A stretch of DNA of 64,000 bases from Escherichia phage I29. The notes beneath the pieces were generated by a model. That model was given only the letters and a program-made list of their open reading frames with translations. It was not told where the DNA came from and did no database searches. The stretch lies in sequence record ON286975, one strand, 5' to 3'. Positions 1 to 64,000 of this stretch are shown in pieces. The position numbers and the translations under genes were made by a program. How positions within the stretch are numbered: the first letter of the stretch is position 1; each line of letters begins with the position of its first letter.

Positions 1-1983
1 TTATTTGATGTTATTCTTTGTATCGATCAGTTCACGGTATTCAATCATAGCAGGAGTGTCCCAATATTTCAAGCCCACATGCTTCAAAAGTGGATATTTC
101 TTTTCCAATCTTGCAATATAGGCCTTCCCGCACTTAACCCGGTTGGCGATTAAGATTTTGGCACGATGATTTAGCTCACTGTGCTTCCACGCGGTGTTAC
201 CTTCCCACTTGTGGAAATGTGGCCGATAATTTCCAAAATCCTGCATGGGGATAATTTTCCCTAATTGTCTATACAGGCTGTCATATGAAGTTTCATTTGC
301 TGCGCGAGTCAGTAAGAATTTCCAGGCGTCCTCTTTCAACAAATGTTCCACATTTTTCTCTGTAACATACTGGCAATCAGGATCAGTCCAAAGCAGACGG
401 GATTCTGATACCAGGTACAGGTCTTCCCCTTCAGGAATCTGGAGTGCCGCACGCACACGGTCATAATTTTGCTGGTAGATGTTACTCAGCTGTCCCAGCC
501 AACAACTTCCACGTTGGATATCACCCTCATAAGGAATGCAGTGCTTAATCTTCTTGAACTCTGCCTTAGTAATACGTTCACGACGGAAGTAACCATCCTT
601 CTCAAGCTTTTTAACCCAATAACCTGGCTCGTAATGAGTTTTTGTTTCACCTTTCTTCGCAGGTCGGCGAGGGAGCTCTGATAACAATTTGACAGTATCT
701 GCAAAGAACGGATGGTGTGCCGCCTCTTTAAACTCTTTCACTAGATCCGTGTTCCGGCAATAGAAAACGTTGCGTCCGGTGATTTCGCTTAAATAGTTAC
801 ACTTATTTCGGTTATATTTGCCATCTCCGTCGTTAAATACAAGGTATACACCTCGTAAGAACTCCGACTTTCCGTAACGAGCATAGCCTATGCGGCCTTT
901 ATTTAAGCCTCCAGCGAAAATTTCACAATCGCCTAAGTCGCCAAGCCCTGTTTCTTCCCATCTGTCCCACATAAAATTCTTACCGAAGATGTGCCCGAAC
1001 ACTCCACTGTTCTTCATCATCTCACGTGCTTCTGAGGATGTTTTTGCTGTCTCCAATTCCGCAACAACTTCTGCCCCACGAAGACGGATACCCTCTTTGA
1101 CAAAAGCCTCCAGACGCTCTTGGAATCCACCATCGTCGTGCCCCTCTATGGTCCATTCGCGCCCAGGGTTAATATTGCAATCCCCGATAGGGATCTCTAC
1201 ACAGATTGCAGGGTAGTCTGTCAATGTTTCCAGAAACTTAGAGCGGTAAGGTTGGTGTCCCATCACCACACGGCTCTCATCAGAGCTGGTATAACCTTTC
1301 AGGATGGTCATTTTCCAACCATCCTTCTCGTAGTGATACTGCGCCTCAACCTTGTCACCTTCCAGCATCTTACTGGTCATAGGGTCGGTAACGGTAAACG
1401 GAAACTTTGCATAGCGTAGGCATGACGCAATAGCAGTGCGATATTTCAGGACATGCTCTTTCTTAACATGGAACTGAACTTTTACCCCGTTGTGCTCTTC
1501 AGTCTTCCGCTCGCGGATCTTGGTAACGTTTGGGATACCCTGATCCAAGAACAATAGATATGTGCTTTCAACACCATTGTGCACACTGATAACATCGAAA
1601 GTGTCCACCATGCTGAACGGAGCCTTTGAACCAACACCTTTATTACCTACCAGAGCGTTGCTGTTGCGCTTGGTTGACTCACCGAGGTTCATGAAAGTGT
1701 TGCGGACCATCTCTTCTGACATGCCCAATCCAACGTCCTGCACAAAGAAGTATGGTTCAAGGTCTGTAGGAGAGTGAATAATGATCGGCACATCACCCCG
1801 TCCAGACTCAACATGAGAGTCCACAGCATTGAAGATTGGTTCACGGCAGCTTGCCAGCACCTTATCTTCGTAAATCCCTTTAATGATTAGCCCAAAAGTC
1901 TCTTTGTTAAGAGAAATTGAGCCCCTGGTGACCTCCATATTTCCGGTTAGCACTGCTTTAGTTTCATTACTGTTTACAATCAT
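1..1983 (-). CDS. GHKL-type (HATPase_c-like) ATPase domain protein, 660 aa
   Basis: Complete ORF; AAGGAG 8 nt upstream of ATG at 1983; N-terminal motifs FFVQDVGLGMSEEMV and GNKGVGSKAPF resemble the Bergerat/GHKL ATP-binding fold; C-terminal ~400 aa unassigned. Confidence 0.55.
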   Translation of the reverse strand: MIVNSNETKAVLTGNMEVTRGSISLNKETFGLIIKGIYEDKVLASCREPIFNAVDSHVESGRGDVPIIIHSPTDLEPYFFVQDVGLGMSEEMVRNTFMNLGESTKRNSNALVGNKGVGSKAPFSMVDTFDVISVHNGVESTYLLFLDQGIPNVTKIRERKTEEHNGVKVQFHVKKEHVLKYRTAIASCLRYAKFPFTVTDPMTSKMLEGDKVEAQYHYEKDGWKMTILKGYTSSDESRVVMGHQPYRSKFLETLTDYPAICVEIPIGDCNINPGREWTIEGHDDGGFQERLEAFVKEGIRLRGAEVVAELETAKTSSEAREMMKNSGVFGHIFGKNFMWDRWEETGLGDLGDCEIFAGGLNKGRIGYARYGKSEFLRGVYLVFNDGDGKYNRNKCNYLSEITGRNVFYCRNTDLVKEFKEAAHHPFFADTVKLLSELPRRPAKKGETKTHYEPGYWVKKLEKDGYFRRERITKAEFKKIKHCIPYEGDIQRGSCWLGQLSNIYQQNYDRVRAALQIPEGEDLYLVSESRLLWTDPDCQYVTEKNVEHLLKEDAWKFLLTRAANETSYDSLYRQLGKIIPMQDFGNYRPHFHKWEGNTAWKHSELNHRAKILIANRVKCGKAYIARLEKKYPLLKHVGLKYWDTPAMIEYRELIDTKNNIK

Positions 1984-2480
1984 TTATTGCGCTCCTTGTA
2001 GTAGATATGGCTCCCGAATTGAGCTGTCCTCTGCATCTTTTTTGCCCATTTCGGTCGTACTTTGGTTGTATGGTAGTGTGTTGCTCCACCTGTTATGTCC
2101 ATAGCCATGTATGCAACATGGTTGTTATTATAGACCTTTAGAAGCATCTTTGCAAGACTTTTAGCGTGATCCCATGAATCTTTTTCTGTCACCTTAAAAG
2201 TTTTGCCGTGGTTTGTCCACGAAAACTGGTTAGGTTGGTAGACAATCTTTCTTATGGTGTCTGGGTATTTGGGGTGAGATTTCCTGTTTAGGGTGGCAAA
2301 CCCAGATGCCAGCATACCCATCGTGCCATCCCCTCTAGCTTCCCTGTAGATATTGCATGCTAGAATGTTTTCCTTAGTATCTGATGGCTTGCAAGTATGG
2401 TATACTTTTTGTTTTGGTGCTGCAACAACAGGCAGCGATAAAAATGCGCTCAAAATAATAGCAAAGATCTTAATTTTCAC
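1980..2480 (-). CDS. secreted SleB/CwlJ-like cell-wall hydrolase
   Basis: GTG start with GGAG SD; N-terminal signal peptide MKIKIFAIILSAFLSLPVVAAP; NIYREARGD...VYQPNQFSW core typical of SleB-family hydrolases; stop overlaps next start (ATGA). Confidence 0.65.
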   Translation of the reverse strand: MKIKIFAIILSAFLSLPVVAAPKQKVYHTCKPSDTKENILACNIYREARGDGTMGMLASGFATLNRKSHPKYPDTIRKIVYQPNQFSWTNHGKTFKVTEKDSWDHAKSLAKMLLKVYNNNHVAYMAMDITGGATHYHTTKVRPKWAKKMQRTAQFGSHIYYKERNK

Positions 2481-2488
2481 AATAACTC

Positions 2489-2518
2489 CAAATAGAAAAT
2501 CCCCGCCGAAGCGGGGGA
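2489..2518 (-). terminator. intrinsic terminator, UUCG-tetraloop hairpin
   Basis: Minus-strand RNA CCCCGC-UUCG-GCGGGG (2501-2516) followed by AUUUUCUAUUU; same hairpin recurs at 28749 and 34014. Confidence 0.6.
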
Positions 2519-2529
2519 GGTCTTAGAAA

Positions 2530-2910
2530 TTAATCGTAGTGTGCCAAAATCTCTCCATCGTTGCAAGTTCCCTCTACAAAGTTATGAAGATTCATGCACT
2601 CATCTTGATAGAAGAATTTACCGCTTTTCAGCCGTAAGCCAAACAACTCCGCATCTCCACGATGGCAAGCCTCTACAAGTTCATAGATTTCATACGGCAA
2701 CTCTCCGTCGTCATGGAAGAACCCAGCCTTATCGTTGACATAGATGAAGAAATAATCACTGCTGTCGCAAGCGTCCAATATTTTAAACCAGATTTCATCT
2801 ACATCTTTTTCTCGGATATCGATCACGCAAGTGGAGCTGCATTCGTACTCCTTCTCCGGCTCCTCGGTCAATACCACCAGGTAGTTTCCCCGCTTACCTA
2901 CTTTAGCCAT
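2530..2910 (-). CDS. hypothetical protein, 126 aa
   Basis: ORF in co-oriented block, ends just upstream of terminator hairpin; no motif recognised. Confidence 0.5.
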   Translation of the reverse strand: MAKVGKRGNYLVVLTEEPEKEYECSSTCVIDIREKDVDEIWFKILDACDSSDYFFIYVNDKAGFFHDDGELPYEIYELVEACHRGDAELFGLRLKSGKFFYQDECMNLHNFVEGTCNDGEILAHYD

Positions 2911-2919
2911 ACAACCCCC

Positions 2920-4104
2920 TTAAGCTTTAGCCAAAATGGCGCTAAACTCTTCACCAAACTCTTTTACAATCTTCATCAGGTTTGGGTATGCTTTGATCAG
3001 CTGAGCAACAATCTTGTCACGCCCTTTGCCGATAAGCAAGGCATTTCCTAAGGCATTAGGTTTCATCATCGCCATAAAGACTGAGAATACAAAATCTCGG
3101 TTCTCGTCCTTGAAGTTTTCCCAAAGGAAATCGAGGAAGTTTGCCACGCAGCTGACAAGATCTTCGTCTGAGATACTTGCATTTTCCATCATATTACGAA
3201 TAGCGATACAACCTTCAGATCCAAGAATCCACAAAATGTCTGGCTGCTTAGGACCTACGTATTCTTTGCAACCACCTGCCATAATCCGACCGATTTCAGG
3301 TAAATTGCGTTTCTTGGTGTGGTATGTCCAGATCTCTACCGCTGCAGTGTGACCAATAGCACCTTGCAGAAGAACACGGGCCATAGCGTCAGAAATAATA
3401 CCGCTGTCAAAATCGTGCAAGATATCAGATGCAGCAACCCAAGATCGCGGTGTGGCAAAAGATGGACAATTAATCTCAGCCATGGCCTCATAATTATCGA
3501 TAGCTGATGGAACTCTTTTCAGATATCCAATTACAGAGGAGTGCACCCCATTAAGGAATGCGTAGTCCTCAATAAACACCTCTGCATTGCTTGTAACCTC
3601 TACAATGATAAAACGGTTAGCCAGAGGGGCTTCGAGCGCCGAAAGAACCGCACCATCTGTAGAACGGTTACCAGCAGCCACAAAAACAGAACCCTTAGGG
3701 AATGCATAGGTACCGCACTTGTGGTCAAGCATAATTTGCATTGCAACCTTTTGCAGGTAGTTATCTGCATGAGTGAGCTCATCCAGAAAGATAATTCCGC
3801 CCCAGTCAGGATCCGCAGGCCAAAATTCTGGAATTGCAAACACTGTACGTGTAGTTCCATCCGCCTCTACAGGGATAGGTAGCCCAGATAAGTCGGCAGG
3901 ATCTTTATCTGACAGTCGCACGTCAACAAGGTTGTCATCTCGCTCACCGAACATATTATCAGCGATCTGCTTCATCACCTGGCTTTTACCCACACCCATT
4001 GGTCCCAAAATTAGGACAGATCGGCTATGACGTTGGGCAAACTGAATAATAGCTGGCAACTCACGGACAGTGATTTGACCACTTTCGAATACGTTTCTTG
4101 ACAT
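2920..4104 (-). CDS. MoxR-like AAA+ ATPase
   Basis: Walker A LILGPMGVGKSQ and Walker B IIFLDELTHAD in a ~390-aa single-AAA protein, typical of MoxR/CbbQ-type ATPases. Confidence 0.8.
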   Translation of the reverse strand: MSRNVFESGQITVRELPAIIQFAQRHSRSVLILGPMGVGKSQVMKQIADNMFGERDDNLVDVRLSDKDPADLSGLPIPVEADGTTRTVFAIPEFWPADPDWGGIIFLDELTHADNYLQKVAMQIMLDHKCGTYAFPKGSVFVAAGNRSTDGAVLSALEAPLANRFIIVEVTSNAEVFIEDYAFLNGVHSSVIGYLKRVPSAIDNYEAMAEINCPSFATPRSWVAASDILHDFDSGIISDAMARVLLQGAIGHTAAVEIWTYHTKKRNLPEIGRIMAGGCKEYVGPKQPDILWILGSEGCIAIRNMMENASISDEDLVSCVANFLDFLWENFKDENRDFVFSVFMAMMKPNALGNALLIGKGRDKIVAQLIKAYPNLMKIVKEFGEEFSAILAKA

Positions 4105-4373
4105 TAGTAAAAGTCCTCTACTTGTGTGTAAGTGTTTTCAAAGTTTTCCAAAACAGATATCACATCGGATCTGTCAATATCATACGTGACTCTCCAGTTG
4201 TACGCAACCCTTTCTGCTGTTGCCTCTTCTGGCGCTAGTCGTCTGCTGGCATAAAAGAGTGTTGGAGTACACTTTCTTGCTTGCCCTCTAACTTTCCCAT
4301 AATAATATCTGTGAATATCTTTGTCAAAATTTAACTCTTTTTCTGCACGAAGTTCATATTGCTGGTATAACAT
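4104..4373 (-). CDS. hypothetical protein, 89 aa
   Basis: ORF whose stop overlaps the MoxR start codon; no motif recognised. Confidence 0.45.
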   Translation of the reverse strand: MLYQQYELRAEKELNFDKDIHRYYYGKVRGQARKCTPTLFYASRRLAPEEATAERVAYNWRVTYDIDRSDVISVLENFENTYTQVEDFY

Positions 4374-4417
4374 CTCTACTACTCCTTAAGCAGCATCCTT
4401 GCCGCCATTCCTGCCCA

Positions 4418-4798
4418 CTAAAATGCAGTCCGAATCCAGACAAGGTTCTTATCTGCCCAATCATAGAGGCAAGTCATTGCACTATTGAATTGCTCACACG
4501 GAGGATAATCTTCTTCCATCTGACGCATAGCAGAGCCTTGTGGGTAAAGCTCCCGTGCTGCAAACCACGCGTCGTAGTCATCAACGGTGTCGAAGTAGTA
4601 TACAACATCCTCCAACTCAGGATCGAACTTTGAACTATCAGGATCCAGTTGTTCAGGGAACTTGGAGCGTAACTTGCCAGCCACAATACTTGCCAACTCG
4701 CTAACATGCTTATTGTCCCACTCCACTAGCTTCCCGTCTTCAGTGATGCGTCCTAACCACTGATCATGAAGGTCAACTGTTGTCTTCCACCGAGCCAT
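4418..4798 (-). CDS. hypothetical protein, 126 aa
   Basis: ORF in tightly packed minus-strand block; acidic, no motif recognised. Confidence 0.5.
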   Translation of the reverse strand: MARWKTTVDLHDQWLGRITEDGKLVEWDNKHVSELASIVAGKLRSKFPEQLDPDSSKFDPELEDVVYYFDTVDDYDAWFAARELYPQGSAMRQMEEDYPPCEQFNSAMTCLYDWADKNLVWIRTAF

Positions 4799-4800
4799 TA

Positions 4801-5058
4801 TCAGTCCACCTCTTCTTCTCGTTGTAGTTCAAGATACCCGTAGGTCTGGACATCTTCAAGGGTGTGGAACTCCCCATCTGCCGCTAATGCACGAACAACT
4901 TGGCACAAAACCTTATGAGGAACTTCATCCAGACCAAGATTCAGTGCAGGGAACACCTTATCTAAGTCAACAAAATAAATGAACTGGAGCTCACCAGCTT
5001 CAAAAGGTGTATCTTCAATAAACATCTTCTCGGCATTAGTCAAGATCTGCACTTTCAT
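4801..5058 (-). CDS. hypothetical protein, 85 aa
   Basis: ORF in tightly packed minus-strand block. Confidence 0.45.
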   Translation of the reverse strand: MKVQILTNAEKMFIEDTPFEAGELQFIYFVDLDKVFPALNLGLDEVPHKVLCQVVRALAADGEFHTLEDVQTYGYLELQREEEVD

Positions 5059-5435
5059 TATTCTACCTCCTCTTCTTTTTCTTCGGCATTAGTTTCATGG
5101 CTACCCCACTCTGGAGTTTCCACCTCGATAGTAAACTCACGCACTACACGGTAATTGCCCATGAAGCGCTCCACTTCGTCAAGGCTTATGGAGAAGCCAT
5201 TGGCAACCAGGTCTGCAGCACCCTCTTCTACCAGGTAGTCCAGATTGGCTTCCAGAGCTTCAGGTTCAAACCCTGTCAATGCAATCAGATAACCTTTCCC
5301 TTCATCAGGGAGGACAATACATCCCAACTGATTTTCTTTAAAAAGGCAGTGACCATCATTGTTGATTGGGTGTTCATTGCAGTAAATAGCTGCACGATAA
5401 GTAACTTTAGACATCGGTAAGGTCTCCTTAGGCAA
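5058..5435 (-). CDS. hypothetical protein, 125 aa
   Basis: ORF in tightly packed minus-strand block, acidic C-terminus. Confidence 0.5.
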   Translation of the reverse strand: MPKETLPMSKVTYRAAIYCNEHPINNDGHCLFKENQLGCIVLPDEGKGYLIALTGFEPEALEANLDYLVEEGAADLVANGFSISLDEVERFMGNYRVVREFTIEVETPEWGSHETNAEEKEEEVE

Positions 5436-5706
5436 TTGTCATTTTACATTCTTGAAATTTTAACACAAGACGGTGATTGTGTCTAGTGTCTAAAAAGATT
5501 TTTTCAACCATCAGGCACACGGTATAACCGTCCATCTTGTTGACAACAAAATCTCCAGGATGAGGGAGGATGTCTCCCGGATTGGGGAAACATAGTCCAC
5601 TCAGAAAGGCATCGTCAGTGGTGGACTTAATAGATTTCCACACACTGTCTGCCTGAACATGTTCACCGACGTAATATACATTACCACATGCCTTCATCAT
5701 AGTCAA
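5428..5706 (-). CDS. hypothetical protein, 92 aa
   Basis: ORF overlapping neighbours by a few nt (operon-like packing). Confidence 0.45.
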   Translation of the reverse strand: MTMMKACGNVYYVGEHVQADSVWKSIKSTTDDAFLSGLCFPNPGDILPHPGDFVVNKMDGYTVCLMVEKIFLDTRHNHRLVLKFQECKMTIA

Positions 5707-6602
5707 ACCCTCGCATAAATTAAACTTGTATCAGTATACTTCTTTAATGGGTAAATATCCTGTCCATAGATGCAATCATTAAACACCTCATCTACCCAAA
5801 GGCTACACTTATATCCCATCATTTCTAAAACACTCATCTCTTCTTCGGTAAACTTATCACCACTCTTGCAAGATGTCAATACCTCATTCTGAACTCTTGC
5901 TACCTCGAATCGGTTATTGGCAATATCGCTATTGGCGATCAAATACTCACCTAGAGGGTGTGCGGCATTAAAGATGCACAGTGGACGGCTGACGTAATAG
6001 TCTCCGGGTGTATAAAAATTGTTGAGGTCTTTCACTAGAACATTCTTATCAGTCACTTCATTTATAACATCATGCATATCGCACATCTTTATATGTTTGA
6101 GGATTCCATCTCCCATCACAAAATAAAAACTTGCTGAGACACTTTCGGCATAGATCTTACTAGATCCGTTGTAGTTGTATTTTACTCGGATGCTAACGGG
6201 GGTTTTTCCTGTCGCGTTAGCCATCATCCAAAGAAATGGCAGCTCATACTTCTCCTCTGAGGAAACAAAAGGTGAGGTAGCCAGAGATCGAAAACCTCCA
6301 GAGAAGTTGAAAGTTACAGAACCGCTCCGGCGGTATGATACCGCGTATTCTACTTTTATATCGACGTACCCATTGGAATAGGTGTGTCCTTCATTATCTA
6401 AATATGTCCACTTATCAGACCCAGATACCAATCTACGCTCAATAACCTTCATCACTACAGGAATTAGCGGGTTGGTACAAACCGCTTTTGAAGTAGCTTT
6501 ATCATCTAAAGCCTCGTAAATTGCAGAAAGGATGTCCCCAGCTGAAAGATTGGTTGTTATGTCCTGTTTCCACCGCGTACTAAAACTGTTAAGATTTGCC
6601 AT
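5703..6602 (-). CDS. hypothetical protein, 299 aa
   Basis: First gene of minus-strand block next to divergent intergenic region; no motif recognised. Confidence 0.5.
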   Translation of the reverse strand: MANLNSFSTRWKQDITTNLSAGDILSAIYEALDDKATSKAVCTNPLIPVVMKVIERRLVSGSDKWTYLDNEGHTYSNGYVDIKVEYAVSYRRSGSVTFNFSGGFRSLATSPFVSSEEKYELPFLWMMANATGKTPVSIRVKYNYNGSSKIYAESVSASFYFVMGDGILKHIKMCDMHDVINEVTDKNVLVKDLNNFYTPGDYYVSRPLCIFNAAHPLGEYLIANSDIANNRFEVARVQNEVLTSCKSGDKFTEEEMSVLEMMGYKCSLWVDEVFNDCIYGQDIYPLKKYTDTSLIYARV

Positions 6603-6684
6603 AAGTAAGTGCTCCTATGTTAGTTTTCTTTCGAATGGGTGCACTATATTGTAGAGTTAGAGTAAAGTCAACACGTTTTTGATG

Positions 6685-6713
6685 TTGACATCTGTTGAGA
6701 CAATTGATACGAT
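6685..6713 (+). promoter_or_regulatory. putative sigma70-type promoter
   Basis: TTGACA (6685-6690), 17-nt spacer, TACGAT (6708-6713) in the divergent region, upstream of ATG 6745. Confidence 0.4.
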
Positions 6714-6744
6714 TTCTTCACTTACAGAGCACGAGAGACGACTC

Positions 6745-7722
6745 ATGAATCTTGAAAAATATTATACACCAGAAGAGTTAGAGCGCTTGCTCAAAAAATA
6801 TAGACGCAAACAGAATAACGCACGGAAACGAGATATAGAGTTCGACCTGTCATGGGAAGAATACCTCCTATTTGGTAAAAAACTTTTAGGAGATGGAGTA
6901 TGCGACTATACCCTTATACCTTTTGACATGCACACAGATGAAAACGGGCTGGGGAATCCTTTCTACCCATCTTTGGAGCGTATAGATGATGAAGGCCCTT
7001 ACGCAATTGACAATTGTTGTGTGGTAGGGTTGAGGTGCAATGCTCTGAAAGACTGTCTGGTAGATAAAAAGACTGCAATCCTGATTAAAGACGAAACTGA
7101 TCGAAAAATTGTCCAGCAGATGATGCTCCACCTGAGCGAAGAGCGTATGGAGAAATTGAAAGGTGATTATACTTTTGAAGATTTCATCTTGCAATATGGA
7201 ACGGAAGAGGATAAACTAGCACTATTTGACGAAGAGGAAGAAGATATGTCACCAATGCAGGACTTTAAAAATTTCATGGCTGATCGTGCAGCCAACAAAC
7301 ACATTTCAGACATCGTGAACGAGACTGTGACAGAAGAAGTTGAAGAACAGAACTCTGAAGAGGAAAAAGAGCCTCAGGAGGTCGAAGAGGGGATTGCAGA
7401 AGAGGTTCCTGCACTGCCTGATGATGTTGAGATTGCTAAGGCTTACACTTTCTATTGTCAAACGTTCTACGATGCAGGTATGAAAGTTGATCTGTCGTTC
7501 AGCCAATTTAAGAGTTCGTATATTCGCAAATGCTGTGCTTTAACTGGTGAACGTCTCGGAGCTGGACTTAAACCACTGTTGGTGACCGACTGGAATAAAG
7601 GTTTCACTAAAGGAAACTTTATGGTAGTATCTCCAATTATGGAGAAAGCTATGACAGATCTTATGAAGACCACCCGCATGACAATGACCGAGTTGGCAGG
7701 TATTTTCAAACACGTTAAATAA
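6745..7722 (+). CDS. protein with two degenerate HNH-like segments and an acidic linker
   Basis: ORF track starts at TTG 6679; ATG 6745 lies downstream of the putative promoter; segments CDY..PSLERID..NCC..CNALK and CALTGERL..DWNKG..KGN flank an E/D-rich linker; no canonical catalytic His seen. Confidence 0.45.
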   Translation: MNLEKYYTPEELERLLKKYRRKQNNARKRDIEFDLSWEEYLLFGKKLLGDGVCDYTLIPFDMHTDENGLGNPFYPSLERIDDEGPYAIDNCCVVGLRCNALKDCLVDKKTAILIKDETDRKIVQQMMLHLSEERMEKLKGDYTFEDFILQYGTEEDKLALFDEEEEDMSPMQDFKNFMADRAANKHISDIVNETVTEEVEEQNSEEEKEPQEVEEGIAEEVPALPDDVEIAKAYTFYCQTFYDAGMKVDLSFSQFKSSYIRKCCALTGERLGAGLKPLLVTDWNKGFTKGNFMVVSPIMEKAMTDLMKTTRMTMTELAGIFKHVK

Positions 7723-7727
7723 TGACA

Positions 7728-7742
7728 GGGGCCAATGGCCCC
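7728..7742 (+). promoter_or_regulatory. GC hairpin GGGGCC-AAU-GGCCCC
   Basis: 6-bp GC stem directly after stop of upstream gene; contains the first in-frame ATG (7735) of the VWA ORF. Confidence 0.4.
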
Positions 7743-7755
7743 TTCTGGAGTTTTA

Positions 7756-9216
7756 ATGGATAGCAGAAGTTCAGAAATCATTGCCTCACAGAAAGATGAT
7801 GCCCTGAGAATGTTGCAGGCTGCACGTATGTATCTCCTTGAAAAGCTGCCGTTTTATGGCACACTACTGTCAGGGTTGCAGTTCGTAGAAAACCACACAT
7901 GGTGCTCCACCATGGCAACCGACCATAAACGCATCTATTACAGTCCTGAGTTCATTATGGGATTGGCTGATGAACGCAAGGCTATTCTTAAGGCTTCTCT
8001 AACTGACGAGCAGTTTGAGATGGCTGAAGTTTTCTATTCCCCAAAATCTGTGAAAGAGGTGGCCTTCCTTCTGTCACATGAGGTGGGGCATATTATCTGT
8101 GATCACCTGGTCCGTGGTAAAAGCTTTGAGCCGGAACTGTTCAATATTGCTTGTGATCACGTTATCAACACAGGCCTTGTGGTTGACTTTAGCAAACCTC
8201 CTTGTGTTTTCTTCCCGAAGGGGAAAAGCACTACGTTCGTGAAAGGTAAGCCTTTTGGCTTCTTAGCCAGCTGCTACTGCGACATGAAGTTTCATGGATG
8301 GATTGCTGAGAACGTTTATGCAGTTCTTGATAAGCAAAGAGATCAGAATAACGGTAAAAGTAAGAGCGGTAAAGGTGAGAACTCTCAAGGTGATAAGCGA
8401 CAAACCGATGATCACATGAGTGGGAATGGTGGCACCAGTGATAATCTTGGAAAGGCTATGGGGTATGATCAGCCACAACCTGTAATCAGCCAATCTGATA
8501 AAGATCAGGCCATGCAGGACTCTGGCGATATGCTGGAGGCAGCAATGCAAGCGTCCGGAGGCCGTTGCCCTGAGGCGGTGCGTGAGTTTGTCAAGAACAG
8601 AGGTAAGCCTGTAATCAACTATATAGACATCATTAAGCAACGCATGTTGTCTAAAAGAAAGGCCGAACTGACCTACAGAAAACCTGGTCGCCGATCTGGT
8701 TCTTTGACCAGCACAATGCGAAAAGTTGGGGCTATAAACAAGAACCAGCACGTTATTGTTCCCGGTCGTAATCCTGAAAACACTATAGATATTGTTGTAG
8801 CTTTAGACGTTTCTGGCTCGATCTCTCAAAGAACTTTAAAGAAAATGTTCAATGAAATCACCGGACTGTGCAATCTGTATAAAGAGTTTAAGGTTACGAT
8901 GTTCTGTTGGTCAACCGAGGTTGGAGAGGTCAAAGTATACACTCGCGGCAACATAGACGAGATGATCAACTATGAGGTCCACTCAACATGGGGCACAACA
9001 GCTGCTTGCGTGTTCGAGTATCTGGATGCCAATATACCGAATGCAAAAGATGTCATCGTCCTGACCGACCTATACTTTGAGCATAACTTTGAACAAAAGG
9101 CTGTTGACAACAAGTGGAAAAAGTACGATACTTTATGGGTTCTCACCGAGGGGTATAATAAAAATTATATCCCGAGCTTTGGGAAAACTGTGGAATTAAT
9201 CGAGTACGCCAAGTAA
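7756..9216 (+). CDS. VWA domain protein with N-terminal metallopeptidase-like segment
   Basis: MIDAS-type motif ALDVSGSIS in C-terminal half; N-terminal HEVGH...CDH segment; ATG 7756 preceded by GGAG, preferred over hairpin-buried ATG 7735. Confidence 0.7.
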   Translation: MDSRSSEIIASQKDDALRMLQAARMYLLEKLPFYGTLLSGLQFVENHTWCSTMATDHKRIYYSPEFIMGLADERKAILKASLTDEQFEMAEVFYSPKSVKEVAFLLSHEVGHIICDHLVRGKSFEPELFNIACDHVINTGLVVDFSKPPCVFFPKGKSTTFVKGKPFGFLASCYCDMKFHGWIAENVYAVLDKQRDQNNGKSKSGKGENSQGDKRQTDDHMSGNGGTSDNLGKAMGYDQPQPVISQSDKDQAMQDSGDMLEAAMQASGGRCPEAVREFVKNRGKPVINYIDIIKQRMLSKRKAELTYRKPGRRSGSLTSTMRKVGAINKNQHVIVPGRNPENTIDIVVALDVSGSISQRTLKKMFNEITGLCNLYKEFKVTMFCWSTEVGEVKVYTRGNIDEMINYEVHSTWGTTAACVFEYLDANIPNAKDVIVLTDLYFEHNFEQKAVDNKWKKYDTLWVLTEGYNKNYIPSFGKTVELIEYAK

Positions 9217-9231
9217 GAGAGGACGTTATTT

Positions 9232-9489
9232 ATGGCAACAGAAGTAGTAATCAAATCTGAACGCCCAGTTAAAAAAGCTATCAACACGTTCCCTGTGGGA
9301 ACCATTGTGAGCATGATCACAGAGTCAGGCCGTGTATCTACGCTGCTGATTGTGAAATCTGCATGTTCTTCTTGTGTGTGGGCTTACGATCTGGACGAGA
9401 AAGAACTAAAAGATTTTGTTGGGGAGCTGAAAGCAACCGAGCTCGATGCTCGTATCGAAGTATTTGGTGAAACTATGGAGGAAGAGTAA
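9232..9489 (+). CDS. hypothetical protein, 85 aa
   Basis: ORF in plus-strand small-gene array. Confidence 0.5.
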   Translation: MATEVVIKSERPVKKAINTFPVGTIVSMITESGRVSTLLIVKSACSSCVWAYDLDEKELKDFVGELKATELDARIEVFGETMEEE

Positions 9490-9752
9490 TGACCACGAAA
9501 ATCACTATTGCAGAACCGAAAGCTAACACTCAACCCATCGAAAAGTTTAAATGCGGTGAGGTGGTAACATTTACGCCAGATAATGAAGATGCTAAGATTT
9601 TCGCCATGGTCACAGCTGAGTGGATGTGTGACAACACCACACAGGTTCTGCGTTTTGACACCTACCTTACAGATGAAATCAGGAACGATAAGATCGTGAC
9701 TGGTGTAGATACTGAAATTATTTTCTACAAGAGCTTTTTAGAGGGTTTCTAA
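9489..9752 (+). CDS. hypothetical protein, 87 aa
   Basis: ORF with start overlapping upstream stop. Confidence 0.5.
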   Translation: MTTKITIAEPKANTQPIEKFKCGEVVTFTPDNEDAKIFAMVTAEWMCDNTTQVLRFDTYLTDEIRNDKIVTGVDTEIIFYKSFLEGF

Positions 9753-9753
9753 T

Positions 9754-9990
9754 ATGGCGAAAATTCGTAAATTATCCAACAATCAGGTTGTTAAAGATTT
9801 TGAACCCGGGGAGATTCTGTATGTTCGTGATGCAGATGACGAAGGAGAAGATCTTGTTATGCTGCTAGGACACGCTGCTGAGGACGGATGCATCCAGGCT
9901 GTTTTTCTTGAAACAGCTATGGTGCACTGGATAGAGCTGGACATGAAAGCACGAAAACCTAAAGCAGAAATCCTGATTTACGAAGATTAA
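9754..9990 (+). CDS. hypothetical protein, 78 aa
   Basis: ORF in plus-strand small-gene array. Confidence 0.5.
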   Translation: MAKIRKLSNNQVVKDFEPGEILYVRDADDEGEDLVMLLGHAAEDGCIQAVFLETAMVHWIELDMKARKPKAEILIYED

Positions 9991-10006
9991 CAAAAAGGAG
10001 AGAGCC

Positions 10007-10456
10007 GTGTTGAGCAAACGTGAATGCGACAGCATTAGCCTGAATTCTTATAAGAAACAATGGTTTGGGGTAGAAGTTTGCCGACTGCGGCTAGGCTCCT
10101 ACCTGAACTTCGTTTATTACGAGAGCGACAGTCGTATCGTTTCTTATGAAGTGTTCTACACTAAGAACACATTCGAACTGCGCCGTAAAGTAGAGGGAGG
10201 GAGAACTACCACCCAGAATAATTGGGAAACTATTCTGCCTCCAGATGTTATAGGAAGTCCCCTGAATGTATCTGAAGATGAAAATCTTATGGTTCATGCT
10301 ATGATGGGACTTGACAGCTTAGAGCTGGCGATCTATGATATGTCCATCGAAGCAGTTAAGCTGGACTACATCGAAAACACTTTAGAGGAAGGTATCAAGA
10401 AGTTTCTCAGTGAGAAATTAAAAGATCACTTTCATAAGGAGCTATACCTGTTATGA
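10007..10456 (+). CDS. hypothetical protein, 149 aa
   Basis: ORF in plus-strand small-gene array. Confidence 0.5.
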   Translation: MLSKRECDSISLNSYKKQWFGVEVCRLRLGSYLNFVYYESDSRIVSYEVFYTKNTFELRRKVEGGRTTTQNNWETILPPDVIGSPLNVSEDENLMVHAMMGLDSLELAIYDMSIEAVKLDYIENTLEEGIKKFLSEKLKDHFHKELYLL

Positions 10457-10698
10457 AGACCCGTAAAGAACGTAACAAAATTTTACCTGGGGCTCTCGAA
10501 CACCTGATGAAGTGCAGATCTATTTGGCACTCTGCCAAGGAAGGGCAGAAGGTGGTTGTGGTTAGTGACAATACCAACCCGTTTGGAGATTATACCACCA
10601 TGATGGCCCCATATGTCCGTGATGGCGTTGTGGAAGTGGTCCCTTACAACGGTCTGCATGAACGTCACTTTGAAAGCACTTTGCTAGTGGAGCTATAG
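10453..10698 (+). CDS. hypothetical protein, 81 aa
   Basis: ORF overlapping upstream stop by 4 nt. Confidence 0.5.
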   Translation: MKTRKERNKILPGALEHLMKCRSIWHSAKEGQKVVVVSDNTNPFGDYTTMMAPYVRDGVVEVVPYNGLHERHFESTLLVEL

Positions 10699-10700
10699 TC

Positions 10701-11267
10701 ATGGCGGTCAATGTGGCTTACAACACAGGAAAGCTTGACAGAGACATTGGGTGTCTTGTCCTTTCAGATACAGAAGAGTATTGGGGTCATGGGTTGCTGT
10801 CAGACCCACACCCGAGCAACCTTGTATCAACAGTGCTATACCGCTACGACCCTGTGCCAACGGTACACGACAAAGACATTCACGACCTTCGGATCAAGTG
10901 TCTGGAAGATCTGCTGAACAATGGTTGCAACGATCTGCGGGTAGCCAAAGAGAAGCTTACAAACATTCACAAAGAGGAAGTGATGAGCACCCTCAGTAAG
11001 AGATCAGTGCACAAAAAGATGATGCTGAACTTTGCAATGGGTATCTACATGGACGGGTATAAGGGAGGTGATCCGGTCCTCAAGCTTCGCTGCCCGACAC
11101 TGTGGGAAAGAGTGGTTGACAGTAAGGACGGCACTGCCCTGCTCGAACTCCACACCGCAGGTTGGATTTGGCGGTATGTAGACGGATACCCTCTGTGGGC
11201 ATGTGGGCCTGGGGAATTTGTTGACAGACCTAGCGCGGTAGTGGACTTGCTATTACAGTTTGAATAA
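10701..11267 (+). CDS. hypothetical protein, 188 aa
   Basis: ORF in plus-strand array; no motif recognised. Confidence 0.5.
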   Translation: MAVNVAYNTGKLDRDIGCLVLSDTEEYWGHGLLSDPHPSNLVSTVLYRYDPVPTVHDKDIHDLRIKCLEDLLNNGCNDLRVAKEKLTNIHKEEVMSTLSKRSVHKKMMLNFAMGIYMDGYKGGDPVLKLRCPTLWERVVDSKDGTALLELHTAGWIWRYVDGYPLWACGPGEFVDRPSAVVDLLLQFE

Positions 11268-11326
11268 AAGGTGAGTTATAAGGTATTCATGCACCTACCA
11301 ACAACAATACAACAGGAGAGACTGAG

Positions 11327-11602
11327 ATGACGAAAGAAGAGGCCGACGTATTAGATTTTGCACTAGAGGCTACGCAGGAGGCTTTGGTGTTAGCTTGGAA
11401 AATGAACCAGCGTGCTGCAGAATGCAACCGCCGCATCAATGAGATTCTGGGCATGTCTATGTATGATTTTACCATGCATGCCGGAGAGATTCCTGAATTA
11501 ACTGCAGAGATGAATGATCTTGACAATAAAATTAATATCATTCTGAAGACAGCAGAAACAACTCACCAAACCGCCCGTAAATTTATCAACGAGAAGGTGT
11601 GA
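11327..11602 (+). CDS. hypothetical protein, 91 aa
   Basis: ORF in plus-strand array. Confidence 0.5.
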   Translation: MTKEEADVLDFALEATQEALVLAWKMNQRAAECNRRINEILGMSMYDFTMHAGEIPELTAEMNDLDNKINIILKTAETTHQTARKFINEKV

Positions 11603-12069
11603 ATATGGACTACAGCTACTGCGGGGAAGAAGTTCCTTTTAACTACAGCAATCTTACCACGAGCAATCCATATGAGACTCGCCACGGCACGCACATCATC
11701 GCCATTGACTTTGATGGAACGTTTAATGCGAGCCCTTTCATCTTCTCCCGCCTGATCAGGGATCTGAAGAAAGAGGGGTGGACAGTCTACCTTGTGACTT
11801 TCCGATTCATTACTCAAGACAATGTAGACATCGAGTATTGGCGCAAGGAGCTCAATGTTGGTGTGTTTTATACTGGTGGTGTTCAGAAGGCAGCCTATCT
11901 GGCGCAGTTTGATATCTACCCAGATATCTGGATTGATGATTCTCCGGCATGTATCCCGGCTAAGAATCAGTTAGAGTTTGCAATGAAGGAGATCGAGTAT
12001 AAGTCTGAGGCTAAGCGGAACGGATGGCCCTTTATTATTGAAGATTACCCAGATCCTGAACCGGAGTAA
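11599..12069 (+). CDS. HAD-superfamily phosphatase-like protein
   Basis: DxDGT motif (IIAIDFDGTF) near N-terminus and DD motif (IWIDDSP), typical of HAD phosphatases. Confidence 0.55.
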   Translation: MNMDYSYCGEEVPFNYSNLTTSNPYETRHGTHIIAIDFDGTFNASPFIFSRLIRDLKKEGWTVYLVTFRFITQDNVDIEYWRKELNVGVFYTGGVQKAAYLAQFDIYPDIWIDDSPACIPAKNQLEFAMKEIEYKSEAKRNGWPFIIEDYPDPEPE

Positions 12070-12074
12070 GAGCC

Positions 12075-12245
12075 ATGAGGCGAAGATATCATTACCTGAT
12101 GTGGAAGTTATATCAAAATGCTGCCAAAGCCTATCATACCATGTTTGGCAATGACGATCACTACATCATGCTACATCTCACCGCTATTGAGCATCACAAT
12201 GAGTGGATTCATGCAATCGTGGCAGGTGATAAAGACTTTAAGTAA
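12075..12245 (+). CDS. possible small protein, 56 aa
   Basis: ATG 12075 with GGAG 8 nt upstream; His-rich; below the ORF-track length cut-off. Confidence 0.3.
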   Translation: MRRRYHYLMWKLYQNAAKAYHTMFGNDDHYIMLHLTAIEHHNEWIHAIVAGDKDFK

Positions 12246-12370
12246 GATATGACTTAAAACGCAACGAGCCCCTGCAGCGCACTTAACTCACCGCAGGTAT
12301 AAGATTGCATTGCTAGGTAGTTTTGTGCGTCATTTTTAGTTACATAGCTTTCTAGACAGAGACTGATTAA

Positions 12371-12751
12371 ATGTGCAAGTGTAAATCCTATAATTGGAAA
12401 GTGAAAGGTGCCAAGCATCCAAATGTTATCGTTGATGTGCCTAAAAAGCTCCGTGACGGCAAAAAACGTGTGTGCCTTGATAAGTGCATGGTTAAGCCTA
12501 TTATGAGTCTATGGGCAGCAGGATTGAAAACTCTAAACTGCTGCTGTGGTCACAACAAAGATGTTCCAAGCATCATTATCCCAGAAGATGCAGACCCTAA
12601 AGCTTATGCCAAAATACTGACCCGCTACCCAAGCACCTTTCTGATCGGAAAATGGTGTCACGATGAACTTCAATGGTGGATAGCGTACGGTAGTGTAGGT
12701 GCTGCTTTTGGCTTCCCAGCTTTGTCAGAGCGCTACGTCAAAGCGTCATAA
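12371..12751 (+). CDS. Cys-rich hypothetical protein, 126 aa
   Basis: ORF with clustered Cys (CKCK, CLDKC, CCCGHNK). Confidence 0.5.
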   Translation: MCKCKSYNWKVKGAKHPNVIVDVPKKLRDGKKRVCLDKCMVKPIMSLWAAGLKTLNCCCGHNKDVPSIIIPEDADPKAYAKILTRYPSTFLIGKWCHDELQWWIAYGSVGAAFGFPALSERYVKAS

Positions 12752-12760
12752 TCTGTTTTA

Positions 12761-12778
12761 AGGCCTCAAACGAGGCCT
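12761..12778 (+). promoter_or_regulatory. RNA hairpin AGGCCUC-AAAC-GAGGCCU
   Basis: 7-bp stem 10 nt after stop at 12751; no U-tract, so more likely a processing or stability element than an intrinsic terminator. Confidence 0.35.
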
Positions 12779-12876
12779 GTGCCTTCATAAATTGCCCTAC
12801 CTTATGTGATTACCCTCCTGAACAAAATACCTCCCCAAAATCGTTTAAAATTAAGCTTGACCCCAACATCAGATCT

Positions 12877-13323
12877 ATGTATGATTATCTCACCAACCAA
12901 ACAGGGGAGATCGTCATGGATAATCTTGCAAATGTGAACGTCGAAATTGTTAAACTAAAGTTTTTGGGATTTCGAGACCCTAATTCTTTAACAGCTATAC
13001 TAATGGATACCCACTTCACGCCAGGGAAAGAGTACACCGCCTTCCGTTATATTTGTGGAGATCACGAATCAGCTTATAGTGTGAATACAAACCTCGGCGA
13101 GGGATATTTCATCAGAGATATCACAGATCACTTATGGGGAATGTGGGAGTTGGTGGAAGAAGAGAATAAATCCCTTCCTAAAGAGATTTGGGTGCACACC
13201 TTCCACACAGGTAAGTTTGGAGGTACGGAACATAAGTCTATCCACTATGATGAAGAAAGTGCCATCAAACAACAAGCTGTGCTTGGTGGATCTGTAGAAA
13301 AATTTGTTAAATGCGAGGACTGA
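12877..13323 (+). CDS. hypothetical protein, 148 aa
   Basis: ORF in plus-strand array. Confidence 0.5.
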   Translation: MYDYLTNQTGEIVMDNLANVNVEIVKLKFLGFRDPNSLTAILMDTHFTPGKEYTAFRYICGDHESAYSVNTNLGEGYFIRDITDHLWGMWELVEEENKSLPKEIWVHTFHTGKFGGTEHKSIHYDEESAIKQQAVLGGSVEKFVKCED

Positions 13324-13326
13324 TAA

Positions 13327-13527
13327 ATGGCTGATTTTTGTAAAGATTGCTCTGAAGAGTTGTTTGGCTTTGACTGCAAAGATTTGGAAGGTCTGATCAC
13401 TGAGGATCAGTGGAAGGAAGGCTATGCAGCACCTGTTATTTGTGAAGGTTGTGGCTATACCTATGTTGACCATAAAGGTAAGCGCGTCAAGCCGTCTGAA
13501 GATGGGGCATGTTGGGAGTATTACTAA
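13327..13527 (+). CDS. small zinc-ribbon-like protein, 66 aa
   Basis: Two Cys pairs (CKDC ... CEGC) in a 66-aa ORF. Confidence 0.45.
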   Translation: MADFCKDCSEELFGFDCKDLEGLITEDQWKEGYAAPVICEGCGYTYVDHKGKRVKPSEDGACWEYY

Positions 13528-13540
13528 CTATAAAAAGAAA

Positions 13541-13565
13541 GGGGCCAAACGGCCCCTTTTTTATT
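13541..13565. terminator. bidirectional intrinsic terminator
   Basis: GGGGCC-AAAC-GGCCCC hairpin flanked by A-run upstream and T-run downstream, between convergent gene ends 13527 (+) and 13576 (-). Confidence 0.7.
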
Positions 13566-13575
13566 TACCCCCTTG

Positions 13576-16500
13576 TTAACGAGAAAAGGTTGCGTAGGCT
13601 TCTAGACGATACTGCTGGTCACCAGGGAACATAACACCTATAGAGGCTGTCCCTAGAATCCTGCCTTCCTTTCCAGACTCCATTCTGAACCCTACCCATC
13701 CTGAACTCCTTGCAGCCTCGATGTTGTCGCTATACCCGAAAGTGGCAAGATCGTCAACACCAGCCCCAAACAGCAACTGAAGCTGACTTCTAGGAAGCCC
13801 TATAATTTCAGGAATATACGCACCAAAGTACACCATCTGCCCTACCTTAGGACCGCTGCCGTACTCCATCGGTTTGCTTGTAGAGAAAGTCTTCATACCA
13901 GAAGTACCTGCCGGATTAGGGTATGCCCCGTTTGTTGCTGTACCTATCCACATTCTCCACTGTGGTGCCATCTGTTTGACAGTAAAAGATGTTGAAGACG
14001 TTTTGCGCCCTGCATCATCAGTAACTACAAACTTTATGGTGACATTCCCAGTAGCTTTAAATGTTACCAGCCCTGTGGCAGCATCCACTGTTGCAATGTT
14101 GGTATTACTACTTTCCCAAGTCTTTCTAATACCGGATACGTTGGAAGGGGTAATAGAAGGTTCCTGCATCTGCAGTTTACCACCCACAATCCCTATGCCG
14201 TTACCTGGATTATACAGCACACCAACCTCGTCTACAATGTTCCCTGCTTTGAGACTATACTTCCTTGAGAAGTTGTAGGTTCCGTTATAAGTGTGTGTCC
14301 CTGAGAAGGTGACATCTGCCTTCCCGTAAGAGATGCAAACCAAAGCATACTTCCTGTCAGGCAACGTTTCTCCAGTCTCTGGGTGAGTTTTACCCACCTG
14401 GAACACGCTCGGGTCAGTAGAGTCGTGACTATCGCTAATGGAGCTTGGACCGCCCATCAACTGTGACAAACAATTCCTTACCCATGTCCAGTTATTATCA
14501 CTGGAGAAGTCCACAGTCAAATCAAACACAACCCACTCATTCGGCTTCCACACAGGTGTTGCAATGGACTTGCCTGCACCGCCTCCTTGGAGTGTTGCCG
14601 ACTGTTCGGTGATCAGGGCCGCATAGGCCAGAGTCCCTAAACTCAGAGTCTGGCTTGCTGTCCTTACTACCTTAGAATCAGCATCTGTGAAGTTGTTGAT
14701 GATTTGGAATGTGCCATAAGTGTTTTTACAGGTAATTCTGGCGTTCAGTGTGTCAATCTTCCTCACATCTGCCATAGCAGTGTTAGACACAGAGAAGTCA
14801 GAAGCTTTAGCTGAGTTTGCCGCAACAGCAGGATCAACGTTAAGAGTTGCGTTGAACTGACAGGCAGGGGTAACCAGCAGCTTGTTATCACCTATTTGCT
14901 TCCATGAAACACTTTGAACAGGGAGATTCCATTTAATACCTGAGAAAACCTTAGCAACCCTTGGCCCCAAAGCTCCAGTCCTGTTGTCTTTACAGCACAT
15001 AGACATGGTGATCGTTGACGGAGTGGCCTGACCAAATAATTGCTGTGCTTTTGCAGAGGACATGGTGTAGAAATTGTCCTTAACAAACTCATCAGCGGCT
15101 AAAGATCCATCAGCCCTCCACCACTGGACCTGATACCCTGTTTTATCCCAGCCTCCAACCTGCTTCAAGTCCTCCCAAGAGATTTCCAGATCCCCCGTGG
15201 TAGGGTTGATTGCAGCAGTTCCTGGTGTACCGGATGACCACAATGGGATATCAAACCACGCAGGTTTAACAGATTGCACTGCATTAGGACCTATTGCAGC
15301 AGCAAGTTGTTGACCCATCAGCACGCGAGCATCTTTCACCAGGCCCCATTCTATCATAGACCCAGAGTAACCTTCTTTCTTGTAGGCAGAGGATCCGTTC
15401 AAATGGATGAGCCTGCTGCAGTCGAAGCCATACGCTCCACCACCGTTAGGATCTGCAAAGTTGGTTATGATTCTATCCCTAATATTTTTCCATGCCCTAC
15501 CTCCAATCTCGTAGTCATGGTCATAACATCTTTGCAACGTTGTCCAGCAAATGATTGCCATTCTTCTGCCGCCTGTGAACCCGAAAGCGCCGTCATTCAG
15601 CTCTTTCCACAGGTAACAGTTGGTTGTCCACATAGCCCTGTGGATATTGAACCAGTTTATAGATTTGGCTGAGTTGTTCCACTGAGTCCCAGGTAATTCA
15701 GGCCACACTGCATTGACTAGCATGTCCTCTGTACCGGCATCCATTAAGAAGCCTCTTACCTTCTTGCCCATACCTACCCTGTCTTTAGCAATCCAATTGC
15801 CAAACAGTCTCAGTTTTGGACCATAAACAACATCCTCTGGGTGCTCAAAAGAGACATACTTTAAGTAGATTGTTGGGTCACCGTAGGTGCCATCACAAAC
15901 ACTTTTGTGCATGTTTTCGCCAAGGTCTAGACGAAGCCCCGTCACTACTTTAGACGTGTCGGTGAATTTGTCTGTTAAGTCAAATTCATACCACCACCAC
16001 CCACCACCTAGCATAAATTTCTTGCATCGCACAGCGTCTGTGTCAGATATTCTCTTATCCCCTGCAAAAGGTGAATCAGCAAACTGATAGTGCAGAGCAG
16101 TCTCAAATAGGTGGGTGGAAGTTCCGTTCTCTGCAAGAACTTGCTTACCTATCAGATCGCACTTAATGATCATCACAACACGCTTGTATCCGTTTGTTAC
16201 CGGAACTTGCATAGATATGGATGTTCCATCCATGTTCGATCTTAGATCACTCATGATGATATAGGGGTCGACAGCGTTGCCTAAAGTTTCAGGCCCTGGA
16301 ATTATCTTGTATTTCTTGACCTGGCCCATAAATCTGTCACTGGCGTAAGTTGCAGCCTCAAAACAAGAGCCACCACCAGGTAATTCTCCAGGTCCCCAGA
16401 AAAATGCCCCATAGCAGTTATAGAACCACTTATTAGGGTCGTATTTGTTCTTGAAGGTCTGGACCTCGTTGGCCTGTTTTGTCAAGAAAACCTGCGTATC

Positions 16501-19212
16501 TGTAAAGATTGCAGGATTTACCCTTGCCTGACGCGGAGGGTAACCTGTAGTTTGGTTAAACCACAAATTACAAGAGTAATCCCTCATATAGTCATAATCA
16601 GAGTATTTGTTTACATCTTCGTTCCAACACATGTTTAGGTTGGTACCGCCCATGCATACAATATATTCTGCGACATACTTATCACTTCTGGTAGGAATAC
16701 CTATGAACCATCTGTTAACAGGCTCATCCCAAGCTGTGCGCTCATCTTTAACGCAGATAGCAATCCAGTCATGTGTTCCTGTTTTCTTGCACACATCTCG
16801 CTTCATACCGTAGTAGAACTCTTTAGTATTCGGCTCAGGTGCATTTATCAGATAACTCCATGCCTGATTTGCATAAGTCCCATTGGTGCGCGGATCATGA
16901 TCAAAGGCATACATGATGATCCTTTCCCCACCAAGATGTTCGCCAAGAGTAACTTTGACATTCACATCGCCGTAACCGTTGCGAACAACATCTATGTTGT
17001 CAATAGAGATGCCCCTAGGGGTGTAGGCAATTTTCAGGGAGTTATCCTCACTAGTGCCACCAAGGGTGATCCCTATGTTGTTTGTTGTCCCGTCGGCATA
17101 TCTTACTGTGGCTTCCCAGCGTATTCCGAAATATCCTGCATCATGGCTAACAATTTTCAGTGTACGAGCACCAGAGTTAGGTTTTCCAGGATCAGGCCAA
17201 GGATCTGGATGTTCATGGACAGTCAACGATGTCCCGTTTTGCTCGTTGACCTGCAACATTTTACCGCCTCTGCCGTTAGGGTTGAACTCCCACAAGGCTT
17301 GTGTTTTCACAACATTGTCATACGTGGTACGTCTCTGATCGTAGATCTCCTGAGTCACATCGTAGGTTACAGACCCGGCATCCATTCTATGGAGTCGTAC
17401 TATATACGATGTATCGCCTTCTACAGCAGGTTGAGCTGCGTTAAGCCCGAAGTATACAGTATCGTTGACATGGAACTGTTTGTTTCTACCGACAGTATGC
17501 CACTTGCCGTTGGACGGATACGCAGGAACTATGGTGTTCCAGTTCAAAGTCCTTGTCGTATGGGTTCTGCCTGTGCCATGCTTGTCATGATAGGTTATTT
17601 TTACAGAGTACAGGCCACGTCTGTTAACATTTCTGTTATACTGGGTAACAACAACTTCGTTGGCCCCGCCGTGGTTCCAGTTGGTGGAGAATTGGTAATT
17701 TGCATCTGTAACAACCGTACCTGCAGCATTTACCAGTTCAATCTTGTCAATAATGAACGTAGCCCCCTCTGGCTGAGGCTTCAACTTCATCTTGACCGTG
17801 TCACCAATGTAAATATTGCTAACGCTGCTAACACCGTTAACGTCGAAAATATCCTCAACACCCCAACTGTCTACCGGGACATTTTTATACCAATTCTCAG
17901 GAACCTCTGTGAACCCCTGGCTATTAAGTCTGCCTCCAAACAGGTTGTTAGAGCCTGCAAAACTTCCCCTTGGGATGCCTGACCACCAAAGTTTACCATT
18001 AACAACAGTAAAGGTCCCTAAGAAACCTTCTCTATGGATGCCTTGGAAATAAACACTCTCTGTCCAGCTAACTGGCAGGCGTTGCTCAACATATTTAGCT
18101 GTAGCAAGAGCTTGATAGTGGATAAAATCGGACCTAGGACTATTGTTTGCAGATTGTGCACCAATATCATTACACAAGTTGCGAGAGAATCCACGATACT
18201 GCTTGGTGCCATTATTGAAGAAAATGCCACTTGTGCCGTACCCACGAGCCATTATTACCTCATGGGTGTAGGTGATATTCAGTTCCCGCCATGTATCATC
18301 TCCCCAAATGTTTTGACCATAAAATACGTTAACAAGCTGCTGGTCATCGGGTCTATGCATCCTCTGTGTGGCAATTATTGCCCCGTTAGGACCGCACATA
18401 AACCCTTTCCACTCCTCATCTGCAGGAATGCCCCTCAAATCGTTACGAGTAATCTGCACAGGAGGCCAAACAAGGTCGTTTCTACTGTTATTTCTCAGAA
18501 AGTCGTATCCAGCAATCCAGAAACCTCTAGGACCACCGAAAATAACAGAGTTGTCATGCACCTCGCAGTTGATGCTTGGGTTTTTCCAAGGACCTGTTTC
18601 AGGATTTTCCGATGTCTCACCAATCTTTACAGGGGTTGCATGCTGATTTTTGTCAACATGAAGAGAGCCGTAAGTATTATTGCCAGAGCCGTACAGGTGA
18701 AGCATACCATCAGCCTCTGGTGCAGCAATTACCCACACTGTATTGTTTACGCCACCCATTACTTCAACAAGTCTCTCAGGATGGGTGTCCAAATGCAACC
18801 CTGTTACGATCTGTTCCGGCAAAGGTGTCCACTCTCTGACACAAACATCGTTTCCACCTGCTGCCTCCGATCCGATAAGACCAGCTGTGCAACCAATATA
18901 GAAAAATTTATTATCGAATGTGCGGATTACAAATGCACGGTCAGCTCTCCAAACATGGTCTACGTTCCAAGCTGCCTCATTAGGATAGTTTATTGTATCA
19001 AGATCTCCAGTCCGACACTCTCCGAACCTATTATAGCCAGTAATATTAAGCTGACCATCATCAAAAAGTATAGCTAAGCTATTTACATAGGATACTGTGT
19101 TGCTTGTACCATCACTGTTGTCTATTGGGTATGACAGAACAGCAAGTTCCTTAATTCCACCCCTCTTATCGAGGAAATGACGACCAAGTTTTAGCAAAGG
19201 GATTGGAAGCAT
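13576..19212 (-). CDS. giant virion-associated protein, 1878 aa (fibre/adhesin-like)
   Basis: Uninterrupted 5.6-kb ORF at distal end of the fibre block; N-terminal Gly-rich repeat segments of propeller type (LYGSGNNTYGSL); C-proximal Ig-like segment. Confidence 0.55.
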   Translation of the reverse strand: MLPIPLLKLGRHFLDKRGGIKELAVLSYPIDNSDGTSNTVSYVNSLAILFDDGQLNITGYNRFGECRTGDLDTINYPNEAAWNVDHVWRADRAFVIRTFDNKFFYIGCTAGLIGSEAAGGNDVCVREWTPLPEQIVTGLHLDTHPERLVEVMGGVNNTVWVIAAPEADGMLHLYGSGNNTYGSLHVDKNQHATPVKIGETSENPETGPWKNPSINCEVHDNSVIFGGPRGFWIAGYDFLRNNSRNDLVWPPVQITRNDLRGIPADEEWKGFMCGPNGAIIATQRMHRPDDQQLVNVFYGQNIWGDDTWRELNITYTHEVIMARGYGTSGIFFNNGTKQYRGFSRNLCNDIGAQSANNSPRSDFIHYQALATAKYVEQRLPVSWTESVYFQGIHREGFLGTFTVVNGKLWWSGIPRGSFAGSNNLFGGRLNSQGFTEVPENWYKNVPVDSWGVEDIFDVNGVSSVSNIYIGDTVKMKLKPQPEGATFIIDKIELVNAAGTVVTDANYQFSTNWNHGGANEVVVTQYNRNVNRRGLYSVKITYHDKHGTGRTHTTRTLNWNTIVPAYPSNGKWHTVGRNKQFHVNDTVYFGLNAAQPAVEGDTSYIVRLHRMDAGSVTYDVTQEIYDQRRTTYDNVVKTQALWEFNPNGRGGKMLQVNEQNGTSLTVHEHPDPWPDPGKPNSGARTLKIVSHDAGYFGIRWEATVRYADGTTNNIGITLGGTSEDNSLKIAYTPRGISIDNIDVVRNGYGDVNVKVTLGEHLGGERIIMYAFDHDPRTNGTYANQAWSYLINAPEPNTKEFYYGMKRDVCKKTGTHDWIAICVKDERTAWDEPVNRWFIGIPTRSDKYVAEYIVCMGGTNLNMCWNEDVNKYSDYDYMRDYSCNLWFNQTTGYPPRQARVNPAIFTDTQVFLTKQANEVQTFKNKYDPNKWFYNCYGAFFWGPGELPGGGSCFEAATYASDRFMGQVKKYKIIPGPETLGNAVDPYIIMSDLRSNMDGTSISMQVPVTNGYKRVVMIIKCDLIGKQVLAENGTSTHLFETALHYQFADSPFAGDKRISDTDAVRCKKFMLGGGWWWYEFDLTDKFTDTSKVVTGLRLDLGENMHKSVCDGTYGDPTIYLKYVSFEHPEDVVYGPKLRLFGNWIAKDRVGMGKKVRGFLMDAGTEDMLVNAVWPELPGTQWNNSAKSINWFNIHRAMWTTNCYLWKELNDGAFGFTGGRRMAIICWTTLQRCYDHDYEIGGRAWKNIRDRIITNFADPNGGGAYGFDCSRLIHLNGSSAYKKEGYSGSMIEWGLVKDARVLMGQQLAAAIGPNAVQSVKPAWFDIPLWSSGTPGTAAINPTTGDLEISWEDLKQVGGWDKTGYQVQWWRADGSLAADEFVKDNFYTMSSAKAQQLFGQATPSTITMSMCCKDNRTGALGPRVAKVFSGIKWNLPVQSVSWKQIGDNKLLVTPACQFNATLNVDPAVAANSAKASDFSVSNTAMADVRKIDTLNARITCKNTYGTFQIINNFTDADSKVVRTASQTLSLGTLAYAALITEQSATLQGGGAGKSIATPVWKPNEWVVFDLTVDFSSDNNWTWVRNCLSQLMGGPSSISDSHDSTDPSVFQVGKTHPETGETLPDRKYALVCISYGKADVTFSGTHTYNGTYNFSRKYSLKAGNIVDEVGVLYNPGNGIGIVGGKLQMQEPSITPSNVSGIRKTWESSNTNIATVDAATGLVTFKATGNVTIKFVVTDDAGRKTSSTSFTVKQMAPQWRMWIGTATNGAYPNPAGTSGMKTFSTSKPMEYGSGPKVGQMVYFGAYIPEIIGLPRSQLQLLFGAGVDDLATFGYSDNIEAARSSGWVGFRMESGKEGRILGTASIGVMFPGDQQYRLEAYATFSR

Positions 19213-19220
19213 TGTGTTCT

Positions 19221-19253
19221 CCAGATAAGAAAACCGCCCCGTCAGGAGCGGTT
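19221..19253 (-). terminator. intrinsic terminator-like hairpin
   Basis: Minus-strand AACCGC...GCGGUU stem followed by UUUCUUAU, between the 581-aa gene and the giant gene. Confidence 0.45.
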
Positions 19254-19262
19254 AGATATATA

Positions 19263-21008
19263 TTAACGTTGTGCAATTACTACGTCTACGATATCACCAA
19301 CACCACAATATGTTAATTGCAGCAAGGTAACACTATTAGCCTTGTTATTAATAACAGGCGTTGCCGACAGGATAGCATACTTATCGTGCAAAGTCACGTT
19401 GTGACCTACAGCATCCTGAATGACATAGATAACCGCAGTGAATGGATAAGGTTTATCTTCCGCTGATGTACCAGGCCATTGTCCTATTGTAAAATCCCCT
19501 TTCGCGTGGACAACATACATACTGGCCTGCCCGTTAGGTGTCCATGTCCCACTGGACGCGTCAACCTCCTCTAAATCAAAATCTACCTTTCCTGCGTGGA
19601 AAGTAGGGGCAGTAATGGTTTTACCCGCCTCAATTTCTTGAGAGGTGGTTATCTTGCCACTGGAGTTAATGCCATTACAAACAAAGTTGACATTAGAGAA
19701 GTCTGGCAGCCACCCAGTCACTGTGCCGGATATTTCAAGGTTGTGAAGGTAGGTGGTGCCCGTCCCTGCTGCGTTTAAACTAACATCTCCATTTACCTGC
19801 AAGTTTCTGGTAACGTTGCAGTTTTCAGAGTTTGCAGTTGTTGCAGTTAAAGTAGTGGTTGTCAGCTCGGTAATTACACCTTTGTTGGCTGTAAGCCCTT
19901 CCCCTTCAAAAGTTGCACGCTCATTGACTCTTAGGGTATTCAGAGCTATGTTTTGGATAGAGGCTGTACCTCGAATAACTACAGATCCGCCAACTTCTAA
20001 ATCACCATTTATTAATGCGTCCCCCGTGCTTTCAATATAGCTAGGGTAAATCATGGTGCCATCGACAGAGTAGGTTATCCCTGTAACAGTGCCTGTCACC
20101 TCAAGGTTCTTAACCCTGGTGGTTCCATCTACCTGCAATGTCGGTTCGGTTGCTGCCTTCATGGCATTACCACGAATGTACACGTAGTCAAAAAAGTTAT
20201 TACCTAGACCATCAAAATGCACATCGTTATTATTAGCCACTGGTTTCCCAGAAGTTATAGTGTCAGCTATAACCCTGTGGGTGGACACTTCATGAGGTTG
20301 CAGCTCTGTGCTTCTCCAGTCTGCATGCTTAGGATCACTCCACGCAAAAGTAAGTGTAGAAGTATTTGCCGTGAGGATTAGGTTCCTGAAGCGTGCAGTA
20401 GAATCTGCTCCATTAACAGACCCATGTAAGGTGAGTGTGCCACCAACTATAGTGTTAGCAAGTTCTGTAAGACCTTTTACCACCAAAGACCCTACAGTAA
20501 CTTTCATTCCCTCCATGGCTTCAAATATGCTATCCACATAGTCAACAACAAACTCTGTGTTTGCTATAGACTCGGATTTGTCGTCCATTGGAGGCGTAGG
20601 TACTCGCGGGTCACCTTCGAACCTCGGACTGTTAAGTTTTGCGTAGTATTTTGCCATTACTGCAGAATCGGTATATAATCTCCAGTTTGGAGATTGTGAA
20701 GGATCTGCTGGCATTCTAACCGGGTTAGATTTTGATGCTGCGGGAGCGTACCACCACTGAGGGCCTGTGTCCCCTTTAAACTCGTACAGCTGGTTAAAAA
20801 CTGTTGTGGATGCACCATACGCCCAAGGGATCGGTGGCGTTTTAAAATAAAGGGTGTCAAGCATGGCTTTTCGTACCGTAGGGATGGTGGTCCCATCCTC
20901 TACGACAACTTCATCCACAGCGTTACCGTTGACAATCAGGTGCAAACGCTCAGAATCAACAATTACTTGATCTACCGCCTGCTCAAAGCTTGTCATGTCT
21001 TGCGCCAT
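19263..21008 (-). CDS. tail fibre/spike-like protein, 581 aa
   Basis: Repetitive Thr/Gly/Asn-rich beta-type sequence typical of fibre shafts; located in fibre block. Confidence 0.45.
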   Translation of the reverse strand: MAQDMTSFEQAVDQVIVDSERLHLIVNGNAVDEVVVEDGTTIPTVRKAMLDTLYFKTPPIPWAYGASTTVFNQLYEFKGDTGPQWWYAPAASKSNPVRMPADPSQSPNWRLYTDSAVMAKYYAKLNSPRFEGDPRVPTPPMDDKSESIANTEFVVDYVDSIFEAMEGMKVTVGSLVVKGLTELANTIVGGTLTLHGSVNGADSTARFRNLILTANTSTLTFAWSDPKHADWRSTELQPHEVSTHRVIADTITSGKPVANNNDVHFDGLGNNFFDYVYIRGNAMKAATEPTLQVDGTTRVKNLEVTGTVTGITYSVDGTMIYPSYIESTGDALINGDLEVGGSVVIRGTASIQNIALNTLRVNERATFEGEGLTANKGVITELTTTTLTATTANSENCNVTRNLQVNGDVSLNAAGTGTTYLHNLEISGTVTGWLPDFSNVNFVCNGINSSGKITTSQEIEAGKTITAPTFHAGKVDFDLEEVDASSGTWTPNGQASMYVVHAKGDFTIGQWPGTSAEDKPYPFTAVIYVIQDAVGHNVTLHDKYAILSATPVINNKANSVTLLQLTYCGVGDIVDVVIAQR

Positions 21009-21017
21009 GATTTCTCC

Positions 21018-21284
21018 TTAAGCTTTTTGCTCTTCGTTTTTAACGTGGTCAGGGTGCTGGCAACCCCACCGGAGCGAGATGAATTTGCTAATAAGCTGGG
21101 GGCAGGCTACTGAAGGTGCATATATCCACGCATACCATTCAGGAAGCGTATCATTGTACCCCATATGAATAAACACCCCAGTCATCACCGCCATGCCTAT
21201 GTTTGACCATAGCTTAGATTGGGACACTTTCGTAGGGTCATCAGATGCCGCAACCAGTCCCCATAAAAACTGAGTTAGTTTCAT
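21018..21284 (-). CDS. small membrane protein, 88 aa
   Basis: Two to three hydrophobic helices and a charged C-terminus (HVKNEEQKA). Confidence 0.4.
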   Translation of the reverse strand: MKLTQFLWGLVAASDDPTKVSQSKLWSNIGMAVMTGVFIHMGYNDTLPEWYAWIYAPSVACPQLISKFISLRWGCQHPDHVKNEEQKA

Positions 21285-21295
21285 TTACCCTCTTT

Positions 21296-22342
21296 TTAAG
21301 CATAAGATATAGTGATCCATTGACCATTTACAAGTTTTTGGATAGCACCTGTCCAGTAATCACCTTGATAAGGGTGTTTATAAGCGTAGTTACCCGAGCA
21401 CATCACATGTCCAGGGTAGACTCTTGACTCTCTGTAGGTGGTTTTGAAACGGTTTGCTATCCTTACATCATCAACCCCTCTGCTGGGCATAGGGATAGTA
21501 AGGTTACCACTACTGTCTGCGCCGTTACCATTTACCCTGCGGACCACGTTTCTTCCACCAACTGTTGCATATTGACCCCTGACTGTTTCATCGTTACAAT
21601 CAACTCTTCCACCTATTTGAGCGCTTCCACAGGATTGTTGTCCATTAACAGTAGCTCTTGGTATCGTAACTGCATTGGCATTTGCAGAGGAACTTTTTGC
21701 ATCGTTGCATTCAAGATTTCCTTGGATAGCCAGTCTTGCACGGTTGGCAGTTATAGCATTGAGCTTCATAGCCGAAAACACAGGATGCCCGCCAGAAGGT
21801 TGAAATCTCCAACGGAACCCGTCTATTTGGTGAGAAGGATCATCAAGGTCTGTGCCGTCAGCACCACCGATGTTGTCCATAATCCAGAAGTCCATCGTCG
21901 TCTTGTCTGGAGTTATGGTGGTATATATTGCCGCATTGTCTGTTGACGCAGATGCAAACTCGATTCTTTGAAGGCCTAAAGTTTGAGTCTGAGTCATTAT
22001 GTCTCCAGACTTGTCAACATACAGATCGTCCATTTCTTCAGGCGAGTATACATTGAGAACTTGACGTGCAGCAGCTTTGTCTGGAACGTCTGCTAGATTA
22101 TTAGTGACCCTTAAGAATCTATTATCCCATCCTGGGACAACATCTTCTGTTAAATGCTTTAACCACGCAGAAAGCATGTGAAGTTCAAAGTTAACAACTT
22201 CACATGCCACTCTTTGTGTCATATCCCAACCTTTCAATCTCTCTTCTTTTTTTGGTTGAGACTTATTCAACTCTCCCGTATTTTCAAGCACAACATCCTG
22301 ATTGGCCCAAATATCAAGAGGGATAACTGGTTTAGTCATCAC
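21296..22342 (-). CDS. tail fibre protein (paralog A), 348 aa
   Basis: Paralogous to 23354..24394: shared N-terminus (PLDIWA / PLEIWA, KGWD) and C-terminus LQKLVNGQWIT. Confidence 0.6.
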   Translation of the reverse strand: MMTKPVIPLDIWANQDVVLENTGELNKSQPKKEERLKGWDMTQRVACEVVNFELHMLSAWLKHLTEDVVPGWDNRFLRVTNNLADVPDKAAARQVLNVYSPEEMDDLYVDKSGDIMTQTQTLGLQRIEFASASTDNAAIYTTITPDKTTMDFWIMDNIGGADGTDLDDPSHQIDGFRWRFQPSGGHPVFSAMKLNAITANRARLAIQGNLECNDAKSSSANANAVTIPRATVNGQQSCGSAQIGGRVDCNDETVRGQYATVGGRNVVRRVNGNGADSSGNLTIPMPSRGVDDVRIANRFKTTYRESRVYPGHVMCSGNYAYKHPYQGDYWTGAIQKLVNGQWITISYA

Positions 22343-22428
22343 GTTCTCCTGAGAAAATTCCTTAGGACTATTTTAACACTTTAGGGAACAAAATGCAAGA
22401 ACGGAGTCCTTTCCGTTCTGACCTTTGT

Positions 22429-22743
22429 TTACCTTTTACTATGCTCTACAAGCATGTGCAAAATCTTTTGTACATCGGCTCTGATGCCGGAGACATCTGT
22501 CCTGACATCCTGCTTAAGGTCGTTAATATCGGCCTCTAGCTTGCTTAACCGGGTCTCTATAACGGAATCAAGTTTATCTTTTGTAACCATACTGTTTTTC
22601 ACTAAGATGAGGTCTTTCTCCAGCTCATCCAACCTCTTGGAAATGCCTTTCCATTTGGTGTGCCACTGGTTGAAAGCCCATACACAGATCGGGACAACGG
22701 TACCCATGCAGATACCGTACAATGCCGCCAAATCCAACTCCAC
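22429..22743 (-). CDS. membrane-anchored coiled-coil protein, 104 aa
   Basis: N-terminal hydrophobic helix LAALYGICMGTVVPICVWAF followed by charged coiled-coil-like segment. Confidence 0.4.
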   Translation of the reverse strand: MELDLAALYGICMGTVVPICVWAFNQWHTKWKGISKRLDELEKDLILVKNSMVTKDKLDSVIETRLSKLEADINDLKQDVRTDVSGIRADVQKILHMLVEHSKR

Positions 22744-22754
22744 AACACCTCCTC

Positions 22755-23339
22755 TTAGAGGGTAGGTCGCTCCGGGAAGAAAATGTCAGGGGCTTTAGAT
22801 GTATCTATTTCAAGAAGTTTTACCCTGTACATTTTCAAATCTCTGATGTTACGTTTCTGGTCATCAGTAAGATCATATTCAAGGTCAATCATGTCTTGAT
22901 AGGCACCAATTCTAGCAGTAGCCCAAGCAAGTTCTGTCTCTATGACACCCTCTGCCTGTTGAACAAAGAATTCATTGTCTGTGACAAATTCATCACCAAC
23001 TAAACGCAAAGCGTCGTGGTGAAGCATAATGTTTTCTGGTACCTCTTCTTTTTTGGCGATAACCACACGAAGACCTGGAGCAGGCCATAAGGCATCAGGT
23101 TCTTCTGTAGATGTCTTAAGAATTCCCTTCTCGTCAACAAGTAGGAAGATACACCCTGGATTTTCTTGTCGTAATGTTCGTGACTGCACATACCAATCAC
23201 CATCATCATTACGTAAAAAATACCCAGTGTATGCGGTGTAATCCTCGACCTCTTGAGGGGTCAGCTCCTTGGTTTCCTTGTTGGAGTAGTATTCGCCAGA
23301 TCCCGGTTGGTAAAGTTTAAACTCTTGAAGTATTTTCAT
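22755..23339 (-). CDS. tail fibre assembly protein (Tfa-like chaperone)
   Basis: C-terminal segment YRVKLLEIDTSKAPDIFFPERP resembles the conserved C-terminus of tail fibre assembly proteins; lies immediately downstream of a fibre gene. Confidence 0.6.
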   Translation of the reverse strand: MKILQEFKLYQPGSGEYYSNKETKELTPQEVEDYTAYTGYFLRNDDGDWYVQSRTLRQENPGCIFLLVDEKGILKTSTEEPDALWPAPGLRVVIAKKEEVPENIMLHHDALRLVGDEFVTDNEFFVQQAEGVIETELAWATARIGAYQDMIDLEYDLTDDQKRNIRDLKMYRVKLLEIDTSKAPDIFFPERPTL

Positions 23340-23353
23340 GCTAGTCCTCCGAT

Positions 23354-24394
23354 CTATGCATAATTAACAGTGATCCATTGACCATTTACAAGTTTTTGTA
23401 AAGGTCCTGCCCAGTAGGTTGAACCACGCATCTCTTTTTTGTCACCGAAATGCCAGCCTGTGACAACGTAGCCGTTGCGGATTGGAGATTCAGAAACGCC
23501 GTCCACAAGTCTTGCACCGATTCTGATGTCTTGCACACCTGTCTGCGGGATAGTGATCGTTACATCACCGTTACCGTTAGCCGTCACTCCATTCACGGAG
23601 CGCACCACATTTCTGTTACCGACAACACAGTGCTGGCTTCTTACAACCATACTGTCACAACTTGCACCACCATTAACATATACTGACCCAGCCGTCAACT
23701 GACTAGCCACATTACAGTTGGTGAATGTTGCTGTATTGCTGATAGTAAGGTTATTGCACCTCATGTTATCGACAACTTCAACATTGCCTACCACTTTCAA
23801 CAGTGCACGATTAGCCGTGATCGCGTTAAGGTACATCAAAGTGAACTCTGGATTAATATCCGGCTGAGTTGGCTGGAATCTCCAACGAAACGCATCTACT
23901 GTAGATGTACCACCATCATCAAACGACCCGGTATTATCACTTAACCCAAAGTCGAGAGTTGTCTTATCTGGGCCAATAGTTGTCTCTATCCAAGCCTTAT
24001 CTGTCTCGGCAGCTTTAAAGTTGATACGTTGCAACCCCAAGGGGCCTGTCATTGTATCACCTGTAACTTTTACATACCTGGCGTCTGCCTCTTCCTTAGT
24101 GATAATCCCAAGGTTTCTACGGGCAACAGGGATGTTCAAAAGATCGCTCAAGTTATTATCACGTACCAGATAACGGCCTTCTTGAGCGGGGATCTGCTCG
24201 TCAGCAATGTATTTTGCCCAAGTTCCGAGCATATTGAAAATATAGTTAAGTTCTTCACAGGATGGCTTTTGACCAAGATCCCAACCTTTTCTCCACAAAT
24301 CATCAATCGGGCGTAGCCTGTTCTGTCTGTGGGTGTTAGGCAGAACCTGATCCTCCTCTGCCCAAATCTCTAATGGAAAACTAGGTTTTGACAT
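23354..24394 (-). CDS. tail fibre protein (paralog B), 346 aa
   Basis: Paralog of 21296..22342 (see above); followed by Tfa-like gene. Confidence 0.6.
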   Translation of the reverse strand: MSKPSFPLEIWAEEDQVLPNTHRQNRLRPIDDLWRKGWDLGQKPSCEELNYIFNMLGTWAKYIADEQIPAQEGRYLVRDNNLSDLLNIPVARRNLGIITKEEADARYVKVTGDTMTGPLGLQRINFKAAETDKAWIETTIGPDKTTLDFGLSDNTGSFDDGGTSTVDAFRWRFQPTQPDINPEFTLMYLNAITANRALLKVVGNVEVVDNMRCNNLTISNTATFTNCNVASQLTAGSVYVNGGASCDSMVVRSQHCVVGNRNVVRSVNGVTANGNGDVTITIPQTGVQDIRIGARLVDGVSESPIRNGYVVTGWHFGDKKEMRGSTYWAGPLQKLVNGQWITVNYA

Positions 24395-24406
24395 TTTATC
24401 TCCTGA

Positions 24407-26479
24407 TTATGAGAAGTCTGGAGGGACAACATCTTCTACATACCCTTTCAGAGCAACCTGCCCCATATGAAGCACGGTAGAATCTCTGGCTGTAACAGTG
24501 ATGCTGTCAGACATTACTTGCGGGTATGCCCACACATACTGTTTTACCTCAGGGTATCTATACTCTATGGTTGCCATGTTTCCGCAGATACATCTCCATA
24601 AAAATTCTTGGTAATTCCTGGTTGGGTCGTAGCCATATACCGGAGCAAGCTCTTTACTAGGAACGAACCCTGCAAGGTATTGTATTTCAGACGGTTGCCA
24701 ACCTAACTTAACGATAGGTATGTTTACAGACTCTTTTGCCTTTTCAATACCTCCCTGCATCACCCAATCGTAGCACTCGGTGCAGAAGAAATCAAGAGCA
24801 CCTGCTTCCTTTTTATATTGGTCAGCAAGGTTCAGCTTTTGCGTAAGCTCGGTTTCCATGATGGTTGGGAAAAACAGCAAAGCTGTCATCTGAGCTGATG
24901 CAGCGTGTGCCTTTATTGCCTTTGAAATAGCCGCAATACGAGCGCCAAGCTTACCACGACAAAATGCTACATACTTGTCGTAAACACCGCCAGTTTTAGG
25001 ATCGTCAATAGTCCCAATATCTAATGCATACTCACCTGTCTCATCATAAAACGCCTGCTTTGTAGGGTAATCATAAATACAAGGTCTACGAGTATCGGTA
25101 TTGTACCACCACCACGGTTCACCAACCTGCATAATCACTGGCAGGTTGTTTCTCATAGCGGCTGATGCAAAATTCTTAAATACTGCAGTAAGGAAATTCA
25201 TACCCTCTTCAATGGTTGGAGACAGGAGGTAGCTACAGGGTGTATACCCTGTTTTAGCGTAGTTATCGTTCCAGTCTCTTTGGGTCCATTCCAACGGGCA
25301 GGCATCGCTGAAAAGCTCAAAACTTACAGATTGCATAACGTCGAAGTTATGTCGTTTGGCATTGTACATAAAATCATCATGCCATTTATAAGCTGCAGCG
25401 TTTAGCGCCCCTGTTCTGTTTATAGACCATTGGGTTCCTGACCATGTGTAGTCATAATAATGACTCATACCAACATAATGGTTTATGGTTCCGGTATAGC
25501 CCAGACGCTTGATATTGTTCAACACCCTTAAAGGAGATACGTTCCACATATCGTCATATGCGGTGCAGATCCCAACGTCGTGCTCTTTAACCTGAATATT
25601 GTTAAGTTGCATCATTTTCCAGCCTGTGTCTGGCTGGAGCAGATCTAGGCGCAACTCACACTCTACATTTTCCGTTCTCGGGTCTGTGCTATTACTTACC
25701 CAGTCTTTAGGCATAAGCGGTATTAAAATCCTTCTCACCTGTCGAGGATCAACACCCATCATGTTGTTGTTCTGATCCATCCCGACGCAGTCCTCGAAAT
25801 CAATATGAATCTCTGCAACATTCTTATCCTCTGAGATGCTGACAGCATATTGAGCTAAAGGAACATAGATGATTGTGCCATCAACAAGGTCTACAGTCAT
25901 AATCATCTTTTCAGGGGTGGAGAAGTTGCTGGCATTGGTTATTGACATTCTGAACCAAAGCTTGGTGTTTCTCATCTCATAGTGATCATCAAACCCAATA
26001 CCGAAATGGTCATACTTGTCAACTGTTTCCCAAATGCACCCAGCCATACCTCCATATGTTCTTGACACTAAACGGTTAATACAACAGTTGTTATCTGCAA
26101 CAATACAGGTACTTTCAGTCTGCTGAGTAGTTGTAACCCAATACCTTGGGTGAAACATTCTCTCCTCAACAGTATCCCAAGATATCCTGTCAAGATTCTC
26201 ATCTGAAACTATTGTACATTTCGCCCTTTGTGTTCCAATCATCACCCCTTGAGATTTTGATGAAAACTCCATAAAGAAGCTTCTTGGCAACCTGTTGGGT
26301 AATTTGTCAACAATTTCCACAGGGATCTCAATACTGGTTGCCCCAATTGGGATAGTTACATCGCCCTCAACATGATTATAATCCCTACCAGGAACGGCAG
26401 TATCCTGAACTGTTCGGTAATGAAACTGTGCAGCCATTGTAGAGTAATCACGGTAAGGTTTAAAAACAGCTGTTGCCAT
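24407..26479 (-). CDS. tail-associated protein, 690 aa, with Calx-beta-like N-terminal motif
   Basis: N-terminal VPGRDYNHVEGDVTIPIGATSIEIPVEIVD resembles Calx-beta repeat; Trp-rich central region of unknown function. Confidence 0.45.
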   Translation of the reverse strand: MATAVFKPYRDYSTMAAQFHYRTVQDTAVPGRDYNHVEGDVTIPIGATSIEIPVEIVDKLPNRLPRSFFMEFSSKSQGVMIGTQRAKCTIVSDENLDRISWDTVEERMFHPRYWVTTTQQTESTCIVADNNCCINRLVSRTYGGMAGCIWETVDKYDHFGIGFDDHYEMRNTKLWFRMSITNASNFSTPEKMIMTVDLVDGTIIYVPLAQYAVSISEDKNVAEIHIDFEDCVGMDQNNNMMGVDPRQVRRILIPLMPKDWVSNSTDPRTENVECELRLDLLQPDTGWKMMQLNNIQVKEHDVGICTAYDDMWNVSPLRVLNNIKRLGYTGTINHYVGMSHYYDYTWSGTQWSINRTGALNAAAYKWHDDFMYNAKRHNFDVMQSVSFELFSDACPLEWTQRDWNDNYAKTGYTPCSYLLSPTIEEGMNFLTAVFKNFASAAMRNNLPVIMQVGEPWWWYNTDTRRPCIYDYPTKQAFYDETGEYALDIGTIDDPKTGGVYDKYVAFCRGKLGARIAAISKAIKAHAASAQMTALLFFPTIMETELTQKLNLADQYKKEAGALDFFCTECYDWVMQGGIEKAKESVNIPIVKLGWQPSEIQYLAGFVPSKELAPVYGYDPTRNYQEFLWRCICGNMATIEYRYPEVKQYVWAYPQVMSDSITVTARDSTVLHMGQVALKGYVEDVVPPDFS

Positions 26480-27165
26480 TAACCCTCCTGTCTAGTTGCG
26501 TTTACTGTAATACTTTCACAATAAATGGTTGTGGTGTCCCAATCAGGTCTTACGTCAGGAACATATAGCAAAGTAGCCAGCCCACCAACTCCGAATTGGC
26601 TTTCTTCCCACACTGATCCGAAGCCAAGAGCTGTAGAGTCCCCTTCAAAACCAAAAGCTTGCCCTTGCGATTCTGTAAGACGCAAATGACAAGGTAATGG
26701 TAGCATATCTAAGATCTGATCGATAGACTGCAATATGTCAAAGCAAGTTTTTCTAATATTTATGTCAAACCTGAAGTTGTCTCCTTTCCACGTATCGAAA
26801 TTGTCTCTTCCGAACAATTGTCGCAAGGTGGAGATGACATCTTCGCGAGTCCCGCCCCTTGATGCTGCGGCCTGCTGAATAATTAGTGTGGCACGAAAAT
26901 CAGCATCTGAAAGTCCATTCCTAAGAATACCAAGTTGATTACCAACTTCGTCAAGGTATCTTCCGCTGGCATTGTTAAGCAATCTTCCTTCAGCCAAACC
27001 TACCAGCATCTTATCAACATCCTCCAACCTTTTAAGGTATACGGTTAAGAATGTGACTAAATTAACCTTCTCAGCCAGAAAATCTCCAGGTAGGTAGTCA
27101 AGACCTCCCTGAACAAAATCTGGCAGAGCGTGGATGTGGTTAACATCCGACTTAATCTCTGCCAT
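26479..27165 (-). CDS. hypothetical tail/baseplate protein, 228 aa
   Basis: ORF in baseplate/fibre block, start overlapping upstream stop. Confidence 0.45.
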   Translation of the reverse strand: MAEIKSDVNHIHALPDFVQGGLDYLPGDFLAEKVNLVTFLTVYLKRLEDVDKMLVGLAEGRLLNNASGRYLDEVGNQLGILRNGLSDADFRATLIIQQAAASRGGTREDVISTLRQLFGRDNFDTWKGDNFRFDINIRKTCFDILQSIDQILDMLPLPCHLRLTESQGQAFGFEGDSTALGFGSVWEESQFGVGGLATLLYVPDVRPDWDTTTIYCESITVNATRQEG

Positions 27166-27176
27166 ATCTCGCCGCC

Positions 27177-27554
27177 TTAAATAGTTTGTTGGAAAGTTAT
27201 ATTACTTTCGTCGAGGTCAAACACCTCGGTCATGTTCGCAACAATATCGTTTGTAGTGTAAGCTTCATCAGAAGCTCCTACGGATTTAACTTGAATTACC
27301 AGTCTATTAAATCTGCCTATTGACACAGCAGCAGATGCAGCACCTACCAATTGGATATTATACAACGTATCTGCAACATCCAGTCCGTTAACAACCTGCA
27401 AAAGAGCCTCTATAATGGCATCTTTTTCGGTTGTTAACGGACTGGATGTTGCAGATACGTTGTATAATATCCAATTGGTAGGTGTTTGCCTTGGAGTAAT
27501 AAATTCTTTCAGTTTGACCGTCAGATGTAGTGACATCGTAGAAAATATTACCAT
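27177..27554 (-). CDS. ORF fragment, possibly C-terminal part of the split baseplate-J-like gene
   Basis: +1 frame relative to the upstream ORF, overlapping it by 167 nt; reads in frame through both arms of the 56-bp inverted repeat. Confidence 0.35.
   Translation of the reverse strand: MVIFSTMSLHLTVKLKEFITPRQTPTNWILYNVSATSSPLTTEKDAIIEALLQVVNGLDVADTLYNIQLVGAASAAVSIGRFNRLVIQVKSVGASDEAYTTNDIVANMTEVFDLDESNITFQQTI
27341..27484. repeat. perfect 56-bp inverted repeat with 32-bp spacer
   Basis: 27341-27396 is the exact reverse complement of 27429-27484; flanking bases 27340/27485 and 27397/27428 do not pair. Confidence 0.9.
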
Positions 27555-28668
27555 AAGTCCTGTTCGTACAGGCTATAGTTTGGTAAAGTGCTTGGCAAAT
27601 GTCTTCCGTTGCACCACCAAACACAACCACTTGGAACTTGTAAGGAGGTATACCTTTAGCATCAGTTTTATCGGTGTTGTTGGAGAACACTCTCACTTTC
27701 TCAACACCTTTCACCTCGCTTACAGCGCTAAGGATTGCAGGACGGGTAGCCTTAGATGTTAACTGTTTTGTGCTGGAAGCTCTTAAGCGATACTCTGAGT
27801 CTTTCTCAACATCCCTGCCCTCATTGAATCTTTCTCGGTTGGTAAGCTTGATAAATCCACTAGGAGTAGGTGACATTGTTGTCACGGTTTCTGCTTCTCT
27901 TGACAGCTCACCAGCCTCGTTAGCGATAACATCCAGTGTGATAGTTCTTTCCCCTACAATCGGGGATACTCTGAAATCTACCCTGCTGTTAAGCCCAACT
28001 TGATCAAGATTCGAATTGTACCCTATCCACAACGTTCCTGTCAACATATCGATCTGAATCAAATCGTCGTTCAACAGGGTTGTATTATCGACAATGAATT
28101 GCTTAATCTCTCCGTAAAAGCTTGGCAAATCAGAAGAGTCCAGAGACTTATCTGTTAAAACCAGGCTTTTTGTTTTGATACTTCCATCTGTCTGGTTGGT
28201 AATTTGGAAGTTGTATTTCCCAATCCTTAGGTCTGGAGCATTTATTCTGTGAGCAATAAGATTCCCTGCTACTTGCACATCGTTGCTAAGAACAAAGTTG
28301 CCACTGTCCAGCGTATAAGTTTTGGAATCATAAATCATATTGTACGGCACAGTTGTGTTGATTGTCAACTGGCAGGTACCTGATGATTTAGAACGGCCTC
28401 TTCGGTAAATACCCTGTCTTCCAAGAAGCTCATCTAGGTAAATACCTTCTGCCCCATACAGCGTCTGTGATGCGTATACAGATGCTGCCATAAGAATAAG
28501 TTGATACTCTCGCTCGTTGAAGATAGTGGTCAGCTTATCTGCAACGGAGTTACTCTGTACGTTGAAGTTTTCGCCAAAAGCACGGATCAGGCTTTGCTTA
28601 GTTTCAACGATTAGGTCATTTAGGGTTGGTATAACGAAACCAGCCTCTGTCAATCCATACTTAGCCAC
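27388..28668 (-). CDS. baseplate J-like protein (apparently truncated at the inverted repeat)
   Basis: N-terminus MAKYGLTEAGFVIPTLNDL... follows the pattern of baseplate J (gp47/gpJ)-family proteins; stop codon lies 6 nt into the second repeat arm. Confidence 0.55.
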   Translation of the reverse strand: MAKYGLTEAGFVIPTLNDLIVETKQSLIRAFGENFNVQSNSVADKLTTIFNEREYQLILMAASVYASQTLYGAEGIYLDELLGRQGIYRRGRSKSSGTCQLTINTTVPYNMIYDSKTYTLDSGNFVLSNDVQVAGNLIAHRINAPDLRIGKYNFQITNQTDGSIKTKSLVLTDKSLDSSDLPSFYGEIKQFIVDNTTLLNDDLIQIDMLTGTLWIGYNSNLDQVGLNSRVDFRVSPIVGERTITLDVIANEAGELSREAETVTTMSPTPSGFIKLTNRERFNEGRDVEKDSEYRLRASSTKQLTSKATRPAILSAVSEVKGVEKVRVFSNNTDKTDAKGIPPYKFQVVVFGGATEDICQALYQTIACTNRTYGNIFYDVTTSDGQTERIYYSKANTYQLDIIQRICNIQSVNNRKRCHYRGSFAGC

Positions 28669-28737
28669 GTCACTCCTCCGGTATGAAAATCTCTACAAGG
28701 TATTTTACCAAATTTTGTAACAATAGTCAATCTGAGC

Positions 28738-28766
28738 ATAAAAATAAACCCCGCCGAAGCGGGGCT
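28738..28766 (-). terminator. intrinsic terminator, UUCG-tetraloop hairpin
   Basis: Minus-strand CCCCGC-UUCG-GCGGGG (28749-28764) followed by UUUAUUUUUAU, directly after stop of J-like fibre gene. Confidence 0.65.
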
Positions 28767-28773
28767 TTAAAGG

Positions 28774-31700
28774 TTAGTCGTGAGACTCGTTCCAAGGTCC
28801 CTGGAAGCTTGAGTTAGAACGACTAACGATCACAGTGGGACAGGAGATTGTGACACCTGTCACGCTCGACGTTGACCACGGTGTGTAAATCTCGATAACA
28901 ATGTCTATAGTTTGTTCACCCAGACCTGTTATCCCTACCGCACACATGCCGTTGTTGTCGTTAAAATACTTCTTGCCAGCAAGGATCTGATGACCAGCTA
29001 TCCATGCATTCAGTTGGGAGCCGGCAAGAGTACCGTTCAGTTTAAAGAAGAATGTTACGTTCTTACCCTGACCTGAAACGTTATCTACGTATCTCCACCT
29101 CCAACGGCAAACCCTTTGCTGGGAGTTATATACTGGAGCACAATCTCCGTAAGTCCTGTGTGCAACAATCGCACCTTCGAACTGGTTAGCACGGATAACA
29201 GAAGCTTCTACACGACCACGGAAGGTACCTCCGGTTGCATCTATGGTGCCTCTAAAGCTACCATTATTGGCATAAACATCACCACGGAAGGTACCACTGG
29301 TGGCGTTAACTGCCCCTGTGAAGTTACCAGAACTGGCGTTGATGTTACCTTTCACCCACACATCCATAAATTGGGCGTGCCCGTTCTTGTTAATATACCA
29401 ACCGTAGTTATGGTACCCGTTGCTATCGTAGTTGTTTGACGAAATTTCTTGTGCGATCTTGGCAGAGGAGATCGTGCCATTCTCTATAAAAGCGTCTTTC
29501 AAGAACGCTTGGTTATTCTTGATTGCGAAAGCAAGGGTTGCTGTGCCGTTACCAGGGTTGTACACCGCAAAGTTGTTTGCACTAACCATAAAGTATGATT
29601 GAACTTGTCCTCCAGACCCCTCCATGCCCAGCTGGATACCTGCCACATATTTATTACCATGGCTGTCAACCTGAATCTTAGCCCCCCACTGAGCATCTAT
29701 TTTACCCTCAAGTGTTGTTACAGCTTTAGAGGTATTAGATACTGTAGCCCTAAGCTCATCAATATTACCCATTTCGTCAACAATTTCTTGTTTTGCAGAG
29801 GTAAGTTCTTGACGGATCGCTGTGGCTGTATTATTAACAAGATCAACTGTTGTACTATTAGTTTCTTGAATAGATGCTTGCAGATTGGCAACCTCTTTCT
29901 GCACATCATCTTCCAGCTTGGTGATCTTCCCTGTAGCTGCCACCAGATCCTGCTTAATAGCTTCCGTTGTCTTATTTAGCAGGTCGGTTGTTGCCTTGTT
30001 GGTTTCTTGAATAGAGGAGTTAAGTTTGCTCTCAGTGTTCTTCAACTCTTCCCGCAGAGTACCTTGAGTTGCAGTTATTTGCTCACTCAATGCTTGAGTT
30101 TTACGATTAACAAGATCAACGGTTGATCTATTTGTTGTCTCGATTAGTGACCCAAGCCTACCAGACTCTGCTGCAAGTTTATCGTCAAAGGATTGCTGAG
30201 CTGCTACCAGCTTACTGTTAAGGGCAGAAATTTCTCCATTAACCCCTGTAAATTTTTCTGTCGTCTCTCTGACAACACCCTCTATTGTATCTCCAAGCTC
30301 TTCAAAAATGCTAGTAACACGGTCATTGACTGCACCAACATTTTTATCCATTTCCTTGACTGCATTATCGAGATTGGCGGTAAGCTCTTTATAAGTCTCT
30401 GTCTTTTTGAACTCAGCATCAATCTGCGGCATAAGATCTTCTATGGATGTGTAACAGTGGGCTGCACACTCCACAAAAGCAGATGAACCAAAAGCATTTG
30501 TTGTCCTGATATACCAATAATAAATCTTATCGTTCTGCAGACCTTCAGATGTCCAAGTTGAACCAACACCCATACGAGTGGCTTTTGAAGTAACGGTTGC
30601 ATCACTGGTATCTGGCAATCTTGTCATCCCAGATGTCCAAAAGTCATATTGGGTGCTTACACTGGCCAAGGCTCTGCTATGCGGGATCAGGGTAATAGCA
30701 AAGTATCCCTGTTTAACTTCTACAGAAACCGGAGCCTCAGGTGCCTGAATGTTAAACTCACAGTATGCTTCTGGAGATACACCACCTTTATAAGATGTTG
30801 CAACAACAGTGGCTGTGTAGGAACCTTTAGTCAGACCTTCAACACGGACAAACTGCTCAACTGTCTGCGCTGTCCAGACAATCTCTCCGTTTTTCCTGAC
30901 CTGCACAATGTTTTGAGCATAAGTCCCAACGTTGTCCCAAGCCAAAACACCGTGAGTTACTTCTCCAGCTTGGAGAACGGAATATCTGAAGTTTTGCGGT
31001 TGAGCTACACCAGATGGAGATATCGGAATATCTACATCGCCAGAATCCGGAAGTTGCCCTGTGGCATCATTCCACTCTTTAGCATCTTGACGAAGTTTTA
31101 CCTTGACACCACCCTTTTTGGTAAACTCCCATTCAAGAACTCTCATTTCTTGGCCTACTATACCAATACTTGGGAGGTCCATTGTAACGTAACGACCAGG
31201 TTTAAATTTGAAACCTCGCATATTGCAGGTGACTTCAATAATCCTGCCAGCTCTGGCACGTCTTAGGAAGATTGCAGAAACACGTTGAGCTTGATAAGGA
31301 CTGGTAACAAAGCGATAGTCTATATCGATTATCTTTCTTTCTCCATCCTTCCCTATCCACTCTGGGACAAACACTGATGGAAAATCTGTTTCAGAATACC
31401 CTTTGGTCGGACTAGTGAATCTGCCAGTTATTGTGTTGGATCTTTTGTCAAATGAGGCTTCCGGATAGATCTTGACCTCACCACAGACACAATCCTCACT
31501 CAGCGTCATTGTTGCCGGGCCATAGTATGCACCAACCAGCAAACCATACTTACCAGCTACATAGCTGAGATCTGCGCCACAAGCTTTCAGCATCTCTGCC
31601 ATAATGCTTGCCGGAGCCTCGTCCATGTCAAACTCGCCATTAATGGTGTATCGGCGCTCACTGGTTCCGTCTGCGTTTTTTACCGCCTCGTCGCATATGT

Positions 31701-32373
31701 TAGCAGCCTCCTTGAAGGACTCCCAGTTGATGGTTTCGTCAGGACATTTAAGGTACGTTCTTAAATAGTCTAGAATCACCAAGGCCGCGTTATTGGTATA
31801 CACCTCTTTACTGATGCGAGGATCATAGCATTTTTTACCAACCTTAACGAGTGTAACGTTTGGCAACCCAAAAGGAAACTTGTTAGGGTCAAACCTGAAG
31901 CTGGCACGTAGCCAACTGATCCCTCTACCTATCATGTCAGGTGACCATGATGGGCAGTGTGTACCCATGAAAGGATCAGATGTTTTTCTGTCGTTATGTA
32001 GCTCCCACGATACCAGATCTCCATACGAGGAAATAGGATTACCGTCGATGAGTATGTCCTCTATACCTTCCAGAGGATGATTAGCAAGAACAATGGCACA
32101 ATGGAGGGTTCTGTCTCTGTCCTGCTCCAAAAACGCAAGCAGTCCAGACGTGCGTGTCTTCCCATACACTACAGAGCAGGGTGCAGCAGAAGATCTGAGA
32201 AGCTTTTGTCTATCTTGCTGACTTCTGTAAGATTTGTTGCCCTCAAAAATCTTATCCAGAGTTCTGGTGGTAACAGTGTTCAGGCTGTCAGCCAGAGCTG
32301 CCTTGGATGCGTTCCAGTCATAACTTGAAGATCTTGCAGAAGCAACGATGTTATCAATCATTGCAATTGGCAT
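28774..32373 (-). CDS. host-specificity J-like central tail fibre protein, 1199 aa
   Basis: Large ORF preceded by three small tail-tip assembly-type genes; N-terminal region resembles lambda J-type proteins; central coiled-coil-like segment. Confidence 0.5.
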   Translation of the reverse strand: MPIAMIDNIVASARSSSYDWNASKAALADSLNTVTTRTLDKIFEGNKSYRSQQDRQKLLRSSAAPCSVVYGKTRTSGLLAFLEQDRDRTLHCAIVLANHPLEGIEDILIDGNPISSYGDLVSWELHNDRKTSDPFMGTHCPSWSPDMIGRGISWLRASFRFDPNKFPFGLPNVTLVKVGKKCYDPRISKEVYTNNAALVILDYLRTYLKCPDETINWESFKEAANICDEAVKNADGTSERRYTINGEFDMDEAPASIMAEMLKACGADLSYVAGKYGLLVGAYYGPATMTLSEDCVCGEVKIYPEASFDKRSNTITGRFTSPTKGYSETDFPSVFVPEWIGKDGERKIIDIDYRFVTSPYQAQRVSAIFLRRARAGRIIEVTCNMRGFKFKPGRYVTMDLPSIGIVGQEMRVLEWEFTKKGGVKVKLRQDAKEWNDATGQLPDSGDVDIPISPSGVAQPQNFRYSVLQAGEVTHGVLAWDNVGTYAQNIVQVRKNGEIVWTAQTVEQFVRVEGLTKGSYTATVVATSYKGGVSPEAYCEFNIQAPEAPVSVEVKQGYFAITLIPHSRALASVSTQYDFWTSGMTRLPDTSDATVTSKATRMGVGSTWTSEGLQNDKIYYWYIRTTNAFGSSAFVECAAHCYTSIEDLMPQIDAEFKKTETYKELTANLDNAVKEMDKNVGAVNDRVTSIFEELGDTIEGVVRETTEKFTGVNGEISALNSKLVAAQQSFDDKLAAESGRLGSLIETTNRSTVDLVNRKTQALSEQITATQGTLREELKNTESKLNSSIQETNKATTDLLNKTTEAIKQDLVAATGKITKLEDDVQKEVANLQASIQETNSTTVDLVNNTATAIRQELTSAKQEIVDEMGNIDELRATVSNTSKAVTTLEGKIDAQWGAKIQVDSHGNKYVAGIQLGMEGSGGQVQSYFMVSANNFAVYNPGNGTATLAFAIKNNQAFLKDAFIENGTISSAKIAQEISSNNYDSNGYHNYGWYINKNGHAQFMDVWVKGNINASSGNFTGAVNATSGTFRGDVYANNGSFRGTIDATGGTFRGRVEASVIRANQFEGAIVAHRTYGDCAPVYNSQQRVCRWRWRYVDNVSGQGKNVTFFFKLNGTLAGSQLNAWIAGHQILAGKKYFNDNNGMCAVGITGLGEQTIDIVIEIYTPWSTSSVTGVTISCPTVIVSRSNSSFQGPWNESHD

Positions 32374-32810
32374 TAATACCTCCAGACATCAACAACGATA
32401 GAATCTTTCATGTCGAACATAAAGACCCCTTTATCACCTTTCGCCCAAATCTGGTTGTTCCAGAACACACCAGCGGTGAGCCCGTTCAGACCTTCGAAGA
32501 TAACAATATCGCCACGCTGAACCTGTTTAGGAGTATCTAGTCGAGTCATAAAGAGATCAAAAATAGTAGGCAGGTGTGTGGTTTTGAAACGGAGCATGCA
32601 CCATCTTTTGCTTTCCAACTCTGTTTTATACGTTCCTTCGAAGTTAGAAAGAAAATCTGTTCCGTATTGGGCATCAACACACTTAGCTGCAAAGGTGCAG
32701 CAATCGTGGAATCCCCATTCAAAAGGTATGGTGGCCTCTTCGTCAAACACTCTCCACAATCTTTCTTGCCAATCCACTAAACGAGGGTGTGTGCTCATTA
32801 AACCTCCCAA
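32373..32810 (-). CDS. tail-tip assembly protein, 145 aa (possible NlpC/P60-like)
   Basis: Position immediately upstream of J-like gene; FHDCC motif; assignment by synteny with lambda/GTA-type tail tip modules. Confidence 0.35.
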   Translation of the reverse strand: MGGLMSTHPRLVDWQERLWRVFDEEATIPFEWGFHDCCTFAAKCVDAQYGTDFLSNFEGTYKTELESKRWCMLRFKTTHLPTIFDLFMTRLDTPKQVQRGDIVIFEGLNGLTAGVFWNNQIWAKGDKGVFMFDMKDSIVVDVWRY

Positions 32811-33364
32811 ATGATCGGGCGGCTCGCCACCTGATCCACATATTTAAAAAATCTGTCATTATCGTTTCTTGAGCTGTGGCTTTCCTCCGTGTACCGATAA
32901 GGAAAACCTCTTAACCAGCTGTTGAAGATGGAAGAGATGGATATGGACAAAGCACTATTCTCACCTGTCTGAATAGCCATATCTGTTATAAGTCCGTCAA
33001 ACAAGCCATTAGTTGTAACAGGTAGACCATTCTCCATAGCGGTAATGTACAACGTGGCACGACAACCAGAATACTCCGTCTTCAGCAGATCACCCACATA
33101 CTTGGGATCAAACCCGTTTAATGTTGCTACCACAGATCCGAAGTTGGTGGCATCTTTCTCAGACACAGCAGTTAATGTTGCTGATCCACCTATCCCTATA
33201 AAATGTTGCCCCTCAATTACTACAACACCAGTGCCTGAGCACACTCTGACAGTTCCTGTCGGTAGCTCCAGCTTTGCAGCAATTAAGATCTCAACACCAT
33301 CAAGCTCCAGCTTTTCAAGAAATAAATTATCTAATGGCGCTCTGATCATCTTAAAAATCCTCAA
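32798..33364 (-). CDS. tail-tip assembly protein, 188 aa
   Basis: Second of three small genes upstream of the J-like gene. Confidence 0.35.
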   Translation of the reverse strand: MRIFKMIRAPLDNLFLEKLELDGVEILIAAKLELPTGTVRVCSGTGVVVIEGQHFIGIGGSATLTAVSEKDATNFGSVVATLNGFDPKYVGDLLKTEYSGCRATLYITAMENGLPVTTNGLFDGLITDMAIQTGENSALSISISSIFNSWLRGFPYRYTEESHSSRNDNDRFFKYVDQVASRPIIWEV

Positions 33365-33941
33365 AGAAGTTGATAACTATATTATCACCTTTTTGCATAG
33401 CATCGACTTTTTGCTTAATTTTATAAATATCTCTGATATGAAACCTACCCTTCGGAGATTGAGTTATTATCTTCATGGTGTCCCCTGCGGCAATAGGTTT
33501 TCTAAGTCTTGGAGATATGCCTATAACAGCAGACCCAACACCATCACTACGCACTGGAGCTGTTACCACTTTCAACTCATCGTTCACAGATATTTTATCA
33601 CCAGCTCTGGCTATGTCTCTGTTTGGCTCCCACCCGACCGTCTTCAAAAAATCGTCGTTACCAGTAGGCCCAAGGGCGATTGGCTCGTTAGCTGTTACAG
33701 AGTGACCGTAAGTTTTAATAAGAAAGATGTTCCCATCTTTATACACCTGATCAACAAAGCTCTTAAGCTCTAGCAACTGTGACTCGCTGATATTGGAGAC
33801 CGTCAAAGTGCCTTTCCAGTTAGGTGTGGCATAGGTTACTTTTTGCGTTTTACCTGTAAACGGACTTTTAAACGTAACAATATCTGCCAGCAGCTCCAAT
33901 CTAATATCTGGAAGGTATCTAGGCCTTTCCCATAAAAACAT
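33351..33941 (-). CDS. tail-tip assembly protein, 196 aa
   Basis: First of three small genes upstream of the J-like gene. Confidence 0.35.
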   Translation of the reverse strand: MFLWERPRYLPDIRLELLADIVTFKSPFTGKTQKVTYATPNWKGTLTVSNISESQLLELKSFVDQVYKDGNIFLIKTYGHSVTANEPIALGPTGNDDFLKTVGWEPNRDIARAGDKISVNDELKVVTAPVRSDGVGSAVIGISPRLRKPIAAGDTMKIITQSPKGRFHIRDIYKIKQKVDAMQKGDNIVINFFEDF

Positions 33942-34000
33942 TGTGCCTCCAGGTTAAACAATCATGATAGTTATTTTACCAGATTTTGAGTTAATACGCA

Positions 34001-34033
34001 ATACAAACAAAAAGCCCCCGCCGAAGCGAGGGC
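34001..34033 (-). terminator. intrinsic terminator, UUCG-tetraloop hairpin
   Basis: Minus-strand GCCCUCGC-UUCG-GCGGGGGC (34014-34033, one G-U pair) followed by UUUUUGUUUG, after stop of the 1266-aa fibre gene. Confidence 0.65.
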
Positions 34034-34040
34034 AAAACAG

Positions 34041-37000
34041 TTACTTCAGTTTCTCTTGCAACCCAGTAACAACCTCTGTCAATTTTTTAACCTGCTCCTC
34101 AAGGGCGGTTATTTTATCGTCCTGTTCCCTGCAAACCTGGACAAGCAAGCCTGTTACAGCTGCATAGTCAACGTTATAGAATCTTTCCTCAGTCATCAGA
34201 GGGGTGCCGTCTTGAGTAGGCCCTGGAACCTCTTTCCTTTGCACGAAAGACCCAACCGCTTCTGGTAATGCTTCCATAACTTCTTGAGCAATTACCCCTG
34301 CGTAAGGCATACCATTCTCTTTTAAAGTATAGGTATAGCCTTTCATCTTCCGGATAGCTTCTACAGCGTTAGGTATGACCTCGATATTATCCTTCAGGTC
34401 ACGGTCAGAACTTTGACTAACAGTGGTGCATTCTACTGCACCATTGACAGCAAAATATCTTGATTTGGCCTCATCTGTCTTGGCCCCGCAATGGAATACC
34501 CAGTTGGAGAGTGTTGAGTTATCACTTATCTGGAACTCAAGCACATTCTTCCGGTCTGCACCATTGCCCCAATAATATAACCTACCTGTATTAGCAGGTA
34601 TGTTGGAACTGTTGCCAACAGTAGCTCCGCCGCCAGTGTGGATTATAAACTCTGGGTCAAGATTCGAACCTTGAGTTTTCAAAGTGATCCCTTTGCCACC
34701 AAGCTGCTGCCAAGGTCCCCATGTGAAAACACTACCTATTGTTGTTCCATAACGCAGGAATTTTTCCCCAAGATATGATACATATTCCTGCACACAGCTC
34801 TCAGGCACGTTGGCGTAATTCCTGTACACAATAAGTGTACCTGCCTGAGCACAAGGGTAGTTTCTCTCCGGAGTGGCCTGAGCATTGGCCTCTTGGTGAT
34901 AAAAACCCTCTCTATCCCCTTTGTAGTCGTTAAGGTCATTAGTTCCCAACCCTTGACCACGGTGCTGAATAACTTTGTTCCACGCTCTGTGGTTTCCCTG
35001 CTCTATGGAACGAGTGTACAGCTGGTCTAAACGACCTGCCATCTGGAAAGCGTAGTTTCCAGAAAAACCAACCGACAACCCTGCTACAACCATGGAACCT
35101 TCAGGTCCGTTGACGTTACCAGCCATTATTTTAGAAGGGTTGTTATTTCCGAACTGGTTGTTCCAGTCTGCACCTGTGTGGCATACAAAACCACCAGGAG
35201 CTGAGAAAGTGCCATCTTTGTTGAAGTTGTAGAATTTGTGAGCAGAACCTACAACATCACGAACAATAACTTGACCAGCCTCTGGAGTAGATCTGAACTC
35301 TGCCTGTCCTTTGAGACCAGCACCATTACCGCATTTAGAGGTAAACGTACCGTTAGTCAGATCCTCTGTCCCATCTGATGCACACTGGAAGCCTGCATTA
35401 GAGAATAACGCCTTTCTAGGACTGCCGTAGCACAAATAGTTAAGACCGTCTGCCCATAGCTCGACTTTTGGCATATTCATTTTGCTCATCACAGCATAGC
35501 GTTCAGCAGTGCCTATATAGTGCCACTGTGTGCCGCCACCAGTGTAGAACCCTGAAGTCCCTTTGAAGTCAACAATAGGTCTGGTGTTGGTATTATTATC
35601 TCCAAGAACAGCAAGATTCAAATCTGCTGACTGGAGAGGTGCAACGAACTTAACACCGTCCTGATTGTCTGTTACAGAGCCAACCTGGTAATCTTGCTCC
35701 CTGGTAAACACCTCGACAACATTTCTACTTGCGTATATGCTGACAGGGAAAGCACGCGCCTCTGCATAGAAAGCAACATATTCTTGTTTACCCCTTGTTG
35801 GAGCAACCATCCCAAGAAGTGCTTTTTCATTCTGGTAGAAATTTACTACCCCGTAGAAAGAGTCTCCTCTGTCTGTCCAACCACCAGTTCTATAGTGACA
35901 CTGTAAGGTCGCACAGTTCATAGGGTCATTTCCAGATGAAGACCTGGTGACTATAGTAATATCTGTACCTGTCGAAGGGGCGTAATACGGATCTGTTCTA
36001 ACGATGATTGGGTAGTATTTCCCATCTTCCATCCCTGCGGTTCTTGGCAGTGTTAAGAAGTCTTTTACACCTGCTGCTATAGGAACTTTGAACAGATTCT
36101 GAGCATCTGCTAAAGTTGTAGCCCCAGTGCCACCTGCGGCTTGAGGTAGAGGTTCCCACTTGGCCTTCCGGTTGTTATAAACACCCCATTCAAGCGTTCC
36201 TTCACCTTGCTCGTCCATACCGCCATCCCAGACAACCATCTTGGCGGCTTTCTTGGACCCCCAGAAGCCTCTTTCTGCCCCTGAACTACGGATCCACTCT
36301 CCAAGTCCCCAGTTTGCCAGCTGACCGTTCAGATCACCAACCTGCATATATTTAGGACAATCTAAGACCCCATCCTCACGGAAGCCTAAATAGCTATGAG
36401 TTTCAGATCCTTTTGCGCCTTTGTGCAGGTGGATTGTCAACCAAGCCTTATTGTCGTTTCTTACCTCAGAGTAGATCCTATACCCATGCTCAAGGACACC
36501 GTCAGCGCCGTATTTATCCCCATGGAGAATACCTGATGGAGACTTAACCTCAGAAGTGCTTTGAGATAGGTAAAGGTGCCCGAAGGTAGGGGTATTTCTA
36601 GACCCGAGACCGATGTGCGATCTAAAGGTATCATCGTTACGAGGTCTGACCATCGGCTGCCATGCAGTCCACTGATTTGTGTTGGCCTGATAGGTTCTCA
36701 AATACCAAACATCTACGTTAGAGAATGGATAGTATTCCTGACGACAACCTGTACCGCCGTTAGCATTGTTCTGCCAGACAATCAAGTGACCAGCACCAGA
36801 ACCTGCAGGGTAACCATTTGCCTCAGTTGCATAAGCAGTCATCGGCTGGTAGTATACACCATCCTGATTACCAGTCAAGTTATTGATATTGAAATTTGGC
36901 TCAAGGGCTGCACGTTGCTTATAGAAAGCACCGATATTGATACGGACTCCAGCGGCATCTCTAGCCCCTGTGCCGCCTTGCTCTATAGCAAGAGGTTGCC

Positions 37001-37841
37001 ACGAAGCTGTTTGTTGGTTCCACATACCCCAACGGCCTGTTGCATCAAGCTGCAAGTACCCTGCCGTATTTAAATCATCTCCAGCACGGATAACTGTTCT
37101 TGTTGGGTTGTTTGCCTCTAGGCGTTTAAATTCATCACGAAGTGCTATTCTTTTCGTTGTTGCTACACCGTTGGTTACTGCAATGGTGTACATGGCTCCG
37201 GTGGTAGCGCCACGGAAAATACCATCAACAGTTGTAGTATCACGACGAGATACCACACCGTTCAGAAATTTTTCACCAGCTGCTACAGAAGGGTAGTTGG
37301 TAGTTCTTCCCTCTTCAATAACTGCAGGGCCAACAAAGTTATCAAGGTGAATAACATCGCCTACAGTGTGCACTGTACCAAAATCTACACGCTGTGCAAG
37401 TGCTTTGGCATCGTTAGCTGTCTGAACAGTAACATCCATTACATCCTGGACAGACTGCCCTTCGGCTGTCATGATCATAGATGCGCCAATGGTAGATTCC
37501 AGCTCCTCCCTTAAGGACGGGTCAGTATATACCATCCATGCAGCATCAGTGATCCCACCATCGGAGTACGGTGAAGACAGTGCAGGAACAGTGTGCGGAA
37601 ATTCGCCTTTCCAACGTAGGTAGAGGTCTTCCTCTTCGAAGTAGGCAAAATCCATTGGGCCGTTTAACTTACCACCTTCCTTAAAGGAGATTACATGAGA
37701 AACAGTCCCATCAACATGGACAACATCGCCAATTTTTACACGACGGGTCAGGTCTGGTTGTTGAACAACCAGGTAATCATCCTCTGTCACTGCGGTAGTG
37801 GCAGGAAGAGATTCAATTCTGACAACTTTAATATCAGCCAT
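34041..37841 (-). CDS. tail fibre protein with C-terminal intramolecular chaperone (S74-type)
   Basis: C-terminus DRDLKDNIEVIPNAVEAIRKMKGYTYTLKENGMPYAGVIAQEV matches the self-cleaving chaperone domain of tail fibres/endosialidases; Gly-rich shaft. Confidence 0.75.
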   Translation of the reverse strand: MADIKVVRIESLPATTAVTEDDYLVVQQPDLTRRVKIGDVVHVDGTVSHVISFKEGGKLNGPMDFAYFEEEDLYLRWKGEFPHTVPALSSPYSDGGITDAAWMVYTDPSLREELESTIGASMIMTAEGQSVQDVMDVTVQTANDAKALAQRVDFGTVHTVGDVIHLDNFVGPAVIEEGRTTNYPSVAAGEKFLNGVVSRRDTTTVDGIFRGATTGAMYTIAVTNGVATTKRIALRDEFKRLEANNPTRTVIRAGDDLNTAGYLQLDATGRWGMWNQQTASWQPLAIEQGGTGARDAAGVRINIGAFYKQRAALEPNFNINNLTGNQDGVYYQPMTAYATEANGYPAGSGAGHLIVWQNNANGGTGCRQEYYPFSNVDVWYLRTYQANTNQWTAWQPMVRPRNDDTFRSHIGLGSRNTPTFGHLYLSQSTSEVKSPSGILHGDKYGADGVLEHGYRIYSEVRNDNKAWLTIHLHKGAKGSETHSYLGFREDGVLDCPKYMQVGDLNGQLANWGLGEWIRSSGAERGFWGSKKAAKMVVWDGGMDEQGEGTLEWGVYNNRKAKWEPLPQAAGGTGATTLADAQNLFKVPIAAGVKDFLTLPRTAGMEDGKYYPIIVRTDPYYAPSTGTDITIVTRSSSGNDPMNCATLQCHYRTGGWTDRGDSFYGVVNFYQNEKALLGMVAPTRGKQEYVAFYAEARAFPVSIYASRNVVEVFTREQDYQVGSVTDNQDGVKFVAPLQSADLNLAVLGDNNTNTRPIVDFKGTSGFYTGGGTQWHYIGTAERYAVMSKMNMPKVELWADGLNYLCYGSPRKALFSNAGFQCASDGTEDLTNGTFTSKCGNGAGLKGQAEFRSTPEAGQVIVRDVVGSAHKFYNFNKDGTFSAPGGFVCHTGADWNNQFGNNNPSKIMAGNVNGPEGSMVVAGLSVGFSGNYAFQMAGRLDQLYTRSIEQGNHRAWNKVIQHRGQGLGTNDLNDYKGDREGFYHQEANAQATPERNYPCAQAGTLIVYRNYANVPESCVQEYVSYLGEKFLRYGTTIGSVFTWGPWQQLGGKGITLKTQGSNLDPEFIIHTGGGATVGNSSNIPANTGRLYYWGNGADRKNVLEFQISDNSTLSNWVFHCGAKTDEAKSRYFAVNGAVECTTVSQSSDRDLKDNIEVIPNAVEAIRKMKGYTYTLKENGMPYAGVIAQEVMEALPEAVGSFVQRKEVPGPTQDGTPLMTEERFYNVDYAAVTGLLVQVCREQDDKITALEEQVKKLTEVVTGLQEKLK

Positions 37842-37877
37842 TCTTTCTCCTGAAAGGGGGCAAACAGCCCCCCTATG

Positions 37878-40475
37878 TTAAAGGTACAATCCACGGTATT
37901 GAGCATAAAGGCCCAGACCGCGAAGGATTTCGCCAGAGTGATAGCCAACCGGATCAGAAACTGCCCAGCAGCCGTTTAAAATATTATCCCCATTAATGAA
38001 GTGGTGCTTTTGCAGTAGCTTCACACAGGCTTCCACAACAATATCTATTTGAGGTATTGTCTCTGAATACCCGCACAGACCTAGCCAGCAGCAACCTGCA
38101 AGCCATTCACCTACCACCCACATCCTGTCTCCTCTGTCCTGATAAGAATATCCCCCAGAGGTGTTAAAGTCTGTAGGCAGATTTCCTGAATGAGATGACT
38201 GGAATCTGTTGAGGAACCATGCCCATTTCTGGCAGAACAGGAATAGTCTTTCATCAACAGGTTCTTTATGTTTCTTGAGCTCATATATTGTGCGGCACGC
38301 AGCAACAAAAGATCTTGACTGGAGCTTAGAGTTATCTACCATCTCCCACCAACCAGTCAACCCTTCATTACCTCTTTGCCATACATAACGTGAGGCAACT
38401 GGACCCTCTGTCTTAAATGTATTATTATACCAGACTTGAGCGTCATACAGAAAGCCTATTGTATTTGACAATCTATGGCGATCTATGTTTTCTGCACCCA
38501 TGCAGTAGACTGCTGGGTATTGCATGCCAGGGTAGGGCCAATTTGGCCTTTCCTCTAAGAGATAGTTTTCCTTATCTATCACCTTTCCGGCAGGGAACAC
38601 ACCTGGTGTGTGCCTGTATGCACCTTGCTTGTAGTTTCTGACATAGCAATCACCAACCTTGGCGGTTGATTCTGTCTTGCTTGCCATCCATACGCTAAAC
38701 CAGATTAGATAAGCATCCCTATCTGCAATATAGAATTGCGGCAGTGTGTTGACGCAATATAGATCAAACAAGCCATTACCTATCTGCCTGTCGCTTAGGC
38801 TGAAATCTACAGAGGTGAGTCCCTTAGGATTAGCAAAGAAAGGTTTAATCTCTTCTTCAGTGTGATGAGGTTGTGTCGGATCTAGTTTGAAATCTCCTAG
38901 AGTAAGAGTTTCTGTTATCCATTGTCCATTAGTGGCATATAGATCAGCATACCATAACCACCTGTCTTTGTCAAGAAATTTGACCCTTACCATCTCATCA
39001 TCTGATCGATAAGTTACTGAGTTTAAAGAAATCTCTCTTCCAAAGTTGAAAGTTACTTTGCCTCTTGCTATATTACAACGGGTGAAGTTGTCAGAGTGGT
39101 TGTAAATGTCAGTATCGTACTGCATACTAACACTGGCACCACCGCTCACGGCAATGTTTTCCTCTTTAGGTAAGAGGTACGGATTACCGTCTTTACCAAC
39201 TACCTCTACGAAATCAGTAACCTTGGCAACTATTTCTGTTACCTCTGCCCCTCCAAAAGGAACCCCTATCCTGTACTGTTTTTTGTTATTGTTGCCATCA
39301 TTAAGGATGAAATGTGGCTGGAACAGAACCCCTTCTCCTCCGAAATTCATAACAATTTCAGCATCTCTGCCTATTTTGTATGTAGTCCCTTTTTGAATTA
39401 TTTCGCAAGGCTGGCGTGCGTTCATTCTAAAATTGATATACCCGTCACTGTCTCTGCTCATGACAGGAACTGTTCCTGCAACAAGACAAGTACCGTCTGT
39501 AAACGGTGCCTTAATCAACGTGGTCTTTCTAAACAACTTGTCGTAGGCGTTTATATCACTGAAATTAAGCAACTTGTTGTAAGACTGTTTAAACGCGGTG
39601 TAATACTTTTCCTCACCTGTCAAGGTGTAGAGTTGATAACAAGCGTCACACCACATTTCTTCCCCGTCCAACTCTGGGGCCTGATTATCTGCAACCACGT
39701 TTATAGGATTTACAATTACAGGGGATCCAGCAGGTATCACCGATCCACCCTGCTCTTGAGGTAATCTTACACAATAGGTCACCTTGTGGCTTCCTGTAAC
39801 ACCCTTATCTTGTAATTGGATTGTGCCGAACTCTATAGACGTATGCCCACTGTCGGCTATGCTCCCGTTAGCCCAATAGCGGTTACCATCCCATGCTATG
39901 TACCACTCAACCCACCAACTTAATCCTGATGTTGTCCAATCTGGGTTAGCATCTGTGCCACCGTAAACATCAGAGTCTACAGTGTTTCTTCCTAACACAC
40001 CGTTATACGCTTGGAATGCCTTGTCCAGGTATTCCCCCCATGTCGGAGATCCAGCTGGGATTTTTCCTCTACCGTTGGTAAAAGACACTACCACATCTTT
40101 AAACCCACCGTGTGATGGAACCCCATCTGTGGATAGAGGGTAGTGGGACAATCTTTGCATTTTACTTTCTACGGCATATGCACCCAGAAGATGACTATTG
40201 TAAGCTTCCCAAGCATCTTTTGCCCTATCCAGATAGAAATCGCTTTTCGATGCCCTGTATGCTTCAATGTATCCCAGAATCAACACAGCTTGGGACTCAT
40301 GCATTGCCCAATCGTTATTTATCTTATTACCTGCCCACCCTGCAGCTATAAGACCATCAGGGTTTACTAGCTTATTTTGTGTAGGTGTGTTGGTAATACC
40401 TGTGTTGTTATCGAGGCACTTCCTGTGCCCCTCAATCATCTGAAATACGTTATCAATGTTGTGTTGAATACGCAT
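37878..40475 (-). CDS. large tail-associated protein, 865 aa (possible glycan-active spike)
   Basis: Trp/Tyr-rich sequence with helical N-terminal segment reminiscent of alpha/alpha-barrel glycosidases; assignment tentative. Confidence 0.4.
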   Translation of the reverse strand: MRIQHNIDNVFQMIEGHRKCLDNNTGITNTPTQNKLVNPDGLIAAGWAGNKINNDWAMHESQAVLILGYIEAYRASKSDFYLDRAKDAWEAYNSHLLGAYAVESKMQRLSHYPLSTDGVPSHGGFKDVVVSFTNGRGKIPAGSPTWGEYLDKAFQAYNGVLGRNTVDSDVYGGTDANPDWTTSGLSWWVEWYIAWDGNRYWANGSIADSGHTSIEFGTIQLQDKGVTGSHKVTYCVRLPQEQGGSVIPAGSPVIVNPINVVADNQAPELDGEEMWCDACYQLYTLTGEEKYYTAFKQSYNKLLNFSDINAYDKLFRKTTLIKAPFTDGTCLVAGTVPVMSRDSDGYINFRMNARQPCEIIQKGTTYKIGRDAEIVMNFGGEGVLFQPHFILNDGNNNKKQYRIGVPFGGAEVTEIVAKVTDFVEVVGKDGNPYLLPKEENIAVSGGASVSMQYDTDIYNHSDNFTRCNIARGKVTFNFGREISLNSVTYRSDDEMVRVKFLDKDRWLWYADLYATNGQWITETLTLGDFKLDPTQPHHTEEEIKPFFANPKGLTSVDFSLSDRQIGNGLFDLYCVNTLPQFYIADRDAYLIWFSVWMASKTESTAKVGDCYVRNYKQGAYRHTPGVFPAGKVIDKENYLLEERPNWPYPGMQYPAVYCMGAENIDRHRLSNTIGFLYDAQVWYNNTFKTEGPVASRYVWQRGNEGLTGWWEMVDNSKLQSRSFVAACRTIYELKKHKEPVDERLFLFCQKWAWFLNRFQSSHSGNLPTDFNTSGGYSYQDRGDRMWVVGEWLAGCCWLGLCGYSETIPQIDIVVEACVKLLQKHHFINGDNILNGCWAVSDPVGYHSGEILRGLGLYAQYRGLYL

Positions 40476-40476
40476 C

Positions 40477-41145
40477 TTAGATAGCTCCTGCGATAATCAA
40501 TGCCCCGTACCAAGTTAACCCGTTGTCGTAGGTTTCCAACTTGAAAATGTCTGTTGCACCAGCTGTAAATGTTAGGATAGGATCTCTTCCGTAGGACCAT
40601 TTAACATTACCAGGCCAATAGACTTTGTTGCCGCCAGAGGTCTGAGTAATGCATACGGTTATAGTTCTCGCCACCCCTTCAAGACCTTCTGTTTGATTTT
40701 CAAAAGAGATTGTGGTATTTGAAGTTAGTCGAACCTTAAAGGTATCCGCAACTTCAAGATCCATATCAAGCTGACCACCGATAGATCCGTAATCAACTAT
40801 TCTGCCAGAAGAAGTTGCAGCAAGCTCACCAAAAACAGACCAGGCGTTTGCAGACACACCCCCAGCACCCTCTACAGTGGAGTCTGGGAGGATTATTTTA
40901 GGATAATCCCCGTTCCACGTGTAGTAGCGCTTAGTTTCTGGATCATAAGCAAAGTCCTTCTTGCTCTTAAGATAACCACCCTCTGTGAAATAGACTATCT
41001 TAGTAATGCTAAGATCGTTGACAACATCGTCAATCTTAGCCTTTCTTGTCCCATCAGTCTGGTTGACAACCAAGAAGTCATCACTCAGGACTGTTTCTGC
41101 ATCTTCAAGATCTGGAATTGGTATTGTAGGATAAGCTACAGCCAT
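40477..41145 (-). CDS. baseplate-attached fibre-like protein, 222 aa
   Basis: N-terminal ~100 aa homologous to the N-terminus of the 1266-aa fibre (DDFLVVNQTDGTRKAKIDDVV vs DDYLVVQQPDLTRRVKIGDVV; FTEGG..DFAY vs FKEGG..DFAY). Confidence 0.5.
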   Translation of the reverse strand: MAVAYPTIPIPDLEDAETVLSDDFLVVNQTDGTRKAKIDDVVNDLSITKIVYFTEGGYLKSKKDFAYDPETKRYYTWNGDYPKIILPDSTVEGAGGVSANAWSVFGELAATSSGRIVDYGSIGGQLDMDLEVADTFKVRLTSNTTISFENQTEGLEGVARTITVCITQTSGGNKVYWPGNVKWSYGRDPILTFTAGATDIFKLETYDNGLTWYGALIIAGAI

Positions 41146-41154
41146 GATTTCTCC

Positions 41155-41871
41155 TTAGTTAACATCAATAGCACGACCAGACTGGTTGGCAATAGCCTCA
41201 TCATTGGAGGTAGCAATAACACCAGAGTATTCGCGCTCATCTGGAGCAAGAGTCCAGGTATTGCGGTTAATGGTTTGTTCTGCCTCGGTCATCAGCAGAT
41301 CTTTATCCTGAGTCAACAGAGAGCCTACAGGGATAGGGTTTTCCATCTCAGGACCAGCATACTGGTTCCACCATGTGGCATCTCCGGTTCTAGGCAATCT
41401 GAAGTTGATCAGGTAGTACAGTTTATTGGCCCACTTAATCCAACCTTCATCATCACAGAGAGAGGTTGTCCCAGAATCAGGCTGTGGGTAGGTAAACTGA
41501 TCAAGACCTACGAAAGCCAGCCTTACAATCTCGTTCTCTTTGGTAACAACCTCAAAGAACGCTTGGTATGTTCTCGATCTTCGATCCATGGTAGACTGGA
41601 AGTTTACGATGTTTAGCACATCCGGCTCTTGTCTTGCCACTTCCATAATCTTGTTATCAAGAACAGTCTTCATGACCTTCTTACTGAGAAAGTCCATATA
41701 AGGGAAGCCAAACAACTCGTCAAAGTACCAGCTCCCCTTCCACGTATTAAACCTCATCCACAAGCGCTGGCGCAGACTTACCTGGTTTGAATCTATCAAC
41801 TCAAGACCTTTGTCTATCGCCAAATCGCCTGTCTGTGGGTCCATCAATATATCACTATAAAGCGTAGCCAT
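41155..41871 (-). CDS. baseplate-associated hypothetical protein, 238 aa
   Basis: Located between spike-like gene and fibre genes. Confidence 0.4.
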   Translation of the reverse strand: MATLYSDILMDPQTGDLAIDKGLELIDSNQVSLRQRLWMRFNTWKGSWYFDELFGFPYMDFLSKKVMKTVLDNKIMEVARQEPDVLNIVNFQSTMDRRSRTYQAFFEVVTKENEIVRLAFVGLDQFTYPQPDSGTTSLCDDEGWIKWANKLYYLINFRLPRTGDATWWNQYAGPEMENPIPVGSLLTQDKDLLMTEAEQTINRNTWTLAPDEREYSGVIATSNDEAIANQSGRAIDVN

Positions 41872-41883
41872 GAAAGCCCTCTA

Positions 41884-42561
41884 TTAGTGCGGTCCACTTG
41901 TCTCGCCATCAGGGCAAGAGTGGGTATGACCTTTATATTCTGCATAGAATGAATCCAAATCCACACCAGCAGCAGTTATAATTCTACCAGATGGGTCTAT
42001 TGTGGCACCATTCATTCTGATATTTCCATCCACAGCAGCTCGCAAATTGGCAGCACCGTTAGTGAAAGAAAACTCCCCGCTGCTGTCGCACCGTAATGTC
42101 CCACCCGGTGTTTGAAGCTCAAAATCTCCAGAAGGTGTCAGTTTAAAATAGACCTTATCATTCCATAACTCTACGTTATCAGGATCGATCTGTAAAGCGT
42201 TTGAGTCTGAATGAACAGAGGTTATTGCCCACCCAGGAAACAGGCCGTGAGTTTGTTGATCGTCGTTATTGTTTTCATTTCTCTCTGAAAACTGCAATCC
42301 TACAACATCACCAGCTTTAATAGGAAGTGTTAACCTTGCCTTTCCACTGTTTGCAGACATCACTTGAATTGGAACGTCATAGATAAGAGGGTATCTCTCC
42401 ACATCTCCATCATCAAACGTGGTTTCAGCTATTGGCTGCACGGCTGCAGAAGGGATACTGTAGTCTACACTGACAACTCTGGCCCTGATACTGGTGTGGT
42501 AGTCCCTCATTATTTTTTCTATAAAGGATCTTACAGCAGCATCTTTCCTATTTATTGCCAT
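41884..42561 (-). CDS. baseplate central spike protein (gpV/gp45-like)
   Basis: 225 aa; beta-rich with C-terminal apex motif KGHTHSCPDGETSGPH resembling metal-binding tips of P2 gpV / Mu gp45-type spikes. Confidence 0.55.
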   Translation of the reverse strand: MAINRKDAAVRSFIEKIMRDYHTSIRARVVSVDYSIPSAAVQPIAETTFDDGDVERYPLIYDVPIQVMSANSGKARLTLPIKAGDVVGLQFSERNENNNDDQQTHGLFPGWAITSVHSDSNALQIDPDNVELWNDKVYFKLTPSGDFELQTPGGTLRCDSSGEFSFTNGAANLRAAVDGNIRMNGATIDPSGRIITAAGVDLDSFYAEYKGHTHSCPDGETSGPH

Positions 42562-43565
42562 TATACCTCCTCAGTTTTGTCAACAACCCCACCGACTGTT
42601 TCCCCAAGGCCAAGCTCTGTGATGTAATCACCTCCTTCTATGGTTCCTTTATGATGCACCGTGATCACCTTATAGAAGCCTGTATATTGCTTGCTTTTAA
42701 GATAAATAGTGGACTCTGGGAGGATAGCTCCGTTAAGGCATGTGGTTACAGTAAGGCCAACATCCTCTCTCGGGTTTTTCTTTTTCTTTTTAGATGTCGA
42801 ACCACCTTTGGCAGCAGCTTTAGCTTTTCGTTTTTTAGCAGGTTCTGGATTTTTAGGGGTAGGAGATCCGTGCATCCCAGACTCTGCACTTATTTCAAAC
42901 ACAGAGTCTTTGAACCTTTTTCCAACCTTGGTCCAATACAAAGCCCCATCCTGAACGCTAAATGTGGAGTTGGTCAGCCTTGCAAACCTGCGGAGGTTCT
43001 CTGCAGTGTTTCCAGAGAAAGCCATAGAGTATTGTAAAGTCTGGTTTCCAAAACCAACAACCCTACCTTTTGGCAAGTTCATATCCTTCAGTAGGTCATT
43101 AAGCACAGAGTTCAGAGGCGTGCCTTTCTGATAAGATCTTGTGCTTTGGCACTTAATGATGTTCTCAGTGCCATCCCCAAAGATGAACTTAGTTTTTCTG
43201 GTAGGGCCTTCCCATCTGTCTTCAACAAACTCCACAGTTCCGGAGAATATCAACTGGTTCTCATTATCATAGCCAGCTTCAAACATAACTGCAAGGGCAT
43301 CAGCCTGATGCATATCCAAGTAGTTAACTGTATCGTCAGACAGGTTGTAAACTGTCACATAACCTTTGTTTGGCTCTTTGGTATTGTCCTTTTGTATGTC
43401 AAACTCTATATTGGCAGCACCAGTGTCCGAGCTAACTTCATAAACTCCGGAATCACTCTCCCCTTTCTTTTCAACAGATTTTGGGATATTGGTTTTTGAT
43501 TTGCCGCCATGTTCTACAGGACGACCAAACAATAATCGCCATGTTCTACGTCTGTACTCTGCCAT
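42561..43565 (-). CDS. baseplate/tail protein, 334 aa
   Basis: Lys-rich linker KKRKAKAAAKGGSTSKKKKK between two domains; between tape measure region and spike. Confidence 0.4.
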   Translation of the reverse strand: MAEYRRRTWRLLFGRPVEHGGKSKTNIPKSVEKKGESDSGVYEVSSDTGAANIEFDIQKDNTKEPNKGYVTVYNLSDDTVNYLDMHQADALAVMFEAGYDNENQLIFSGTVEFVEDRWEGPTRKTKFIFGDGTENIIKCQSTRSYQKGTPLNSVLNDLLKDMNLPKGRVVGFGNQTLQYSMAFSGNTAENLRRFARLTNSTFSVQDGALYWTKVGKRFKDSVFEISAESGMHGSPTPKNPEPAKKRKAKAAAKGGSTSKKKKKNPREDVGLTVTTCLNGAILPESTIYLKSKQYTGFYKVITVHHKGTIEGGDYITELGLGETVGGVVDKTEEV

Positions 43566-43945
43566 TATTCTAACCCTTGCTGTTCCTTGTAAAGATCAAC
43601 CGGGGTGCCGTATACAAGTTGTAGCTCAGATCTCGCCCCAAGGTTATATCTTCCAACCCTGCCCCAATATTGATCGTCTTTAAACGACAGCGCCATCAGT
43701 CTACCTTTCGGTAAATCATCTCTGTAATGCAGTCCGTCTAAAATATCTTGACAAGCTGTTACTTTTCTGGTTACTAAAGGACTGTCACCTACTGGACCAA
43801 GAGATAACCACCAGGACTCATCCCTCTCATTCCATTGCATACGCATTTCATACGTTTCATTGTCTAAAACAACACGCATGGTTTGATCAGGAAAGCCGTC
43901 AATGTCCCACACAAAGGTGATTATGCACCAATCTTTAAGCTCCAT
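43565..43945 (-). CDS. hypothetical tail protein, 126 aa
   Basis: ORF with start overlapping upstream stop in tail block. Confidence 0.4.
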   Translation of the reverse strand: MELKDWCIITFVWDIDGFPDQTMRVVLDNETYEMRMQWNERDESWWLSLGPVGDSPLVTRKVTACQDILDGLHYRDDLPKGRLMALSFKDDQYWGRVGRYNLGARSELQLVYGTPVDLYKEQQGLE

Positions 43946-43957
43946 TATACGCTCCCC

Positions 43958-44842
43958 TTATTTCCCGTTAACTTTGTTGTAGTTTCCCTGCTCAGATGGG
44001 ACTATGGTAGAAGGTCTTCCATATTCCTGATAATACCAATCCGCAGCCGATTGGGTAACACCGTTTTCATCTGTCCACATCATAGATTTGTATGGCTGCC
44101 ACTCCTCTGCAGCGTTTGTGGATGCAGTGTCTGCGAATGCTCCTGTGTCCCTCTTGTTACCTACGTTACTACCATTCTTACAGTCGTTGACAGCGCCTTT
44201 TTGTTGGGTCTTGCCTACTTTCTTAGGATTGCTGTATACAGTTGCATTAACAACCTTATTCAAGTAGAATGTGCGGAACTCTGTAAGTTCTACATCAAAC
44301 ACCATTGCAGCGCCTTCACCAACAGACTTGTTGGCAGAAAGACTGGTTATGATGTAGTTCTCAAGAAGTCTCTCCTCGGTAACCAAAGAAACCAACTGGC
44401 GCTTATTAATGATCTCAGTCAAAGCCTCCAGTGCAGCGCCCGGTCGCATAGATGCTGCAGGGTTTTTAGAGTCAGTATTCCTGTCAATGTAGTTTTGCTC
44501 ATAGATTATATGTGGAGATGTATTTACCCTGCCAGTAAAAGAAAATACACCATCTTTAATTACAGCGTGGTCTGACAGGGTAGATTTATCTTCCACCGCA
44601 AACCCAGTCTTATCAACAGAATGTTTGAAAGAGTAATTCTCAACCTGATCGAAGATAATGGCAAGATCGTTAGTAAAGTTTTTACCCTTCATCTCCGTAT
44701 TGCGACCACCATAGTTAAGACCGCTGACAAACATAGTATACTTTACATCGCTTTCAGTTTGCTGCTCTGCCTTTTCAGCCTTTGGAGATTTAACCTCTTG
44801 AGGCTTGTACAGGTCTTTTTCATCAACTATATTGCTTGGCAT
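43958..44842 (-). CDS. tail/baseplate protein, 294 aa
   Basis: First gene downstream of tape measure gene. Confidence 0.4.
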   Translation of the reverse strand: MPSNIVDEKDLYKPQEVKSPKAEKAEQQTESDVKYTMFVSGLNYGGRNTEMKGKNFTNDLAIIFDQVENYSFKHSVDKTGFAVEDKSTLSDHAVIKDGVFSFTGRVNTSPHIIYEQNYIDRNTDSKNPAASMRPGAALEALTEIINKRQLVSLVTEERLLENYIITSLSANKSVGEGAAMVFDVELTEFRTFYLNKVVNATVYSNPKKVGKTQQKGAVNDCKNGSNVGNKRDTGAFADTASTNAAEEWQPYKSMMWTDENGVTQSAADWYYQEYGRPSTIVPSEQGNYNKVNGK

Positions 44843-44907
44843 AACCTCTCCAGGACACTCCTATACCATCTAGATATTGTATCATAAAATAGCCGTTTTT
44901 ACAACAC

Positions 44908-44935
44908 CGATAAAATAAAGGGGGCCGGAGCCCCC
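44908..44935 (-). terminator. intrinsic terminator-like hairpin
   Basis: Minus-strand GGGGGC-UCCG-GCCCCC followed by UUUAUUUUAUCG, after tape measure stop. Confidence 0.5.
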
Positions 44936-44946
44936 TGCACAGTTTA

Positions 44947-47283
44947 TTACCAAAGGTCGGTAGACATGAAGTTGATATCTTTATTGTTCTCCCACTCAAG
45001 TTTTGCATCAAATATTTTGTTAAACTCACCCTCATCTATTGAAATCGTGATTTTCCCATCACTGATCTCTAAAGGTAGCATTTCCATAGTTCTTAATTGA
45101 GAAGCAAAACCAGGGCCACCCGGCAACGGAAGAGTCCCGCCCGGTAAGGTGTCCAAAGGATTAACAAACCCGTTACCTCCCGATATGATATCTTTGCGAA
45201 TCATATCGCTGATAGTGTCCAGCTGCTGATTTCTTTCACTTAGTGGGTTGTAACGGTCATTAAATAATTCCCCGGCGCTTAGTATTGTACCGATAATGCC
45301 CAGCTTACCGAGCAGACCAACTTTGCCACCAGGTGTCTTGAGGCCACCCCCACCTTTTCCTGCCGGAGCTCCACCACCAGATCCTTCTGTAGTAGCGGCA
45401 CCCGCTGCTCCGGCTGCACCCCTTAGAGAGTTAAGGAATTTAAAGGTTTTTACAAGCATGGATGCCATGACAAAACCTTTTGTTAGGGCATTGACTACCA
45501 GCATGATGGCAGCAGCAAACCCTGCCCATTTAGCATAGCTAAAGGTGTCATGAAGCTCTTCAGAATATTCCTTCGTCTTAGCTGTTATGAATCCCCATTT
45601 AATCCCCCATTCAAGGAAAAACATGCGGATCTTGACTATGGTGTTGTTTAGTTCACCAACTACCCAGTTAAGGCCTCTCACAAACCCGCTAACAAAATCA
45701 CCAGAGGCATCCCACACAAATTGCAGAGTCTCACCAGTGCGGATTAGTGTATAATAGAACTCTGTTAGTTCGTCGGACCAACGGGTGAACAGTTTCTGAC
45801 GAGTCAGTTCGATGAAGGTTTTCAGTCTGTTTTCTGCCAGCACGTTAGACTTCTGCATTCTTTCATAACCAGCTGCAGATGCCTCGTTCATGTACTTAGC
45901 CACATACTTCATGATCTTGGCTGTTTTAACCTCACCTTTCTTCATCATGTCCATGAACTGATCCATGGAGAGTTCAGAAAGACCAAAAGCCTCTTTGGTG
46001 GCCTTGATAAAAGGTTCGTATGCACCGGGCAATGCTTCAGCAAGTTGTTGCTTCAGTTCTTCGGACATTACTTGTCCCTTGCCAAGCATCTGTTGGATAG
46101 CCATAATACCGCGCTGGTATTTTACCTCATCGGCACCATAAGCAGCAGCATACTGTGAGTATGCAGAAAACAGCTCATGCACTTCCTGATTTGTCATCTG
46201 GTTTTTGGCGTTTACCGACATCTGGGCGTAACCTTGAAGACCAGATTTGAGATCAAAACCAAGACGCATAGCCTCTTGCTGGACAAACGCAACCTCACTG
46301 TTGGCTTTGTTTGGATCTCCAGTAACAGCAGTAAGAGCAGCACTTGCCCCCTCCATCATGTGACCGGATCTGTTAACCGCAGCAAATCCAGAAAAAGCCG
46401 TATACGCAGCTGTTGCATTAATAACAGATCTACGTAAGTCTCTCATGGCATCGCCTAGTGTAAGCGTTTGGCTGGTGGCGCTTTTAAACCCAGACTGCAG
46501 CGCTGACAGGTGGGCGTTAAAGGTTGACTTCTTCATCTCCCCGCGAGCAAACCTGGACTCTAACTCTGAGTATCCTGGTAAGCTTCCACGGAATCCGGCC
46601 CCATACTTGGCAGAAAGTCTTATCGCGGAGTTGTAGAGGTGGGTTCTCCTTGCCTCACGATCCGACATAAGCTTATTATCCATACCAGCTTTACTGTCTC
46701 TTCTTAGCTGTCTATGATAACGATTCATAGCGGCTGTCTGAGCTTTCACAAGGTTAGGGTCGGAAGCCACACCACCCATATTAGGGTTACCGGGGATATA
46801 TTTGAAAGATTTGGCATTAGCCAAAACTCTTGCCTTAGGTGCCTTATAACCACCGTAAGACACTGGTGCAGATTTGGCAGCCTTTTTGGCCTCTTTAGCT
46901 TGCTGCTGGTAGAACTTACGCATCCTAGCCATTTCTGGATTTTTAGCGGTAAGATTACCTACAGCTTGTTTACGTCTCGCATTCTCCCTACGTTCTATTG
47001 CAGCCCTTACTGCAGCCTCTTTCTTGGCCTGTGCTACGCTCTCTCTGTGCAGTTTAGCATTTGCCTGAGATTGCTGTCTGGCAACCCGCTGCATTGTCTG
47101 CTGGGTTTTAACAGCTACCGCCTGCCATCTGCTCATGGGGTTGGCTGAGTTAAAATCTTCGCCCAGTTTCCTGAACTCCCTCCCAATACTGCGAATTTTC
47201 TCTACAGCTTTTTTGTAGGAGGAGTTCTCTATCTCAAAGCCAATCTTGTTGACTGTTGTGGCAACTATTTTGTTTGTAGCCAT
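44947..47283 (-). CDS. tail tape measure protein, 778 aa
   Basis: Long helical Ala/Gln/Lys-rich protein with hydrophobic segment and Gly-rich stretch; follows sheath, tube and chaperone genes. Confidence 0.8.
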   Translation of the reverse strand: MATNKIVATTVNKIGFEIENSSYKKAVEKIRSIGREFRKLGEDFNSANPMSRWQAVAVKTQQTMQRVARQQSQANAKLHRESVAQAKKEAAVRAAIERRENARRKQAVGNLTAKNPEMARMRKFYQQQAKEAKKAAKSAPVSYGGYKAPKARVLANAKSFKYIPGNPNMGGVASDPNLVKAQTAAMNRYHRQLRRDSKAGMDNKLMSDREARRTHLYNSAIRLSAKYGAGFRGSLPGYSELESRFARGEMKKSTFNAHLSALQSGFKSATSQTLTLGDAMRDLRRSVINATAAYTAFSGFAAVNRSGHMMEGASAALTAVTGDPNKANSEVAFVQQEAMRLGFDLKSGLQGYAQMSVNAKNQMTNQEVHELFSAYSQYAAAYGADEVKYQRGIMAIQQMLGKGQVMSEELKQQLAEALPGAYEPFIKATKEAFGLSELSMDQFMDMMKKGEVKTAKIMKYVAKYMNEASAAGYERMQKSNVLAENRLKTFIELTRQKLFTRWSDELTEFYYTLIRTGETLQFVWDASGDFVSGFVRGLNWVVGELNNTIVKIRMFFLEWGIKWGFITAKTKEYSEELHDTFSYAKWAGFAAAIMLVVNALTKGFVMASMLVKTFKFLNSLRGAAGAAGAATTEGSGGGAPAGKGGGGLKTPGGKVGLLGKLGIIGTILSAGELFNDRYNPLSERNQQLDTISDMIRKDIISGGNGFVNPLDTLPGGTLPLPGGPGFASQLRTMEMLPLEISDGKITISIDEGEFNKIFDAKLEWENNKDINFMSTDLW

Positions 47284-47337
47284 GGTTTCCTCATAATAAA
47301 AAGGGCCAGATCCCAGAAAAGGAATCCGGCCCTTAGA

Positions 47338-47586
47338 TTATCCTCTCCTGCGCTTAGCTTTCGCAGCAGCTGCGGCAGCCTTCTGCTCCCGCTCCATTTC
47401 CCTGTTTTGGACGGTATCTAGGAATTCTTCGATATCAAGATACTCACAGAGCTTCAGGAAATACGCCATATCTGCAAGATTTAGCGATTCAAAATTTTCC
47501 CCTTTGAAATTCTTGAGCACCCTGCACCAAAGAAAGTCGAACCAGTTGAGTGAACTGTTCTTGGCTGCCCACTCACTGGCCCTCAC
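47338..47586 (-). CDS. tail assembly chaperone, -1 frameshift extension (GT-like)
   Basis: ORF in the -1 frame relative to 47598..48071; this frame is open from 47712 and joined via slippery site. Confidence 0.6.
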   Translation of the reverse strand: MRASEWAAKNSSLNWFDFLWCRVLKNFKGENFESLNLADMAYFLKLCEYLDIEEFLDTVQNREMEREQKAAAAAAKAKRRRG

Positions 47587-47597
47587 AACAACCTTAC

Positions 47598-48071
47598 TTA
47601 TTCCTGCTCTTCCGGAGTCTGATCCAGGTTGTTCACCTGCTGAATCATACCCATCTGCTGTAACATCTCCAGAAGGCTTCCTAAACCGTCTTGTGTGAAA
47701 AAACAGCCGTAGTTAACCTCCAGAACCTTACCTGCCAGCTTAATCATCTCCAGCAGATGCCCTGCAAACACAACATCCGGGTTAAGCTTATCCACACCAT
47801 CTACGGTAATATCTTCGAACAAGATTTTAAATAACTCTTCAATAGAATTATCATCAAGTTCTTGGAACAGGTAAGCCAGAGCAGTAGGAAGGACCTCTGC
47901 CATATTCTGACCACCAGAGATAATAGATCCACCGATAGCACCTAGCGGGACAGCCACAATCTTACCGATTTTAGGCATGTTTTTCATTGCTTTCATCGGT
48001 CCCCAGTGGGTGATCACAAAGTTGTGCCCTGCTAAATCAATCTCTGTTGTAGGTCTAAAGTTTATAGCCAT
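47598..48071 (-). CDS. tail assembly chaperone (G-like)
   Basis: 157-aa acidic protein between tube and tape measure genes; contains slippery heptamer near its 3' end. Confidence 0.65.
   Translation of the reverse strand: MAINFRPTTEIDLAGHNFVITHWGPMKAMKNMPKIGKIVAVPLGAIGGSIISGGQNMAEVLPTALAYLFQELDDNSIEELFKILFEDITVDGVDKLNPDVVFAGHLLEMIKLAGKVLEVNYGCFFTQDGLGSLLEMLQQMGMIQQVNNLDQTPEEQE
47697..47703 (-). promoter_or_regulatory. -1 programmed frameshift slippery site U_UUU_UUC
   Basis: Minus-strand T TTT TTC in zero frame (codons Cys-Phe-Phe); -1 frame continues into 47338..47586. Confidence 0.6.
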
Positions 48072-48180
48072 TTTATAGCATCCTTATTAGTCATGTTGTG
48101 CACCATATTTGTGTATTTTACCATGATTATGGTGCATTGTCAATTTAACCTTTCAAGCAATTCAAGAACGTGTGTCAAAA

Positions 48181-48217
48181 CCATAAAAGCAAAAAGCCCC
48201 ACCCTAAGGTGAGGCTT
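48181..48217 (-). terminator. intrinsic terminator-like hairpin
   Basis: Imperfect GC stem followed by UUUUUGCUUUUAUGG on minus strand, after tail tube stop. Confidence 0.45.
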
Positions 48218-48233
48218 ATGCTAAAATGTGCCC

Positions 48234-48707
48234 TTAGATAATACCTGCAAGACCTGCGAGGCCAGTGAGAGCACCAGTAATGTTATCACGGTTGAGCCAT
48301 GCATCCAGAATACCGATATCCCAGTCCAGTTGACCTACTTCGGTTCCGTAAGTCAGGTCAGGCTGTTTCTGGATCCAACCGATTGTGGAAATACCAGGGC
48401 CCTGGCTACCTTCCAGCAGAACCGGGAAGAATACCAGGCCAGTAATAGATGCCTGTTTCTGCCAGTCAGAAAGGTAAGCGTTCCATACAGAAGTGTTCTG
48501 CAAAGACACAGTCATAACACCAGATTGGTTACGGGACAGAGCTGCAGACATTTCACCATCCACACCAACGTGAGGATAAATGTTGTCTTCGTTTCTTGAA
48601 ACAACAATCTTGGTGTCAGCAGCGAAGCCAGTGACACGCTGCTGCATCAGATACAGTTTGACCTTTTTAGGGTCATACGCATAAGGAGTTAAAATTTGAG
48701 TTTCCAT
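48234..48707 (-). CDS. tail tube protein
   Basis: 157-aa ORF immediately downstream of sheath gene. Confidence 0.6.
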   Translation of the reverse strand: METQILTPYAYDPKKVKLYLMQQRVTGFAADTKIVVSRNEDNIYPHVGVDGEMSAALSRNQSGVMTVSLQNTSVWNAYLSDWQKQASITGLVFFPVLLEGSQGPGISTIGWIQKQPDLTYGTEVGQLDWDIGILDAWLNRDNITGALTGLAGLAGII

Positions 48708-48717
48708 CTAGGCTTCC

Positions 48718-50094
48718 TTATTCAGTCATTGCAACAGCATTGGTGGATTTAGAACCAACTTTGTCCAGAAGGACGTTGATCCGGATACGAACGAAGTGCA
48801 GGGCGTTGTTATACACCAGTTCTACTTTCACACCTTCCAGAACACGAGCAGCCAACTGATTGGTTGGGATTTCTGCACGTTTAGGAACTGTGATGATCGG
48901 GTCGTAGAACACATTGTTGTCTTCGTCAAAACCTGTCAGGATCGCGCCATTCTTAATGCCAGTATTGATCGGGTTGTTCATCAGAACAGACTTGATAACC
49001 GGAAGATCATCATCAGACATCTTCATGCTTAAACCCATGTTGGAGCGACGATGCATGTACCCAAACATAGATTCTTCAGATCTGAACTTGATCCAGTGTG
49101 CAAAACGAATAGCGTCTGCATACTGACCTGAAGCACACTTACCTTCCCAGAAAGCGCCAACACCGTTAATCATTCTGTAGAAGTTAACGTGGTTTTCCCA
49201 AATAGCCATACGCTGAGTTAAAGTCAGAGACGGTGCAATCACACCTGGCATCTGTTTTAAGTGCAAGCTGTCGCCGTAAGACGGATCGTTGGATGCCATA
49301 GCACCTATGATACCACCCTCCGGGAAGTCCTTATCTGCACGAGGATCGTACATGCCGACACTGTCATATTGTGCAGATTTCAGTTTGGTGGCGATGTTAT
49401 TATCTTTACCAGTCACATCTTCTGCAGTAGAGTAGACATGCAGCTTGTAGTTAGCCTGAGCCCACTTAGCACATGCTTCAATGTCGGTGTGGTCTTCATG
49501 GCACAGGAAGTACCAATTGTCACGCTCAGCATTGATCTTATCAACTACTGTAGAAGGTTTTTCAGCATTGGCGATATTTTTGATTGTATAGTTACCAGTA
49601 TGGTAACCAACAGTACAGTCACCAGTGATGGTGATAACACCATCAGCAGCCTCTACAGTGATATCGTCCAAGTTATCATCTGCTTCGATTTTAGTCTTCA
49701 TTGACTCTGCAATCTGAGTTGCAGCTGTTCCACCAGAGATAGGGACTATCAAAGAGGTATTGTAGCTACCTTTTGCAATAGTCATTACGACATCGGTATC
49801 AGCTGCGGCAGCAATACCTTTAAAATCTACAGTGGTCTTTTCTTTGGCCTGTCTGCCGATCATAACGTATTGTGGAGGGAATACACCACCAAAAGCTTTT
49901 GCTGCAAACTCATACGCTGCAGAGCCTTGTGCGAAACCATCTTCCACCATCTGATCCAGCTCTGCATATACGCGAGCTCGCTCAGTAAAGTTGTTGTGGA
50001 TAGCGATGAACAGGGGAGTTTCGAAACCTACAGTGTCAATAGGCTGGGTTCCGAGGTTAACTGTAACATCTACCACTTTATCTAAATATGGCAT
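48718..50094 (-). CDS. tail sheath protein
   Basis: 458-aa ORF upstream of tube, chaperone and tape measure genes; position and size typical of contractile-tail sheath. Confidence 0.65.
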   Translation of the reverse strand: MPYLDKVVDVTVNLGTQPIDTVGFETPLFIAIHNNFTERARVYAELDQMVEDGFAQGSAAYEFAAKAFGGVFPPQYVMIGRQAKEKTTVDFKGIAAAADTDVVMTIAKGSYNTSLIVPISGGTAATQIAESMKTKIEADDNLDDITVEAADGVITITGDCTVGYHTGNYTIKNIANAEKPSTVVDKINAERDNWYFLCHEDHTDIEACAKWAQANYKLHVYSTAEDVTGKDNNIATKLKSAQYDSVGMYDPRADKDFPEGGIIGAMASNDPSYGDSLHLKQMPGVIAPSLTLTQRMAIWENHVNFYRMINGVGAFWEGKCASGQYADAIRFAHWIKFRSEESMFGYMHRRSNMGLSMKMSDDDLPVIKSVLMNNPINTGIKNGAILTGFDEDNNVFYDPIITVPKRAEIPTNQLAARVLEGVKVELVYNNALHFVRIRINVLLDKVGSKSTNAVAMTE

Positions 50095-50166
50095 TTGTTT
50101 CCTCTTAATATCTGTGCACGGATATCAAACACGCAGTGTAATCATTACACTACACAATTATAACGA

Positions 50167-50718
50167 TTACTGACCACTGTCTGTAACCGCTTTACCAGAA
50201 TTGGGTGAAGGGAAGTGTGTGGTTATTTCAGCCTTAATTCCCTGAAGATCCTCAAAAGCCCCAATGTCTGTTTCAACAAACCTTACGTTAAATGTCAGCA
50301 TCACAGTGGCTCTATTTTCATACGTCTGCTTATTCAACGGCACTCTTTGAGGTGAGATTGTTGAATTGTTAGAGTAGGCAAAGCACGATCCCAGAGGGAA
50401 ATACTTGTCATAAAACATTGGAAGGTTTATTGCTTGCAATACTCTGCTAAGTGCAGCATATGCCCTGCCACGATAAGCTGTTAACAGATAAGTAACAGTG
50501 TAGCTGTGGGTGACGTAAGCATTACCCTCCGCATCTTGAAACTCATTATCTTCCCAAGTGGTGGGATTGATCGCCAAGGTTTGTAAGAGTACAAACTCAC
50601 CTTCCGGCTTCGGTATGGTAGAGCTTTCTGCCAGAACTACAGTTCTTCCTGTGGCAACCTTGACAAGCTTAGCAATGGTTGTTTCAAGATCAGAAAAAAC
50701 TTTTTCGAAAGCTTCCAT
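50167..50718 (-). CDS. neck/tail completion protein, 183 aa
   Basis: Between head genes and sheath gene. Confidence 0.4.
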   Translation of the reverse strand: MEAFEKVFSDLETTIAKLVKVATGRTVVLAESSTIPKPEGEFVLLQTLAINPTTWEDNEFQDAEGNAYVTHSYTVTYLLTAYRGRAYAALSRVLQAINLPMFYDKYFPLGSCFAYSNNSTISPQRVPLNKQTYENRATVMLTFNVRFVETDIGAFEDLQGIKAEITTHFPSPNSGKAVTDSGQ

Positions 50719-51143
50719 CAGTTTTCTCCTTCAGGCTCTTCTACCACAAAAAATCTATATCTCCCACCACCAGAGGTAACATATGCATCGCATTTTAAAA
50801 CAGTAAACCATTTCAAGTCACCACGGATGTCAGGCAGCTGAATTTGGTCAGCCATTGCATATGTTCCTTCGTCCGGACTATACAACTTGGTTGAGGAGTA
50901 AACTGTAAAAGCCTCGTACTGTCTGTCACCTTCAGGGTTTATTTGAGAGGAGTAATCTTTAGCTGCCCTTCCTGTCAACGGCTGCACAACACACTCTAAG
51001 ACATCAAACTCTTCATACTCAAGTTCTAACCCCTCGTTGGCAAAAGGGCCACCAACTGTTTTGTTATACACTCTGTGGCGACCTTTGAATGTTTTACGAG
51101 GTATTAGTCTGTTCTTTCCTATCAGCTTATAACCTGCTGCCAC
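50718..51143 (-). CDS. head-tail joining protein, 141 aa
   Basis: Start overlaps upstream stop; neck region. Confidence 0.4.
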   Translation of the reverse strand: MAAGYKLIGKNRLIPRKTFKGRHRVYNKTVGGPFANEGLELEYEEFDVLECVVQPLTGRAAKDYSSQINPEGDRQYEAFTVYSSTKLYSPDEGTYAMADQIQLPDIRGDLKWFTVLKCDAYVTSGGGRYRFFVVEEPEGEN

Positions 51144-51159
51144 TCAACCCCCTTATTTT

Positions 51160-51630
51160 TTACTGTCCGATTTTAAAGGTTGCAGATTCAAGCAGCACAT
51201 CGTAATGCCGCATAGCCTCGTTGAAGCCTTTCTCTTGTGCCCACTGCTCGCTAACAGTAGGATTACTAAACTGCCCAGCCTCAATAACAAACTGGATAGC
51301 TTTGGCCCCTGTGTCCCCCATCTGCTTAAGAATAGCCTCTGCACTTGATCCTCTAGCCATAGCTCTCAACAATTTTTCTGTCAAGGTCTGTAGTTGAGTG
51401 CTGTGAAATGCAAAGGCTGTCTCCATGAAATTGCGAACAGGCAGCCCGTTCCAACCGAAGTTGTGAATGGCTGCCAATGTTGCCATATTTAAGCCTGACG
51501 GGTGAGGTTCATCATAAAAGCCGTAGGTTATTGTTTTACTTTCAAGTCTCACAAGTTCTTTGTAGAAGCTATCTAAACGCTTTAGGTTGAACCTTGTTTG
51601 ACATTTAACCTTTAGCATTATATCCCTCAC
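51160..51630 (-). CDS. head-tail connector-type protein, 156 aa
   Basis: Neck region ORF. Confidence 0.4.
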   Translation of the reverse strand: MRDIMLKVKCQTRFNLKRLDSFYKELVRLESKTITYGFYDEPHPSGLNMATLAAIHNFGWNGLPVRNFMETAFAFHSTQLQTLTEKLLRAMARGSSAEAILKQMGDTGAKAIQFVIEAGQFSNPTVSEQWAQEKGFNEAMRHYDVLLESATFKIGQ

Positions 51631-51671
51631 TAATGTATTTTACCACAAAGATACATCAAAAGCAACAATTT

Positions 51672-52292
51672 TTAAAAACTGCGTTTGCGTCTTGGGTGGC
51701 GGGGAGGTTGGTTATTTAGACCACTGATAGGTGTAATACCCTGGACATCGAACGGCCCGTTGCTGTTTTCATTAAATTTAACCCGAATTCCTTCATCTAC
51801 ACGAACACCACCAATGATAATCATTCTGCTGTAAGCATCTAGCTCAGAATCTACATAGTCTGGGTGTGCCAGCAGCCAATCAAGGAAATCTTTCCATTGG
51901 GCGTAGGAAGATCCACCACGAATCTCTATGGTCTCATCACCTATTTTTTCCAGACGGGAAGTTATACTTGCATTACCGCTGGACACTTCCTGCATCATCA
52001 GCCACCGCACAAGCTGCACAAGCACATTGTACTTAAGCAGGGGCAGCTTATCAGGATCTGCCGGATAATTTAGTTTCAACTTCTCCATGTCAAGGAATGT
52101 TTTAATTACCTCATCAGGGAGGGTTTCCTCATCAACATTGCCAAGCAACAACCTCATAATATTAATAAGAGGTTGGTCTGGATCAGGTTCCGGAGGTACA
52201 GGATCTTCTTTTGGTGGTTCTTCTGGGGTATCGACTACACCATCATGGTTAGGCGGGGACGGGATAATCTCTTCATCTTCATACCATGCCAT
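51672..52292 (-). CDS. neck/head completion protein
   Basis: ORF track starts at TTG 52349; ATG 52292 (MAWYEDEE...) lies after a hairpin and U-tract and is preferred; Pro/Glu-rich N-terminus. Confidence 0.4.
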   Translation of the reverse strand: MAWYEDEEIIPSPPNHDGVVDTPEEPPKEDPVPPEPDPDQPLINIMRLLLGNVDEETLPDEVIKTFLDMEKLKLNYPADPDKLPLLKYNVLVQLVRWLMMQEVSSGNASITSRLEKIGDETIEIRGGSSYAQWKDFLDWLLAHPDYVDSELDAYSRMIIIGGVRVDEGIRVKFNENSNGPFDVQGITPISGLNNQPPRHPRRKRSF

Positions 52293-52351
52293 TTGAAAAT
52301 ACCTCGTAAAAATAAAGCCCCATTCCTGATTTGGAAGGGGCCTTAACAAAA

Positions 52352-53197
52352 TTATGCCAGTGCAGCCTCAAAATCTTTCATCATATTTTGGAAAGTTTTT
52401 GCCTTACTTAAGGTAACACCGTGCTCTTTGGCGAAGGTTTGGAGTGCATCTTTTGAACCACTTTTGTCATCTTCGTTGTTAAGAGCTGCGGCCTGCTGCA
52501 GTATGGCATCAATATCACTGCGAGAAGATCTTGATTCTTGTGCCTGTTCAGGATCCTGCTCAGTACCTCCCGGTGCAGCCGGATCTGGGGATTCTTCACC
52601 GTCACCACCAGGTTCAGTAGGACCTACAGGCAGCTCCGGTTCTGGTTCAGGCGGTGGAGCTATCGTAGAAACCAGTCCAAGATTTACAACCTGAGAACGT
52701 TTCTTAGGCCACTCAATGGTGAAAGTTTGGGTATCTTCTTCATAAACAATGTTGCATTGCTCATCGTTTATGGTCACTTTTTTAGGCATCCCTACAGGGT
52801 CCCATAGATGGCCCTCTGCCACGGAAACTTGGAAAGCAGCATCTACCTCTTTAAACACTGACGGGGTGAGGGTGATATTGACATCCCCGCTTTGCAGTGT
52901 TAAAGTGCTTTCATCAAGGTTCTCTGTGAAGAACAGAAGAATAACACCCATACGGATAGTTGAAATACCAGTATCAATTGGCAGGCCTGTATGTTTTGCA
53001 ATCTTCTCGAAGAAGTCTACAATCGTTCTACATGGATAGTGAACACTGCCAATAACGAATTCTGTTGGTGGCAGCAGAGCTGATAAACCAACATTGATTT
53101 CTTGATTGTATTGTGCTAAAAATTGATAAAAACTTAATTGATTGTTGAAAACTCTTAATAGAGGATCATACTCAACTGGATATACAGCTCTCTTCAC
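52352..53197 (-). CDS. structural protein, 281 aa
   Basis: First gene downstream of major capsid terminator; Pro/Glu-rich segment PPPEPEPELPVGPTEPGGDGEESPDP. Confidence 0.4.
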   Translation of the reverse strand: MKRAVYPVEYDPLLRVFNNQLSFYQFLAQYNQEINVGLSALLPPTEFVIGSVHYPCRTIVDFFEKIAKHTGLPIDTGISTIRMGVILLFFTENLDESTLTLQSGDVNITLTPSVFKEVDAAFQVSVAEGHLWDPVGMPKKVTINDEQCNIVYEEDTQTFTIEWPKKRSQVVNLGLVSTIAPPPEPEPELPVGPTEPGGDGEESPDPAAPGGTEQDPEQAQESRSSRSDIDAILQQAAALNNEDDKSGSKDALQTFAKEHGVTLSKAKTFQNMMKDFEAALA

Positions 53198-53220
53198 GGG
53201 ACACTCCTGTTAAACCCTAA

Positions 53221-53253
53221 TAAATAAAAAGGGGAGGGGAGAACCCCCTCCCC
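53221..53253 (-). terminator. strong intrinsic terminator
   Basis: 9-bp stem GGGGAGGGG / CCCCUCCCC followed by UUUUUAUUUA on minus strand, directly after capsid gene stop. Confidence 0.7.
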
Positions 53254-53277
53254 ATATGGGATGAATCACCTTAGTGA

Positions 53278-54288
53278 TTAGCCACCGTTTTTCAGAGTTA
53301 CTTTAACAACCAGCTCTGGGCGGGTGTTAACTGCCAGCATAGAAGTTTCAGATTCAATCTTCTCTTCACGCAGGTATGCAGAGTGTTTATACCACATATA
53401 CAGTTCCTGTGCTGGGGTATTTGCTTCGTTAACATCGTCTGCCGGAGCAAAGTGCAGCTGGAACATCTGATCAATACCCATCGGCAGAATGCGAGCTTCT
53501 TTCTTAGGAATATTGCCAGAGATATCTTCGATAAAGGTGATACCTTTATGCTCAAACACACGGTATACGCTGTCTTGACCGCCAGCACCCAGACGGCGAC
53601 GCAGAGGTTCCTGAGCAGAGCCGTAATAGGTGTATGCCAGTTCTACCAGCGGGTGATGGGTAATAGCACTGAAGAACTCTGGTGAGCACAGGGCTACAAT
53701 ACGATAGCCAGCTGCATTATCACCAGCTTGCAGTGCGATGTGCAGACGAGCTTCTTCCAGAACCTCCATAGGATCCTGATCTGCTTTTGCAGGGTCAATT
53801 TCAACAGATTTCTGAGACACACCCCACAGAGTGTAGTAATCATACTGACAGGTGGTGTCACCAGGTGCATAGGATTTACCCAGAATAGCCTGGAACAGCG
53901 CTTTCTCACGCAGTGCTTCATGAGAAACACGGATACGGCGAACAACGCGGGTTACTACGTCCTGAACAGTTTTCGGAGCATCAGGAGTGAAGTAACGACG
54001 GAAGTTCTGAACATCTGCGGCAGTGATGCCTTTGTCCAGAGGGAAGAACGGGATGTTCAGGTTTTTAACCTGAGCACGTTCACTACCAACGTAGTTACGC
54101 TCACCACCACGACGGCGTGCCGGAATGTCGGTTACAACTTCATCAACACGTTCGATCTGAGCAATTGTTGAGGTGCCGAGACGAGTTTCGAACAGATCCA
54201 TACCAGTAATCAGGCGGAATTGACGCGGAACAAGGTCCAGAGTAGCACCTAAATCAACAATGCCAAATTCATCTTTACGAGTAATCAT
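53278..54288 (-). CDS. major capsid protein
   Basis: 336-aa ORF downstream of scaffold and small head protein, followed by strong terminator; assignment by position and size. Confidence 0.55.
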   Translation of the reverse strand: MITRKDEFGIVDLGATLDLVPRQFRLITGMDLFETRLGTSTIAQIERVDEVVTDIPARRRGGERNYVGSERAQVKNLNIPFFPLDKGITAADVQNFRRYFTPDAPKTVQDVVTRVVRRIRVSHEALREKALFQAILGKSYAPGDTTCQYDYYTLWGVSQKSVEIDPAKADQDPMEVLEEARLHIALQAGDNAAGYRIVALCSPEFFSAITHHPLVELAYTYYGSAQEPLRRRLGAGGQDSVYRVFEHKGITFIEDISGNIPKKEARILPMGIDQMFQLHFAPADDVNEANTPAQELYMWYKHSAYLREEKIESETSMLAVNTRPELVVKVTLKNGG

Positions 54289-54336
54289 TTATTTCTCCAA
54301 AATAAAACTTAAATATTTTCCCGAACAATTTAGGGC

Positions 54337-54726
54337 TTACTCTTCACCAAGAGTCTGGACCTGAACCTTGTTGCCCAGAGCCTCAAGCTTGTCTAACACA
54401 GCCTGTTCTGCTTTAGCGCCACCAGTTGCCAGCAATTTATCCTTGGCAAAAGTAACACCACGCACAGCAACAACCAGTTTATATTTCTTTGTGCCAAGAG
54501 GTTCAGCGATATGTACTTTACCAGCAGAGTCTGGAATTAAAGCACGATCCACCAGAACGCCGTAGGCGTCTGAACCGTCCTGATTAGCAATGCTGCCATC
54601 TTTGGTCACAACCGTGCCAGCATGATGGTGCTCTGTCAGTGTAATTTCCATCTCTTTAAAATTGTAGCCAGCATCGCTAGAATCAACTTTGCCGAGCACG
54701 ATATCAGAATATTGAGCGGTAATCAT
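54337..54726 (-). CDS. small head protein (decoration-type), 129 aa
   Basis: Between scaffold and capsid genes. Confidence 0.35.
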   Translation of the reverse strand: MITAQYSDIVLGKVDSSDAGYNFKEMEITLTEHHHAGTVVTKDGSIANQDGSDAYGVLVDRALIPDSAGKVHIAEPLGTKKYKLVVAVRGVTFAKDKLLATGGAKAEQAVLDKLEALGNKVQVQTLGEE

Positions 54727-54746
54727 TTATTTCCCCCGTTAATGTC

Positions 54747-55724
54747 TTATTTGTTAGATTCTGCACGTGCACGAGCAAGTGCTTTTGCAACGTTTTCAGC
54801 AAGAATTTCTTCTGCGGATTTTGCAATATCATCCACAACAGGTTCGCCATCATTACCATGTTCAGTGGTGGCAAACTCTTCTTTGGTTTTATGAACCTCT
54901 GCTTCCAGCTCTTCAATTTTTGCTTGAGCTTTCTCCAGCATAGCTACGATAGGTTCGTTAGCTTTTTCCAGCATGAAGTCAACCAGGGTTGCGTGATCTT
55001 CTTCACCAACAAAGCTTAAAGCTTGAGCCTTAGTCAGCATTTTAGCTTTTTCAACTTCAACCTGGGCCTTGATAATTTCTTCAGCTTTACTCTGGGTTGC
55101 TTTCAGCTCTTCTACTTGCTTCAGCAGATCCAGATACTCTTTAGTTTTGGTTACGTCCACCGGATTCTCCTCGGTATTTGCGGATTTTGCAACATCATCC
55201 ACCTCGGTAGTTTTATCCACCTCAGCAGGTTCCTGTACCGCCTTGATCAGGTTCCCTTCTTTATCGAAGAGATCAGCGGTTACTTGTTCAAAAATCTGTT
55301 GTGTTTTTAACAGACTGTACTGATCTACCACACTAAGCTGCTTGCCTTCTTTTGCAGCTTTATGAATGGTCACGTTATCACAACGCTCTTCCAGCCATGC
55401 AATACAAGACTCTGCGTCAGCTTGCGCCCATTCCCAATCGGGGTGCTCTTTAGCCCAAGCCTCTTCTTCAATCTCAAAACCAAGCATGTGTGCAAGTGCT
55501 TTAGCATCATCATACCACATATCGAAGAAACGACGCAGGTATTCTTCAAAACTAAGCTCCACAGTAACTTGGCGAAGTGCCTTAACAATATCGTCTGTTA
55601 ACTGCTCCGGCTTAAGATCACTCTTCATCAAAAGAGATACAGGTCTGTTGTTAGCGCTATAGCCTTGCGCCTTATGGCACAGGGCGATCCCCTTCTCTTT
55701 AATAGTAATCGTTTTTTCAGACAT
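54747..55724 (-). CDS. scaffolding protein
   Basis: 325 aa, long acidic E/K/A-rich helical C-terminal half; between portal region and capsid. Confidence 0.5.
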   Translation of the reverse strand: MSEKTITIKEKGIALCHKAQGYSANNRPVSLLMKSDLKPEQLTDDIVKALRQVTVELSFEEYLRRFFDMWYDDAKALAHMLGFEIEEEAWAKEHPDWEWAQADAESCIAWLEERCDNVTIHKAAKEGKQLSVVDQYSLLKTQQIFEQVTADLFDKEGNLIKAVQEPAEVDKTTEVDDVAKSANTEENPVDVTKTKEYLDLLKQVEELKATQSKAEEIIKAQVEVEKAKMLTKAQALSFVGEEDHATLVDFMLEKANEPIVAMLEKAQAKIEELEAEVHKTKEEFATTEHGNDGEPVVDDIAKSAEEILAENVAKALARARAESNK

Positions 55725-56155
55725 TATTCATTGCCCTCTTCTACAACACTGATCCCGAAGTTTACGTTGGTAATTTCACCAGTTTCTTCATCAACATTAC
55801 CTGTTGCCTGAATGCTTAGGCCACCGACAATGCCAGCCTTCTTAGCTTCCCATAGTTCAGGATTATTGTATTTAACTTTAGCAACCCAAGAGCCAGCCTT
55901 GATGACCTGCTCAGTGCCAATTACTACAACATCAAACTCTTCTTGAATCCACGTCTTTTCAATAGTGAAAGCATCTGTAGAGGTCAAGTGGAAAAGGTTT
56001 TCAGAAACTAGGCCTGCAGCGTATGCTGCGTCCCAGTTATCTTTAGCCTTTTTGATGGTGTCTTTACTCATCCACTCACCGTGAGCATCTTTAGTGTCAG
56101 GCTCGTAGATGATTTCGTAGGAAATCATTTCTTCCTGTGGCATCTTATTCCCCAT
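55724..56155 (-). CDS. putative prohead protease / head maturation protein
   Basis: ORF track start 56299 overlaps portal gene; internal ATG 56155 or 56143 more likely; position between portal and scaffold. Confidence 0.35.
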   Translation of the reverse strand: MGNKMPQEEMISYEIIYEPDTKDAHGEWMSKDTIKKAKDNWDAAYAAGLVSENLFHLTSTDAFTIEKTWIQEEFDVVVIGTEQVIKAGSWVAKVKYNNPELWEAKKAGIVGGLSIQATGNVDEETGEITNVNFGISVVEEGNE

Positions 56156-56210
56156 GTGGATTATTTTATCACGCCAAAGGAGGTTTTGCAACCCCCTGTG
56201 TTGATAATTT

Positions 56211-57767
56211 TTAATTTTCCATGTTGGATATGGAATTATCTCTGGTTGATGATATCTTAGAAGTGCCGTTGCCAGTGGATCCTGCAGCCATTCCATCACC
56301 AGCTCTACTGATGTCCTGGCCCAAGAGCTTCATCAGCTCTTCCTGATCCATGTCCTCGTCAAATCTTTCATCAAACCCGCCTACTTCAAGAATCTTATTA
56401 ATTACTGCAGGAGTTTTTGGCAAGTAACCTACAGCACCGATCCTCTGGACAAACTTGGAGAAGCTCTCCATATCCACTTCTTCAATCAGACCAGGTTTCA
56501 GTTTAGGCATATCATCATCTTCAAGGATGATACCATTCAATGCCAGAAGCTGTGGAATAAGATCCTTATTGAAGGCTTCAGTGATAATATCTATATCACG
56601 CTGAACAAAATGACCATGGATAGACTGTTTTGACTCAGACAGAGAGAAGGATCCAACGTTATCGTTACCGAGGTTAATAAAGCCAGCACCGAAACGGTCA
56701 AGAATCGCCTTCTTACGGGCATCAATCAAATCTTTAGTGGAATACTGCTTACCCATACCGTCAACCCCCTTCAGGGTCATGGAGTAAAGCTCTTTACCAG
56801 ACTTATCTCTATCAGACGGAAGTATAAAGAAACTTTGCTCACCACTATGGGCGTTTGCTGCGTCAAGCATAAGGTCTGCAACCATTCTCCCTTCCATTGA
56901 ATTCGGGTCAATGCTGGCCTTGTTCAAAATATTGGAAGGAATTTTCAGCTCAAGCACACCACCAAGGTCTTTGGAACAGCCAACAACCTCAAGGTTTTCA
57001 ATCAGAACTTTCTCACGGAAAGATCTGTAGCAACCTATCATAGGTGACACACCTGCAGGGTTAGATTCTGTTCCTGACAGGGTCATGAGCATAAGCTTTT
57101 TAGCAGGGATGAAAATTTCAGGCTCATTAAAGCCTTTTGAAGGCATTGCAGCAAGAGGTCCAGCCCAGCGTGCATTCTGAGTGTTTAGAAATGCATTAGG
57201 TGACTGATAAATACCTGTCAGTGTTCTGCTATTCTTATCAAAAACAAACGGCTCTGATCTGGACAGGCTGGCCTGAGGCCGGAATGCAATTTTATCGATA
57301 AGAAGCATCCCGGCATATTTACCTTCTTTCTCTCTGCGGTATACTTTCTCAAACAGTGAAAAACCATACTCGTTAAAGGTAGCTGCGCTTCTTGCAATAT
57401 CTCGAAGAGTTTGTTGGTTTGCCAAATTACGCAAAGAATACTCTATAAGCTCGGCAGCTTTCTTAGAGTCTTCACTTTTAACATTATAAAGGATCTTAAA
57501 ATCATTGAATGCTTTCGTGATGAAAACATATTTTGTATCTAAGGCAGTAGCAACTGTGGAATCACATTTCATAGTCTCCACTGTGGCAATCAGCTGAGGC
57601 CAACGCAATTCCTCAACCATCATAGATTGCGATTCTGCCATAATTTGGGAAAGTGCGCCAGAACCGATCTCACTCATACGAACATTATGAGTTGGTGCGC
57701 CTGCGTTCCCAGATTTATTCACAGTTTTGGCTGTGGCGTTGTGTTTCCTGCGGTTCTTTTTGGACAC
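56211..57767 (-). CDS. portal protein
   Basis: 518-aa ORF (GTG start) immediately downstream of large terminase gene. Confidence 0.6.
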   Translation of the reverse strand: MSKKNRRKHNATAKTVNKSGNAGAPTHNVRMSEIGSGALSQIMAESQSMMVEELRWPQLIATVETMKCDSTVATALDTKYVFITKAFNDFKILYNVKSEDSKKAAELIEYSLRNLANQQTLRDIARSAATFNEYGFSLFEKVYRREKEGKYAGMLLIDKIAFRPQASLSRSEPFVFDKNSRTLTGIYQSPNAFLNTQNARWAGPLAAMPSKGFNEPEIFIPAKKLMLMTLSGTESNPAGVSPMIGCYRSFREKVLIENLEVVGCSKDLGGVLELKIPSNILNKASIDPNSMEGRMVADLMLDAANAHSGEQSFFILPSDRDKSGKELYSMTLKGVDGMGKQYSTKDLIDARKKAILDRFGAGFINLGNDNVGSFSLSESKQSIHGHFVQRDIDIITEAFNKDLIPQLLALNGIILEDDDMPKLKPGLIEEVDMESFSKFVQRIGAVGYLPKTPAVINKILEVGGFDERFDEDMDQEELMKLLGQDISRAGDGMAAGSTGNGTSKISSTRDNSISNMEN

Positions 57768-57780
57768 AAGCTTTACCCCT

Positions 57781-57818
57781 CAAAACAGTATAACAAAATA
57801 GCCCTCGTCAGAGGGCTA
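57781..57818 (-). terminator. intrinsic terminator-like hairpin
   Basis: Minus-strand UAGCCCUC-UGAC-GAGGGCUA followed by UUUUGUUAUACUGUUUUG, between terminase and portal genes. Confidence 0.45.
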
Positions 57819-57867
57819 GTATCTCCAATTACTTTATTGTACCACATCTAATTAAGATTGGCAACAC

Positions 57868-59415
57868 TTAGATAAAACGCTTGAACATAGAAGGTGATGA
57901 GATTGATGGAATCACACAAGGAAGTGCTACCTCCTCTTTCTCTAGGAAATTAATCGCAGAAGCTACACAGTCGGCCCAGTCGTCTTTTCTGTTAAATGTT
58001 GATCTTTCCCCGTTGAATTTTTCAAGTTCAGTCAGAAATGCTTCCAGAGTATCAGGATGGAAACTGGATTTTACAATCCTCACCATTCCTTGTTGGGCAA
58101 GATTGGCAAAAGGTGAGAACCTTGTCAGTTTAGACTTGTTGGAAGGCATTGGGTCTTCTTCAACCCTGAACCCTTCGGCAAGCAAGGATCTGGAGGAGGT
58201 TAAGAACTCACTCTTACCTGCCTGCCCTGGGTCCACAGAGAAGACGATTATGCAATCATCACCATCGAACTGCGCCTGTTTCCTGATGATCACATCTCGT
58301 TCACCAGCCTTTTTACAGAACTTGCCTTCCAGACCTGTGGAATACCTCCCGTCATCCACGTTCTCAGGACAATAATCACCGGACAGGTAATAAAAGCCGT
58401 CGCTATCTTTACTTACCTTAATACTGGCAGTAAAGTCAGGAAATTTATTACCGGAAGTTCTCTCGGTTCCTGCCTTATCCCATGCCCTGCAAGATACTGA
58501 CCCAAGAGGTACTCTATCGGCATCACGAAGGAAAGATCTTTGAAAATAGTTTGCACCCTCAGGCTTTGCAAACCAGTTACCATGGAGAAGCTGAGCTTTT
58601 TCCAGCTCTGGTAGACCTTCGAGGAAAGCAAGGTATTCTGGGTTGTCTCTCAAACAGACAGGATTATCGAATATTGTTGCGCCTATGAACGAGAATGACA
58701 ACGGTCTTGGCTTGATCTCTACGCCAAGTCCGTTAACCGTGGTGTATTTCTCTATCAACTCTTCTTTAGAGTCTCCCCAGATAAATTCACCGTCGCGTCG
58801 GATAAAATATCTTTTCTTACCGCATTTCTCCGGATCTGGATACCCTTCATCGTCCAACCACCATCTAACCAGTTTGGCAAGCATGTGTTCTGAATCGGGG
58901 TTACAGCTGATAACCATTCTTGATGGATACTTTGACTGAGATCGCAGACGAGACATCAGATAGTCTATCTGCTCCCATTCGAACTGCGTGCCCTCATCGA
59001 AGCAAACCATGGTGTACTCAAGCCCCTGATGGTTAAGCTTATCTTGTACATACTCCATATGGCAGTATTTTACAACAGCTCCCTTTTTGCTTCTATCCCA
59101 CTTACCAGTGTTCGGATCAAACCGTGGAAAAATGAACTTATGATCCTTCTCTCTGAACTTTGGCTTAATGTTTTCAGGCAGATCACTGTAAATAGCTACT
59201 GCTTTAGGCCATAGTCCACCCTCACCTTCCAACTGTGGGGTTGTTCTTCGGAACATAACCACAGAGCTGTGGGGGTCATCAATAATTTTAAGTGGCATCA
59301 ACTGCAAGAGGAACGACTTGCCAGACCCTGCGGCACCGCCGATTACCAAAATATCTGCATCGTTTTCTAGGATCATCTTCTGCTTTTCAGAACACGGTCC
59401 GTAAATCTTAGACAT
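57868..59415 (-). CDS. terminase large subunit
   Basis: Walker A ILVIGGAAGSGKS near N-terminus; 515 aa; upstream of portal. Confidence 0.8.
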   Translation of the reverse strand: MSKIYGPCSEKQKMILENDADILVIGGAAGSGKSFLLQLMPLKIIDDPHSSVVMFRRTTPQLEGEGGLWPKAVAIYSDLPENIKPKFREKDHKFIFPRFDPNTGKWDRSKKGAVVKYCHMEYVQDKLNHQGLEYTMVCFDEGTQFEWEQIDYLMSRLRSQSKYPSRMVISCNPDSEHMLAKLVRWWLDDEGYPDPEKCGKKRYFIRRDGEFIWGDSKEELIEKYTTVNGLGVEIKPRPLSFSFIGATIFDNPVCLRDNPEYLAFLEGLPELEKAQLLHGNWFAKPEGANYFQRSFLRDADRVPLGSVSCRAWDKAGTERTSGNKFPDFTASIKVSKDSDGFYYLSGDYCPENVDDGRYSTGLEGKFCKKAGERDVIIRKQAQFDGDDCIIVFSVDPGQAGKSEFLTSSRSLLAEGFRVEEDPMPSNKSKLTRFSPFANLAQQGMVRIVKSSFHPDTLEAFLTELEKFNGERSTFNRKDDWADCVASAINFLEKEEVALPCVIPSISSPSMFKRFI

Positions 59416-59702
59416 TAACCTCTCTCCTTTGGAAACAGTGTTCTAATATAGTCTTGCAAAATGATCAATTTAGCTCTATCATTGCTACAAGACAGATTAT
59501 TATCCCTCATAATGCCAGAATTCACTGCATCTGGCGCACCTTTCTTCAAAGGCATAGCTTTAGCAGGTGGTTTCATGGCACCTTCCGGGGGTTTAACAAT
59601 CAACCTTCCTACATCCGGAGGGTCAATCTTGTATTCTCTCTCAACGCTGGTTGCACACCCACATAATAACAAGCACACAATAAACAGTGTAGCAACTCTC
59701 AT
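59415..59702 (-). CDS. o-spanin (outer-membrane lipoprotein, Rz1-like)
   Basis: Signal peptide ending in lipobox-like LLCGC; Pro-rich mature part; C-terminal ...ERG; start overlaps i-spanin stop. Confidence 0.6.
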   Translation of the reverse strand: MRVATLFIVCLLLCGCATSVEREYKIDPPDVGRLIVKPPEGAMKPPAKAMPLKKGAPDAVNSGIMRDNNLSCSNDRAKLIILQDYIRTLFPKERG

Positions 59703-60097
59703 CTACCCTCCTGATTAATACTCTCATTATAAATATCTATAAGCTGATCAGGGAGTGTTGACTTCTTACCCTCAGGTGACTGGAGGTAAATAATCTGCTT
59801 TTCTTTACCTGCCTTCTCAGCCATATTTAATTTATCCTGTAGATCAGAAAGGGATTTTTCAAGGTTTTTAACCTCCTCTGCGTGGCCCATTTTAATTTTG
59901 TCGGCCTGCTTTTGTTGCTGATCAAGGATCCGTTCCCACTTTAACTCTGTTGCTGACACACCTTCTTGGTAGGCATCATTAAGCTTAGAGTTAAACCAAT
60001 ACACGGCCCCAAGATAAGCTGTACCTATCGCAGCTGCAAAAACTAAACCTTTTATGATCCATCTATACCTGCTCAGCCATGTTAAAACTGAAATCAT
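59699..60097 (-). CDS. i-spanin (Rz-like)
   Basis: N-terminal transmembrane helix IIKGLVFAAAIGTAYLGAVYWF followed by coiled-coil-rich periplasmic domain. Confidence 0.6.
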   Translation of the reverse strand: MISVLTWLSRYRWIIKGLVFAAAIGTAYLGAVYWFNSKLNDAYQEGVSATELKWERILDQQQKQADKIKMGHAEEVKNLEKSLSDLQDKLNMAEKAGKEKQIIYLQSPEGKKSTLPDQLIDIYNESINQEGR

Positions 60098-60202
60098 TTT
60101 AAGGCTCCAGAAACGAAAAAACCCCGCAGCTATACAGCTAACGGGGCGGGTTAAAATTGAGTAACCTAAATAGATCGAAACTAACTAAAAGGAGACTAAT
60201 AC

Positions 60203-60472
60203 TTATCGAGGCACTCGGTGGATGATTCTAACAGTAACTGCATTTTCATTCATCAAGTATGCATCTACATCTCTGTAAATATAAAACTTCTGCTCACTAT
60301 CAACAACACAAGCTACCGCCCCTTCAGAGTTGTCTTCAAAAAAGACCACCACTGCATCGCAGCTGAGTTCATGATATGACTCTCGAAGATTTACAGCCAG
60401 AGGATTGAAATCGTCACGAAAATCTACGGTATGGGTTGGATTTACACGCTCTACAATTTTAAGTGTATACAT
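60203..60472 (-). CDS. hypothetical protein, 89 aa
   Basis: ORF-track start 60562 (TTG) overlaps tRNA-Pro; ATG 60472 with AGGAA SD taken instead. Confidence 0.45.
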   Translation of the reverse strand: MYTLKIVERVNPTHTVDFRDDFNPLAVNLRESYHELSCDAVVVFFEDNSEGAVACVVDSEQKFYIYRDVDAYLMNENAVTVRIIHRVPR

Positions 60473-60518
60473 TTTAAAGGTTCCTTTTGTTTGTATATGT
60501 TTAAAGTATAACTGAAAG

Positions 60519-60595
60519 TGGTCTCCACGGAGTGATTCGAACACTCGACCTCCTGATCCCAAATCAGGCGCTCTACCAAGCTGAGCTACGCGGAG
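60519..60595 (-). tRNA. tRNA-Pro (anticodon UGG)
   Basis: Cloverleaf read by eye on minus strand: 7-bp acceptor, T-loop TTCGAAT, anticodon loop UUUGGGA, CCA encoded. Confidence 0.8.
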
Positions 60596-60606
60596 TATTT
60601 ATTATT

Positions 60607-60681
60607 TGGTGGCCCTGGGTGGAATTGAACCACCGTCTGGCGATTATGAGTCGCTTGCTTGAACCTTCCAGCTACAGGGCC
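60607..60681 (-). tRNA. tRNA-Met (anticodon CAU; elongator or Ile2 not resolved)
   Basis: Cloverleaf on minus strand; anticodon loop CUCAUAA; CCA encoded. Confidence 0.75.
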
Positions 60682-60682
60682 A

Positions 60683-60758
60683 TGGTGCTGATGGCAGGAC
60701 TTGAACCTGCAACCTATTGATTACAAATCAATTGCACTACCAATTGTGCTACATCAGC
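60683..60758 (-). tRNA. tRNA-Thr (anticodon UGU)
   Basis: Cloverleaf on minus strand; D-stem GCAC/GTGC, anticodon loop UUUGUAA; CCA encoded. Confidence 0.8.
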
Positions 60759-60763
60759 AAAAA

Positions 60764-60862
60764 GGTGCTAGGTGATGGAATCGAACCACCTATGTATTCA
60801 ACGACTACCTCGTCTATTTTCAGGATTAAAAATCCTCGCCCTTGCCAAAGGGCTTACCTAGC
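60764..60862 (-). tRNA. atypical tRNA-like gene (possible anticodon UUU, not resolved)
   Basis: Good acceptor stem, D arm and T arm, but 30-nt insert between anticodon arm and T arm; CCA not encoded. Confidence 0.4.
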
Positions 60863-60960
60863 TCAGTATGTTGACCATGTTGCTAGTCGGCGATGACGAC
60901 TGTAACATTTGATAATCCGGTTCTGCTTCCGGCTTTCGCTTAATTACAAGGTCAACAATA

Positions 60961-61051
60961 TGGCTGAGGGTAATGGAATCGAACCATCATCAAGTCATCC
61001 TCAACGGGACGGTTTTCAAGACCGCTTGAGCACCATTGCTCCCTACCCTCA
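60961..61051 (-). tRNA. tRNA-Ser (anticodon UGA)
   Basis: Class II cloverleaf with long variable arm; anticodon loop CUUGAAA; G73 and CCA encoded. Confidence 0.75.
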
Positions 61052-61165
61052 TTTATAAACAATACTGATAATGACACTGATTTTCGAGCAGTTAGTGACT
61101 AGTATAAACGACGATAAATATCAATGCCATTATCTGTATGATTTATGCATTTAAAACTATAAATT

Positions 61166-61252
61166 TGGTGGGGAGTGGTGGAGTCGAACCACCCGAGTCG
61201 CAATGACAATAGATTTACAGTCTACACCGCTACCCCTACGGGATAACTCCCC
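61166..61252 (-). tRNA. tRNA-Tyr (anticodon GUA)
   Basis: Class II cloverleaf; anticodon loop CUGUAAA; 15-nt variable arm; CCA encoded. Confidence 0.8.
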
Positions 61253-61256
61253 AATT

Positions 61257-61331
61257 TGGCACCCCGTACTGGACTCGAACCAGTGTCAACGGCTTAGAAG
61301 GCCGCTGCTTTATCCACTAAGCTAACAGGGC
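61257..61331 (-). tRNA. tRNA-Arg (anticodon UCU)
   Basis: Cloverleaf on minus strand; anticodon loop CUUCUAA; acceptor stem with two G-U pairs; CCA encoded. Confidence 0.75.
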
Positions 61332-61427
61332 ACTGGGTGGCTTTCTTTTACACCTTAGCCGCCAGAAAAGGTGGGAGACCATGTTTACAATATTACACTG
61401 TTAAGCAAAGTTTGTCAAGAAAATATT

Positions 61428-61766
61428 TTAGCTATTGCTAACAGGTTGTATTTCTGTGGTAAATGGCATAAAAGGTGCTGGTTTTTCAGCCTCTTCTACT
61501 ACCACCTCTTCCTCTTCACCAAACATCTCATCATATTCTTCCTGCATTCGGTCTGCCTTATCAAGAACATACTCTGCAATGCTTTGACGAATATTTTGTT
61601 TGGTTTTCGGGTCCAACATCAGCTCTCTTAAAACTTTGTGAGCTTCTGGAACCATCGCTATAAAAGATTCCTTCATATCAAGGATGTTCTTCTCTAGCTG
61701 AATGGCGTTGGACTCCTCTTTCAGAGGTCTGCCTCTACGGCGACGCTTTTTAGTTGTATCCGCCAT
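61428..61766 (-). CDS. small basic protein with AT-hook-like motif
   Basis: ATG 61766 with GGAGG SD (ORF-track start 61886 lies in non-coding DNA); N-terminal KKRRRRGRPLK; acidic C-terminus. Confidence 0.5.
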   Translation of the reverse strand: MADTTKKRRRRGRPLKEESNAIQLEKNILDMKESFIAMVPEAHKVLRELMLDPKTKQNIRQSIAEYVLDKADRMQEEYDEMFGEEEEVVVEEAEKPAPFMPFTTEIQPVSNS

Positions 61767-61777
61767 GTTTCCTCCAT

Positions 61778-61789
61778 TATCACGTGATA
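61778..61789 (-). promoter_or_regulatory. perfect 12-bp palindrome TATCACGTGATA (operator-like)
   Basis: Between the -10 element and the SD of the 61766 gene, around the predicted transcription start. Confidence 0.4.
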
Positions 61790-61794
61790 GGTGG

Positions 61795-61823
61795 ATTTTA
61801 TCATAGCAAATACTGATTGTCAA
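61795..61823 (-). promoter_or_regulatory. near-consensus sigma70 promoter
   Basis: Minus strand TTGACA (61818-61823), 17-nt spacer ending in TGA, TAAAAT (61795-61800); upstream of AT-hook gene and the tRNA cluster. Confidence 0.6.
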
Positions 61824-62110
61824 GTTCGCCGCAGGGTGGTATTCCCTGCGACTTGTCCAGCGTCCTGGACCAGAAAGACCCAACAAGTGGGTTACCAGAG
61901 CCCATTACCGCACTTTGGCTCGACCTTATTACAGGTTGGCTGGGGTCACATCGTCATGTGCTGGCTGCCCCTACCATTTTAAGTGTGGTGCACTATCAAG
62001 CCCTCTAAGGGGAACTCAGCCTTCTCCGAACCCTGTTTCAAAGCATCCGGAGATAAAGCCATCAAATTCATCTTTAAATTGGATATTCATCATGATACAC
62101 GAAAACAACC

Positions 62111-62353
62111 TCATTGTAAAGCACAAATAAATAAAACATACTTAATTTGTTTGTTATCAGGCTCAGGGTAGAAGTAGAAGATCTTGCTATCACCGATCTG
62201 AACACCACCATCCCAACAGCATAGCCCATAACCCGTATTCATACAAGCTAAGTCGTTGGCAAAATCTATTGCATCATCCAGTGCACGAAATTCACCTTCA
62301 TCTTCTAAATAATCCTCATTCATGGAACGAAAAACGAGCTTAACCTTAAACAT
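62111..62353 (-). CDS. hypothetical protein, 80 aa
   Basis: ORF, acidic, several Cys. Confidence 0.45.
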   Translation of the reverse strand: MFKVKLVFRSMNEDYLEDEGEFRALDDAIDFANDLACMNTGYGLCCWDGGVQIGDSKIFYFYPEPDNKQIKYVLFICALQ

Positions 62354-62429
62354 AGCATTACCTGTAGACCTCGTAAGTTAAAATTGCATCACATCATATT
62401 GCAGATCTTATCAGGTAACACTATTTTTG

Positions 62430-62639
62430 TCAACAGATTCCGGCCTTATCCTTCCTGTCTGCGTATTCTTTAATCGCAACCTCATCTGCATTAGTGACCA
62501 GGTCTTCAAAGTAACTCTCAAGCTCCTCGTCAATGTCAGGAGACCAGCTCTTTTTCCTGTCAGTGTGAATTGCAGACTTGTTGAACTTATTACAGTTCTT
62601 TGCTACCGGGTTGTTCATTAAGCGCTCCTCAGCGTTCAT
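62430..62639 (-). CDS. hypothetical protein, 69 aa
   Basis: ORF overlapping upstream stop. Confidence 0.4.
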   Translation of the reverse strand: MNAEERLMNNPVAKNCNKFNKSAIHTDRKKSWSPDIDEELESYFEDLVTNADEVAIKEYADRKDKAGIC

Positions 62640-63207
62640 AGTAAATCTTATTTAACATTACCTCATCCTTTGCAGAAAGGATATCAAGATATGCATCACC
62701 AAATCTTCCTGCAACAACCTCTGCATGATACATCACTTCGTTAACATCGTCAAGAGTGATAACCGGATGACCATATCTTTCTGAATATTGTCTCAGGGTG
62801 CGATGTAACGAGTCGTCATCATATGCAGACTTTTTAATATCACAAACACGACGAATAGCCTTGATGTCGAAAAAACCTGTGCGATACCACCCAAGAAAAA
62901 GGTTTCGTGCAGTGTCAACATCTACATTGATACCATCAAGAACCTTATCTACAAGATAGCTGTCATCCTTTGGACCAGCGTCCTTAGTGCGAATGTAGTT
63001 GCCATCTTTTCCAGGCGACATCTCCTTCTCATCCCCAACCTGCATGCCATCATTTGGCGGTGTTAGCCACTTATCCGGATGCTTACGATCACGAGCGTTA
63101 GAATGATTACGCTGGAAACCGGGCTTCCACTTGAAAGTTTTCTCCATCTGTTCTTCATTCTGATAACGTTTTGCAATCTTTTCACGGTCATCTTTGCGTG
63201 AACCCAT
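62629..63207 (-). CDS. hypothetical protein, 192 aa
   Basis: ATG 63207 preceded by GAGGAGG; preceded by ~350-nt GC-rich leader. Confidence 0.5.
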   Translation of the reverse strand: MGSRKDDREKIAKRYQNEEQMEKTFKWKPGFQRNHSNARDRKHPDKWLTPPNDGMQVGDEKEMSPGKDGNYIRTKDAGPKDDSYLVDKVLDGINVDVDTARNLFLGWYRTGFFDIKAIRRVCDIKKSAYDDDSLHRTLRQYSERYGHPVITLDDVNEVMYHAEVVAGRFGDAYLDILSAKDEVMLNKIYYER

Positions 63208-63711
63208 AGCTGCCTCCTCTTCAAGTTATAGAAAAACTAACTGTATCGCTTTGTAACGAGCTTTTCTATCAAACTGGTGCGATTGCATTACCTGGTATAG
63301 TTTATATAGCTGTGGAGCGATTTAGGGGCCTTCTTGTCAGTTTCCACACATAAACTTCATCCAAGCTCGCGCGGGAGACTCTCAACCGACTCCTTACGGC
63401 GCTGGCAAGCTTTCGTCGGTGGTCCACATCAGTGCTCGGCCTTTGGCCTGCGCTATCGCTTCGCTCCCACACATGTTAACAGACCTGTATGTATGAACTT
63501 CTGTTATTGTGTGCACCAAAGAGGCCCGGCATCTCGCCCCTCGTAGGCGAGTGCCAATGAAGGGCCGACACTGCCCATAGTAAGTAATAAATTTAAAACA
63601 TGGTACTTAGGATCTAGTATATTCTACATAAGTTAAGTATATGTACTTAGTACCATAAGTACTAGATCTTTTATTTTTTTATTATTTAGTTATTTTAGTT
63701 ATATTCTTTAT

Positions 63712-63794
63712 GTGTCCGTATCACGGACAGCTAGTGTCCGTATTACGGGCAGATGTGTCCGCGTGACGGACAGTAGTGTCCGTATCACGGACAG
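63712..63794. repeat. four tandem 19-bp palindromic sites GTGTCCGTATCACGGACAG
   Basis: Units at 63712, 63734, 63755, 63776, spaced 21-22 bp; each a 7-3-7 dyad TGTCCGT-N3-ACGGACA; units 1 and 4 identical; degenerate fifth copy near 63801. Confidence 0.85.
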
Positions 63795-64000
63795 TTAATA
63801 GTATCCGTTCCATGGCGAACATAAAACATACGAATCCTTATAGTACAGATATTTAAGTTTTTACTGGTCTAACCAGTTGTTGACATCCGAATAACTTCTT
63901 CTGGTGGCAAAACTTTGGAAAATGTGCATCTTTTACCTCTCCCTTGTGTGGATGTTTCAACCACTCCTGCACATTCTAAAGTTTTAACGCACGCTGCTGC

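Follow-up and report, generated by a model that had tools for sequence, protein, structure and literature searches.

The rIIA and SleB-type hydrolase genes of Escherichia phage I29: a known rV5-like locus with a probable accessory muralytic enzyme

INTRODUCTION

The nearest described counterparts of the larger of the two proteins encoded at the beginning of the Escherichia phage I29 genome (record ON286975) are rIIA of phage T4 and the two-domain ATPases of the GHL/MORC type. The window considered here is the first 64 kb of this Vequintavirus genome. Like T4 rIIA, the I29 protein matches the RIIA profile over its full length and has an N-terminal GHKL domain that is co-linear from residue 1. 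However, T4 rIIA has 725 aa as against 660 aa here, the sequence similarity spans about 190 residues, and for the C-terminal parts the relationship shows in the predicted structures only. With the GHL/MORC-type GHKL ATPases, i.e., Hsp90/TRAP1, GyrB/ParE, MutL, MORC2/3, and Topo VI-B, rIIA shares the Bergerat fold and a transducer-type domain. With regard to function, CRISPRi-ART knock-down of RIIA and RIIB in phage EdH4 reduced plating only on RexAB hosts (PMC11879866).

The smaller protein, gp2, has in common with Bacillus SleB the Hydrolase_2 catalytic domain and the Glu of the YxE(A/S)RG motif. SleB acts by lytic transglycosylase chemistry. Unlike SleB, gp2 has no N-terminal peptidoglycan-binding domain, and no second Pfam domain is found in its 166 aa. 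Judged by sequence, the resemblance of gp2 to SleB is confined to the catalytic domain, as gp2 scores 48.3 bits against the SleB equivalog TIGR02869 (cut-off 236.5) and aligns with profile positions 83-201 only. Since it is a phage protein with a predicted Sec signal and the host is a non-sporulating Gram-negative bacterium, its substrate cannot be the spore cortex. Also comparable are CB7_83, CR3_087, gp151 of PAK_P3, and the hydrolases of phAPEC8/phi92-like and T5-like phages, which are also small single-domain proteins with an N-terminal export signal, encoded in early/replication regions apart from the lysis genes of phages that usually have a separate endolysin. In some SleB-like phage relatives, the plain signal peptide is replaced by a lipobox or by an extended N-terminal anchor, and the overlap of the hydrolase stop with the rIIA start is a feature of Vequintavirus only.

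Muralytic enzymes exported by the Sec route without a holin are known from the signal-peptide endolysin Lys44 (phage fOg44) and the SAR endolysins (phages P1 and 21), all of which are required for lysis. A SAR domain spans the membrane at the N-terminus, is not cleaved, and is weakly hydrophobic and rich in Gly, Ala, and Ser. By its sequence gp2 would likewise be Sec-exported without a holin. In contrast to these lysis enzymes, gp2 appears dispensable, with another enzyme being required, and its signal does not resemble a SAR domain in appearance.

ORGANIZATION OF THE LOCUS

By convention, the genome is opened at the rIIA stop codon, and the hairpin, the hydrolase gene, and the 660-aa open reading frame (Table 1) are on the minus strand, at the coordinates stated. 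The coordinates of genes 1-4 and of terminator t003 of rV5 are identical to those in I29. Phages A6-1 and MaxTheCat, whose DNA is 99.7% identical over the locus, are annotated with a cell wall hydrolase, rIIA, and rIIB, the latter starting 10 bp downstream of the 660-aa rIIA and being followed by a helicase. The hydrolase-rIIA-rIIB order is also found in the Mydovirus AV124. The region is best explained as the start of the conserved leftward early/middle gene block of an rV5-like myovirus (Vequintavirus murica type), in which gp3, hairpin t003, gp2, and rIIA follow one another, with rIIB and the replication helicase immediately past the start of the window. Both genes and the hairpin are already present in the 2013 annotation of rV5, and the locus is real but ordinary and already known. 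Very probably, a joint explanation holds, in which this known block combines an anti-Rex ATPase (rIIA), an accessory exported hydrolase (gp2), a leaky hairpin, and coupling by gene overlap that is limited to the genus.

The association of gp3 with the hydrolase was also considered as the true conserved unit and rejected, as in AV124, outra, Spc35, and PAK_P3 the hydrolase is preceded by genes that do not have the length of gp3. These genes have no evident similarity to gp3, as judged by inspection and not by formal alignment.

Table 1. Coordinates of the features discussed, numbered from the first nucleotide of the window.
Feature	Coordinates	Strand	Remarks
rIIA, 660 aa	1..1983	-	PHROG 612 RIIA; corresponds to rV5 gene 1
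rIIA-specific C-terminal region, residues 286-660	4..1128	-	Confident model; no solved relative
rIIA second, transducer-like domain, residues ~195-285	1129..1401	-	Structural alignment; boundaries from model
rIIA Bergerat-fold (GHKL) ATP-binding domain, residues ~18-190	1414..1932	-	Motifs I-III
gp2 SleB-type cell wall hydrolase, 166 aa	1980..2480	-	Hydrolase_2; coordinates of rV5 gene 2
ATGA overlap, gp2 stop/rIIA start	1980..1983	-	Read from sequence
gp2 Hydrolase_2 catalytic domain, residues 51-161	1998..2330	-	Pfam PF07486, E 2e-19
gp2 catalytic-type Glu47 codon	2340..2342	-	Just upstream of the Hydrolase_2 domain
gp2 predicted signal peptide, residues 1-20	2421..2480	-	Hydropathy and homologues; candidate cleavage VVA/A (slash, cleavage point)
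Shine-Dalgarno GGAG	2486..2489	-	5 nt upstream of the gp2 GTG start (2480); read from sequence
Terminator-like hairpin, interrupted U tract	2490..2516	-	t003 of rV5
gp3, conserved hypothetical protein	2530..2910	-	PHROG 12370; T5.083 homologue in rV5 table
o-spanin, lipobox LCGC	59415..59702	-	Next to large terminase
i-spanin	59699..60097	-	Next to large terminase

DOMAIN ARCHITECTURE AND ROLE OF rIIA

Profile and structure searches support the domains of both proteins and identify the 660-aa protein as RIIA. It matches PHROG 612 with an E value of 1.3e-124 (residues 1-658 on profile positions 1-724 of 725) and aligns with T4 rIIA from Met1 over residues 1-190 (28% identity, E 3e-21), no similarity to T4 rIIA being detected by BLASTP beyond residue ~190. 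The best viral structural matches to its model are RIIA proteins, over the full length, e.g., those of KVP40 and 44RR2.8t (E 1e-32). The protein is 100% identical to rIIA of phage isim, and a homologue is present in 2642 phage records. No solved rIIA structure was retrieved by sequence search, in which the GHKL region matched TRAP1 weakly and the one other hit, Topo III-beta, was due to chance. NCBIfam has no rIIA model, and its matches to Hsp90, sacsin, and SleB were all below threshold.

The GHKL domain proposed in the initial annotation is well supported, both by Pfam HATPase_c_3 (residues 50-147, E 1.8e-8, 34.9 bits where 25 is the cut-off) and by motifs I (ExxxNxxD; E48/N52/D55), II (DxGxG; D83/G85/G87), and III (GxxGxG; G113/G116/G118), which are invariant in 30 homologues. 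The C-terminal region of 400 aa described as unassigned can be partly resolved: residues ~195-285 correspond to the transducer-like domain, with Y246, R275, and E276 invariant, while the rest aligns structurally with RIIA proteins. As 245-300 residues align with two-domain ATPase modules, rIIA can be placed in the GHL/MORC branch.

It can be proposed that rIIA is a cytoplasmic, membrane-associated ATPase made up of the GHKL domain, the transducer-like domain, and the rIIA-specific C-terminal region. From the motifs, it is predicted to bind and hydrolyze ATP, and its GHKL domain may drive protection. Together with rIIB, it would stop the abortive infection triggered by lambda RexAB from killing the infected cell; the two proteins probably also counter related membrane-depolarising defences and would be dispensable on hosts without such systems. 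EdH4 belongs to the same species as isim, the source of the identical rIIA, and an anti-Rex role in I29 is suggested by this conspecific phage together with the dispensability of the genes in the congener Bas54 on K-12. The conflict with host systems considered in the initial annotation is borne out for rIIA, given its anti-Rex activity in EdH4 (PMC11879866).

CATALYTIC DOMAIN AND EXPORT SIGNAL OF THE HYDROLASE

A word-indexed homologue search with the hydrolase gave 10 proteins, and tblastn against the phage collection was used instead, by which homologues were found in at least 1,336 of 50,697 phage records. Alignment with the SleB catalytic domains 4F55/4FET (E 2.5e-6) sets E47 opposite the Glu of YGE(S/A)RGE, and Y45, E47, R66, Q85-F86-S87, D128, T130, G132, W145, and Y161 are invariant in the homologues. 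The N-terminus, MKIKIFAIILSAFLSLPVVAAPK, consists of a basic n-region, a hydrophobic core of 15 residues, and a V-x-A cleavage motif. Within the core, IFAIILSAFLSLPVV, the Kyte-Doolittle means over 11 residues are 2.1-2.6 and Gly is absent. The exact cleavage site is uncertain because P22 follows the AA motif. A hydrophobic N-terminal export signal is present in 12/12 homologues from at least five phage lineages, some of them with a lipobox, and for the CB7 homologue both a signal peptide and toxicity on expression have been reported (PMC7344957). Taken together, the Hydrolase_2 match, the SleB structure match, the hydropathy, and the homologues agree with the initial description of a SleB-like hydrolase with an export signal.

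The N-terminus looks like a cleavable signal and not like a SAR domain, and gp2 is probably a lytic transglycosylase, its export, signal cleavage, and bond specificity being predictions from the sequence. As a small single-domain SleB/Hydrolase_2 enzyme, gp2 would reach the periplasm via its cleavable Sec signal, without any holin, where it would most likely use Glu47 to cut the glycan strands of peptidoglycan, as an accessory muralytic enzyme and not as the lysis endolysin.

THE HAIRPIN UPSTREAM OF THE HYDROLASE GENE

The gp3 stop codon is followed after 13 nt by the hairpin, whose stem-loop CCCCGC-UUCG-GCGGGG (2501..2516, minus strand) is followed by AUUUUCUAUUU. In its 71-nt context, the hairpin has a folding energy of -20.9 kcal/mol (z = -3.05 against shuffles), and t003 is listed in Table S4 of rV5 at 2490..2516 on the minus strand with a dG of -16.0. 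Phages rV5 and A6-1 share this sequence without any difference, while in the Mydovirus AV124 the position is occupied by a hairpin that differs in sequence. A GC-rich stem-loop with a U tract at a gene end, as in Rho-independent terminators, is present, although the U tract AUUUUCUAUUU is interrupted and termination itself is predicted. Over the region, terminator-like matches are not above shuffles (9 against 6.3 +/- 2.3 expected).

The terminator announced in the initial annotation is thus recovered as t003, but its description as insulating is overstated: only 20 nt separate the hairpin from the start codon of the hydrolase, an interval too short for a promoter. An internal TTGCAA-N17-TATAAT (2155..2127) counts as no evidence, since promoter-like matches in 1..8000 are at chance level (17 against 15.1 expected). 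Hence, gp2 and rIIA must be transcribed through the hairpin or from upstream of it. Because no promoter separates the hairpin from gp2, it is most likely to be a leaky terminator/attenuator or a stabiliser of RNA ends. It can be hypothesized that it limits the dose of a hydrolase reported as toxic when overexpressed.

RELATION OF THE HYDROLASE TO LYSIS

The part of the lysis endolysin falls not to gp2 but to a lambda-like lysozyme, whose gene lies some 6 kb outside the window, past its end. Gp89 of rV5 is a Phage_lysozyme lysin, the lysozyme gene of A6-1 lies about 70 kb from the rIIA stop, and no lysozyme was found in the 64-kb window by tblastn with the A6-1 endolysin (best E 0.97). The characterised LysECP26 is also counted as evidence that gp2 is not the endolysin. 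The spanin genes are about 57 kb from the hydrolase, in line with the distance noted initially, and adjoin the terminase as in rV5-like phages (PMC7344957). Lysis would depend on the lysozyme together with these spanins.

Essentiality data obtained on laboratory hosts are given for the congener Bas54 in the HIDEN-SEQ preprint. The hydrolase bas54_0065 has transposon insertions at 32/36 TA sites (mean count 916) and rIIA at 90/101 TA sites, both being non-essential, and rIIB is also tolerant; the endolysin bas54_0202 and both spanins have a mean insertion count of 0. Canonical endolysins are required for lysis, are encoded with the holin/spanin genes, and stay in the cytoplasm until the holin fires. 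On these Bas54 data, gp2 is not required, and it has its own export signal, with the spanins located at 59.4-60.1 kb. The view that this is not a standard lysis cassette is hence supported, with the lysozyme and spanins elsewhere and the hydrolase dispensable in Bas54.

In the other lineages of virulent Gram-negative phages checked, the hydrolase gene is among early/replication genes (4/4), and a separate endolysin is also present where checked. A role of the gp2 family other than lysis has been envisaged, namely remodelling of the sacculus during infection (e.g., as a means of superinfection exclusion, as a counter to an envelope-based defence, or in preparation of the wall for rapid lysis), with the dose limited by the hairpin and with coordination with rII via translational coupling in Vequintavirus. 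In this full form the proposal is improbable.

It is very unlikely that gp2 is the endolysin, or that it duplicates the endolysin in full, being exported early and becoming active at lysis as signal-peptide or SAR endolysins do, although gp2 matches PHROG 938 "endolysin" and its homologues are so labeled in many database records. Moreover, involvement in lysis has been stated for the CR3 homologue, a Certrevirus holin candidate with two transmembrane domains overlaps the hydrolase gene, and expression of a homologue is toxic (PMC7344957). However, Bas54 has a separate lysozyme without insertions while gp2 is freely disrupted, which means that gp2 cannot replace the lysozyme. Its location in the early/replication block, some 57 kb from the spanins, also argues against this role, and so does its signal core, which is strongly hydrophobic, is followed by a V-x-A site, and does not look like the Gly/Ala-rich SAR domains.

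RELATION BETWEEN THE HYDROLASE AND rIIA

The overlap of the hydrolase stop with the next start, noted in the initial annotation, is the ATGA of Table 1; the rIIA Shine-Dalgarno AAGGAG is inside gp2, 8 nt upstream of the ATG. Such an arrangement would couple the translation of gp2 and rIIA, in Vequintavirus only. From this overlap, which implies co-translation, from the hydrolase-rIIA order common to two Vequintavirinae genera (Vequintavirus and Mydovirus), and from the activity of both proteins at or near the envelope, a dedicated two-gene system could be imagined in which the ATPase controls or coordinates the hydrolase for entry, lysis timing, or host conflict. This is highly improbable, as the conserved partner of rIIA is rIIB, directly downstream. 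In Mydovirus, the hydrolase and rIIA are 170 bp apart without overlap; phi92-like, T5-like, and PAK_P3-like phages have the hydrolase without an adjacent rIIA; the Certrevirus CB7 has the hydrolase while rIIA/B are absent (PMC7344957); and T4 rIIA adjoins rIIA.1 and gp60, a hydrolase of this kind being absent from its neighbourhood. The compartments would also differ (periplasm for gp2, cytoplasm for rIIA), and neither gene is conditionally required in one host comparison, K-12 versus CFE311, of the HIDEN-SEQ preprint. The functional coupling suggested in the initial annotation is unsupported because elsewhere among phages each of the two genes is found without the other (PMC7344957), and the pair itself is an artefact of the window edge, since rIIB, the true partner of rIIA, starts just beyond it in near-identical genomes.

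An entry role, also suggested initially, in which gp2 would be a virion-associated lysin piercing the cell wall at DNA injection, is extremely unlikely: muralytic enzymes for entry are common in phages, but the Sec signal would route gp2 out of the cytoplasm, where virions are assembled, and gp2 is absent from the rV5 virion mass-spectrometry (MudPIT) table.

CONCLUDING REMARKS

Of the two findings that would have refuted the initial annotation, neither was obtained: profile searches do support the ATPase domain, and lysis does not require the hydrolase, which is not the sole endolysin either. As a discovery, the locus matters little, as a conspecific phage has already served to test the anti-Rex role of rII, and genome-wide transposon data show both genes to be dispensable. 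With its two-domain GHL/MORC-like model and a C-terminal region without a solved relative, rIIA is a reasonable structural target in a 70-year-old puzzle. The "endolysin" label carried by the hydrolase in many database records is contradicted by the essentiality data, which matters for the mining of antibacterial endolysins.

Gene content of the locus

The ORFs, the hairpin and the ATGA shared by the hydrolase stop and the ATG of the 660-aa ORF are confirmed from coordinates and sequence as first described, all locus features lying on the minus strand. Over its first 4.2 kb the window shares 97.7-99.7% identity with the best 20 of some 120 matching phage records, almost all of these 20 bearing Vequintavirus (rV5-like) coliphage names, and the coordinates in the published rV5 gene table are exactly equal to those found here. 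Because rV5-like genomes are by convention opened at rIIA (PMC4591320), the window begins at the rIIA stop; in differently permuted genomes (MaxTheCat, A6-1), rIIB is found 10 bp after rIIA, followed by a DNA helicase gene. The proposed pair is thus the visible half of a hydrolase-rIIA-rIIB-helicase arrangement. The initial annotation stands as an observation and is partly right in its interpretation. The content of the locus is already known from the rV5 annotation (2006/2013), rII functional work (2025) and genome-wide essentiality data (2025).

Features of the locus and of related positions
Feature	Coordinates	Strand	rV5 gene table	Remarks
660-aa ORF	1..1983	-	gene 1, rIIA	stop codon is the window's first three bases
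Hydrolase ORF, 166 aa	1980..2480	-	gene 2, cell wall hydrolase (Hydrolase_2)	GTG start at 2480
GGAG Shine-Dalgarno	2486..2489	-		ahead of the hydrolase start
Hairpin	2501..2516	-		perfect 6-bp GC stem, UUCG loop, then AUUUUCUAUUU
126-aa ORF	2530..2910	-	gene 3, conserved hypothetical protein	stop 13 nt ahead of hairpin
MoxR-type AAA ATPase	2920..4104	-	gene 4, MoxR ATPase	two genes upstream of hydrolase
Large terminase	57868..59415	-		one intact 515-aa ORF
Spanins	59415..60097			beside large terminase
tRNA-like gene, 99 nt	60764..60862	-		in tRNA cluster
GC-rich hairpins just upstream of SleB-like gene	L004 4958..5001; L005 4908..5001; L007 3825..3878			three other phage lineages

The MoxR-type gene, arguably the more interesting gene of the neighbourhood, is the orthologue of bas54_0063 from the congener Bas54. 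A 2025 preprint reports bas54_0063 as an anti-defence gene that Bas54 requires to counter 'DS-28', a predicted system in E. coli CFE311 (log2FC -7.23). Elsewhere in the window, the large terminase is intact, whereas that of rV5 is in three pieces around an HNH homing endonuclease. ARAGORN lists the tRNA-like gene as 'tRNA-???' and assigns it a four-base anticodon (atcc), and its score with the Rfam tRNA model is 35.5 bits (cut-off 29); six tRNAs are annotated in rV5 and seven in Murica.

The rIIA protein

Sequence comparison identifies the 660-aa protein as rIIA: residues 1-658 match positions 1-724 of 725 in PHROG 612 (RIIA; E 1.3e-124), the alignment with T4 rIIA begins at Met1 and spans 190 residues (28% identity, E 3e-21), and rIIA of phage isim (Vequintavirus murica) is 100% identical. 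Homologues can be found in 2,642 phage records. The GHKL ATP-binding motifs initially noticed are supported by a Pfam HATPase_c_3 match (residues 50-147) and by the invariance in 30 homologues of all three Bergerat motifs (E48/N52/D55, D83/G85/G87 and G113/G116/G118), as well as of S103-T104-K105, Y246 and R275-E276.

Regarding function, knocking down RIIA or RIIB leaves five divergent phages unaffected on Rex-free E. coli but reduces their plating on lambda RexAB hosts (PMC11879866). As one of the five, EdH4, is a Vequintavirus murica, the anti-Rex role has been shown in a conspecific phage; it would be driven by ATP turnover of the GHKL module. Transposon insertions in Bas54 occupy 90/101 TA sites of rIIA and 56/59 of rIIB (bioRxiv 10.1101/2025.11.20.689424), so that both are non-essential on K-12. 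Bas54 is taken as one phage with MaxBurger, whose gene coordinates are the same and whose rIIA is 98.5% identical to that of the window. A trace of rIIA (2 spectra, 2 peptides, 3.2% coverage, vs 2,030 spectra for the capsid protein), undiscussed in the rV5 paper, appears in its virion MudPIT table (PMC3606486, Table S5), probably as carry-over or contamination by a membrane-associated protein.

Linkage of hydrolase and rIIA, and the upstream hairpin

Both order and overlap of hydrolase and rIIA are kept in Vequintavirus; in Mydovirus the order is kept, but with a 170-bp gap. No rIIA occurs within 4-5 kb of the hydrolase in phi92-like outra, T5-like Spc35 or PAK_P3, where it lies amid unrelated early or replication genes; CB7 has the hydrolase and is missing rIIA/B (PMC7344957), and T4 has rIIA without an adjoining hydrolase. 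Such independent occurrence speaks against the functional coupling first suggested, and the linkage is best explained by a common place in an early operon, not a common mechanism.

The rV5 paper lists the hairpin as terminator t003 (2490..2516, minus strand, -16.0 kcal/mol), and its sequence does not differ between rV5 and A6-1; folding of a 71-nt context gives -20.9 kcal/mol, with z = -3.05 vs dinucleotide shuffles. Mydovirus AV124 has a different GC hairpin with a T tract at the same place, abutting the Shine-Dalgarno sequence as in the window, and hairpins also precede the hydrolase gene in outra (followed by a promoter-like site) and PAK_P3. The hairpins of the three other lineages in the table, Mydovirus AV124 among them, are unrelated in sequence. 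The recurrence may reflect positional conservation, or merely high terminator density in these phages. Since only 20 nt separate hairpin and start codon, transcription must run through the hairpin, which may plausibly act as a leaky terminator or stabilise RNA ends.

The hydrolase and its predicted export

The hydrolase (gp2) contains Hydrolase_2 at residues 51-161 (Pfam, E 2e-19), and Bacillus SleB catalytic domains (4F55, 4FET) match it (E 2.5e-6), Glu47 being aligned to the Glu of YGESRGE. Gp2 is rejected as a SleB orthologue: its 48 bits fall far short of the equivalog cut-off (236.5), and the match is confined to the model's C-terminal half. At least 1,336 of 50,697 phage records, from Vequintavirinae, phi92/phAPEC8-like, T5-like, PAK_P3-like, Vibrio and Xanthomonas phages, carry a homologue; in 12 homologues from those lineages, Y45, E47, R66, Q85-F86-S87, D128, T130, G132, W145 and Y161 are invariant.

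The signal peptide proposed initially is supported by the hydropathy (2.1-2.6) of the gp2 signal, MKIK followed by IFAIILSAFLSLPVV and AA, and by a hydrophobic N-terminal export signal in 12/12 homologues, three with a lipobox-like TASC. Cleavage is predicted after A20, where the -3/-1 rule is obeyed and the Pro does not fall at +1. C30 and C42 flank the start of the catalytic domain and are kept in Vequintavirinae and phi92-like homologues, those of other lineages keeping one cysteine at a shifted position; a periplasmic C30-C42 disulfide is possible. According to the CB7 paper (PMC7344957), the SleB-like protein has a signal peptide, occurs in all Vequintavirinae genera and is toxic on expression in E. 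coli.

An endolysin role for gp2 is rejected. The lysin of rV5 is the Phage_lysozyme protein gp89, and LysECP26, 98% identical to it, lyses Gram-negative cells when purified (PMC9728275). The lysozyme gene is found at 71.6 kb in rV5 and at the equivalent of about 70.4 kb in A6-1, just beyond the 64-kb window, in which tblastn found no lysozyme-like sequence; the spanins lie beside the large terminase, as in rV5, PVP-SE1 and CB7 (PMC7344957). In Bas54, mean insertion counts are 0 for the endolysin and for both spanins, whereas the hydrolase is freely disrupted (32/36 sites, mean count 916) and shows no conditional requirement in isolate CFE311 (log2FC -0.88, adjusted p = 1). Gp2 is also missing from the rV5 virion mass-spectrometry table. 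Another gene annotated as 'cell wall hydrolase protein', bas54_0030, belongs to the Bas54 lateral tail-fibre block and is conditionally required in CFE311 along with adjoining fibre genes (bioRxiv 10.1101/2025.11.20.689424, Data S7).

Many phage records name the exported Hydrolase_2 protein 'endolysin', after PHROG 938; the Bas54 essentiality data indicate that the label is wrong, at least for Vequintavirus. On the best reading, gp2 is probably a Sec-exported, holin-independent accessory muralytic enzyme.

Follow-up and report, generated by a model that had tools for sequence, protein, structure and literature searches.

The window, by which we mean the whole 64,000-nucleotide stretch that was analysed, comes from a Vequintavirus, an rV5-like phage of 137 kb that is ~99% identical to public phages. 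Within it, a gene for an AAA+ ATPase and a gene for a protein combining a zincin-like segment with a VWA domain lie 3.6 kb apart on opposite strands, separated by further genes and a divergent promoter region (Table 1). The coordinates and strands that the first-pass annotation had given for these two genes were confirmed. The pair is not new, as GenBank already names the two genes "MoxR ATPase" and "putative metallopeptidase", and this type of module was published in 2021 (PMC7824862).

Table 1. Coordinates of the genes, motifs and promoters of the locus, given as positions of the window
Feature	Position	Strand	Basis or remark
MoxR-class AAA+ ATPase gene, 394 aa	2920..4104	minus	phrog_1297, relatives, AF2 model
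Walker A GPMGVGKS, residues 34-41	3982..4005	minus	G37, G39, K40, S41 invariant, alignment A1
Walker B D108-E109 (IIFLDELTH)	3778..3783	minus	both invariant, alignment A1
Six genes co-directional with the ATPase gene	4104-4373, 4418-4798, 4801-5058, 5058-5414, 5428-5700, 5703-6602	minus	ORFs and GenBank annotation
Divergent promoter region, 142-bp gap	6603..6744	both	promoter scan, conservation
Minus-strand promoter TTGACT-17-TATAGT	6671..6643	minus	sigma70-like, promoter scan
Plus-strand promoter TTGACA-17-TACGAT with TG extension	6685..6713	plus	sigma70-like, promoter scan
Srd/anti-sigma-like gene, 325 aa	6745..7722	plus	phrog_3118, phrog_4592, phrog_1400
DUF2201_N zincin-like domain, disordered linker and DUF2201 VWA domain in one 486-aa protein	7756..9216	plus	
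HEVGHIICDH, zincin HExxH and third His	8077..8106	plus	invariant in 40 homologues
MIDAS DVSGS	8806..8820	plus	completed by T421 (8995-8997) and D445 (9067-9069)

The two proteins and the genes between them

The minus-strand product is a divergent MoxR-class AAA+ ATPase. Pfam profiles, which the first-pass annotation had suggested as a check on both proteins, supported the partner (see below), but the ATPase itself reached only 17.7 bits for AAA_5, below the cut-off of 22, and AAA_3 was not listed. It matched phrog_1297 'ATPase' (E=7e-111), and a PDB sequence search returned P-loop-level matches only, to ClpB and ClpC. NCBIfam gave no meaningful match for either protein; in PADLOC the ATPase had no match, which indicates that the ATPase does not belong to the known defence proteins, and the VWA protein had none that was meaningful. 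We assign the ATPase to the MoxR class because of its relatives carrying AAA_3 and AAA_5 at 30-34% identity, the PDB matches of its AlphaFold model and its VWA partner. Of the 39 aligned relatives, 16 (29-33% identical to the window protein) matched AAA_5 and AAA_3, and five matched bpMoxR. In this 39-sequence alignment (A1), G37, G39, K40, S41, D108, E109, N146, R147, R164 and R220 were all invariant, and the Walker A, Walker B, sensor 1 (N146), arginine finger and sensor 2 residues of the ATPase are intact.

The AlphaFold (AF2) model of the ATPase (pLDDT 84.5) consists of an AAA+ module at residues ~1-275 and a helical C-terminal extension of ~120 residues, for which no solved structure matched. 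According to DSSP, strands 75-81 and 84-90 of the model, ahead of Walker B, make up the helix-2-insert hairpin, and a second, short hairpin at 129-134 lies before sensor 1. When the model was compared with the PDB using Foldseek, NorQ and CbbQ2 took the top 18 places (E 5e-8 to 2e-6; TM by target length 0.59-0.68), and cso-CbbQ and CHU_0153, a MoxR protein, came next. The first-pass proposal of a MoxR ATPase with a VWA partner is supported by profile, structure and synteny evidence.

The start of the VWA gene at 7756 is preceded by a GGAG ribosome-binding site, and the start of an alternative, longer ORF from 7735 falls within a hairpin. As first read from the sequence, a HEVGH segment and a MIDAS-bearing VWA domain share one protein, and both domains scored above their Pfam cut-offs: DUF2201_N (PF13203) with 97.7 bits against 23.2, and the DUF2201 VWA domain (PF09967) with 43.7 bits against 26.4. 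All 55 homologues that we found carry both. The zincin residues H115, E116, H119 and H124 (counting from the 7735 start) were unchanged in 40 homologues, and the VWA domain has a complete MIDAS with the pattern D-x-S-x-S...T...D, its residues D358, S360, G361, S362, T421 and D445 being invariant (alignment A2, 40 homologues). Against PDB profiles, the zincin-motif helix gave weak matches only, namely MJ1213, a minigluzincin, at E=0.012, and two M48 peptidases, BepA and HtpX; a PDB sequence search with the VWA protein found no match, and in the literature searched we found no peptidase assay of a DUF2201-family protein. The protein is presumed to be the adaptor or effector partner of the ATPase. 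Other labels that it carries in public records are wrong, namely the PHROG label 'HNH endonuclease' (phrog_1314, many records) and 'anti-sigma factor' and 'DNA repair ATPase' (some records).

The two genes were initially described as separated by six small ORFs, but there are seven genes between them, six on the minus strand and one on the plus strand, including genes of 299 and 325 aa. The six minus-strand genes encode 89, 126, 85, 118, 90 and 299 aa, the last of which is not small; for each, the only match was to a narrow PHROG whose function is unknown, and no Pfam family was matched by any of them. One carries an unsupported PHROG 'ATPase' label. We rejected these genes as parts of the module, as their orthologues are transposon-neutral and a Klebsiella relative with the same divergent layout of the pair has different genes in between. 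The 325-aa gene opens the rightward operon containing the VWA gene and matched phrog_4592 'decoy of host sigma70', phrog_1400 'Srd anti-sigma factor' and phrog_3118.

The divergent promoter region suggested by the first-pass annotation was found as a back-to-back sigma70-like pair whose two -35 hexamers are inverted repeats of each other. Both -35 elements (GTCAAC...GTTGACA) stay unchanged even in relatives in which the surrounding DNA has diverged beyond the reach of blastn. The overall number of promoter-like sites in the region was not above chance (16 versus 12.4 +/- 3.2). In rV5-like phages, the region of the pair also holds rIIA/rIIB and the Srd-like gene. Together, the sigma70-like promoters and this neighbourhood point to expression before the late structural genes, and we infer from them that the pair is probably expressed early.

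Linkage of the pair across genomes and comparison with known systems

With tblastn, 812 phage records matched the ATPase and 671 matched the VWA protein, and the lineages common to both were rV5-like phages, N4-like phages, Rak2-like/PA5oct jumbo phages and AR9/PBS1. In all N4-like viral contigs (18/18) and in 76/80 of the gammaproteobacterial loci that we fetched, the ATPase gene lies directly upstream of the VWA gene and shares its strand, the four non-adjacent loci being ones where the VWA gene is ~1 kb or less from a contig end. Sulfur-oxidising Gammaproteobacteria carry the homologous pair in the chromosome as a conserved operon. All seven Vequintavirus-like loci have the ATPase gene ~3.6 kb from the VWA gene on the opposite strand, and the distance across rV5-like phages overall is 3.6-4.6 kb; in one rV5-related contig (L008), no ATPase gene was found up to 10 kb from the VWA gene. 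The two genes are paired far beyond chance, and because they are adjacent in the N4-like and nearly all gammaproteobacterial loci, we consider them one module that is split in this phage. The catalytic residues of the ATPase, the zincin segment and the MIDAS, all invariant across lineages, further support a module.

Among phages, one related pair is gp24 (ATPase) and gp25 (VWA-like) of N4-like phages (Schitoviridae), which are homologous to the window pair at 22-28% identity by tblastn, have the same HExxH and MIDAS residues and lie among pre-late genes near rIIA, as in the window phage. Their genes are adjacent and co-directional, whereas those of the window phage are split and divergent. We found no functional data on gp24/gp25, and a literature search for N4-like von Willebrand and ATPase proteins returned nothing. 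A MoxR ATPase paired with a vWA protein that begins with a metallopeptidase domain was described in group 2.2 jumbo phages by Iyer, Anantharaman, Krishnan, Burroughs and Aravind (2021, Viruses 13:63, PMC7824862), and by tblastn the window proteins match Rak2-like, PA5oct-like and Erwinia/Yersinia jumbo phages. The window phage, in contrast, is not a jumbo phage, and its two genes are in divergent operons.

Among cellular systems, NorQ-NorD and CbbQ-CbbO (PDB 9qh4-9qhg, 6l1q; PMC13036017) came structurally nearest to the ATPase model (TM ~0.6-0.68 by target length), and their partners share the layout of an N-terminal domain, a flexible linker and a C-terminal VWA domain with MIDAS; in complexes of this type, a VWA 'finger' enters the AAA+ pore and the partner's C-terminus touches the post-sensor-1 loop (PMC13036017). 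However, sequence identity to NorQ/CbbQ is 17-22%, the phage ATPase adds the C-terminal helical domain, and in the phage partner the N-terminal domain, unlike that of NorD/CbbO, is a zincin-like putative peptidase. RavA-ViaA of E. coli is likewise a MoxR ATPase with a VWA partner, but RavA, which binds LdcI, contains LARA and triple-helix domains, ViaA is without a peptidase domain, and the system is chromosomal and linked to respiration; its sequences gave no significant match with those of the window proteins. MoxR/VWA pairs are widespread and few have a known client; among phages, at least four lineages and hundreds of genomes contain the pair.

Insertion phenotypes of the orthologues in phage Bas54

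Phage Bas54 (Escherichia phage MaxBurger), used in the HIDEN-SEQ preprint of 2025 (10.1101/2025.11.20.689424), encodes orthologues of the pair that differ in nothing substantive: bas54_0063 is identical to the window ATPase at 393/394 residues and bas54_0055 to the VWA protein at 479/486, and the gene order is the same. On K-12, both genes were non-essential, with insertions at 60/64 TA sites of bas54_0063 and 81/86 of bas54_0055, and structural genes had zero insertions (10.1101/2025.11.20.689424). On E. coli CFE311, which carries DS-28, a system composed of a hypothetical protein and a HEPN-family nuclease, bas54_0063 was strongly depleted (log2FC -7.23, q=0), and the supplementary table also lists bas54_0055 as depleted (log2FC -2.20, q=0.009); genes 0056-0062 and 0064 ranged from -0.08 to +0.79 and were not significant (10.1101/2025.11.20.689424). 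Bas54_0056 is the orthologue of the Srd-like gene, and bas54_0057-0062 are those of the six minus-strand interval genes. With cloned DS-28, bas54_0063 and bas54_0140 were both needed to overcome the system, and the bas54_0063 deletion was sensitive (10.1101/2025.11.20.689424). The second factor named by the authors, bas54_0140, is encoded outside this window. The preprint is silent on the VWA partner and on mechanism (10.1101/2025.11.20.689424).

These data lend experimental support to the idea of counter-defence raised in the first-pass annotation, and we consider it probable, with moderate confidence, that the pair is an early-expressed AAA+/VWA-zincin remodelling module used in counter-defence. 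The weaker phenotype of bas54_0055, which is not discussed in the source data set, suggests a two-component hypothesis, although this depletion may reflect another feature of CFE311 or a partial polar effect.

Alternative functions and a possible mechanism

A different reading is that the ATPase acts without the VWA-zincin protein, either alone or with, for example, the orthologue of Bas54_0140, and that the VWA-zincin protein has a separate, minor role, their partnership having been lost when the operon split. The position of the genes in different operons 3.6 kb apart is consistent with this, as are the strong difference between the two effects on CFE311 and the preprint's choice of bas54_0140 over bas54_0055 when it names a second gene against DS-28. 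However, both genes are kept together across the sampled rV5-like phages with their ATPase, MIDAS and zincin residues invariant, the pair is strictly adjacent in N4-like phages and bacteria, and the VWA gene was significantly depleted on CFE311 while the seven genes between were neutral, making an independent ATPase unlikely.

NorQD inserts iron into nitric oxide reductase, CbbQO serves Rubisco, and CobST and BchID are chelatases, raising the question of whether the phage pair serves auxiliary metabolism, by supplying some enzyme of the host or the phage with a metal cofactor or by reactivating it. The solved structures nearest to the ATPase are indeed NorQ and CbbQ, and the conserved operon of sulfur-oxidising Gammaproteobacteria suggests a housekeeping client there. 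In the phage, however, the neighbourhood contains no candidate client enzyme or metalloenzyme gene, the partner has a conserved zincin motif that is absent from chelatase and activase partners, and the measured phenotype goes with a defence system, not with growth conditions. Lacking a client and with a peptidase motif in the partner, we rejected metal insertion into a client enzyme, and find a metabolic role of this kind quite improbable.

Least probable of all, and rejected as the main function, is a virion-assembly chaperone with a maturation protease, which was proposed for the jumbo-phage pair by Iyer et al. 2021 (PMC7824862), has an analogy in the MoxR-vWA system that the Acidianus two-tailed virus needs for tail development and could be linked to the 'ESI-MS/MS' note, denoting mass-spectrometry detection, on the record of the PA5oct ATPase homologue, but which poorly fits a pair that is dispensable on K-12 (insertions at 94% of TA sites in both genes against zero in structural genes), shows a host-specific, defence-linked transposon phenotype, lies beside rIIA/rIIB and a Srd-like gene with sigma70-like promoters and a long way from the modules for head and tail, and in N4-like phages sits between the phage RNA polymerase and nucleotide-metabolism genes.

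For the counter-defence module that we favour, the ATPase and the VWA-zincin protein would be two halves of one conserved machine. Its ancestral two-gene operon was probably split in rV5-like phages into two divergent operons with back-to-back, host-type sigma70-like promoters. The module would be dispensable on a defence-poor laboratory host, with the ATPase required for escape from DS-28 and the VWA-zincin protein contributing. By analogy with NorQ-NorD and CbbQ-CbbO, the two proteins may interact physically: the ATPase hexamer would grip the VWA domain, whose MIDAS would bind an acidic residue of the target, and ATP could drive a twist of the VWA domain against the N-terminal one via the flexible linker. 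Such twisting would remodel the target, present it to the putative zincin site for cleavage, or both.

A more specific and speculative version, which we regard as doubtful, is that the zincin-VWA protein acts as a protease gated by ATP and targeted by its MIDAS, in which the MoxR hexamer twists the VWA domain, unmasks the zincin site and feeds in one component of DS-28, the HEPN-nuclease system, or a host factor monitored by DS-28. If true, no earlier AAA+-driven proteolytic machine against defence would be known from phages, and this one would be common to rV5-like, N4-like and jumbo phages and would stem from a housekeeping operon of bacteria. The link between DS-28 and an ATPase nearly identical to that of the window provides a tractable E. 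coli phenotype for finding the substrate of a MoxR/VWA-peptidase pair.

Gene order and identity of the two proteins

Over its whole length, the segment at 2500-9300 shares 97-99.6% identity with upwards of 100 rV5-like coliphages (Vequintavirus), SophiaRose, HeinrichReichert/Bas58, FFH2, and V5 among them. Public rV5-like records already label the pair 'MoxR ATPase' and 'putative metallopeptidase', and in some records the VWA gene is wrongly labelled 'HNH endonuclease' or 'anti-sigma factor'. The first-pass annotation was exact in the coordinates and strands of both genes; it counted six small ORFs between them, but there are actually seven genes, two of which are not small (299 and 325 aa). 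The rIIA and SleB-like hydrolase genes (1-2480, minus strand) lie directly downstream of the ATPase operon.

Gene order around the ATPase and VWA genes, from ORFs and annotation
Feature	Coordinates	Strand
rIIA, HATPase-like, 660 aa	1-1983	-
SleB-like cell-wall hydrolase, N-terminal signal-like segment	1980-2480	-
126-aa ORF	2530-2910	-
ATPase	2920-4104	-
Six further genes after the ATPase	reaching 6602	-
Gap, 142 bp	between the minus-strand genes (end 6602) and 6745	
Srd/anti-sigma-like gene, 325 aa	6745-7722	+
VWA gene	7756-9216	+

All AAA+ catalytic residues are present in the ATPase and invariant in 39 homologues. The protein matches phrog_1297 (E=7e-111), and homologues that share 29-36% identity with it have AAA_3 (the MoxR family) and AAA_5 domains, in some cases also bpMoxR. 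The best PDB matches of its AlphaFold model (pLDDT 84.5) are NorQ, CbbQ, and the MoxR protein CHU_0153, over ~275 residues, while the ~120 C-terminal helical residues had no PDB match. On these grounds, we accept the product as a divergent MoxR-class AAA+ ATPase; the original MoxR call is thus upheld by homologues and structure, although the protein alone falls under the Pfam AAA_5 threshold (17.7 vs 22 bits).

For the partner, DUF2201_N and DUF2201 both score well over the Pfam threshold. Across 40 homologues, drawn from rV5-like and N4-like phages as well as bacteria, neither HEVGHxxxxH nor the complete MIDAS (DxSxS, T, D) varies, which bears out the proposed combination of a HEVGH segment with a VWA domain. 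No structural match was found for the N-terminal domain, and profile matches of the motif helix to minigluzincin and M48 peptidases were weak, so 'metallopeptidase' stays a prediction for this domain, albeit a well-founded one. A disordered linker is predicted at residues 209-235, where pLDDT is below 50. The start at 7756 is better than that of the longer ORF from 7735, because it has a GGAG ribosome-binding site and agrees with homologues. Counted from 7756, the HEVGH glutamate is E109 and the MIDAS includes D351 and S353; counted from 7735, these are E116, D358, and S360.

Partnership across phages and bacteria

The module belongs to the already described phage MoxR/(zincin-VWA) class. A tblastn search of 50,697 phage records gave 812 with the ATPase and 671 with the VWA protein, and both occur in rV5-like phages, N4-like Schitoviridae, Rak2-like/PA5oct/Erwinia/Yersinia jumbo phages, and AR9/PBS1. 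When loci around VWA homologues were fetched and searched with the ATPase profile, the ATPase gene directly preceded the VWA gene, in the same orientation, in 18/18 N4-like viral contigs and in 76 of 80 genomes of sulfur-oxidising Gammaproteobacteria; in the other four, the VWA gene lies within ~1 kb of a contig end. The N4-like EC1-UPM encodes the pair as gp24 and gp25, 8 bp apart, and in N4-like phages, too, the pair is near rIIA. All seven Vequintavirus-like loci (7/7) have the ATPase on the opposite strand, ~3.6 kb from the VWA gene. A Klebsiella rV5-like phage, whose ATPase is 53% and VWA protein 43-44% identical, keeps this divergent layout with different intervening genes. In the jumbo phage PA5oct (L109, 1963-7149), the two genes lie apart, with a putative homing endonuclease and three small ORFs between them. 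The sole rV5-related locus with no ATPase homologue within 10 kb of the VWA gene was an IMG/VR contig (L008, VWA 46% identical). Taken together, the common lineages, the adjacency in N4-like phages and bacteria, and the changed intervening genes argue that the module is an ancient two-gene operon, which came apart in the rV5-like lineage; what now lies between its halves are passenger genes.

The PA5oct ATPase record bears the note 'ESI-MS/MS', which denotes mass-spectrometric detection of the protein, and its VWA protein is mislabelled 'HNH endonuclease'. In Chromatiales genomes, an AAA_5 ATPase and a DUF2201 gene form a tight operon. At the one locus examined in Thiocapsa marina (L092, 6710-10986), a Peptidase_M48 and TPR (BepA-like) gene comes next and a lipid A acyltransferase gene is nearby, which hints that the housekeeping client of the bacterial pair is envelope-related.

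Counter-defence phenotype and a possible mechanism

For the homologous pair of jumbo phages, Iyer et al. (2021, PMC7824862) proposed a function in virion assembly and processing. In November 2025, the HIDEN-SEQ preprint described a saturated transposon library of Vequintavirus Bas54 (MZ501093) and reported that the phage needs bas54_0063 ('a MoxR ATPase') and bas54_0140 to get past DS-28, a defence system carried by uropathogenic E. coli CFE311 (10.1101/2025.11.20.689424). This system, known from the DefensePredictor study, pairs a hypothetical protein with a HEPN-family nuclease and was located solely on plasmids in one survey. The window ATPase is identical to bas54_0063 at 393/394 residues, and the VWA protein to bas54_0055 at 479/486. 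In the supplement (10.1101/2025.11.20.689424), both genes are non-essential on K-12 (60/64 and 81/86 TA sites hit, respectively), and the K-12 vs CFE311 comparison gives a log2FC of -7.23 (q=0) for the ATPase and -2.20 (p=0.0009, q=0.009) for the VWA-zincin, on which the HIDEN-SEQ authors do not comment. The genes bas54_0056-0062 and 0064 are non-essential on K-12 and not significant on CFE311 (log2FC -0.08 to +0.79). These values come from sheet 'Data S6', Extended Data Table 8, whose heading reads resampling_K-12_vs_CFE303 but whose command line and wig files belong to the CFE311 comparison; sheets S6 and S7 apparently hold the same table. The DNA helicase bas54_0068, encoded beside rIIB just outside the window, is strongly depleted too (-6.32). 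The counter-defence role suggested at first pass therefore has support for the ATPase and, to a lesser degree, for its partner. The dispensability on K-12 and the CFE311-linked depletion speak against a virion-assembly role in this phage.

In the recently solved NorQ-NorD complexes, the MoxR hexamer takes up a VWA finger in its pore (PMC13036017), and the phage partner resembles NorD in its layout of N-terminal domain, disordered linker, and VWA domain. On this basis, we propose that the MIDAS would capture a target and couple capture to ATP-driven remodelling, and that the zincin domain would cleave the target or be exposed as the VWA domain twists. Either a component of DS-28 or something sensed by DS-28 could be the target. 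As the ATPase phenotype is the stronger, either the VWA protein is an accessory, non-obligatory adaptor here, or the ATPase has a second partner.

The gene annotations were already known from public records and the ATPase phenotype from the preprint. This work adds quantitative evidence of partnership across phage lineages and bacteria, a split-operon history, a conserved twin promoter, the structural placement of the ATPase beside NorQ/CbbQ, and a partner phenotype left unremarked in published data. The main interest is the question, now testable, of how a HEPN-nuclease defence is defeated by an AAA+/VWA-peptidase machine.

Promoters and intervening genes

The divergent promoter region expected between the two operons was confirmed, as the 142-bp gap holds two near-consensus sigma70-type promoters back to back. 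Both -35 hexamers and the TG-extended plus-strand -10 are kept in a clade with just 62% identity in the VWA protein and with spacer DNA that blastn no longer detects.

The Srd-like gene, upstream of and co-transcribed with the VWA gene, is labelled 'anti-sigma factor'. Its best PHROG match is phrog_3118 (E=3e-110), with weaker matches to 'decoy of host sigma70', 'Srd anti-sigma factor', and 'endonuclease VII', and a Pfam search gave no match. In the Klebsiella relative, a homologue precedes the VWA gene, and contig L008 likewise has one upstream; the Bas54 orthologue is neutral in the HIDEN-SEQ data. Between this gene and the VWA start codon, a perfect palindromic hairpin (7727-7743, AGGGGCCAATGGCCCCT) with a 7-bp G+C-rich stem overlaps the alternative ATG at 7735 and might serve in attenuation or in RNA stability.

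Many records call the 299-aa product of 5703-6602 (minus strand) a 'putative alpha 1-3 fucosyltransferase', a label that looks unsupported; it had no Pfam match, and its PHROG match was limited to a narrow family of unknown function. The stop codon of the 89-aa ORF at 4104-4373 (minus strand) and the start codon of the ATPase gene share bases (TAATG), and a GAGGA ribosome-binding site lies upstream, suggesting that the two are translationally coupled. The family of this ORF, PHROG 13164, bears the label 'ATPase', apparently carried over from the gene next to it, and the Bas54 orthologue of the ORF is neutral on CFE311.

Follow-up and report, generated by a model that had tools for sequence, protein, structure and literature searches.

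Among His-Me finger enzymes without a general-base histidine, PacI is the best known. One Asp and one Asn bind its single metal ion, an omega-loop Tyr stands in for His as the general base (PMC4081073, PMC5714182, PMC3384342), and the enzyme acts as a homodimer (PMC3384342). The PacI group held fewer than 100 members in the 2017 classification of His-Me finger proteins, which makes no mention of the phage T4 protein Srd (PMC5714182), and in the literature that we searched no paper ties Srd to the HNH or PacI fold.

As summarized in later papers, T4 Srd speeds the decay of host mRNA and binds RNase E in its N-terminal, catalytic half (Qi et al., 2015, cited in PMC13232886, PMC4980113 and PMC7430671). 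A Srd homologue was proposed, on the basis of PSI-BLAST, in the rV5 genome paper, where gp11 was taken to be an anti-sigma decoy (PMC3606486). Here we describe the corresponding gene of an rV5-like Vequintavirus, from a window of 64,000 nucleotides (the whole stretch of DNA analysed, from Escherichia phage I29, sequence record ON286975). The gp11 family is already known and annotated, and its tandem architecture is under-described; modestly new here are that architecture, the placement of the family in the PacI group and the bearing of this on T4 Srd. To our knowledge, no phage protein other than T4 Srd is known to activate RNase E, and the fold and mechanism of Srd are not described in the literature that we searched.

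The gp11 gene, its neighbourhood and its labels

The gene lies on the + strand at positions 6745–7722, from an ATG at 6745 to a TAA stop at 7720–7722, and its 325-aa product is a homologue of rV5 gp11 (Srd-like protein), as identified from the list of open reading frames, identity to rV5, PHROG matches and tblastn. The product is 98.5% identical to that of rV5 (NC_011041), which occupies identical coordinates (6745–7719). A consensus scan finds a sigma70-like promoter at 6685–6713 on the + strand (TTGACA-17-TACGAT with a TG-extended -10, 10/12 matches), a call made by consensus match only, and the site is the annotated promoter P11 of the rV5 entry NC_011041. Judged solely from this host-type promoter, gp11 is most likely an early gene. 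An alternative upstream start codon, TTG at 6679, is implausible because the promoter would put the transcript start downstream of it. The RefSeq start at 6787 would cut off T8 and leave L15 as the start position; as both residues are conserved among gp11 homologues, this start is also disfavoured.

The neighbourhood is well preserved: a 3.3-kb query is matched at ≥90% identity by 118 phage records, 116 of which cover at least 80% of it. A tblastn search with the protein yields 210 phage records, in 200 of which the match extends over at least 80% of the query; homologues occur across the Vequintavirinae genera, and their divergence follows that of the phages, from 99% down to 23% identity. 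The 3′ neighbour of gp11 encodes a DUF2201_N metallopeptidase plus VWA-like protein (7735–9216), and rV5-like, Seunavirus and Salmonella phages likewise have the VWA gene next after the Srd-like one. The annotations of Serratia phage ChuuTotoro and Aeromonas phiA009 show nothing big enough to encode such a protein in the 3 kb that follow, and we therefore rejected an obligate functional link between gp11 and the DUF2201–VWA gene. On the 5′ side of gp11, the opposite strand carries small ORFs and an AAA-type ATPase.

Existing labels for the family disagree. The rV5 entry NC_011041 lists gp011 with the note ‘Srd-like protein’ and the product name ‘HNH endonuclease’, while other records name the homologues ‘anti-sigma factor’, ‘anti-termination protein’ or ‘hypothetical protein’, such that three conflicting labels (anti-sigma factor, HNH endonuclease and anti-termination protein) are spread over more than 100 GenBank records. 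The top PHROG match of gp11 is PHROG 3118 (‘HNH endonuclease’, E 2.3e-110), followed by weaker matches to endonuclease, endonuclease VII, Srd and sigma-decoy families, including PHROG 1400 (Srd; E 4.4e-9) and PHROG 4592 (E 1.4e-12). No meaningful match came from Pfam, NCBIfam or PADLOC, whether for gp11, its halves or T4 Srd; specifically, gp11 had no match to Pfam HNH models (PF01844 and relatives) or Endonuclease_7 at E ≤10, and for ten distant multi-copy relatives Pfam returned nothing but one sub-threshold Endonuclease_7 match. The analysis below suggests a replacement annotation: a tandem PacI-type His-Me finger protein in which one site is intact and the other dead, unrelated to sigma factors.

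Two PacI-type folds in one chain

An earlier note on this DNA had described two Cys- and Asn-bearing segments separated by an acidic linker, which are indeed present in the reading frame, and had likened both segments to His-Me finger nucleases. Structure prediction and profile links to PacI bear out this likeness. In an AlphaFold2 model built with a 35-sequence alignment, both halves of gp11 are predicted to have a His-Me finger-like (beta-beta-alpha-metal) fold. The N-terminal PacI-type domain (aa 1–112; 6745–7080, + strand), which carries a complete PacI-type site, is modelled in blocks of pLDDT >90 except at residues 61–70 (68). It continues into a helical extension (aa 113–163; 7081–7233, + strand) with helices at 117–129, 132–138, 144–151 and 154–162 (pLDDT 84–91), and the BLASTP alignment with T4 Srd reaches into this extension, as far as aa 143. 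Composition and pLDDT then delimit a disordered acidic linker (aa 164–222; 7234–7410, + strand) with 21 Asp/Glu against 4 Lys/Arg, a net charge of -17, and pLDDT <50 at residues 164–169 and 180–222. The degenerate C-terminal PacI-type domain (aa 223–325; 7411–7719, + strand), a putative pseudo-nuclease, has pLDDT mostly of 83–92, falling to <80 across its last 25 residues; the full-length model has a pTM of 0.54. A Foldseek search of the PDB gave no match at E ≤0.001, and HNH domains predominate among the weak matches, which include PacI (probability 0.89).

At the sequence level, the link to PacI is transitive. Neither gp11 alone nor the 35-sequence family profile retrieved anything from the PDB by sequence. 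A broader profile of 33 diverse N-type domains, gp11 and T4 Srd among them, does find PacI when run against all PDB sequences (3ldy_A; E 9.5e-5, 84 aligned positions). In this alignment the family consensus ‘sldRidnnkgYikgNvvlvtkeaNklK’ is set against PacI ‘GVDRSDSFEGYSPQNARLACFICNRIK’. The N half of gp11 reads C53...P-S-L-E78-R79-I-D81...Y86...N90...C98-N99-A-L-K102, the C half reads C263-C264...L-L-V-T-D282...F287...N291...E300, and the PacI motif is G-V-D92-R93-S-D95...G-Y100...N104...C-N113-R-I-K116. T4 Srd (NP_049634, 248 aa), which matches gp11 by BLASTP at E 6e-7 over aa 8–143, has the corresponding motif C45, E64-R65, Y72, N76, N85 and R88. Taken together, these comparisons place T4 Srd, on its sequence, in the PacI group, and a PacI-type site would single out its residues E64, R65, Y72, N76 and N85. 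The C-terminal part of Srd has no match in gp11: a profile of aa 95–248 compared by hhalign with the gp11 N- and C-domain profiles gave P 0.12 and 0.13, respectively.

Several profile comparisons connect the two halves of gp11 to each other. Direct BLASTP of the N half against the C half is not significant (E 1.1); residues 30–80 of T4 Srd, in turn, match both halves (BLASTP, E 6e-7 and 1e-3). When 35-sequence sub-alignments of the halves are compared by hhalign, E is 3.3e-4, and when the comparison is widened to 319 N-type and 302 C-type instances of the domain it reaches E 2.7e-16 (probability 98.7%, 80 columns); as a control, 20 column shuffles were run, every one of which gave P ≥0.19. The N-terminal profile of the T4-Srd group likewise matches the C-domain profile, which includes no Srd sequences, at E 2.6e-14 (hhalign). 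Because these profile comparisons link the N and C halves, we take the internal duplication to be real, and gp11 is very probably a tandem of PacI-type folds that arose by internal duplication, which we mean as a structural and evolutionary statement.

Relatives with other domain counts suggest how this tandem came about. Three of them (P0040, P0044 and P0047) carry the motif twice, as two intact copies in a single chain, seven proteins have two N-type matches and zero C-type matches, and a dinoflagellate protein has four domain copies. Given such intact two-copy and four-copy relatives, a PacI-like tandem duplication would have given rise to single-chain dimers, and we infer that this duplication came first and that the active site of the second copy was then lost in the gp11 lineage. 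Exactly one N-type and one C-type domain are found in 126 of the 147 representatives analysed. The group may also be far larger than it appeared: a profile search of 1.84 billion cluster representatives with the two-domain profile matched 12,279 proteins at E ≤1e-3 (543 at E ≤1e-10), as compared with the fewer than 100 members listed in 2017, and many of the top matches, among the best 150 of the 12,279 that we inspected, come from long phage-sized contigs.

The N-terminal site, the C-terminal domain and the linker

Counted from the profile alignment, E78 of gp11 corresponds to PacI D92, R79 to R93, D81 to D95, Y86 to Y100, N90 to N104, N99 to N113, K102 to K116 and C53 to C66. The codons of the gp11 residues lie on the + strand at 6901–6903 (C53), 6976–6981 (E78-R79), 7000–7002 (Y86), 7012–7014 (N90), 7039–7041 (N99) and 7048–7050 (K102). 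By this alignment, the N-domain retains the full PacI-type active-site set of Glu/Asp, Asn, omega-loop Tyr, Arg, Asn and Lys. We assessed conservation over 150 N-type domains from 143 cluster representatives that share at most 50% identity. R79, Y86 and N90 are each present in all 150; position 78 is Glu in 119 and Asp in 31, position 99 is Asn in 145 and His in 5, K102 is Lys in 141 and C53 is Cys in 148. Matches found with a profile are biased toward the profile's own motif, and despite this bias such invariance at about 20–25% overall identity indicates what is probably a working site. The N half is, by its conservation, under strong constraint. The zinc ligands of PacI have fared differently: equivalents of its C63, C109 and C112 show no conservation (position 98 is a Cys in 26 of 319 N-type domains), and the Cys4 zinc sites of PacI are gone from both gp11 domains, each of which keeps one conserved Cys (C53 and C264).

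The C-domain presents a different picture. At the positions equivalent to the catalytic residues it has L279, V280, F287, E300 and M303, and across C-type domains these positions are hydrophobic or variable (F/Y/L/W/V at 279, V/I at 280, V/I/Y/L/F at 287, Q/A/G/R/K at 300 and L/M/I/V at 303). The only residues kept are C264 (7534–7536), D282 (7588–7590) and N291 (7615–7617; all codons on the + strand). The C-domain is therefore predicted to be a true pseudo-nuclease, catalytically dead and retaining fold-determining residues only.

The linker is unalignable among homologues and variable in length. Between the domain matches lie 44 to 141 residues, whose excess of D/E over K/R runs from -10 to +25, and the 128 two-domain representatives have a median pI of 8.8, 17% of them being acidic and 83% basic. 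The basic charge of most family members is as expected for nucleic-acid binders, and the acidic linker is specific to the gp11 lineage and not a family trait. It may have a lineage-specific role, for example in auto-inhibition.

These results sort the remaining claims of the earlier note. It was correct that the canonical catalytic His is absent, R79 standing at the general-base position in 319 of 319 N-type domains. The segment PSLERID, which it had noted in place of an HH-type motif, is not a decayed form of that motif but a PacI-type motif that aligns with D92-R93-S-D95 of PacI. Its suggestion of an inactivated nuclease holds for the C half, where the catalytic equivalents are hydrophobic or variable; for the N half inactivation is unsupported, since all the PacI catalytic residues are retained and R79, Y86 and N90 are invariant (150/150). 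A conserved DNA-mimic role, of the kind raised there for the protein, is unlikely, because linker length and charge vary across a family in which most members are basic and only 17% of the two-domain representatives (median pI 8.8) are acidic.

Possible functions and comparison with known systems

We give roughly even chances to the explanation that we regard as the best overall, namely that gp11 is a tandem PacI-type, Srd-like protein acting in host takeover. The protein would then be a host-takeover effector aimed at nucleic acid. The conserved cleft of its N-domain would bind substrate and possibly cut it, the N- and C-domains may together correspond to a PacI homodimer made asymmetric and fused in one chain, a competent site being combined with a structural or binding module, and the linker would act as a flexible tether. 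More specifically, the likeliest mode of action is that gp11 works with RNase E, speeding host RNA decay early in infection like T4 Srd; we propose this RNase E-linked function tentatively, at less than even odds. Several points weigh against the host-takeover explanation. The homology between gp11 and Srd is confined to the PacI-like domain, which need not be the part of Srd that contacts RNase E. Also, gp11 is acidic (pI 4.7, net charge -24) whereas T4 Srd is basic (pI 10), so that the same partner or substrate is not assured. Finally, the loss of the zinc sites, together with Glu in place of Asp in most members, could mean that the N-terminal site is non-catalytic, and that it is catalytic seems to us doubtful.

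The main rival to an RNase E-linked function is a stand-alone PacI-type nuclease or nickase, in which the N-domain would cut or nick host DNA or RNA independently of RNase E and the dead C-domain would supply the second half of a single-chain nickase. Such an enzyme would fit the PacI catalytic set (E/D78, R, Y, N90, N99 and K), invariant or nearly so across the 150 N-type domains, the mostly basic charge of the family and the relatives with two intact sites per chain, and PacI, with the same type of site, is a proven nuclease (PMC5714182, PMC4081073). We nonetheless consider it rather unlikely: both PacI Cys4 zinc sites are gone and a single conserved Cys remains, gp11 is very acidic, an unspecific DNase would endanger the phage genome too, and T4 Srd, in the sole available experiments as later papers summarize them, acts via RNase E. 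In the 2015 work of Qi and colleagues, Srd-stimulated decay reportedly needed RNase E, plus RppH for triphosphorylated RNA, and this dependence disfavours Srd as a stand-alone RNase. It is also unlikely, in our estimate, that the Srd family, including T4 Srd itself, consists of catalytically competent PacI-type Tyr-dependent enzymes whose own RNA or DNA chemistry is behind shut-off, with a nickase-like two-domain form. Were this true, the host shut-off that phages induce would stem from cleavage of RNA or DNA by these proteins themselves and not simply from their docking on RNase E, and the two-domain form would be an active-plus-dead derivative of the PacI dimer, that is, a natural nickase-like effector.

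At the other extreme, neither domain would catalyse anything, and either the acidic linker would mimic DNA or the folds would bind DNA or protein. A fully inactivated fold of this kind would agree with the missing canonical His, the lost zinc sites, the clearly dead C-domain and the linker charge of -17, and it has a precedent in a devolved His-Me finger, the SMAD MH1 domain (PMC5714182). We think it distinctly unlikely, as the absence of His is normal for the PacI group, the substitute Tyr, the Arg and the structural N90 are invariant, the Glu/Asp and Asn metal ligands are nearly invariant in N-type domains, and the acidic linker is lineage-specific and variable in a family where 83% of two-domain representatives are basic. 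The function named in many GenBank records, an anti-sigma factor, a sigma70/sigmaS decoy or an anti-termination protein, is very improbable. What speaks for it is annotation only, which goes back to the name given to T4 Srd in the 1990s (‘similarity with rpoD’), whereas no Pfam sigma-factor model matches gp11 or T4 Srd even at E ≤10, the predicted fold is nuclease-like, and T4 Srd was later found, according to papers summarizing that work, to act on RNase E. A sigma70 decoy in particular was rejected, there being no similarity to E. coli RpoD by BLASTP (best E 1.7) or by profile (P 0.41). Equally hard to credit is the idea that gp11 is a selfish mobile gene encoding a free-standing HNH homing endonuclease, even though RefSeq and PHROGs carry the label ‘HNH endonuclease’ and many homing endonucleases share the fold of gp11. 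The position of the gene is constant (in 116 of 118 records the 3.3-kb neighbourhood is covered to ≥80%), the protein itself is covered to ≥80% in 200 of its 210 matches, divergence parallels that of the phages (99% to 23% identity), the gene has its own sigma70-like promoter, and among gp11-bearing phage records neither a sporadic distribution nor gene interruption is seen.

Four described systems come closest to gp11. Canonical HNH nucleases such as McrA, Gme HNH, the Cas9 HNH domain and T4 endonuclease VII have a general-base His where gp11 has Arg, and gp11 is also without the CxxC...CxxC zinc site of canonical HNH nucleases. For the C-domain alone, the SMAD MH1 domain offers an analogy, being a His-Me finger fold without catalytic residues (PMC5714182, PMC3384342); MH1 is a domain of eukaryotic transcription factors that retains its zinc site, and it is likened to gp11 by analogy and not by sequence. 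T4 Srd, the one relative of gp11 that has been studied by experiment, is likewise the product of a gene of a lytic coliphage, and stimulation of RNase E has been shown for it alone. Srd joins a single PacI-like domain to a C-terminal half that is basic, helical and unrelated; in gp11 an acidic linker leads to another PacI-like domain, which is degenerate. PacI itself (PDB 3ldy/3m7k; His-Me finger group 20, Jablonska et al., 2017) is a restriction enzyme, a 142-aa homodimer that cuts TTAATTAA and has two Cys4 zinc sites per subunit and Asp at the metal-ligand position; gp11, by comparison, is the product of a phage gene behind a sigma70-like promoter, with Glu at that position, its zinc ligands lost and only C53 and C264 conserved, and with two copies of the fold in one chain, one of them dead, joined by a long disordered linker.

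The start of gp11 and its promoter region

The start of gp11 is placed differently among the available annotations. An ATG at 6745 fits both the predicted promoter and the pattern of residue conservation. In the RefSeq record of Escherichia phage rV5 (L001, NC_011041; CDS 6787-7722), gp011 begins instead at TTG 6787, which removes 14 residues, the conserved T8 among them, while other records begin the gene at TTG 6679, upstream of the -10 element of the predicted promoter. That promoter, a sigma70-like element predicted at 6685-6713 on the plus strand, stands back-to-back with a divergent one predicted on the gp10 side (6671-6643, minus strand), and one -35 hexamer lies within each arm of a perfect inverted repeat with 7-nt arms (GTCAACA-N9-TGTTGAC, 6667-6689). 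Such a repeat could be an operator common to both promoters, or could merely reflect promoter geometry.

Genes flanking gp11

Many records give the upstream divergent gene (5703-6602, minus strand) the name 'putative alpha 1-3 fucosyltransferase', which rests on old weak similarity; our Pfam search of this gene returned nothing at E <= 0.01. On the other side, the next gene after gp11 is a single ORF of 493 aa (7735-9216), with Pfam matches to DUF2201_N, a putative metallopeptidase (E 1.2e-27), and to the DUF2201 VWA-like domain (E 3.6e-11). Its equivalent in RefSeq rV5 is divided between two CDS (7756-9081 and 8972-9217) under the product name 'HNH endonuclease', probably due to a frameshift or sequencing error in this old record, together with an incorrect product name.

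Immediately 3' of the gp11 stop codon lies a GC-rich hairpin (GGGGCC-AAU-GGCCCC, 7727-7743; -18 kcal/mol, z -2.7), and the ATG of the downstream gene (7735) runs across the loop and one base into the 3' arm. The terminator scan called this hairpin on the minus strand only. It could serve as a translational control or RNA-stability element.

Database records and relatives of gp11

Sixteen GenBank records labelled 'Campylobacter phage' (within MG065635-MG065666; H3, H4, H18, H19, H26, H33 and others among our matches) match this E. coli rV5-like region, four of them at 97-98% identity among the nucleotide matches listed. The stated host of all 16, Campylobacter jejuni, looks doubtful, and the label may result from contamination or mislabelling.

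Some gp11-family relatives carry two N-type PacI-like domains per chain (P0040, P0044, P0047, P0289, P0317 and P0318), and each of the first three shows two copies of the motif S[IL][DE]RID..KGY..N....N. A further relative (P0316), an 852-aa product of the dinoflagellate Polarella glacialis, has four N-type matches. Searches of Pfam found no family covering this domain.

The whole gp11 protein is acidic (pI 4.7, net charge -24), and even its N-domain has a net acidic charge, which is unexpected for a presumed nucleic-acid-binding fold. In its overall acidity gp11 is an outlier in a family that is otherwise basic (median pI 8.8), with T4 Srd, the phage T4 protein that shares the N-type domain, at pI 10.

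Follow-up and report, generated by a model that had tools for sequence, protein, structure and literature searches.

Phages related to rV5 rank among the coliphages recovered most frequently, and they find use in biocontrol and in therapy cocktails. Vequintavirus-type phages co-express three sets of lateral fibres together with short fibres and lyse a broad range of hosts (PMC8594841), and the group has come to be described by the phrases "three sets of lateral tail fibres" and "nanosized Swiss army knife." The multi-fibre cluster is a published hallmark of rV5-like phages, whose broad lysis range has already been attributed to this set of many fibres, and nothing in the present locus is new at that level. 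Published work does not assign the three lateral sets to individual proteins (PMC8594841). Genetic work indicates that on K-12 rV5-like phages are effectively monovalent, binding one conserved glycan via a 690-aa protein and the LPS core via short fibres (PMC8594841).

Two relatives provide structural reference points. In phage phi92, cryo-EM reveals the different fibres together on the same virions (PMC13450770). In the baseplate of phage phiTE, the long fibre is reported to be anchored to wedge 2A and the sheath initiator, and the short fibre docks on wedge 1.

Results and Discussion

A Known Fibre Module with a Few Reservations

The window analysed here, a stretch of 64,000 nucleotides, is the first 64 kb of the genome of a Vequintavirus (rV5-like myophage). 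Across positions 13576-33000, a span of 19.4 kb, 103 records reach a coverage of 80% or more, and nucleotide identity is 95-99% for 97 records; positions 34041-41145 likewise have high nucleotide identity to classified Vequintavirus genomes. A prior sequence-only reading had proposed that eight large fibre- or spike-type genes form one strand-consistent block at 13576-40475. All eight ORFs are present there on the minus strand, and they match one-to-one the rV5 proteins gp27, 28, 30, 33, 34, 37, 41, and 42 (rV5 Table S3). Moreover, the gene order from gp27 to gp43 is collinear with rV5 and with the curated BASEL annotations, including the two short-fibre paralogs and an N4-gp65-like protein. 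All genes of the block lie on one strand and are served by late promoters. The block does not consist of fibre genes alone: genes for baseplate wedge components, for a chaperone of fibre assembly, for a Dit-like protein, and for small membrane proteins are interspersed.

Homology directly supports roles as fibre or receptor-binding parts for six of the eight proteins: the long fibre of phiTE type, the pair of short-fibre paralogs, the glycan binder related to N4 gp65, the lambda-J-like protein, and the fibre with tailspike-N and S74 domains. The predicted multi-fibre adsorption apparatus agrees with the published description of Vequintavirus and with the phiTE baseplate homology of the 581-, 348-, and 346-aa proteins. 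Thus, the block is very probably the conserved baseplate-periphery and tail-fibre module of Vequintavirus, encoding a co-expressed multi-fibre adsorption apparatus. The best overall explanation is that this known module is accompanied by a giant protein with a non-core, accessory function, and we assign this reading a probability of roughly 0.8.

Putative Wedge-Docked Fibres and the Glycan Binder

The following features occupy the portion of the block between the giant gene and the tail-tip genes.

19263..21008, minus strand: 581-aa fibre (rV5 gp28; phrog_4549; PDB 9cuy_g, E 6e-77)
21296..22342, minus strand: short tail fibre paralog 1 (rV5 gp30, 348 aa; phrog_4465)
22369..22379, minus strand: late-promoter motif, equivalent to rV5 P030 (motif match; rV5 Table S4)
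22755..23339, minus strand: tail fibre assembly chaperone (rV5 gp32, 194 aa; phrog_136, E 1e-36; Caudo_TAP in rV5 Table S3)
23354..24394, minus strand: short tail fibre paralog 2 (rV5 gp33, 346 aa; PDB 9cuy_c)
24407..26479, minus strand: 690-aa protein (rV5 gp34; Pfam TIM-barrel_NCTSP, E 4e-80; PDB 9lc0_M)
26479..27165, minus strand: baseplate protein (rV5 gp35, 228 aa; phrog_4056, E 1e-102)
27177..28668, minus strand: Baseplate_J-like wedge gene (rV5 gp36), split into ORFs of 426 and 125 aa

The N-terminal ~325 aa of the 581-aa fibre are homologous to the 793-aa tail-fibre chain 9cuy_g of phiTE, and orthologs of this fibre carry the Pfam domains Phage_phiTE_241_N/C. From these family matches, we infer that chain 9cuy_g is the long fibre of phiTE. 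The two short-fibre paralogs share 43% identity. The rV5 counterpart of the first (gp30) has T4 gp12 as its HHpred match, whereas residues 1-108 of the second (gp33) match the PDB chain 9cuy_c, named "Short tail fiber" (E 1.4e-19), and its C-terminus resembles the Mu fibre 5yvq. Because these matches are to fibres of a solved Vequintavirinae baseplate (9cuy), they support placement of the 581-, 348-, and 346-aa proteins in the virion.

The 690-aa protein combines an N4 gp65-type NCTSP N-domain, a TIM barrel, and a Calx-beta domain, and has been identified in published work as the protein that binds the conserved glycan receptor (ECA/NGR) (PMC8594841). Given the effectively monovalent behaviour indicated by K-12 genetics, and given that the 865-aa protein carries no recognisable binding or enzymatic domain, it is not justified to treat the eight proteins as a receptor-binding repertoire. 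Not all of them should be counted as receptor binders.

The wedge gene gp36, whose equivalent in relatives is intact (1491 nt), is interrupted here by a perfect 56-nt inverted repeat with arms at 27341-27396 and 27429-27484. None of the 108 matching phage records contains this hairpin, which is also the sole inverted repeat recovered by a repeat scan of positions 13000-41500, a result that bears on the earlier proposal of a "broad or switchable" host range. A broad lysis range is indeed published for the group. Switching between alternative fibres by DNA inversion or targeted hypermutation is extremely improbable: the scan revealed no inverted repeats flanking the 3′ segments of the fibre genes, as would be expected for invertible segments of the Mu Gin or P1 Cin type, and no pairs of template and variable repeats as in diversity-generating systems (DGR). 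Furthermore, all genes of the block are read from one strand under late promoters, and the fibres of phi92 are seen together on virions (PMC13450770). The proposal of switching stems solely from how many fibre genes there are.

The Tail-Tip Cassette and the 1266-aa Fibre

Further along the block are the tail-tip genes and a large fibre gene with its neighbours.

28774..32373, minus strand: 1199-aa lambda-J-like protein (rV5 gp37; Pfam Ig_J/Phage_Tail_Tip; lambda J 8iyk)
32373..33941, minus strand: DUF6950 protein (145 aa), tail protein (188 aa), and Dit-like "distal tail protein" (196 aa) (Pfam DUF6950; phrog_2048, phrog_1302)
34041..37841, minus strand: 1266-aa lateral fibre (rV5 gp41; Pfam Tail_spike_N, Peptidase_S74; PDB tailspike N-domains)
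37878..40475, minus strand: 865-aa conserved tail protein (rV5 gp42; phrog_2871, E 0; conserved across relatives)
40477..41145, minus strand: 222-aa small fibre or adaptor, a ninth fibre-type gene (rV5 gp43; Tail_spike_N)

The 1199-aa protein was correctly recognised as J-like. Its layout comprises Ig_J, a long coiled coil, and Phage_Tail_Tip, and the Pfam matches to Ig_J / Ig_J_second and to the C-terminal Phage_Tail_Tip (105 and 131.7 bits) exceed their cut-offs. It also matches PDB chain 8iyk_J with an E value of 2e-27. This resemblance does not amount to full-length equivalence with lambda J, as the NCBIfam lambda_TipJ model scores 153 bits against a cut-off of 1950 and only residues 497-1037 align. 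The gene has alleles of 3600, 3840, and 4146 nt among relatives. Together with the three small genes at 32373..33941, for whose rV5 counterparts PY54 homologies are listed (rV5 Table S3), it makes up a siphovirus-type tip cassette.

Also as predicted, the 1266-aa fibre carries a chaperone domain. Its architecture consists of an N-terminal tailspike adaptor domain and a C-terminal S74 intramolecular chaperone (Peptidase_S74, residues 1145-1196, 52.4 bits against a cut-off of 22), and its distal ~270-330 aa are allelic among relatives. The N-terminal domain recurs in the 222-aa protein, which is 38% identical to gp41 residues 7-105 and whose gene sits just beyond position 40475, where the block had been thought to end. 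The 865-aa protein located between these two genes yielded no sequence match in Pfam, NCBIfam, or PDB; it may be a fibre scaffold.

Architecture of the Giant Protein

The last gene of the block encodes a protein in which several modules can be distinguished.

13576..19212, minus strand: giant 1878-aa protein (rV5 gp27; ORF; own family phrog_15684)
17893..19212, minus strand: RCC1-like beta-propeller module, residues ~1-440 (profile homology)
14014..14169, minus strand: Big_2 Ig-like domain, residues 1682-1733 (Pfam, 35.3 bits against a cut-off of 22.8)
13576..13956, minus strand: C-terminal ~127-aa module, the last 381 nt of the gene (two alleles in Vequintavirus genomes)

An RCC1-like propeller N-domain is followed by a lineage-restricted middle and by C-terminal beta-sandwich domains that are Ig-like or resemble carbohydrate-binding modules (CBM-like). 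The propeller-like repeats that had been noticed in the sequence are upheld indirectly. The giant itself falls below Pfam thresholds for such domains (PF00415 / PF25390; WD40_RLD 21.3 bits, cut-off 150; RCC1_2 13.9 bits, cut-off 22). However, its residues 1-496 align with residues 1-449 of phage tail proteins of 830-890 aa (hhalign probability 99.9, E 8.6e-32), and these relatives pass the Pfam RCC1 model with 24-31 bits against a cut-off of 21.7. Similarly, tblastn matches residues 1-197 to phAPEC8/phi92-like and GAP31-like phages with 30-44% identity. An AlphaFold2 model of residues 1-960 built from a 16-sequence alignment was unusable for judging a seven-bladed fold (mean pLDDT 41), and the assignment of an RCC1-like propeller is therefore founded on sequence-profile homology.

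The Ig-like segment that had been proposed corresponds to the Big_2 domain, which AlphaFold2 models with a pLDDT of 84-95. The "intimin domain" label found in some annotations derives from this domain. Identity as an intimin, with a beta-barrel anchor and a lectin-like Tir-binding domain, is not supported: the NCBIfam model aligns with just 39 residues and scores 22 bits, far below its cut-off of 1400, and the PDB intimin match (E 0.003) does not extend beyond a single Big_2 domain. When PDB was searched with the sequence and the profile of the giant, only matches at this Big_2 level were returned, and its CBM-like similarity is to generic beta-sandwiches with moderate Z. More generally, the public labels "intimin domain" and "glycosidase domain" were not reproduced by Pfam or NCBIfam for the giant, 581-aa, and 865-aa proteins.

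Many records match the giant gene only from query position 382 onwards, and the C-terminal 289 aa fall into two groups, one with at least 95% identity and the other with ~80%. This pattern suggests that the last 381 nt are an exchangeable module. The family as a whole is rare, with 15 clusters among 5.8e9 proteins and 8 matches among 1.84e9 representatives. An exhaustive HMMER search of these 1.84e9 representatives with residues 1-1200 found nothing outside the family for residues ~200-1200. The statement that the giant has no counterpart among the other block proteins is likewise borne out, since all-versus-all BLASTP within the window pairs only gp30 with gp33 and the N-termini of gp41 and gp43. 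Two plus-strand antisense ORFs within the giant gene, at 16771-17982 (403 aa) and 18034-19077 (347 aa), are broken up in both a 94%-identical and a divergent relative, and were dismissed as chance ORFs. No functional study of the giant turned up in our literature search.

Expression, Retention, and Loss of the Giant Gene

The giant gene is bounded by two intrinsic terminators.

19232..19253, minus strand: intrinsic terminator separating the 581-aa fibre gene from the giant gene, equivalent to rV5 t028 (terminator prediction; rV5 Table S4)
13538..13559, minus strand: intrinsic terminator closing the late structural operon, equivalent to rV5 t027 (9-bp stem with 6 G-C pairs, then a T-run)

The second terminator directly follows the stop codon of the giant gene. 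The first lies upstream, so expression of the giant would need read-through transcription; no late-promoter motif was found between position 22369 and the giant gene. The motif at 22369..22379 is predicted to drive gp30, gp29, and gp28, and the giant gene by read-through.

The gene is 99.98-100% identical to its inoa counterpart. In at least six cultured relatives it has been inactivated independently, by three nonsense mutations, two frameshifts, and one deletion of 2946 nt; the disrupted isolates include nomine (a natural amber mutant, W82am), ime, ECP26, phita32, APCEc02, and naswa. In the same sample of 43 genomes, 7 carry a disrupted giant gene and none a disrupted J-like gene (Fisher p = 0.006; length-aware binomial p = 0.03). 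V18 and Alma were excluded as evidence for decay specific to the giant: breaks in their J-like genes as well point to error-prone assemblies. Sequencing error may explain some of the other disruptions, such as the loss of a single base from a G-run in naswa. Most isolates, including all BASEL phages (which were grown on K-12), retain an intact gene, indicating that its loss is not strongly favoured in culture. Moreover, the giant is full-length in syntenic uncultured relatives that share 45-54% identity with it.

The mass-spectrometry dataset of rV5 virions comprises 19 proteins, of which this block contributes four. Good tryptic peptides were obtained only for gp41 (8 peptides), and the support for gp27, gp34, and gp37 is weak. 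For the giant (gp27), three low-scoring, non-tryptic peptides were reported, which is no better than the result for rIIA or RNA ligase. These data are only weakly informative on whether the block proteins belong to the virion.

One possibility is that the giant truly serves as a lateral tail fibre or receptor-binding protein, forming one of three six-fold sets and contributing to host range. BASEL annotates it as a "lateral tail fiber protein with intimin domain" and describes three large fibre genes with allelic variation (PMC8594841). The gene is the last of the fibre operon, the place taken by the 890-aa "tail protein" of phAPEC8-like phages, and it has the pattern typical of receptor-binding proteins, namely an N-terminus that is conserved, a C-terminal ~450 aa that diverges, and an end module with two alleles. 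However, the protein shows no recognisable trimeric fibre, beta-helix, or chaperone signature, and its "intimin domain" is no more than the short Big_2 match described above. Likewise, the terminator immediately upstream, the marginal mass-spectrometry detection, and the independent knock-outs in viable isolates argue against counting it as a core receptor-binding fibre, as had been done initially. We consider the lateral-fibre assignment unlikely.

Somewhat less probable still is that the giant is a late protein that does not enter the virion, such as a binder of debris or receptors released on lysis, or a factor acting at the cell surface. This would fit the weak rV5 peptides, which are at the level of clearly non-structural proteins, as well as the dispensability of the gene and the terminator that parts it from the fibre genes. 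It fits less well with the related phage W70, in which RCC1-domain proteins are virion components detected by hundreds of spectra, and with the position of the giant gene, which adjoins the fibre genes in the same orientation in all relatives. Several annotators also call the giant structural, a label that may or may not reflect experiment.

The broken copies in several cultured relatives suggest that the giant is accessory and dispensable. Our preferred, if tentative, reading is that it acts as an accessory adhesin that can be dispensed with in the laboratory, rather than as a core fibre. In the specific form that we favour, which is held just as provisionally, the giant is a habitat-specific, low-copy virion appendage that is anchored by its propeller and displays CBM-like and Ig-like domains. 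It would be kept by purifying selection in natural (probably gut) populations and repeatedly lost in the laboratory, and would serve on the baseplate or tail as a functional analogue of Hoc.

A Hoc-like role could alternatively be played on the capsid or neck, where the giant would be a decoration fibre adhering to mucus or environmental surfaces. We regard this placement as the least probable of those considered for the giant. No capsid-binding domain is detectable, the only solved decoration protein matched by sequence is a marginal hit on the Ig domain (E 0.26), and the structural matches reflect a generic Ig fold. In addition, the gene is located at the end of the fibre operon, distant from the head genes, and short homologs of the giant are annotated as tail proteins.

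A Working Model and Its Consequences

Based on homology and on published genetics, we propose the following working model. The 690-aa N4-gp65-like protein would use a conserved glycan on the cell surface as its primary receptor. The 1266-aa fibre, whose exchangeable distal tip is presumed to be freed from its S74 chaperone, may act with the 222-aa adaptor-like protein to recognise variable glycans. The 581-aa fibre would attach to the wedge and the sheath initiator in the manner of the phiTE long fibre, and the two short-fibre paralogs would be seated on the wedge and engage the LPS core for irreversible adsorption. The J-like protein and the Dit-like cassette may constitute a further appendage. 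Finally, the giant would be made at a low level by terminator read-through and would most likely be an auxiliary adhesin for glycans of natural habitats or of non-laboratory hosts, kept in nature and often lost in culture.

The giant accounts for 4% of the genome and is functionally uncharacterised, restricted to its lineage, and apparently optional in the laboratory. If the habitat-adhesin reading is true, the giant is an overlooked determinant of in vivo fitness in commonly isolated coliphages. If the protein matters only in natural habitats, stocks without an intact copy (nomine, ime, ECP26, phita32, and APCEc02) may differ in vivo, which would be relevant to the choice of therapeutic isolates.

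Comparison with Known Systems

The closest system is the gp27-gp43 locus of rV5 and other Vequintavirus phages, including BASEL HeinrichReichert and the Danish isolate inoa, in which gene order, gene sizes, terminators, and late promoters are the same and overall nucleotide identity is 95-98%. Three differences are apparent. The J-like protein encoded here is a short allele of 1199 aa, compared to 1279 aa in rV5. The distal tip of the 1266-aa fibre belongs to another allele than that of inoa, ime, nimi, and others. The hairpin disruption of gp36 is seen only here and is absent in rV5-like relatives.

The phi92/phAPEC8-like phages (Justusliebigvirus, Phapecoctavirus) likewise place several co-expressed fibre sets on a single baseplate and have a glycan binder of the N4-gp65 type as well as one related short fibre. 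Their terminal "tail protein" has an N-terminal propeller homologous to that of the giant. In contrast, this protein is only 830-890 aa long and consists of the propeller and Big_2, with or without DUF285, lacking the ~900-aa middle of the giant. Phage phi92 also carries an endosialidase and a colanidase, both of which are absent here.

In the Pectobacterium phage phiTE (Certrevirus; PDB 9cuy/9mjn), the N-terminal anchoring regions of fibre chain 9cuy_g (taken here as the long fibre) and of the short fibre have homologous counterparts in the 581-aa and the 346/348-aa proteins, and the docking sites of these homologous N-termini on the wedge and the sheath initiator have been solved. PhiTE differs in the distal parts of its fibres and in being flagellotropic; its fibre set is simpler, and no J-like, N4-gp65-like, or giant protein has been reported for it.

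The nearest functional parallel for the giant may be T4 Hoc and other Ig-like accessory phage proteins, which are non-essential in culture, are built from Ig domains, and are thought to adhere weakly to glycans. The giant resembles Hoc in its dispensability in the laboratory and in its Ig-like arrays. Unlike Hoc, to which its similarity is at the level of fold only, it has no capsid-binding domain, is ~5 times larger, carries an RCC1-like propeller, and is encoded in a fibre operon.

The fibre gene block and its proteins

An ORF scan recovered eight large genes in a single minus-strand block, as the sequence-only reading had described. These genes correspond, in the same order, to entries in the gene table published for coliphage rV5:

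13576-19212 (-), 1878-aa giant protein (rV5 gp27)
19263-21008 (-), 581-aa protein (gp28)
21296-22342 (-), 348-aa protein (gp30)
23354-24394 (-), 346-aa protein (gp33)
24407-26479 (-), 690-aa protein (gp34)
28774-32373 (-), 1199-aa J-like protein (gp37)
34041-37841 (-), 1266-aa protein (gp41)
37878-40475 (-), 865-aa protein (gp42)

The window starts with rIIA and is collinear with the rV5 table almost to the base. Megablast searches yielded 103 phage genomes that match at least 80% of positions 13576-33000, most with 95-99% identity. All 103 are Vequintavirus or so labelled, with phage inoa as the top match (98.3%), and the region 34041-41145 gives the same picture of near-identical Vequintavirus matches. 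Given the collinearity with rV5 and the roughly 100 near-identical genomes, these comparisons place the I29 sequence among the ordinary members of a phage genus that has been sampled very densely. GenBank also holds 16-18 records named “Campylobacter phage,” with Campylobacter jejuni as the stated host, that are 95-98% identical to the I29 type across 13576-41145. Probably these host labels are wrong, or the sequences derive from contaminating coliphages.

Several proteins of the block resemble known baseplate components. The first ~325 residues of the 581-aa protein are similar to 9cuy_g, a 793-aa tail-fibre chain in the solved baseplate of Pectobacterium phage phiTE (PDB match, E 6e-77), and the new Pfam families Phage_phiTE_241_N/C are present in its orthologs. 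Going by these family matches, we take 9cuy_g as the phiTE long fibre; in the phiTE baseplate, the N-terminus of that fibre forms a bundle with wedge 2A and the sheath-initiator C-terminus. Residues 1-108 of the 346-aa protein match the phiTE short fibre 9cuy_c (E 1.4e-19), with a further match to the Mu fibre at the C-terminal end. This protein and the 348-aa protein are paralogs (43% identity), and a gene for a Caudo_TAP-type assembly chaperone lies between them. The 690-aa protein combines the NCTSP N-domain and TIM barrel of N4 gp65 with Calx-beta (Pfam, E 4e-80; PDB 9lc0).

The 1199-aa protein does carry lambda-J Ig domains and Phage_Tail_Tip, along with a coiled coil, but does not qualify as a full-length J equivalog. 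It is preceded by genes for DUF6950, a tail protein, and a Dit-like “distal tail protein,” and the region 28774-33941 (-) is a predicted siphovirus-type tail-tip cassette within a myovirus baseplate cluster. At least three length alleles of the J-like gene (3600, 3840, and about 4146 nt) occur in relatives and differ in the central coiled-coil region, with the I29 allele being the shortest (1199 aa versus 1279 aa in rV5). The 1266-aa protein was correctly described as a fibre with a chaperone domain, as Pfam identifies a C-terminal S74 chaperone and a tailspike N-terminal adaptor domain. Its N-domain is shared with a neighbouring 222-aa protein, and its distal 270-330 residues are swapped for other alleles in many relatives. 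A receptor-binding role for the 865-aa protein is unsupported: it is conserved among relatives and has no sequence match in Pfam, NCBIfam, or PDB.

A giant protein that is apparently optional in culture

The only hit above a Pfam threshold in the giant protein is a Big_2 domain at residues 1682-1733, whereas an RCC1-like hit at residues 45-199 falls below threshold. Its family is very small, with 15 clusters among 5.8 billion proteins. When residues 1-1200 were compared with 1.84 billion representatives by exhaustive HMMER search, only its own family and a set of 830-890-aa proteins sharing the N-terminus were matched. In phAPEC8/phi92-like and GAP31-like phages, the latter stand last in the fibre operon and are called “tail protein.” The proposed architecture of propeller plus Ig is correct by homology, because these relatives exceed the Pfam RCC1 threshold, bear Big_2 domains, and align over their residues 1-449 with residues 1-496 of the giant at 99.9% probability (profile-profile). 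The giant is an enlarged form of a protein type that sister genera carry in the corresponding place. Conservation covers the N-terminal ~1430 residues and gives way to divergence over the C-terminal ~450; for the final ~127, two alleles are found among members of the genus.

Two readings at this locus were rejected. The “intimin domain” label of some annotations comes down to the Big_2 match (39 residues, 22 bits versus a cut-off of 1400). Long antisense ORFs inside the giant gene, at 16771-17982 (+) (403 aa) and 18034-19077 (+) (347 aa), are broken up both in a relative of 94% identity and in a more distant homolog, and we attribute them to chance.

A strong intrinsic terminator (rV5 t028) occupies 19253-19232 (-), within the 50-nt gap between the 581-aa and giant genes, and the closest late-promoter motif is located 5′ of the 348-aa gene. 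Expression of the giant thus needs read-through, which implies that it would be attenuated. Of the 19 proteins tabulated from rV5 virion mass spectrometry, 4 come from this block. Evidence for gp27 consists of three low-scoring, non-tryptic peptides (3.1% coverage), no better than that for rIIA or RNA ligase; gp41 is represented by eight good tryptic peptides.

The giant gene is also disrupted in many sequenced isolates by independent alleles:

nomine, W82 to TAG
ECP26, Y617 to TAG
phita32, Q1439 to TAA
ime, 2-nt deletion at codon 1052
naswa, 1-nt deletion at codon 763
APCEc02, 2946-nt deletion (residues ~434-1415 gone) plus frameshift

Disruption affects the giant gene in 7/43 and the J-like gene in 0/43 of the same sample (Fisher p = 0.006; length-aware binomial p = 0.03), where the J-like gene is intact except in two assemblies that look error-prone. 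In ime, ECP26, and APCEc02, the genes for gp41-43 show no disruption. The tRNA cluster of the window at 60519-61331 (-) lacks a suppressor tRNA; it codes for Pro, Met, Thr, Ser, Tyr, and Arg and also contains a tRNA-like call of 99 nt whose anticodon has four bases (60764-60862). Uncultured relatives at 45-54% identity retain giant ORFs of 1940-1976 aa in exactly the same synteny. The APCEc02 deletion leaves the propeller and C-terminal Ig region, a layout similar to that of the 830-890-aa phi92/phAPEC8-like homologs.

On four lines of evidence (the upstream terminator, the marginal peptides, the repeated disruption, and the contrasting retention in uncultured relatives), the giant is probably not a core fibre. 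Because it is kept in nature, repeatedly lost in viable laboratory stocks, and built from glycan-binding-type folds, it is best explained as a putative accessory adhesin, and not as an essential fibre. What remains of interest in the block is this uncharacterised member of the gp27 family, which is restricted to its lineage and apparently optional in culture.

Comparison with known phages

That the block implies a multi-fibre apparatus and a broad host range is partly supported and already published. [quoted passage not shown] Cryo-EM of phi92 revealed a single baseplate that bears three fibre types, six trimers each (PMC13450770). A 2026 preprint instead identified the conserved glycan receptor as the N4 glycan receptor (NGR) and assigned its recognition to the N4-gp65-like domain of a fibre protein common to all these myoviruses.

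The suggestion that host range is switchable found no support. A repeat scan of 13000-41500 detected neither an invertible segment nor a template/variable repeat pair, and all block genes point the same way and have late promoters serving them. The sole inverted repeat is an artefact-like hairpin in the Baseplate_J-like wedge gene (rV5 gp36, 27177-28668), which is frameshifted into 426-aa and 125-aa ORFs and is uninterrupted in relatives (1491 nt). Approximately 39 nt of native sequence have given way to the reverse complement of a segment lying downstream, with one base added, creating a perfect 56-nt inverted repeat (arms 27341-27396 and 27429-27484, 32-nt loop) that is carried by 0 of 108 matching phage records. 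This hairpin in an essential gene arose either by a template-switch mutation or as a snap-back or assembly artefact.

I29 also differs from rV5 in its terminase large-subunit gene (57868-59415 (-)). In rV5, introns and an HNH homing endonuclease break this gene into three segments, whereas I29 has a single continuous 515-aa ORF and thus an intron-less allele.
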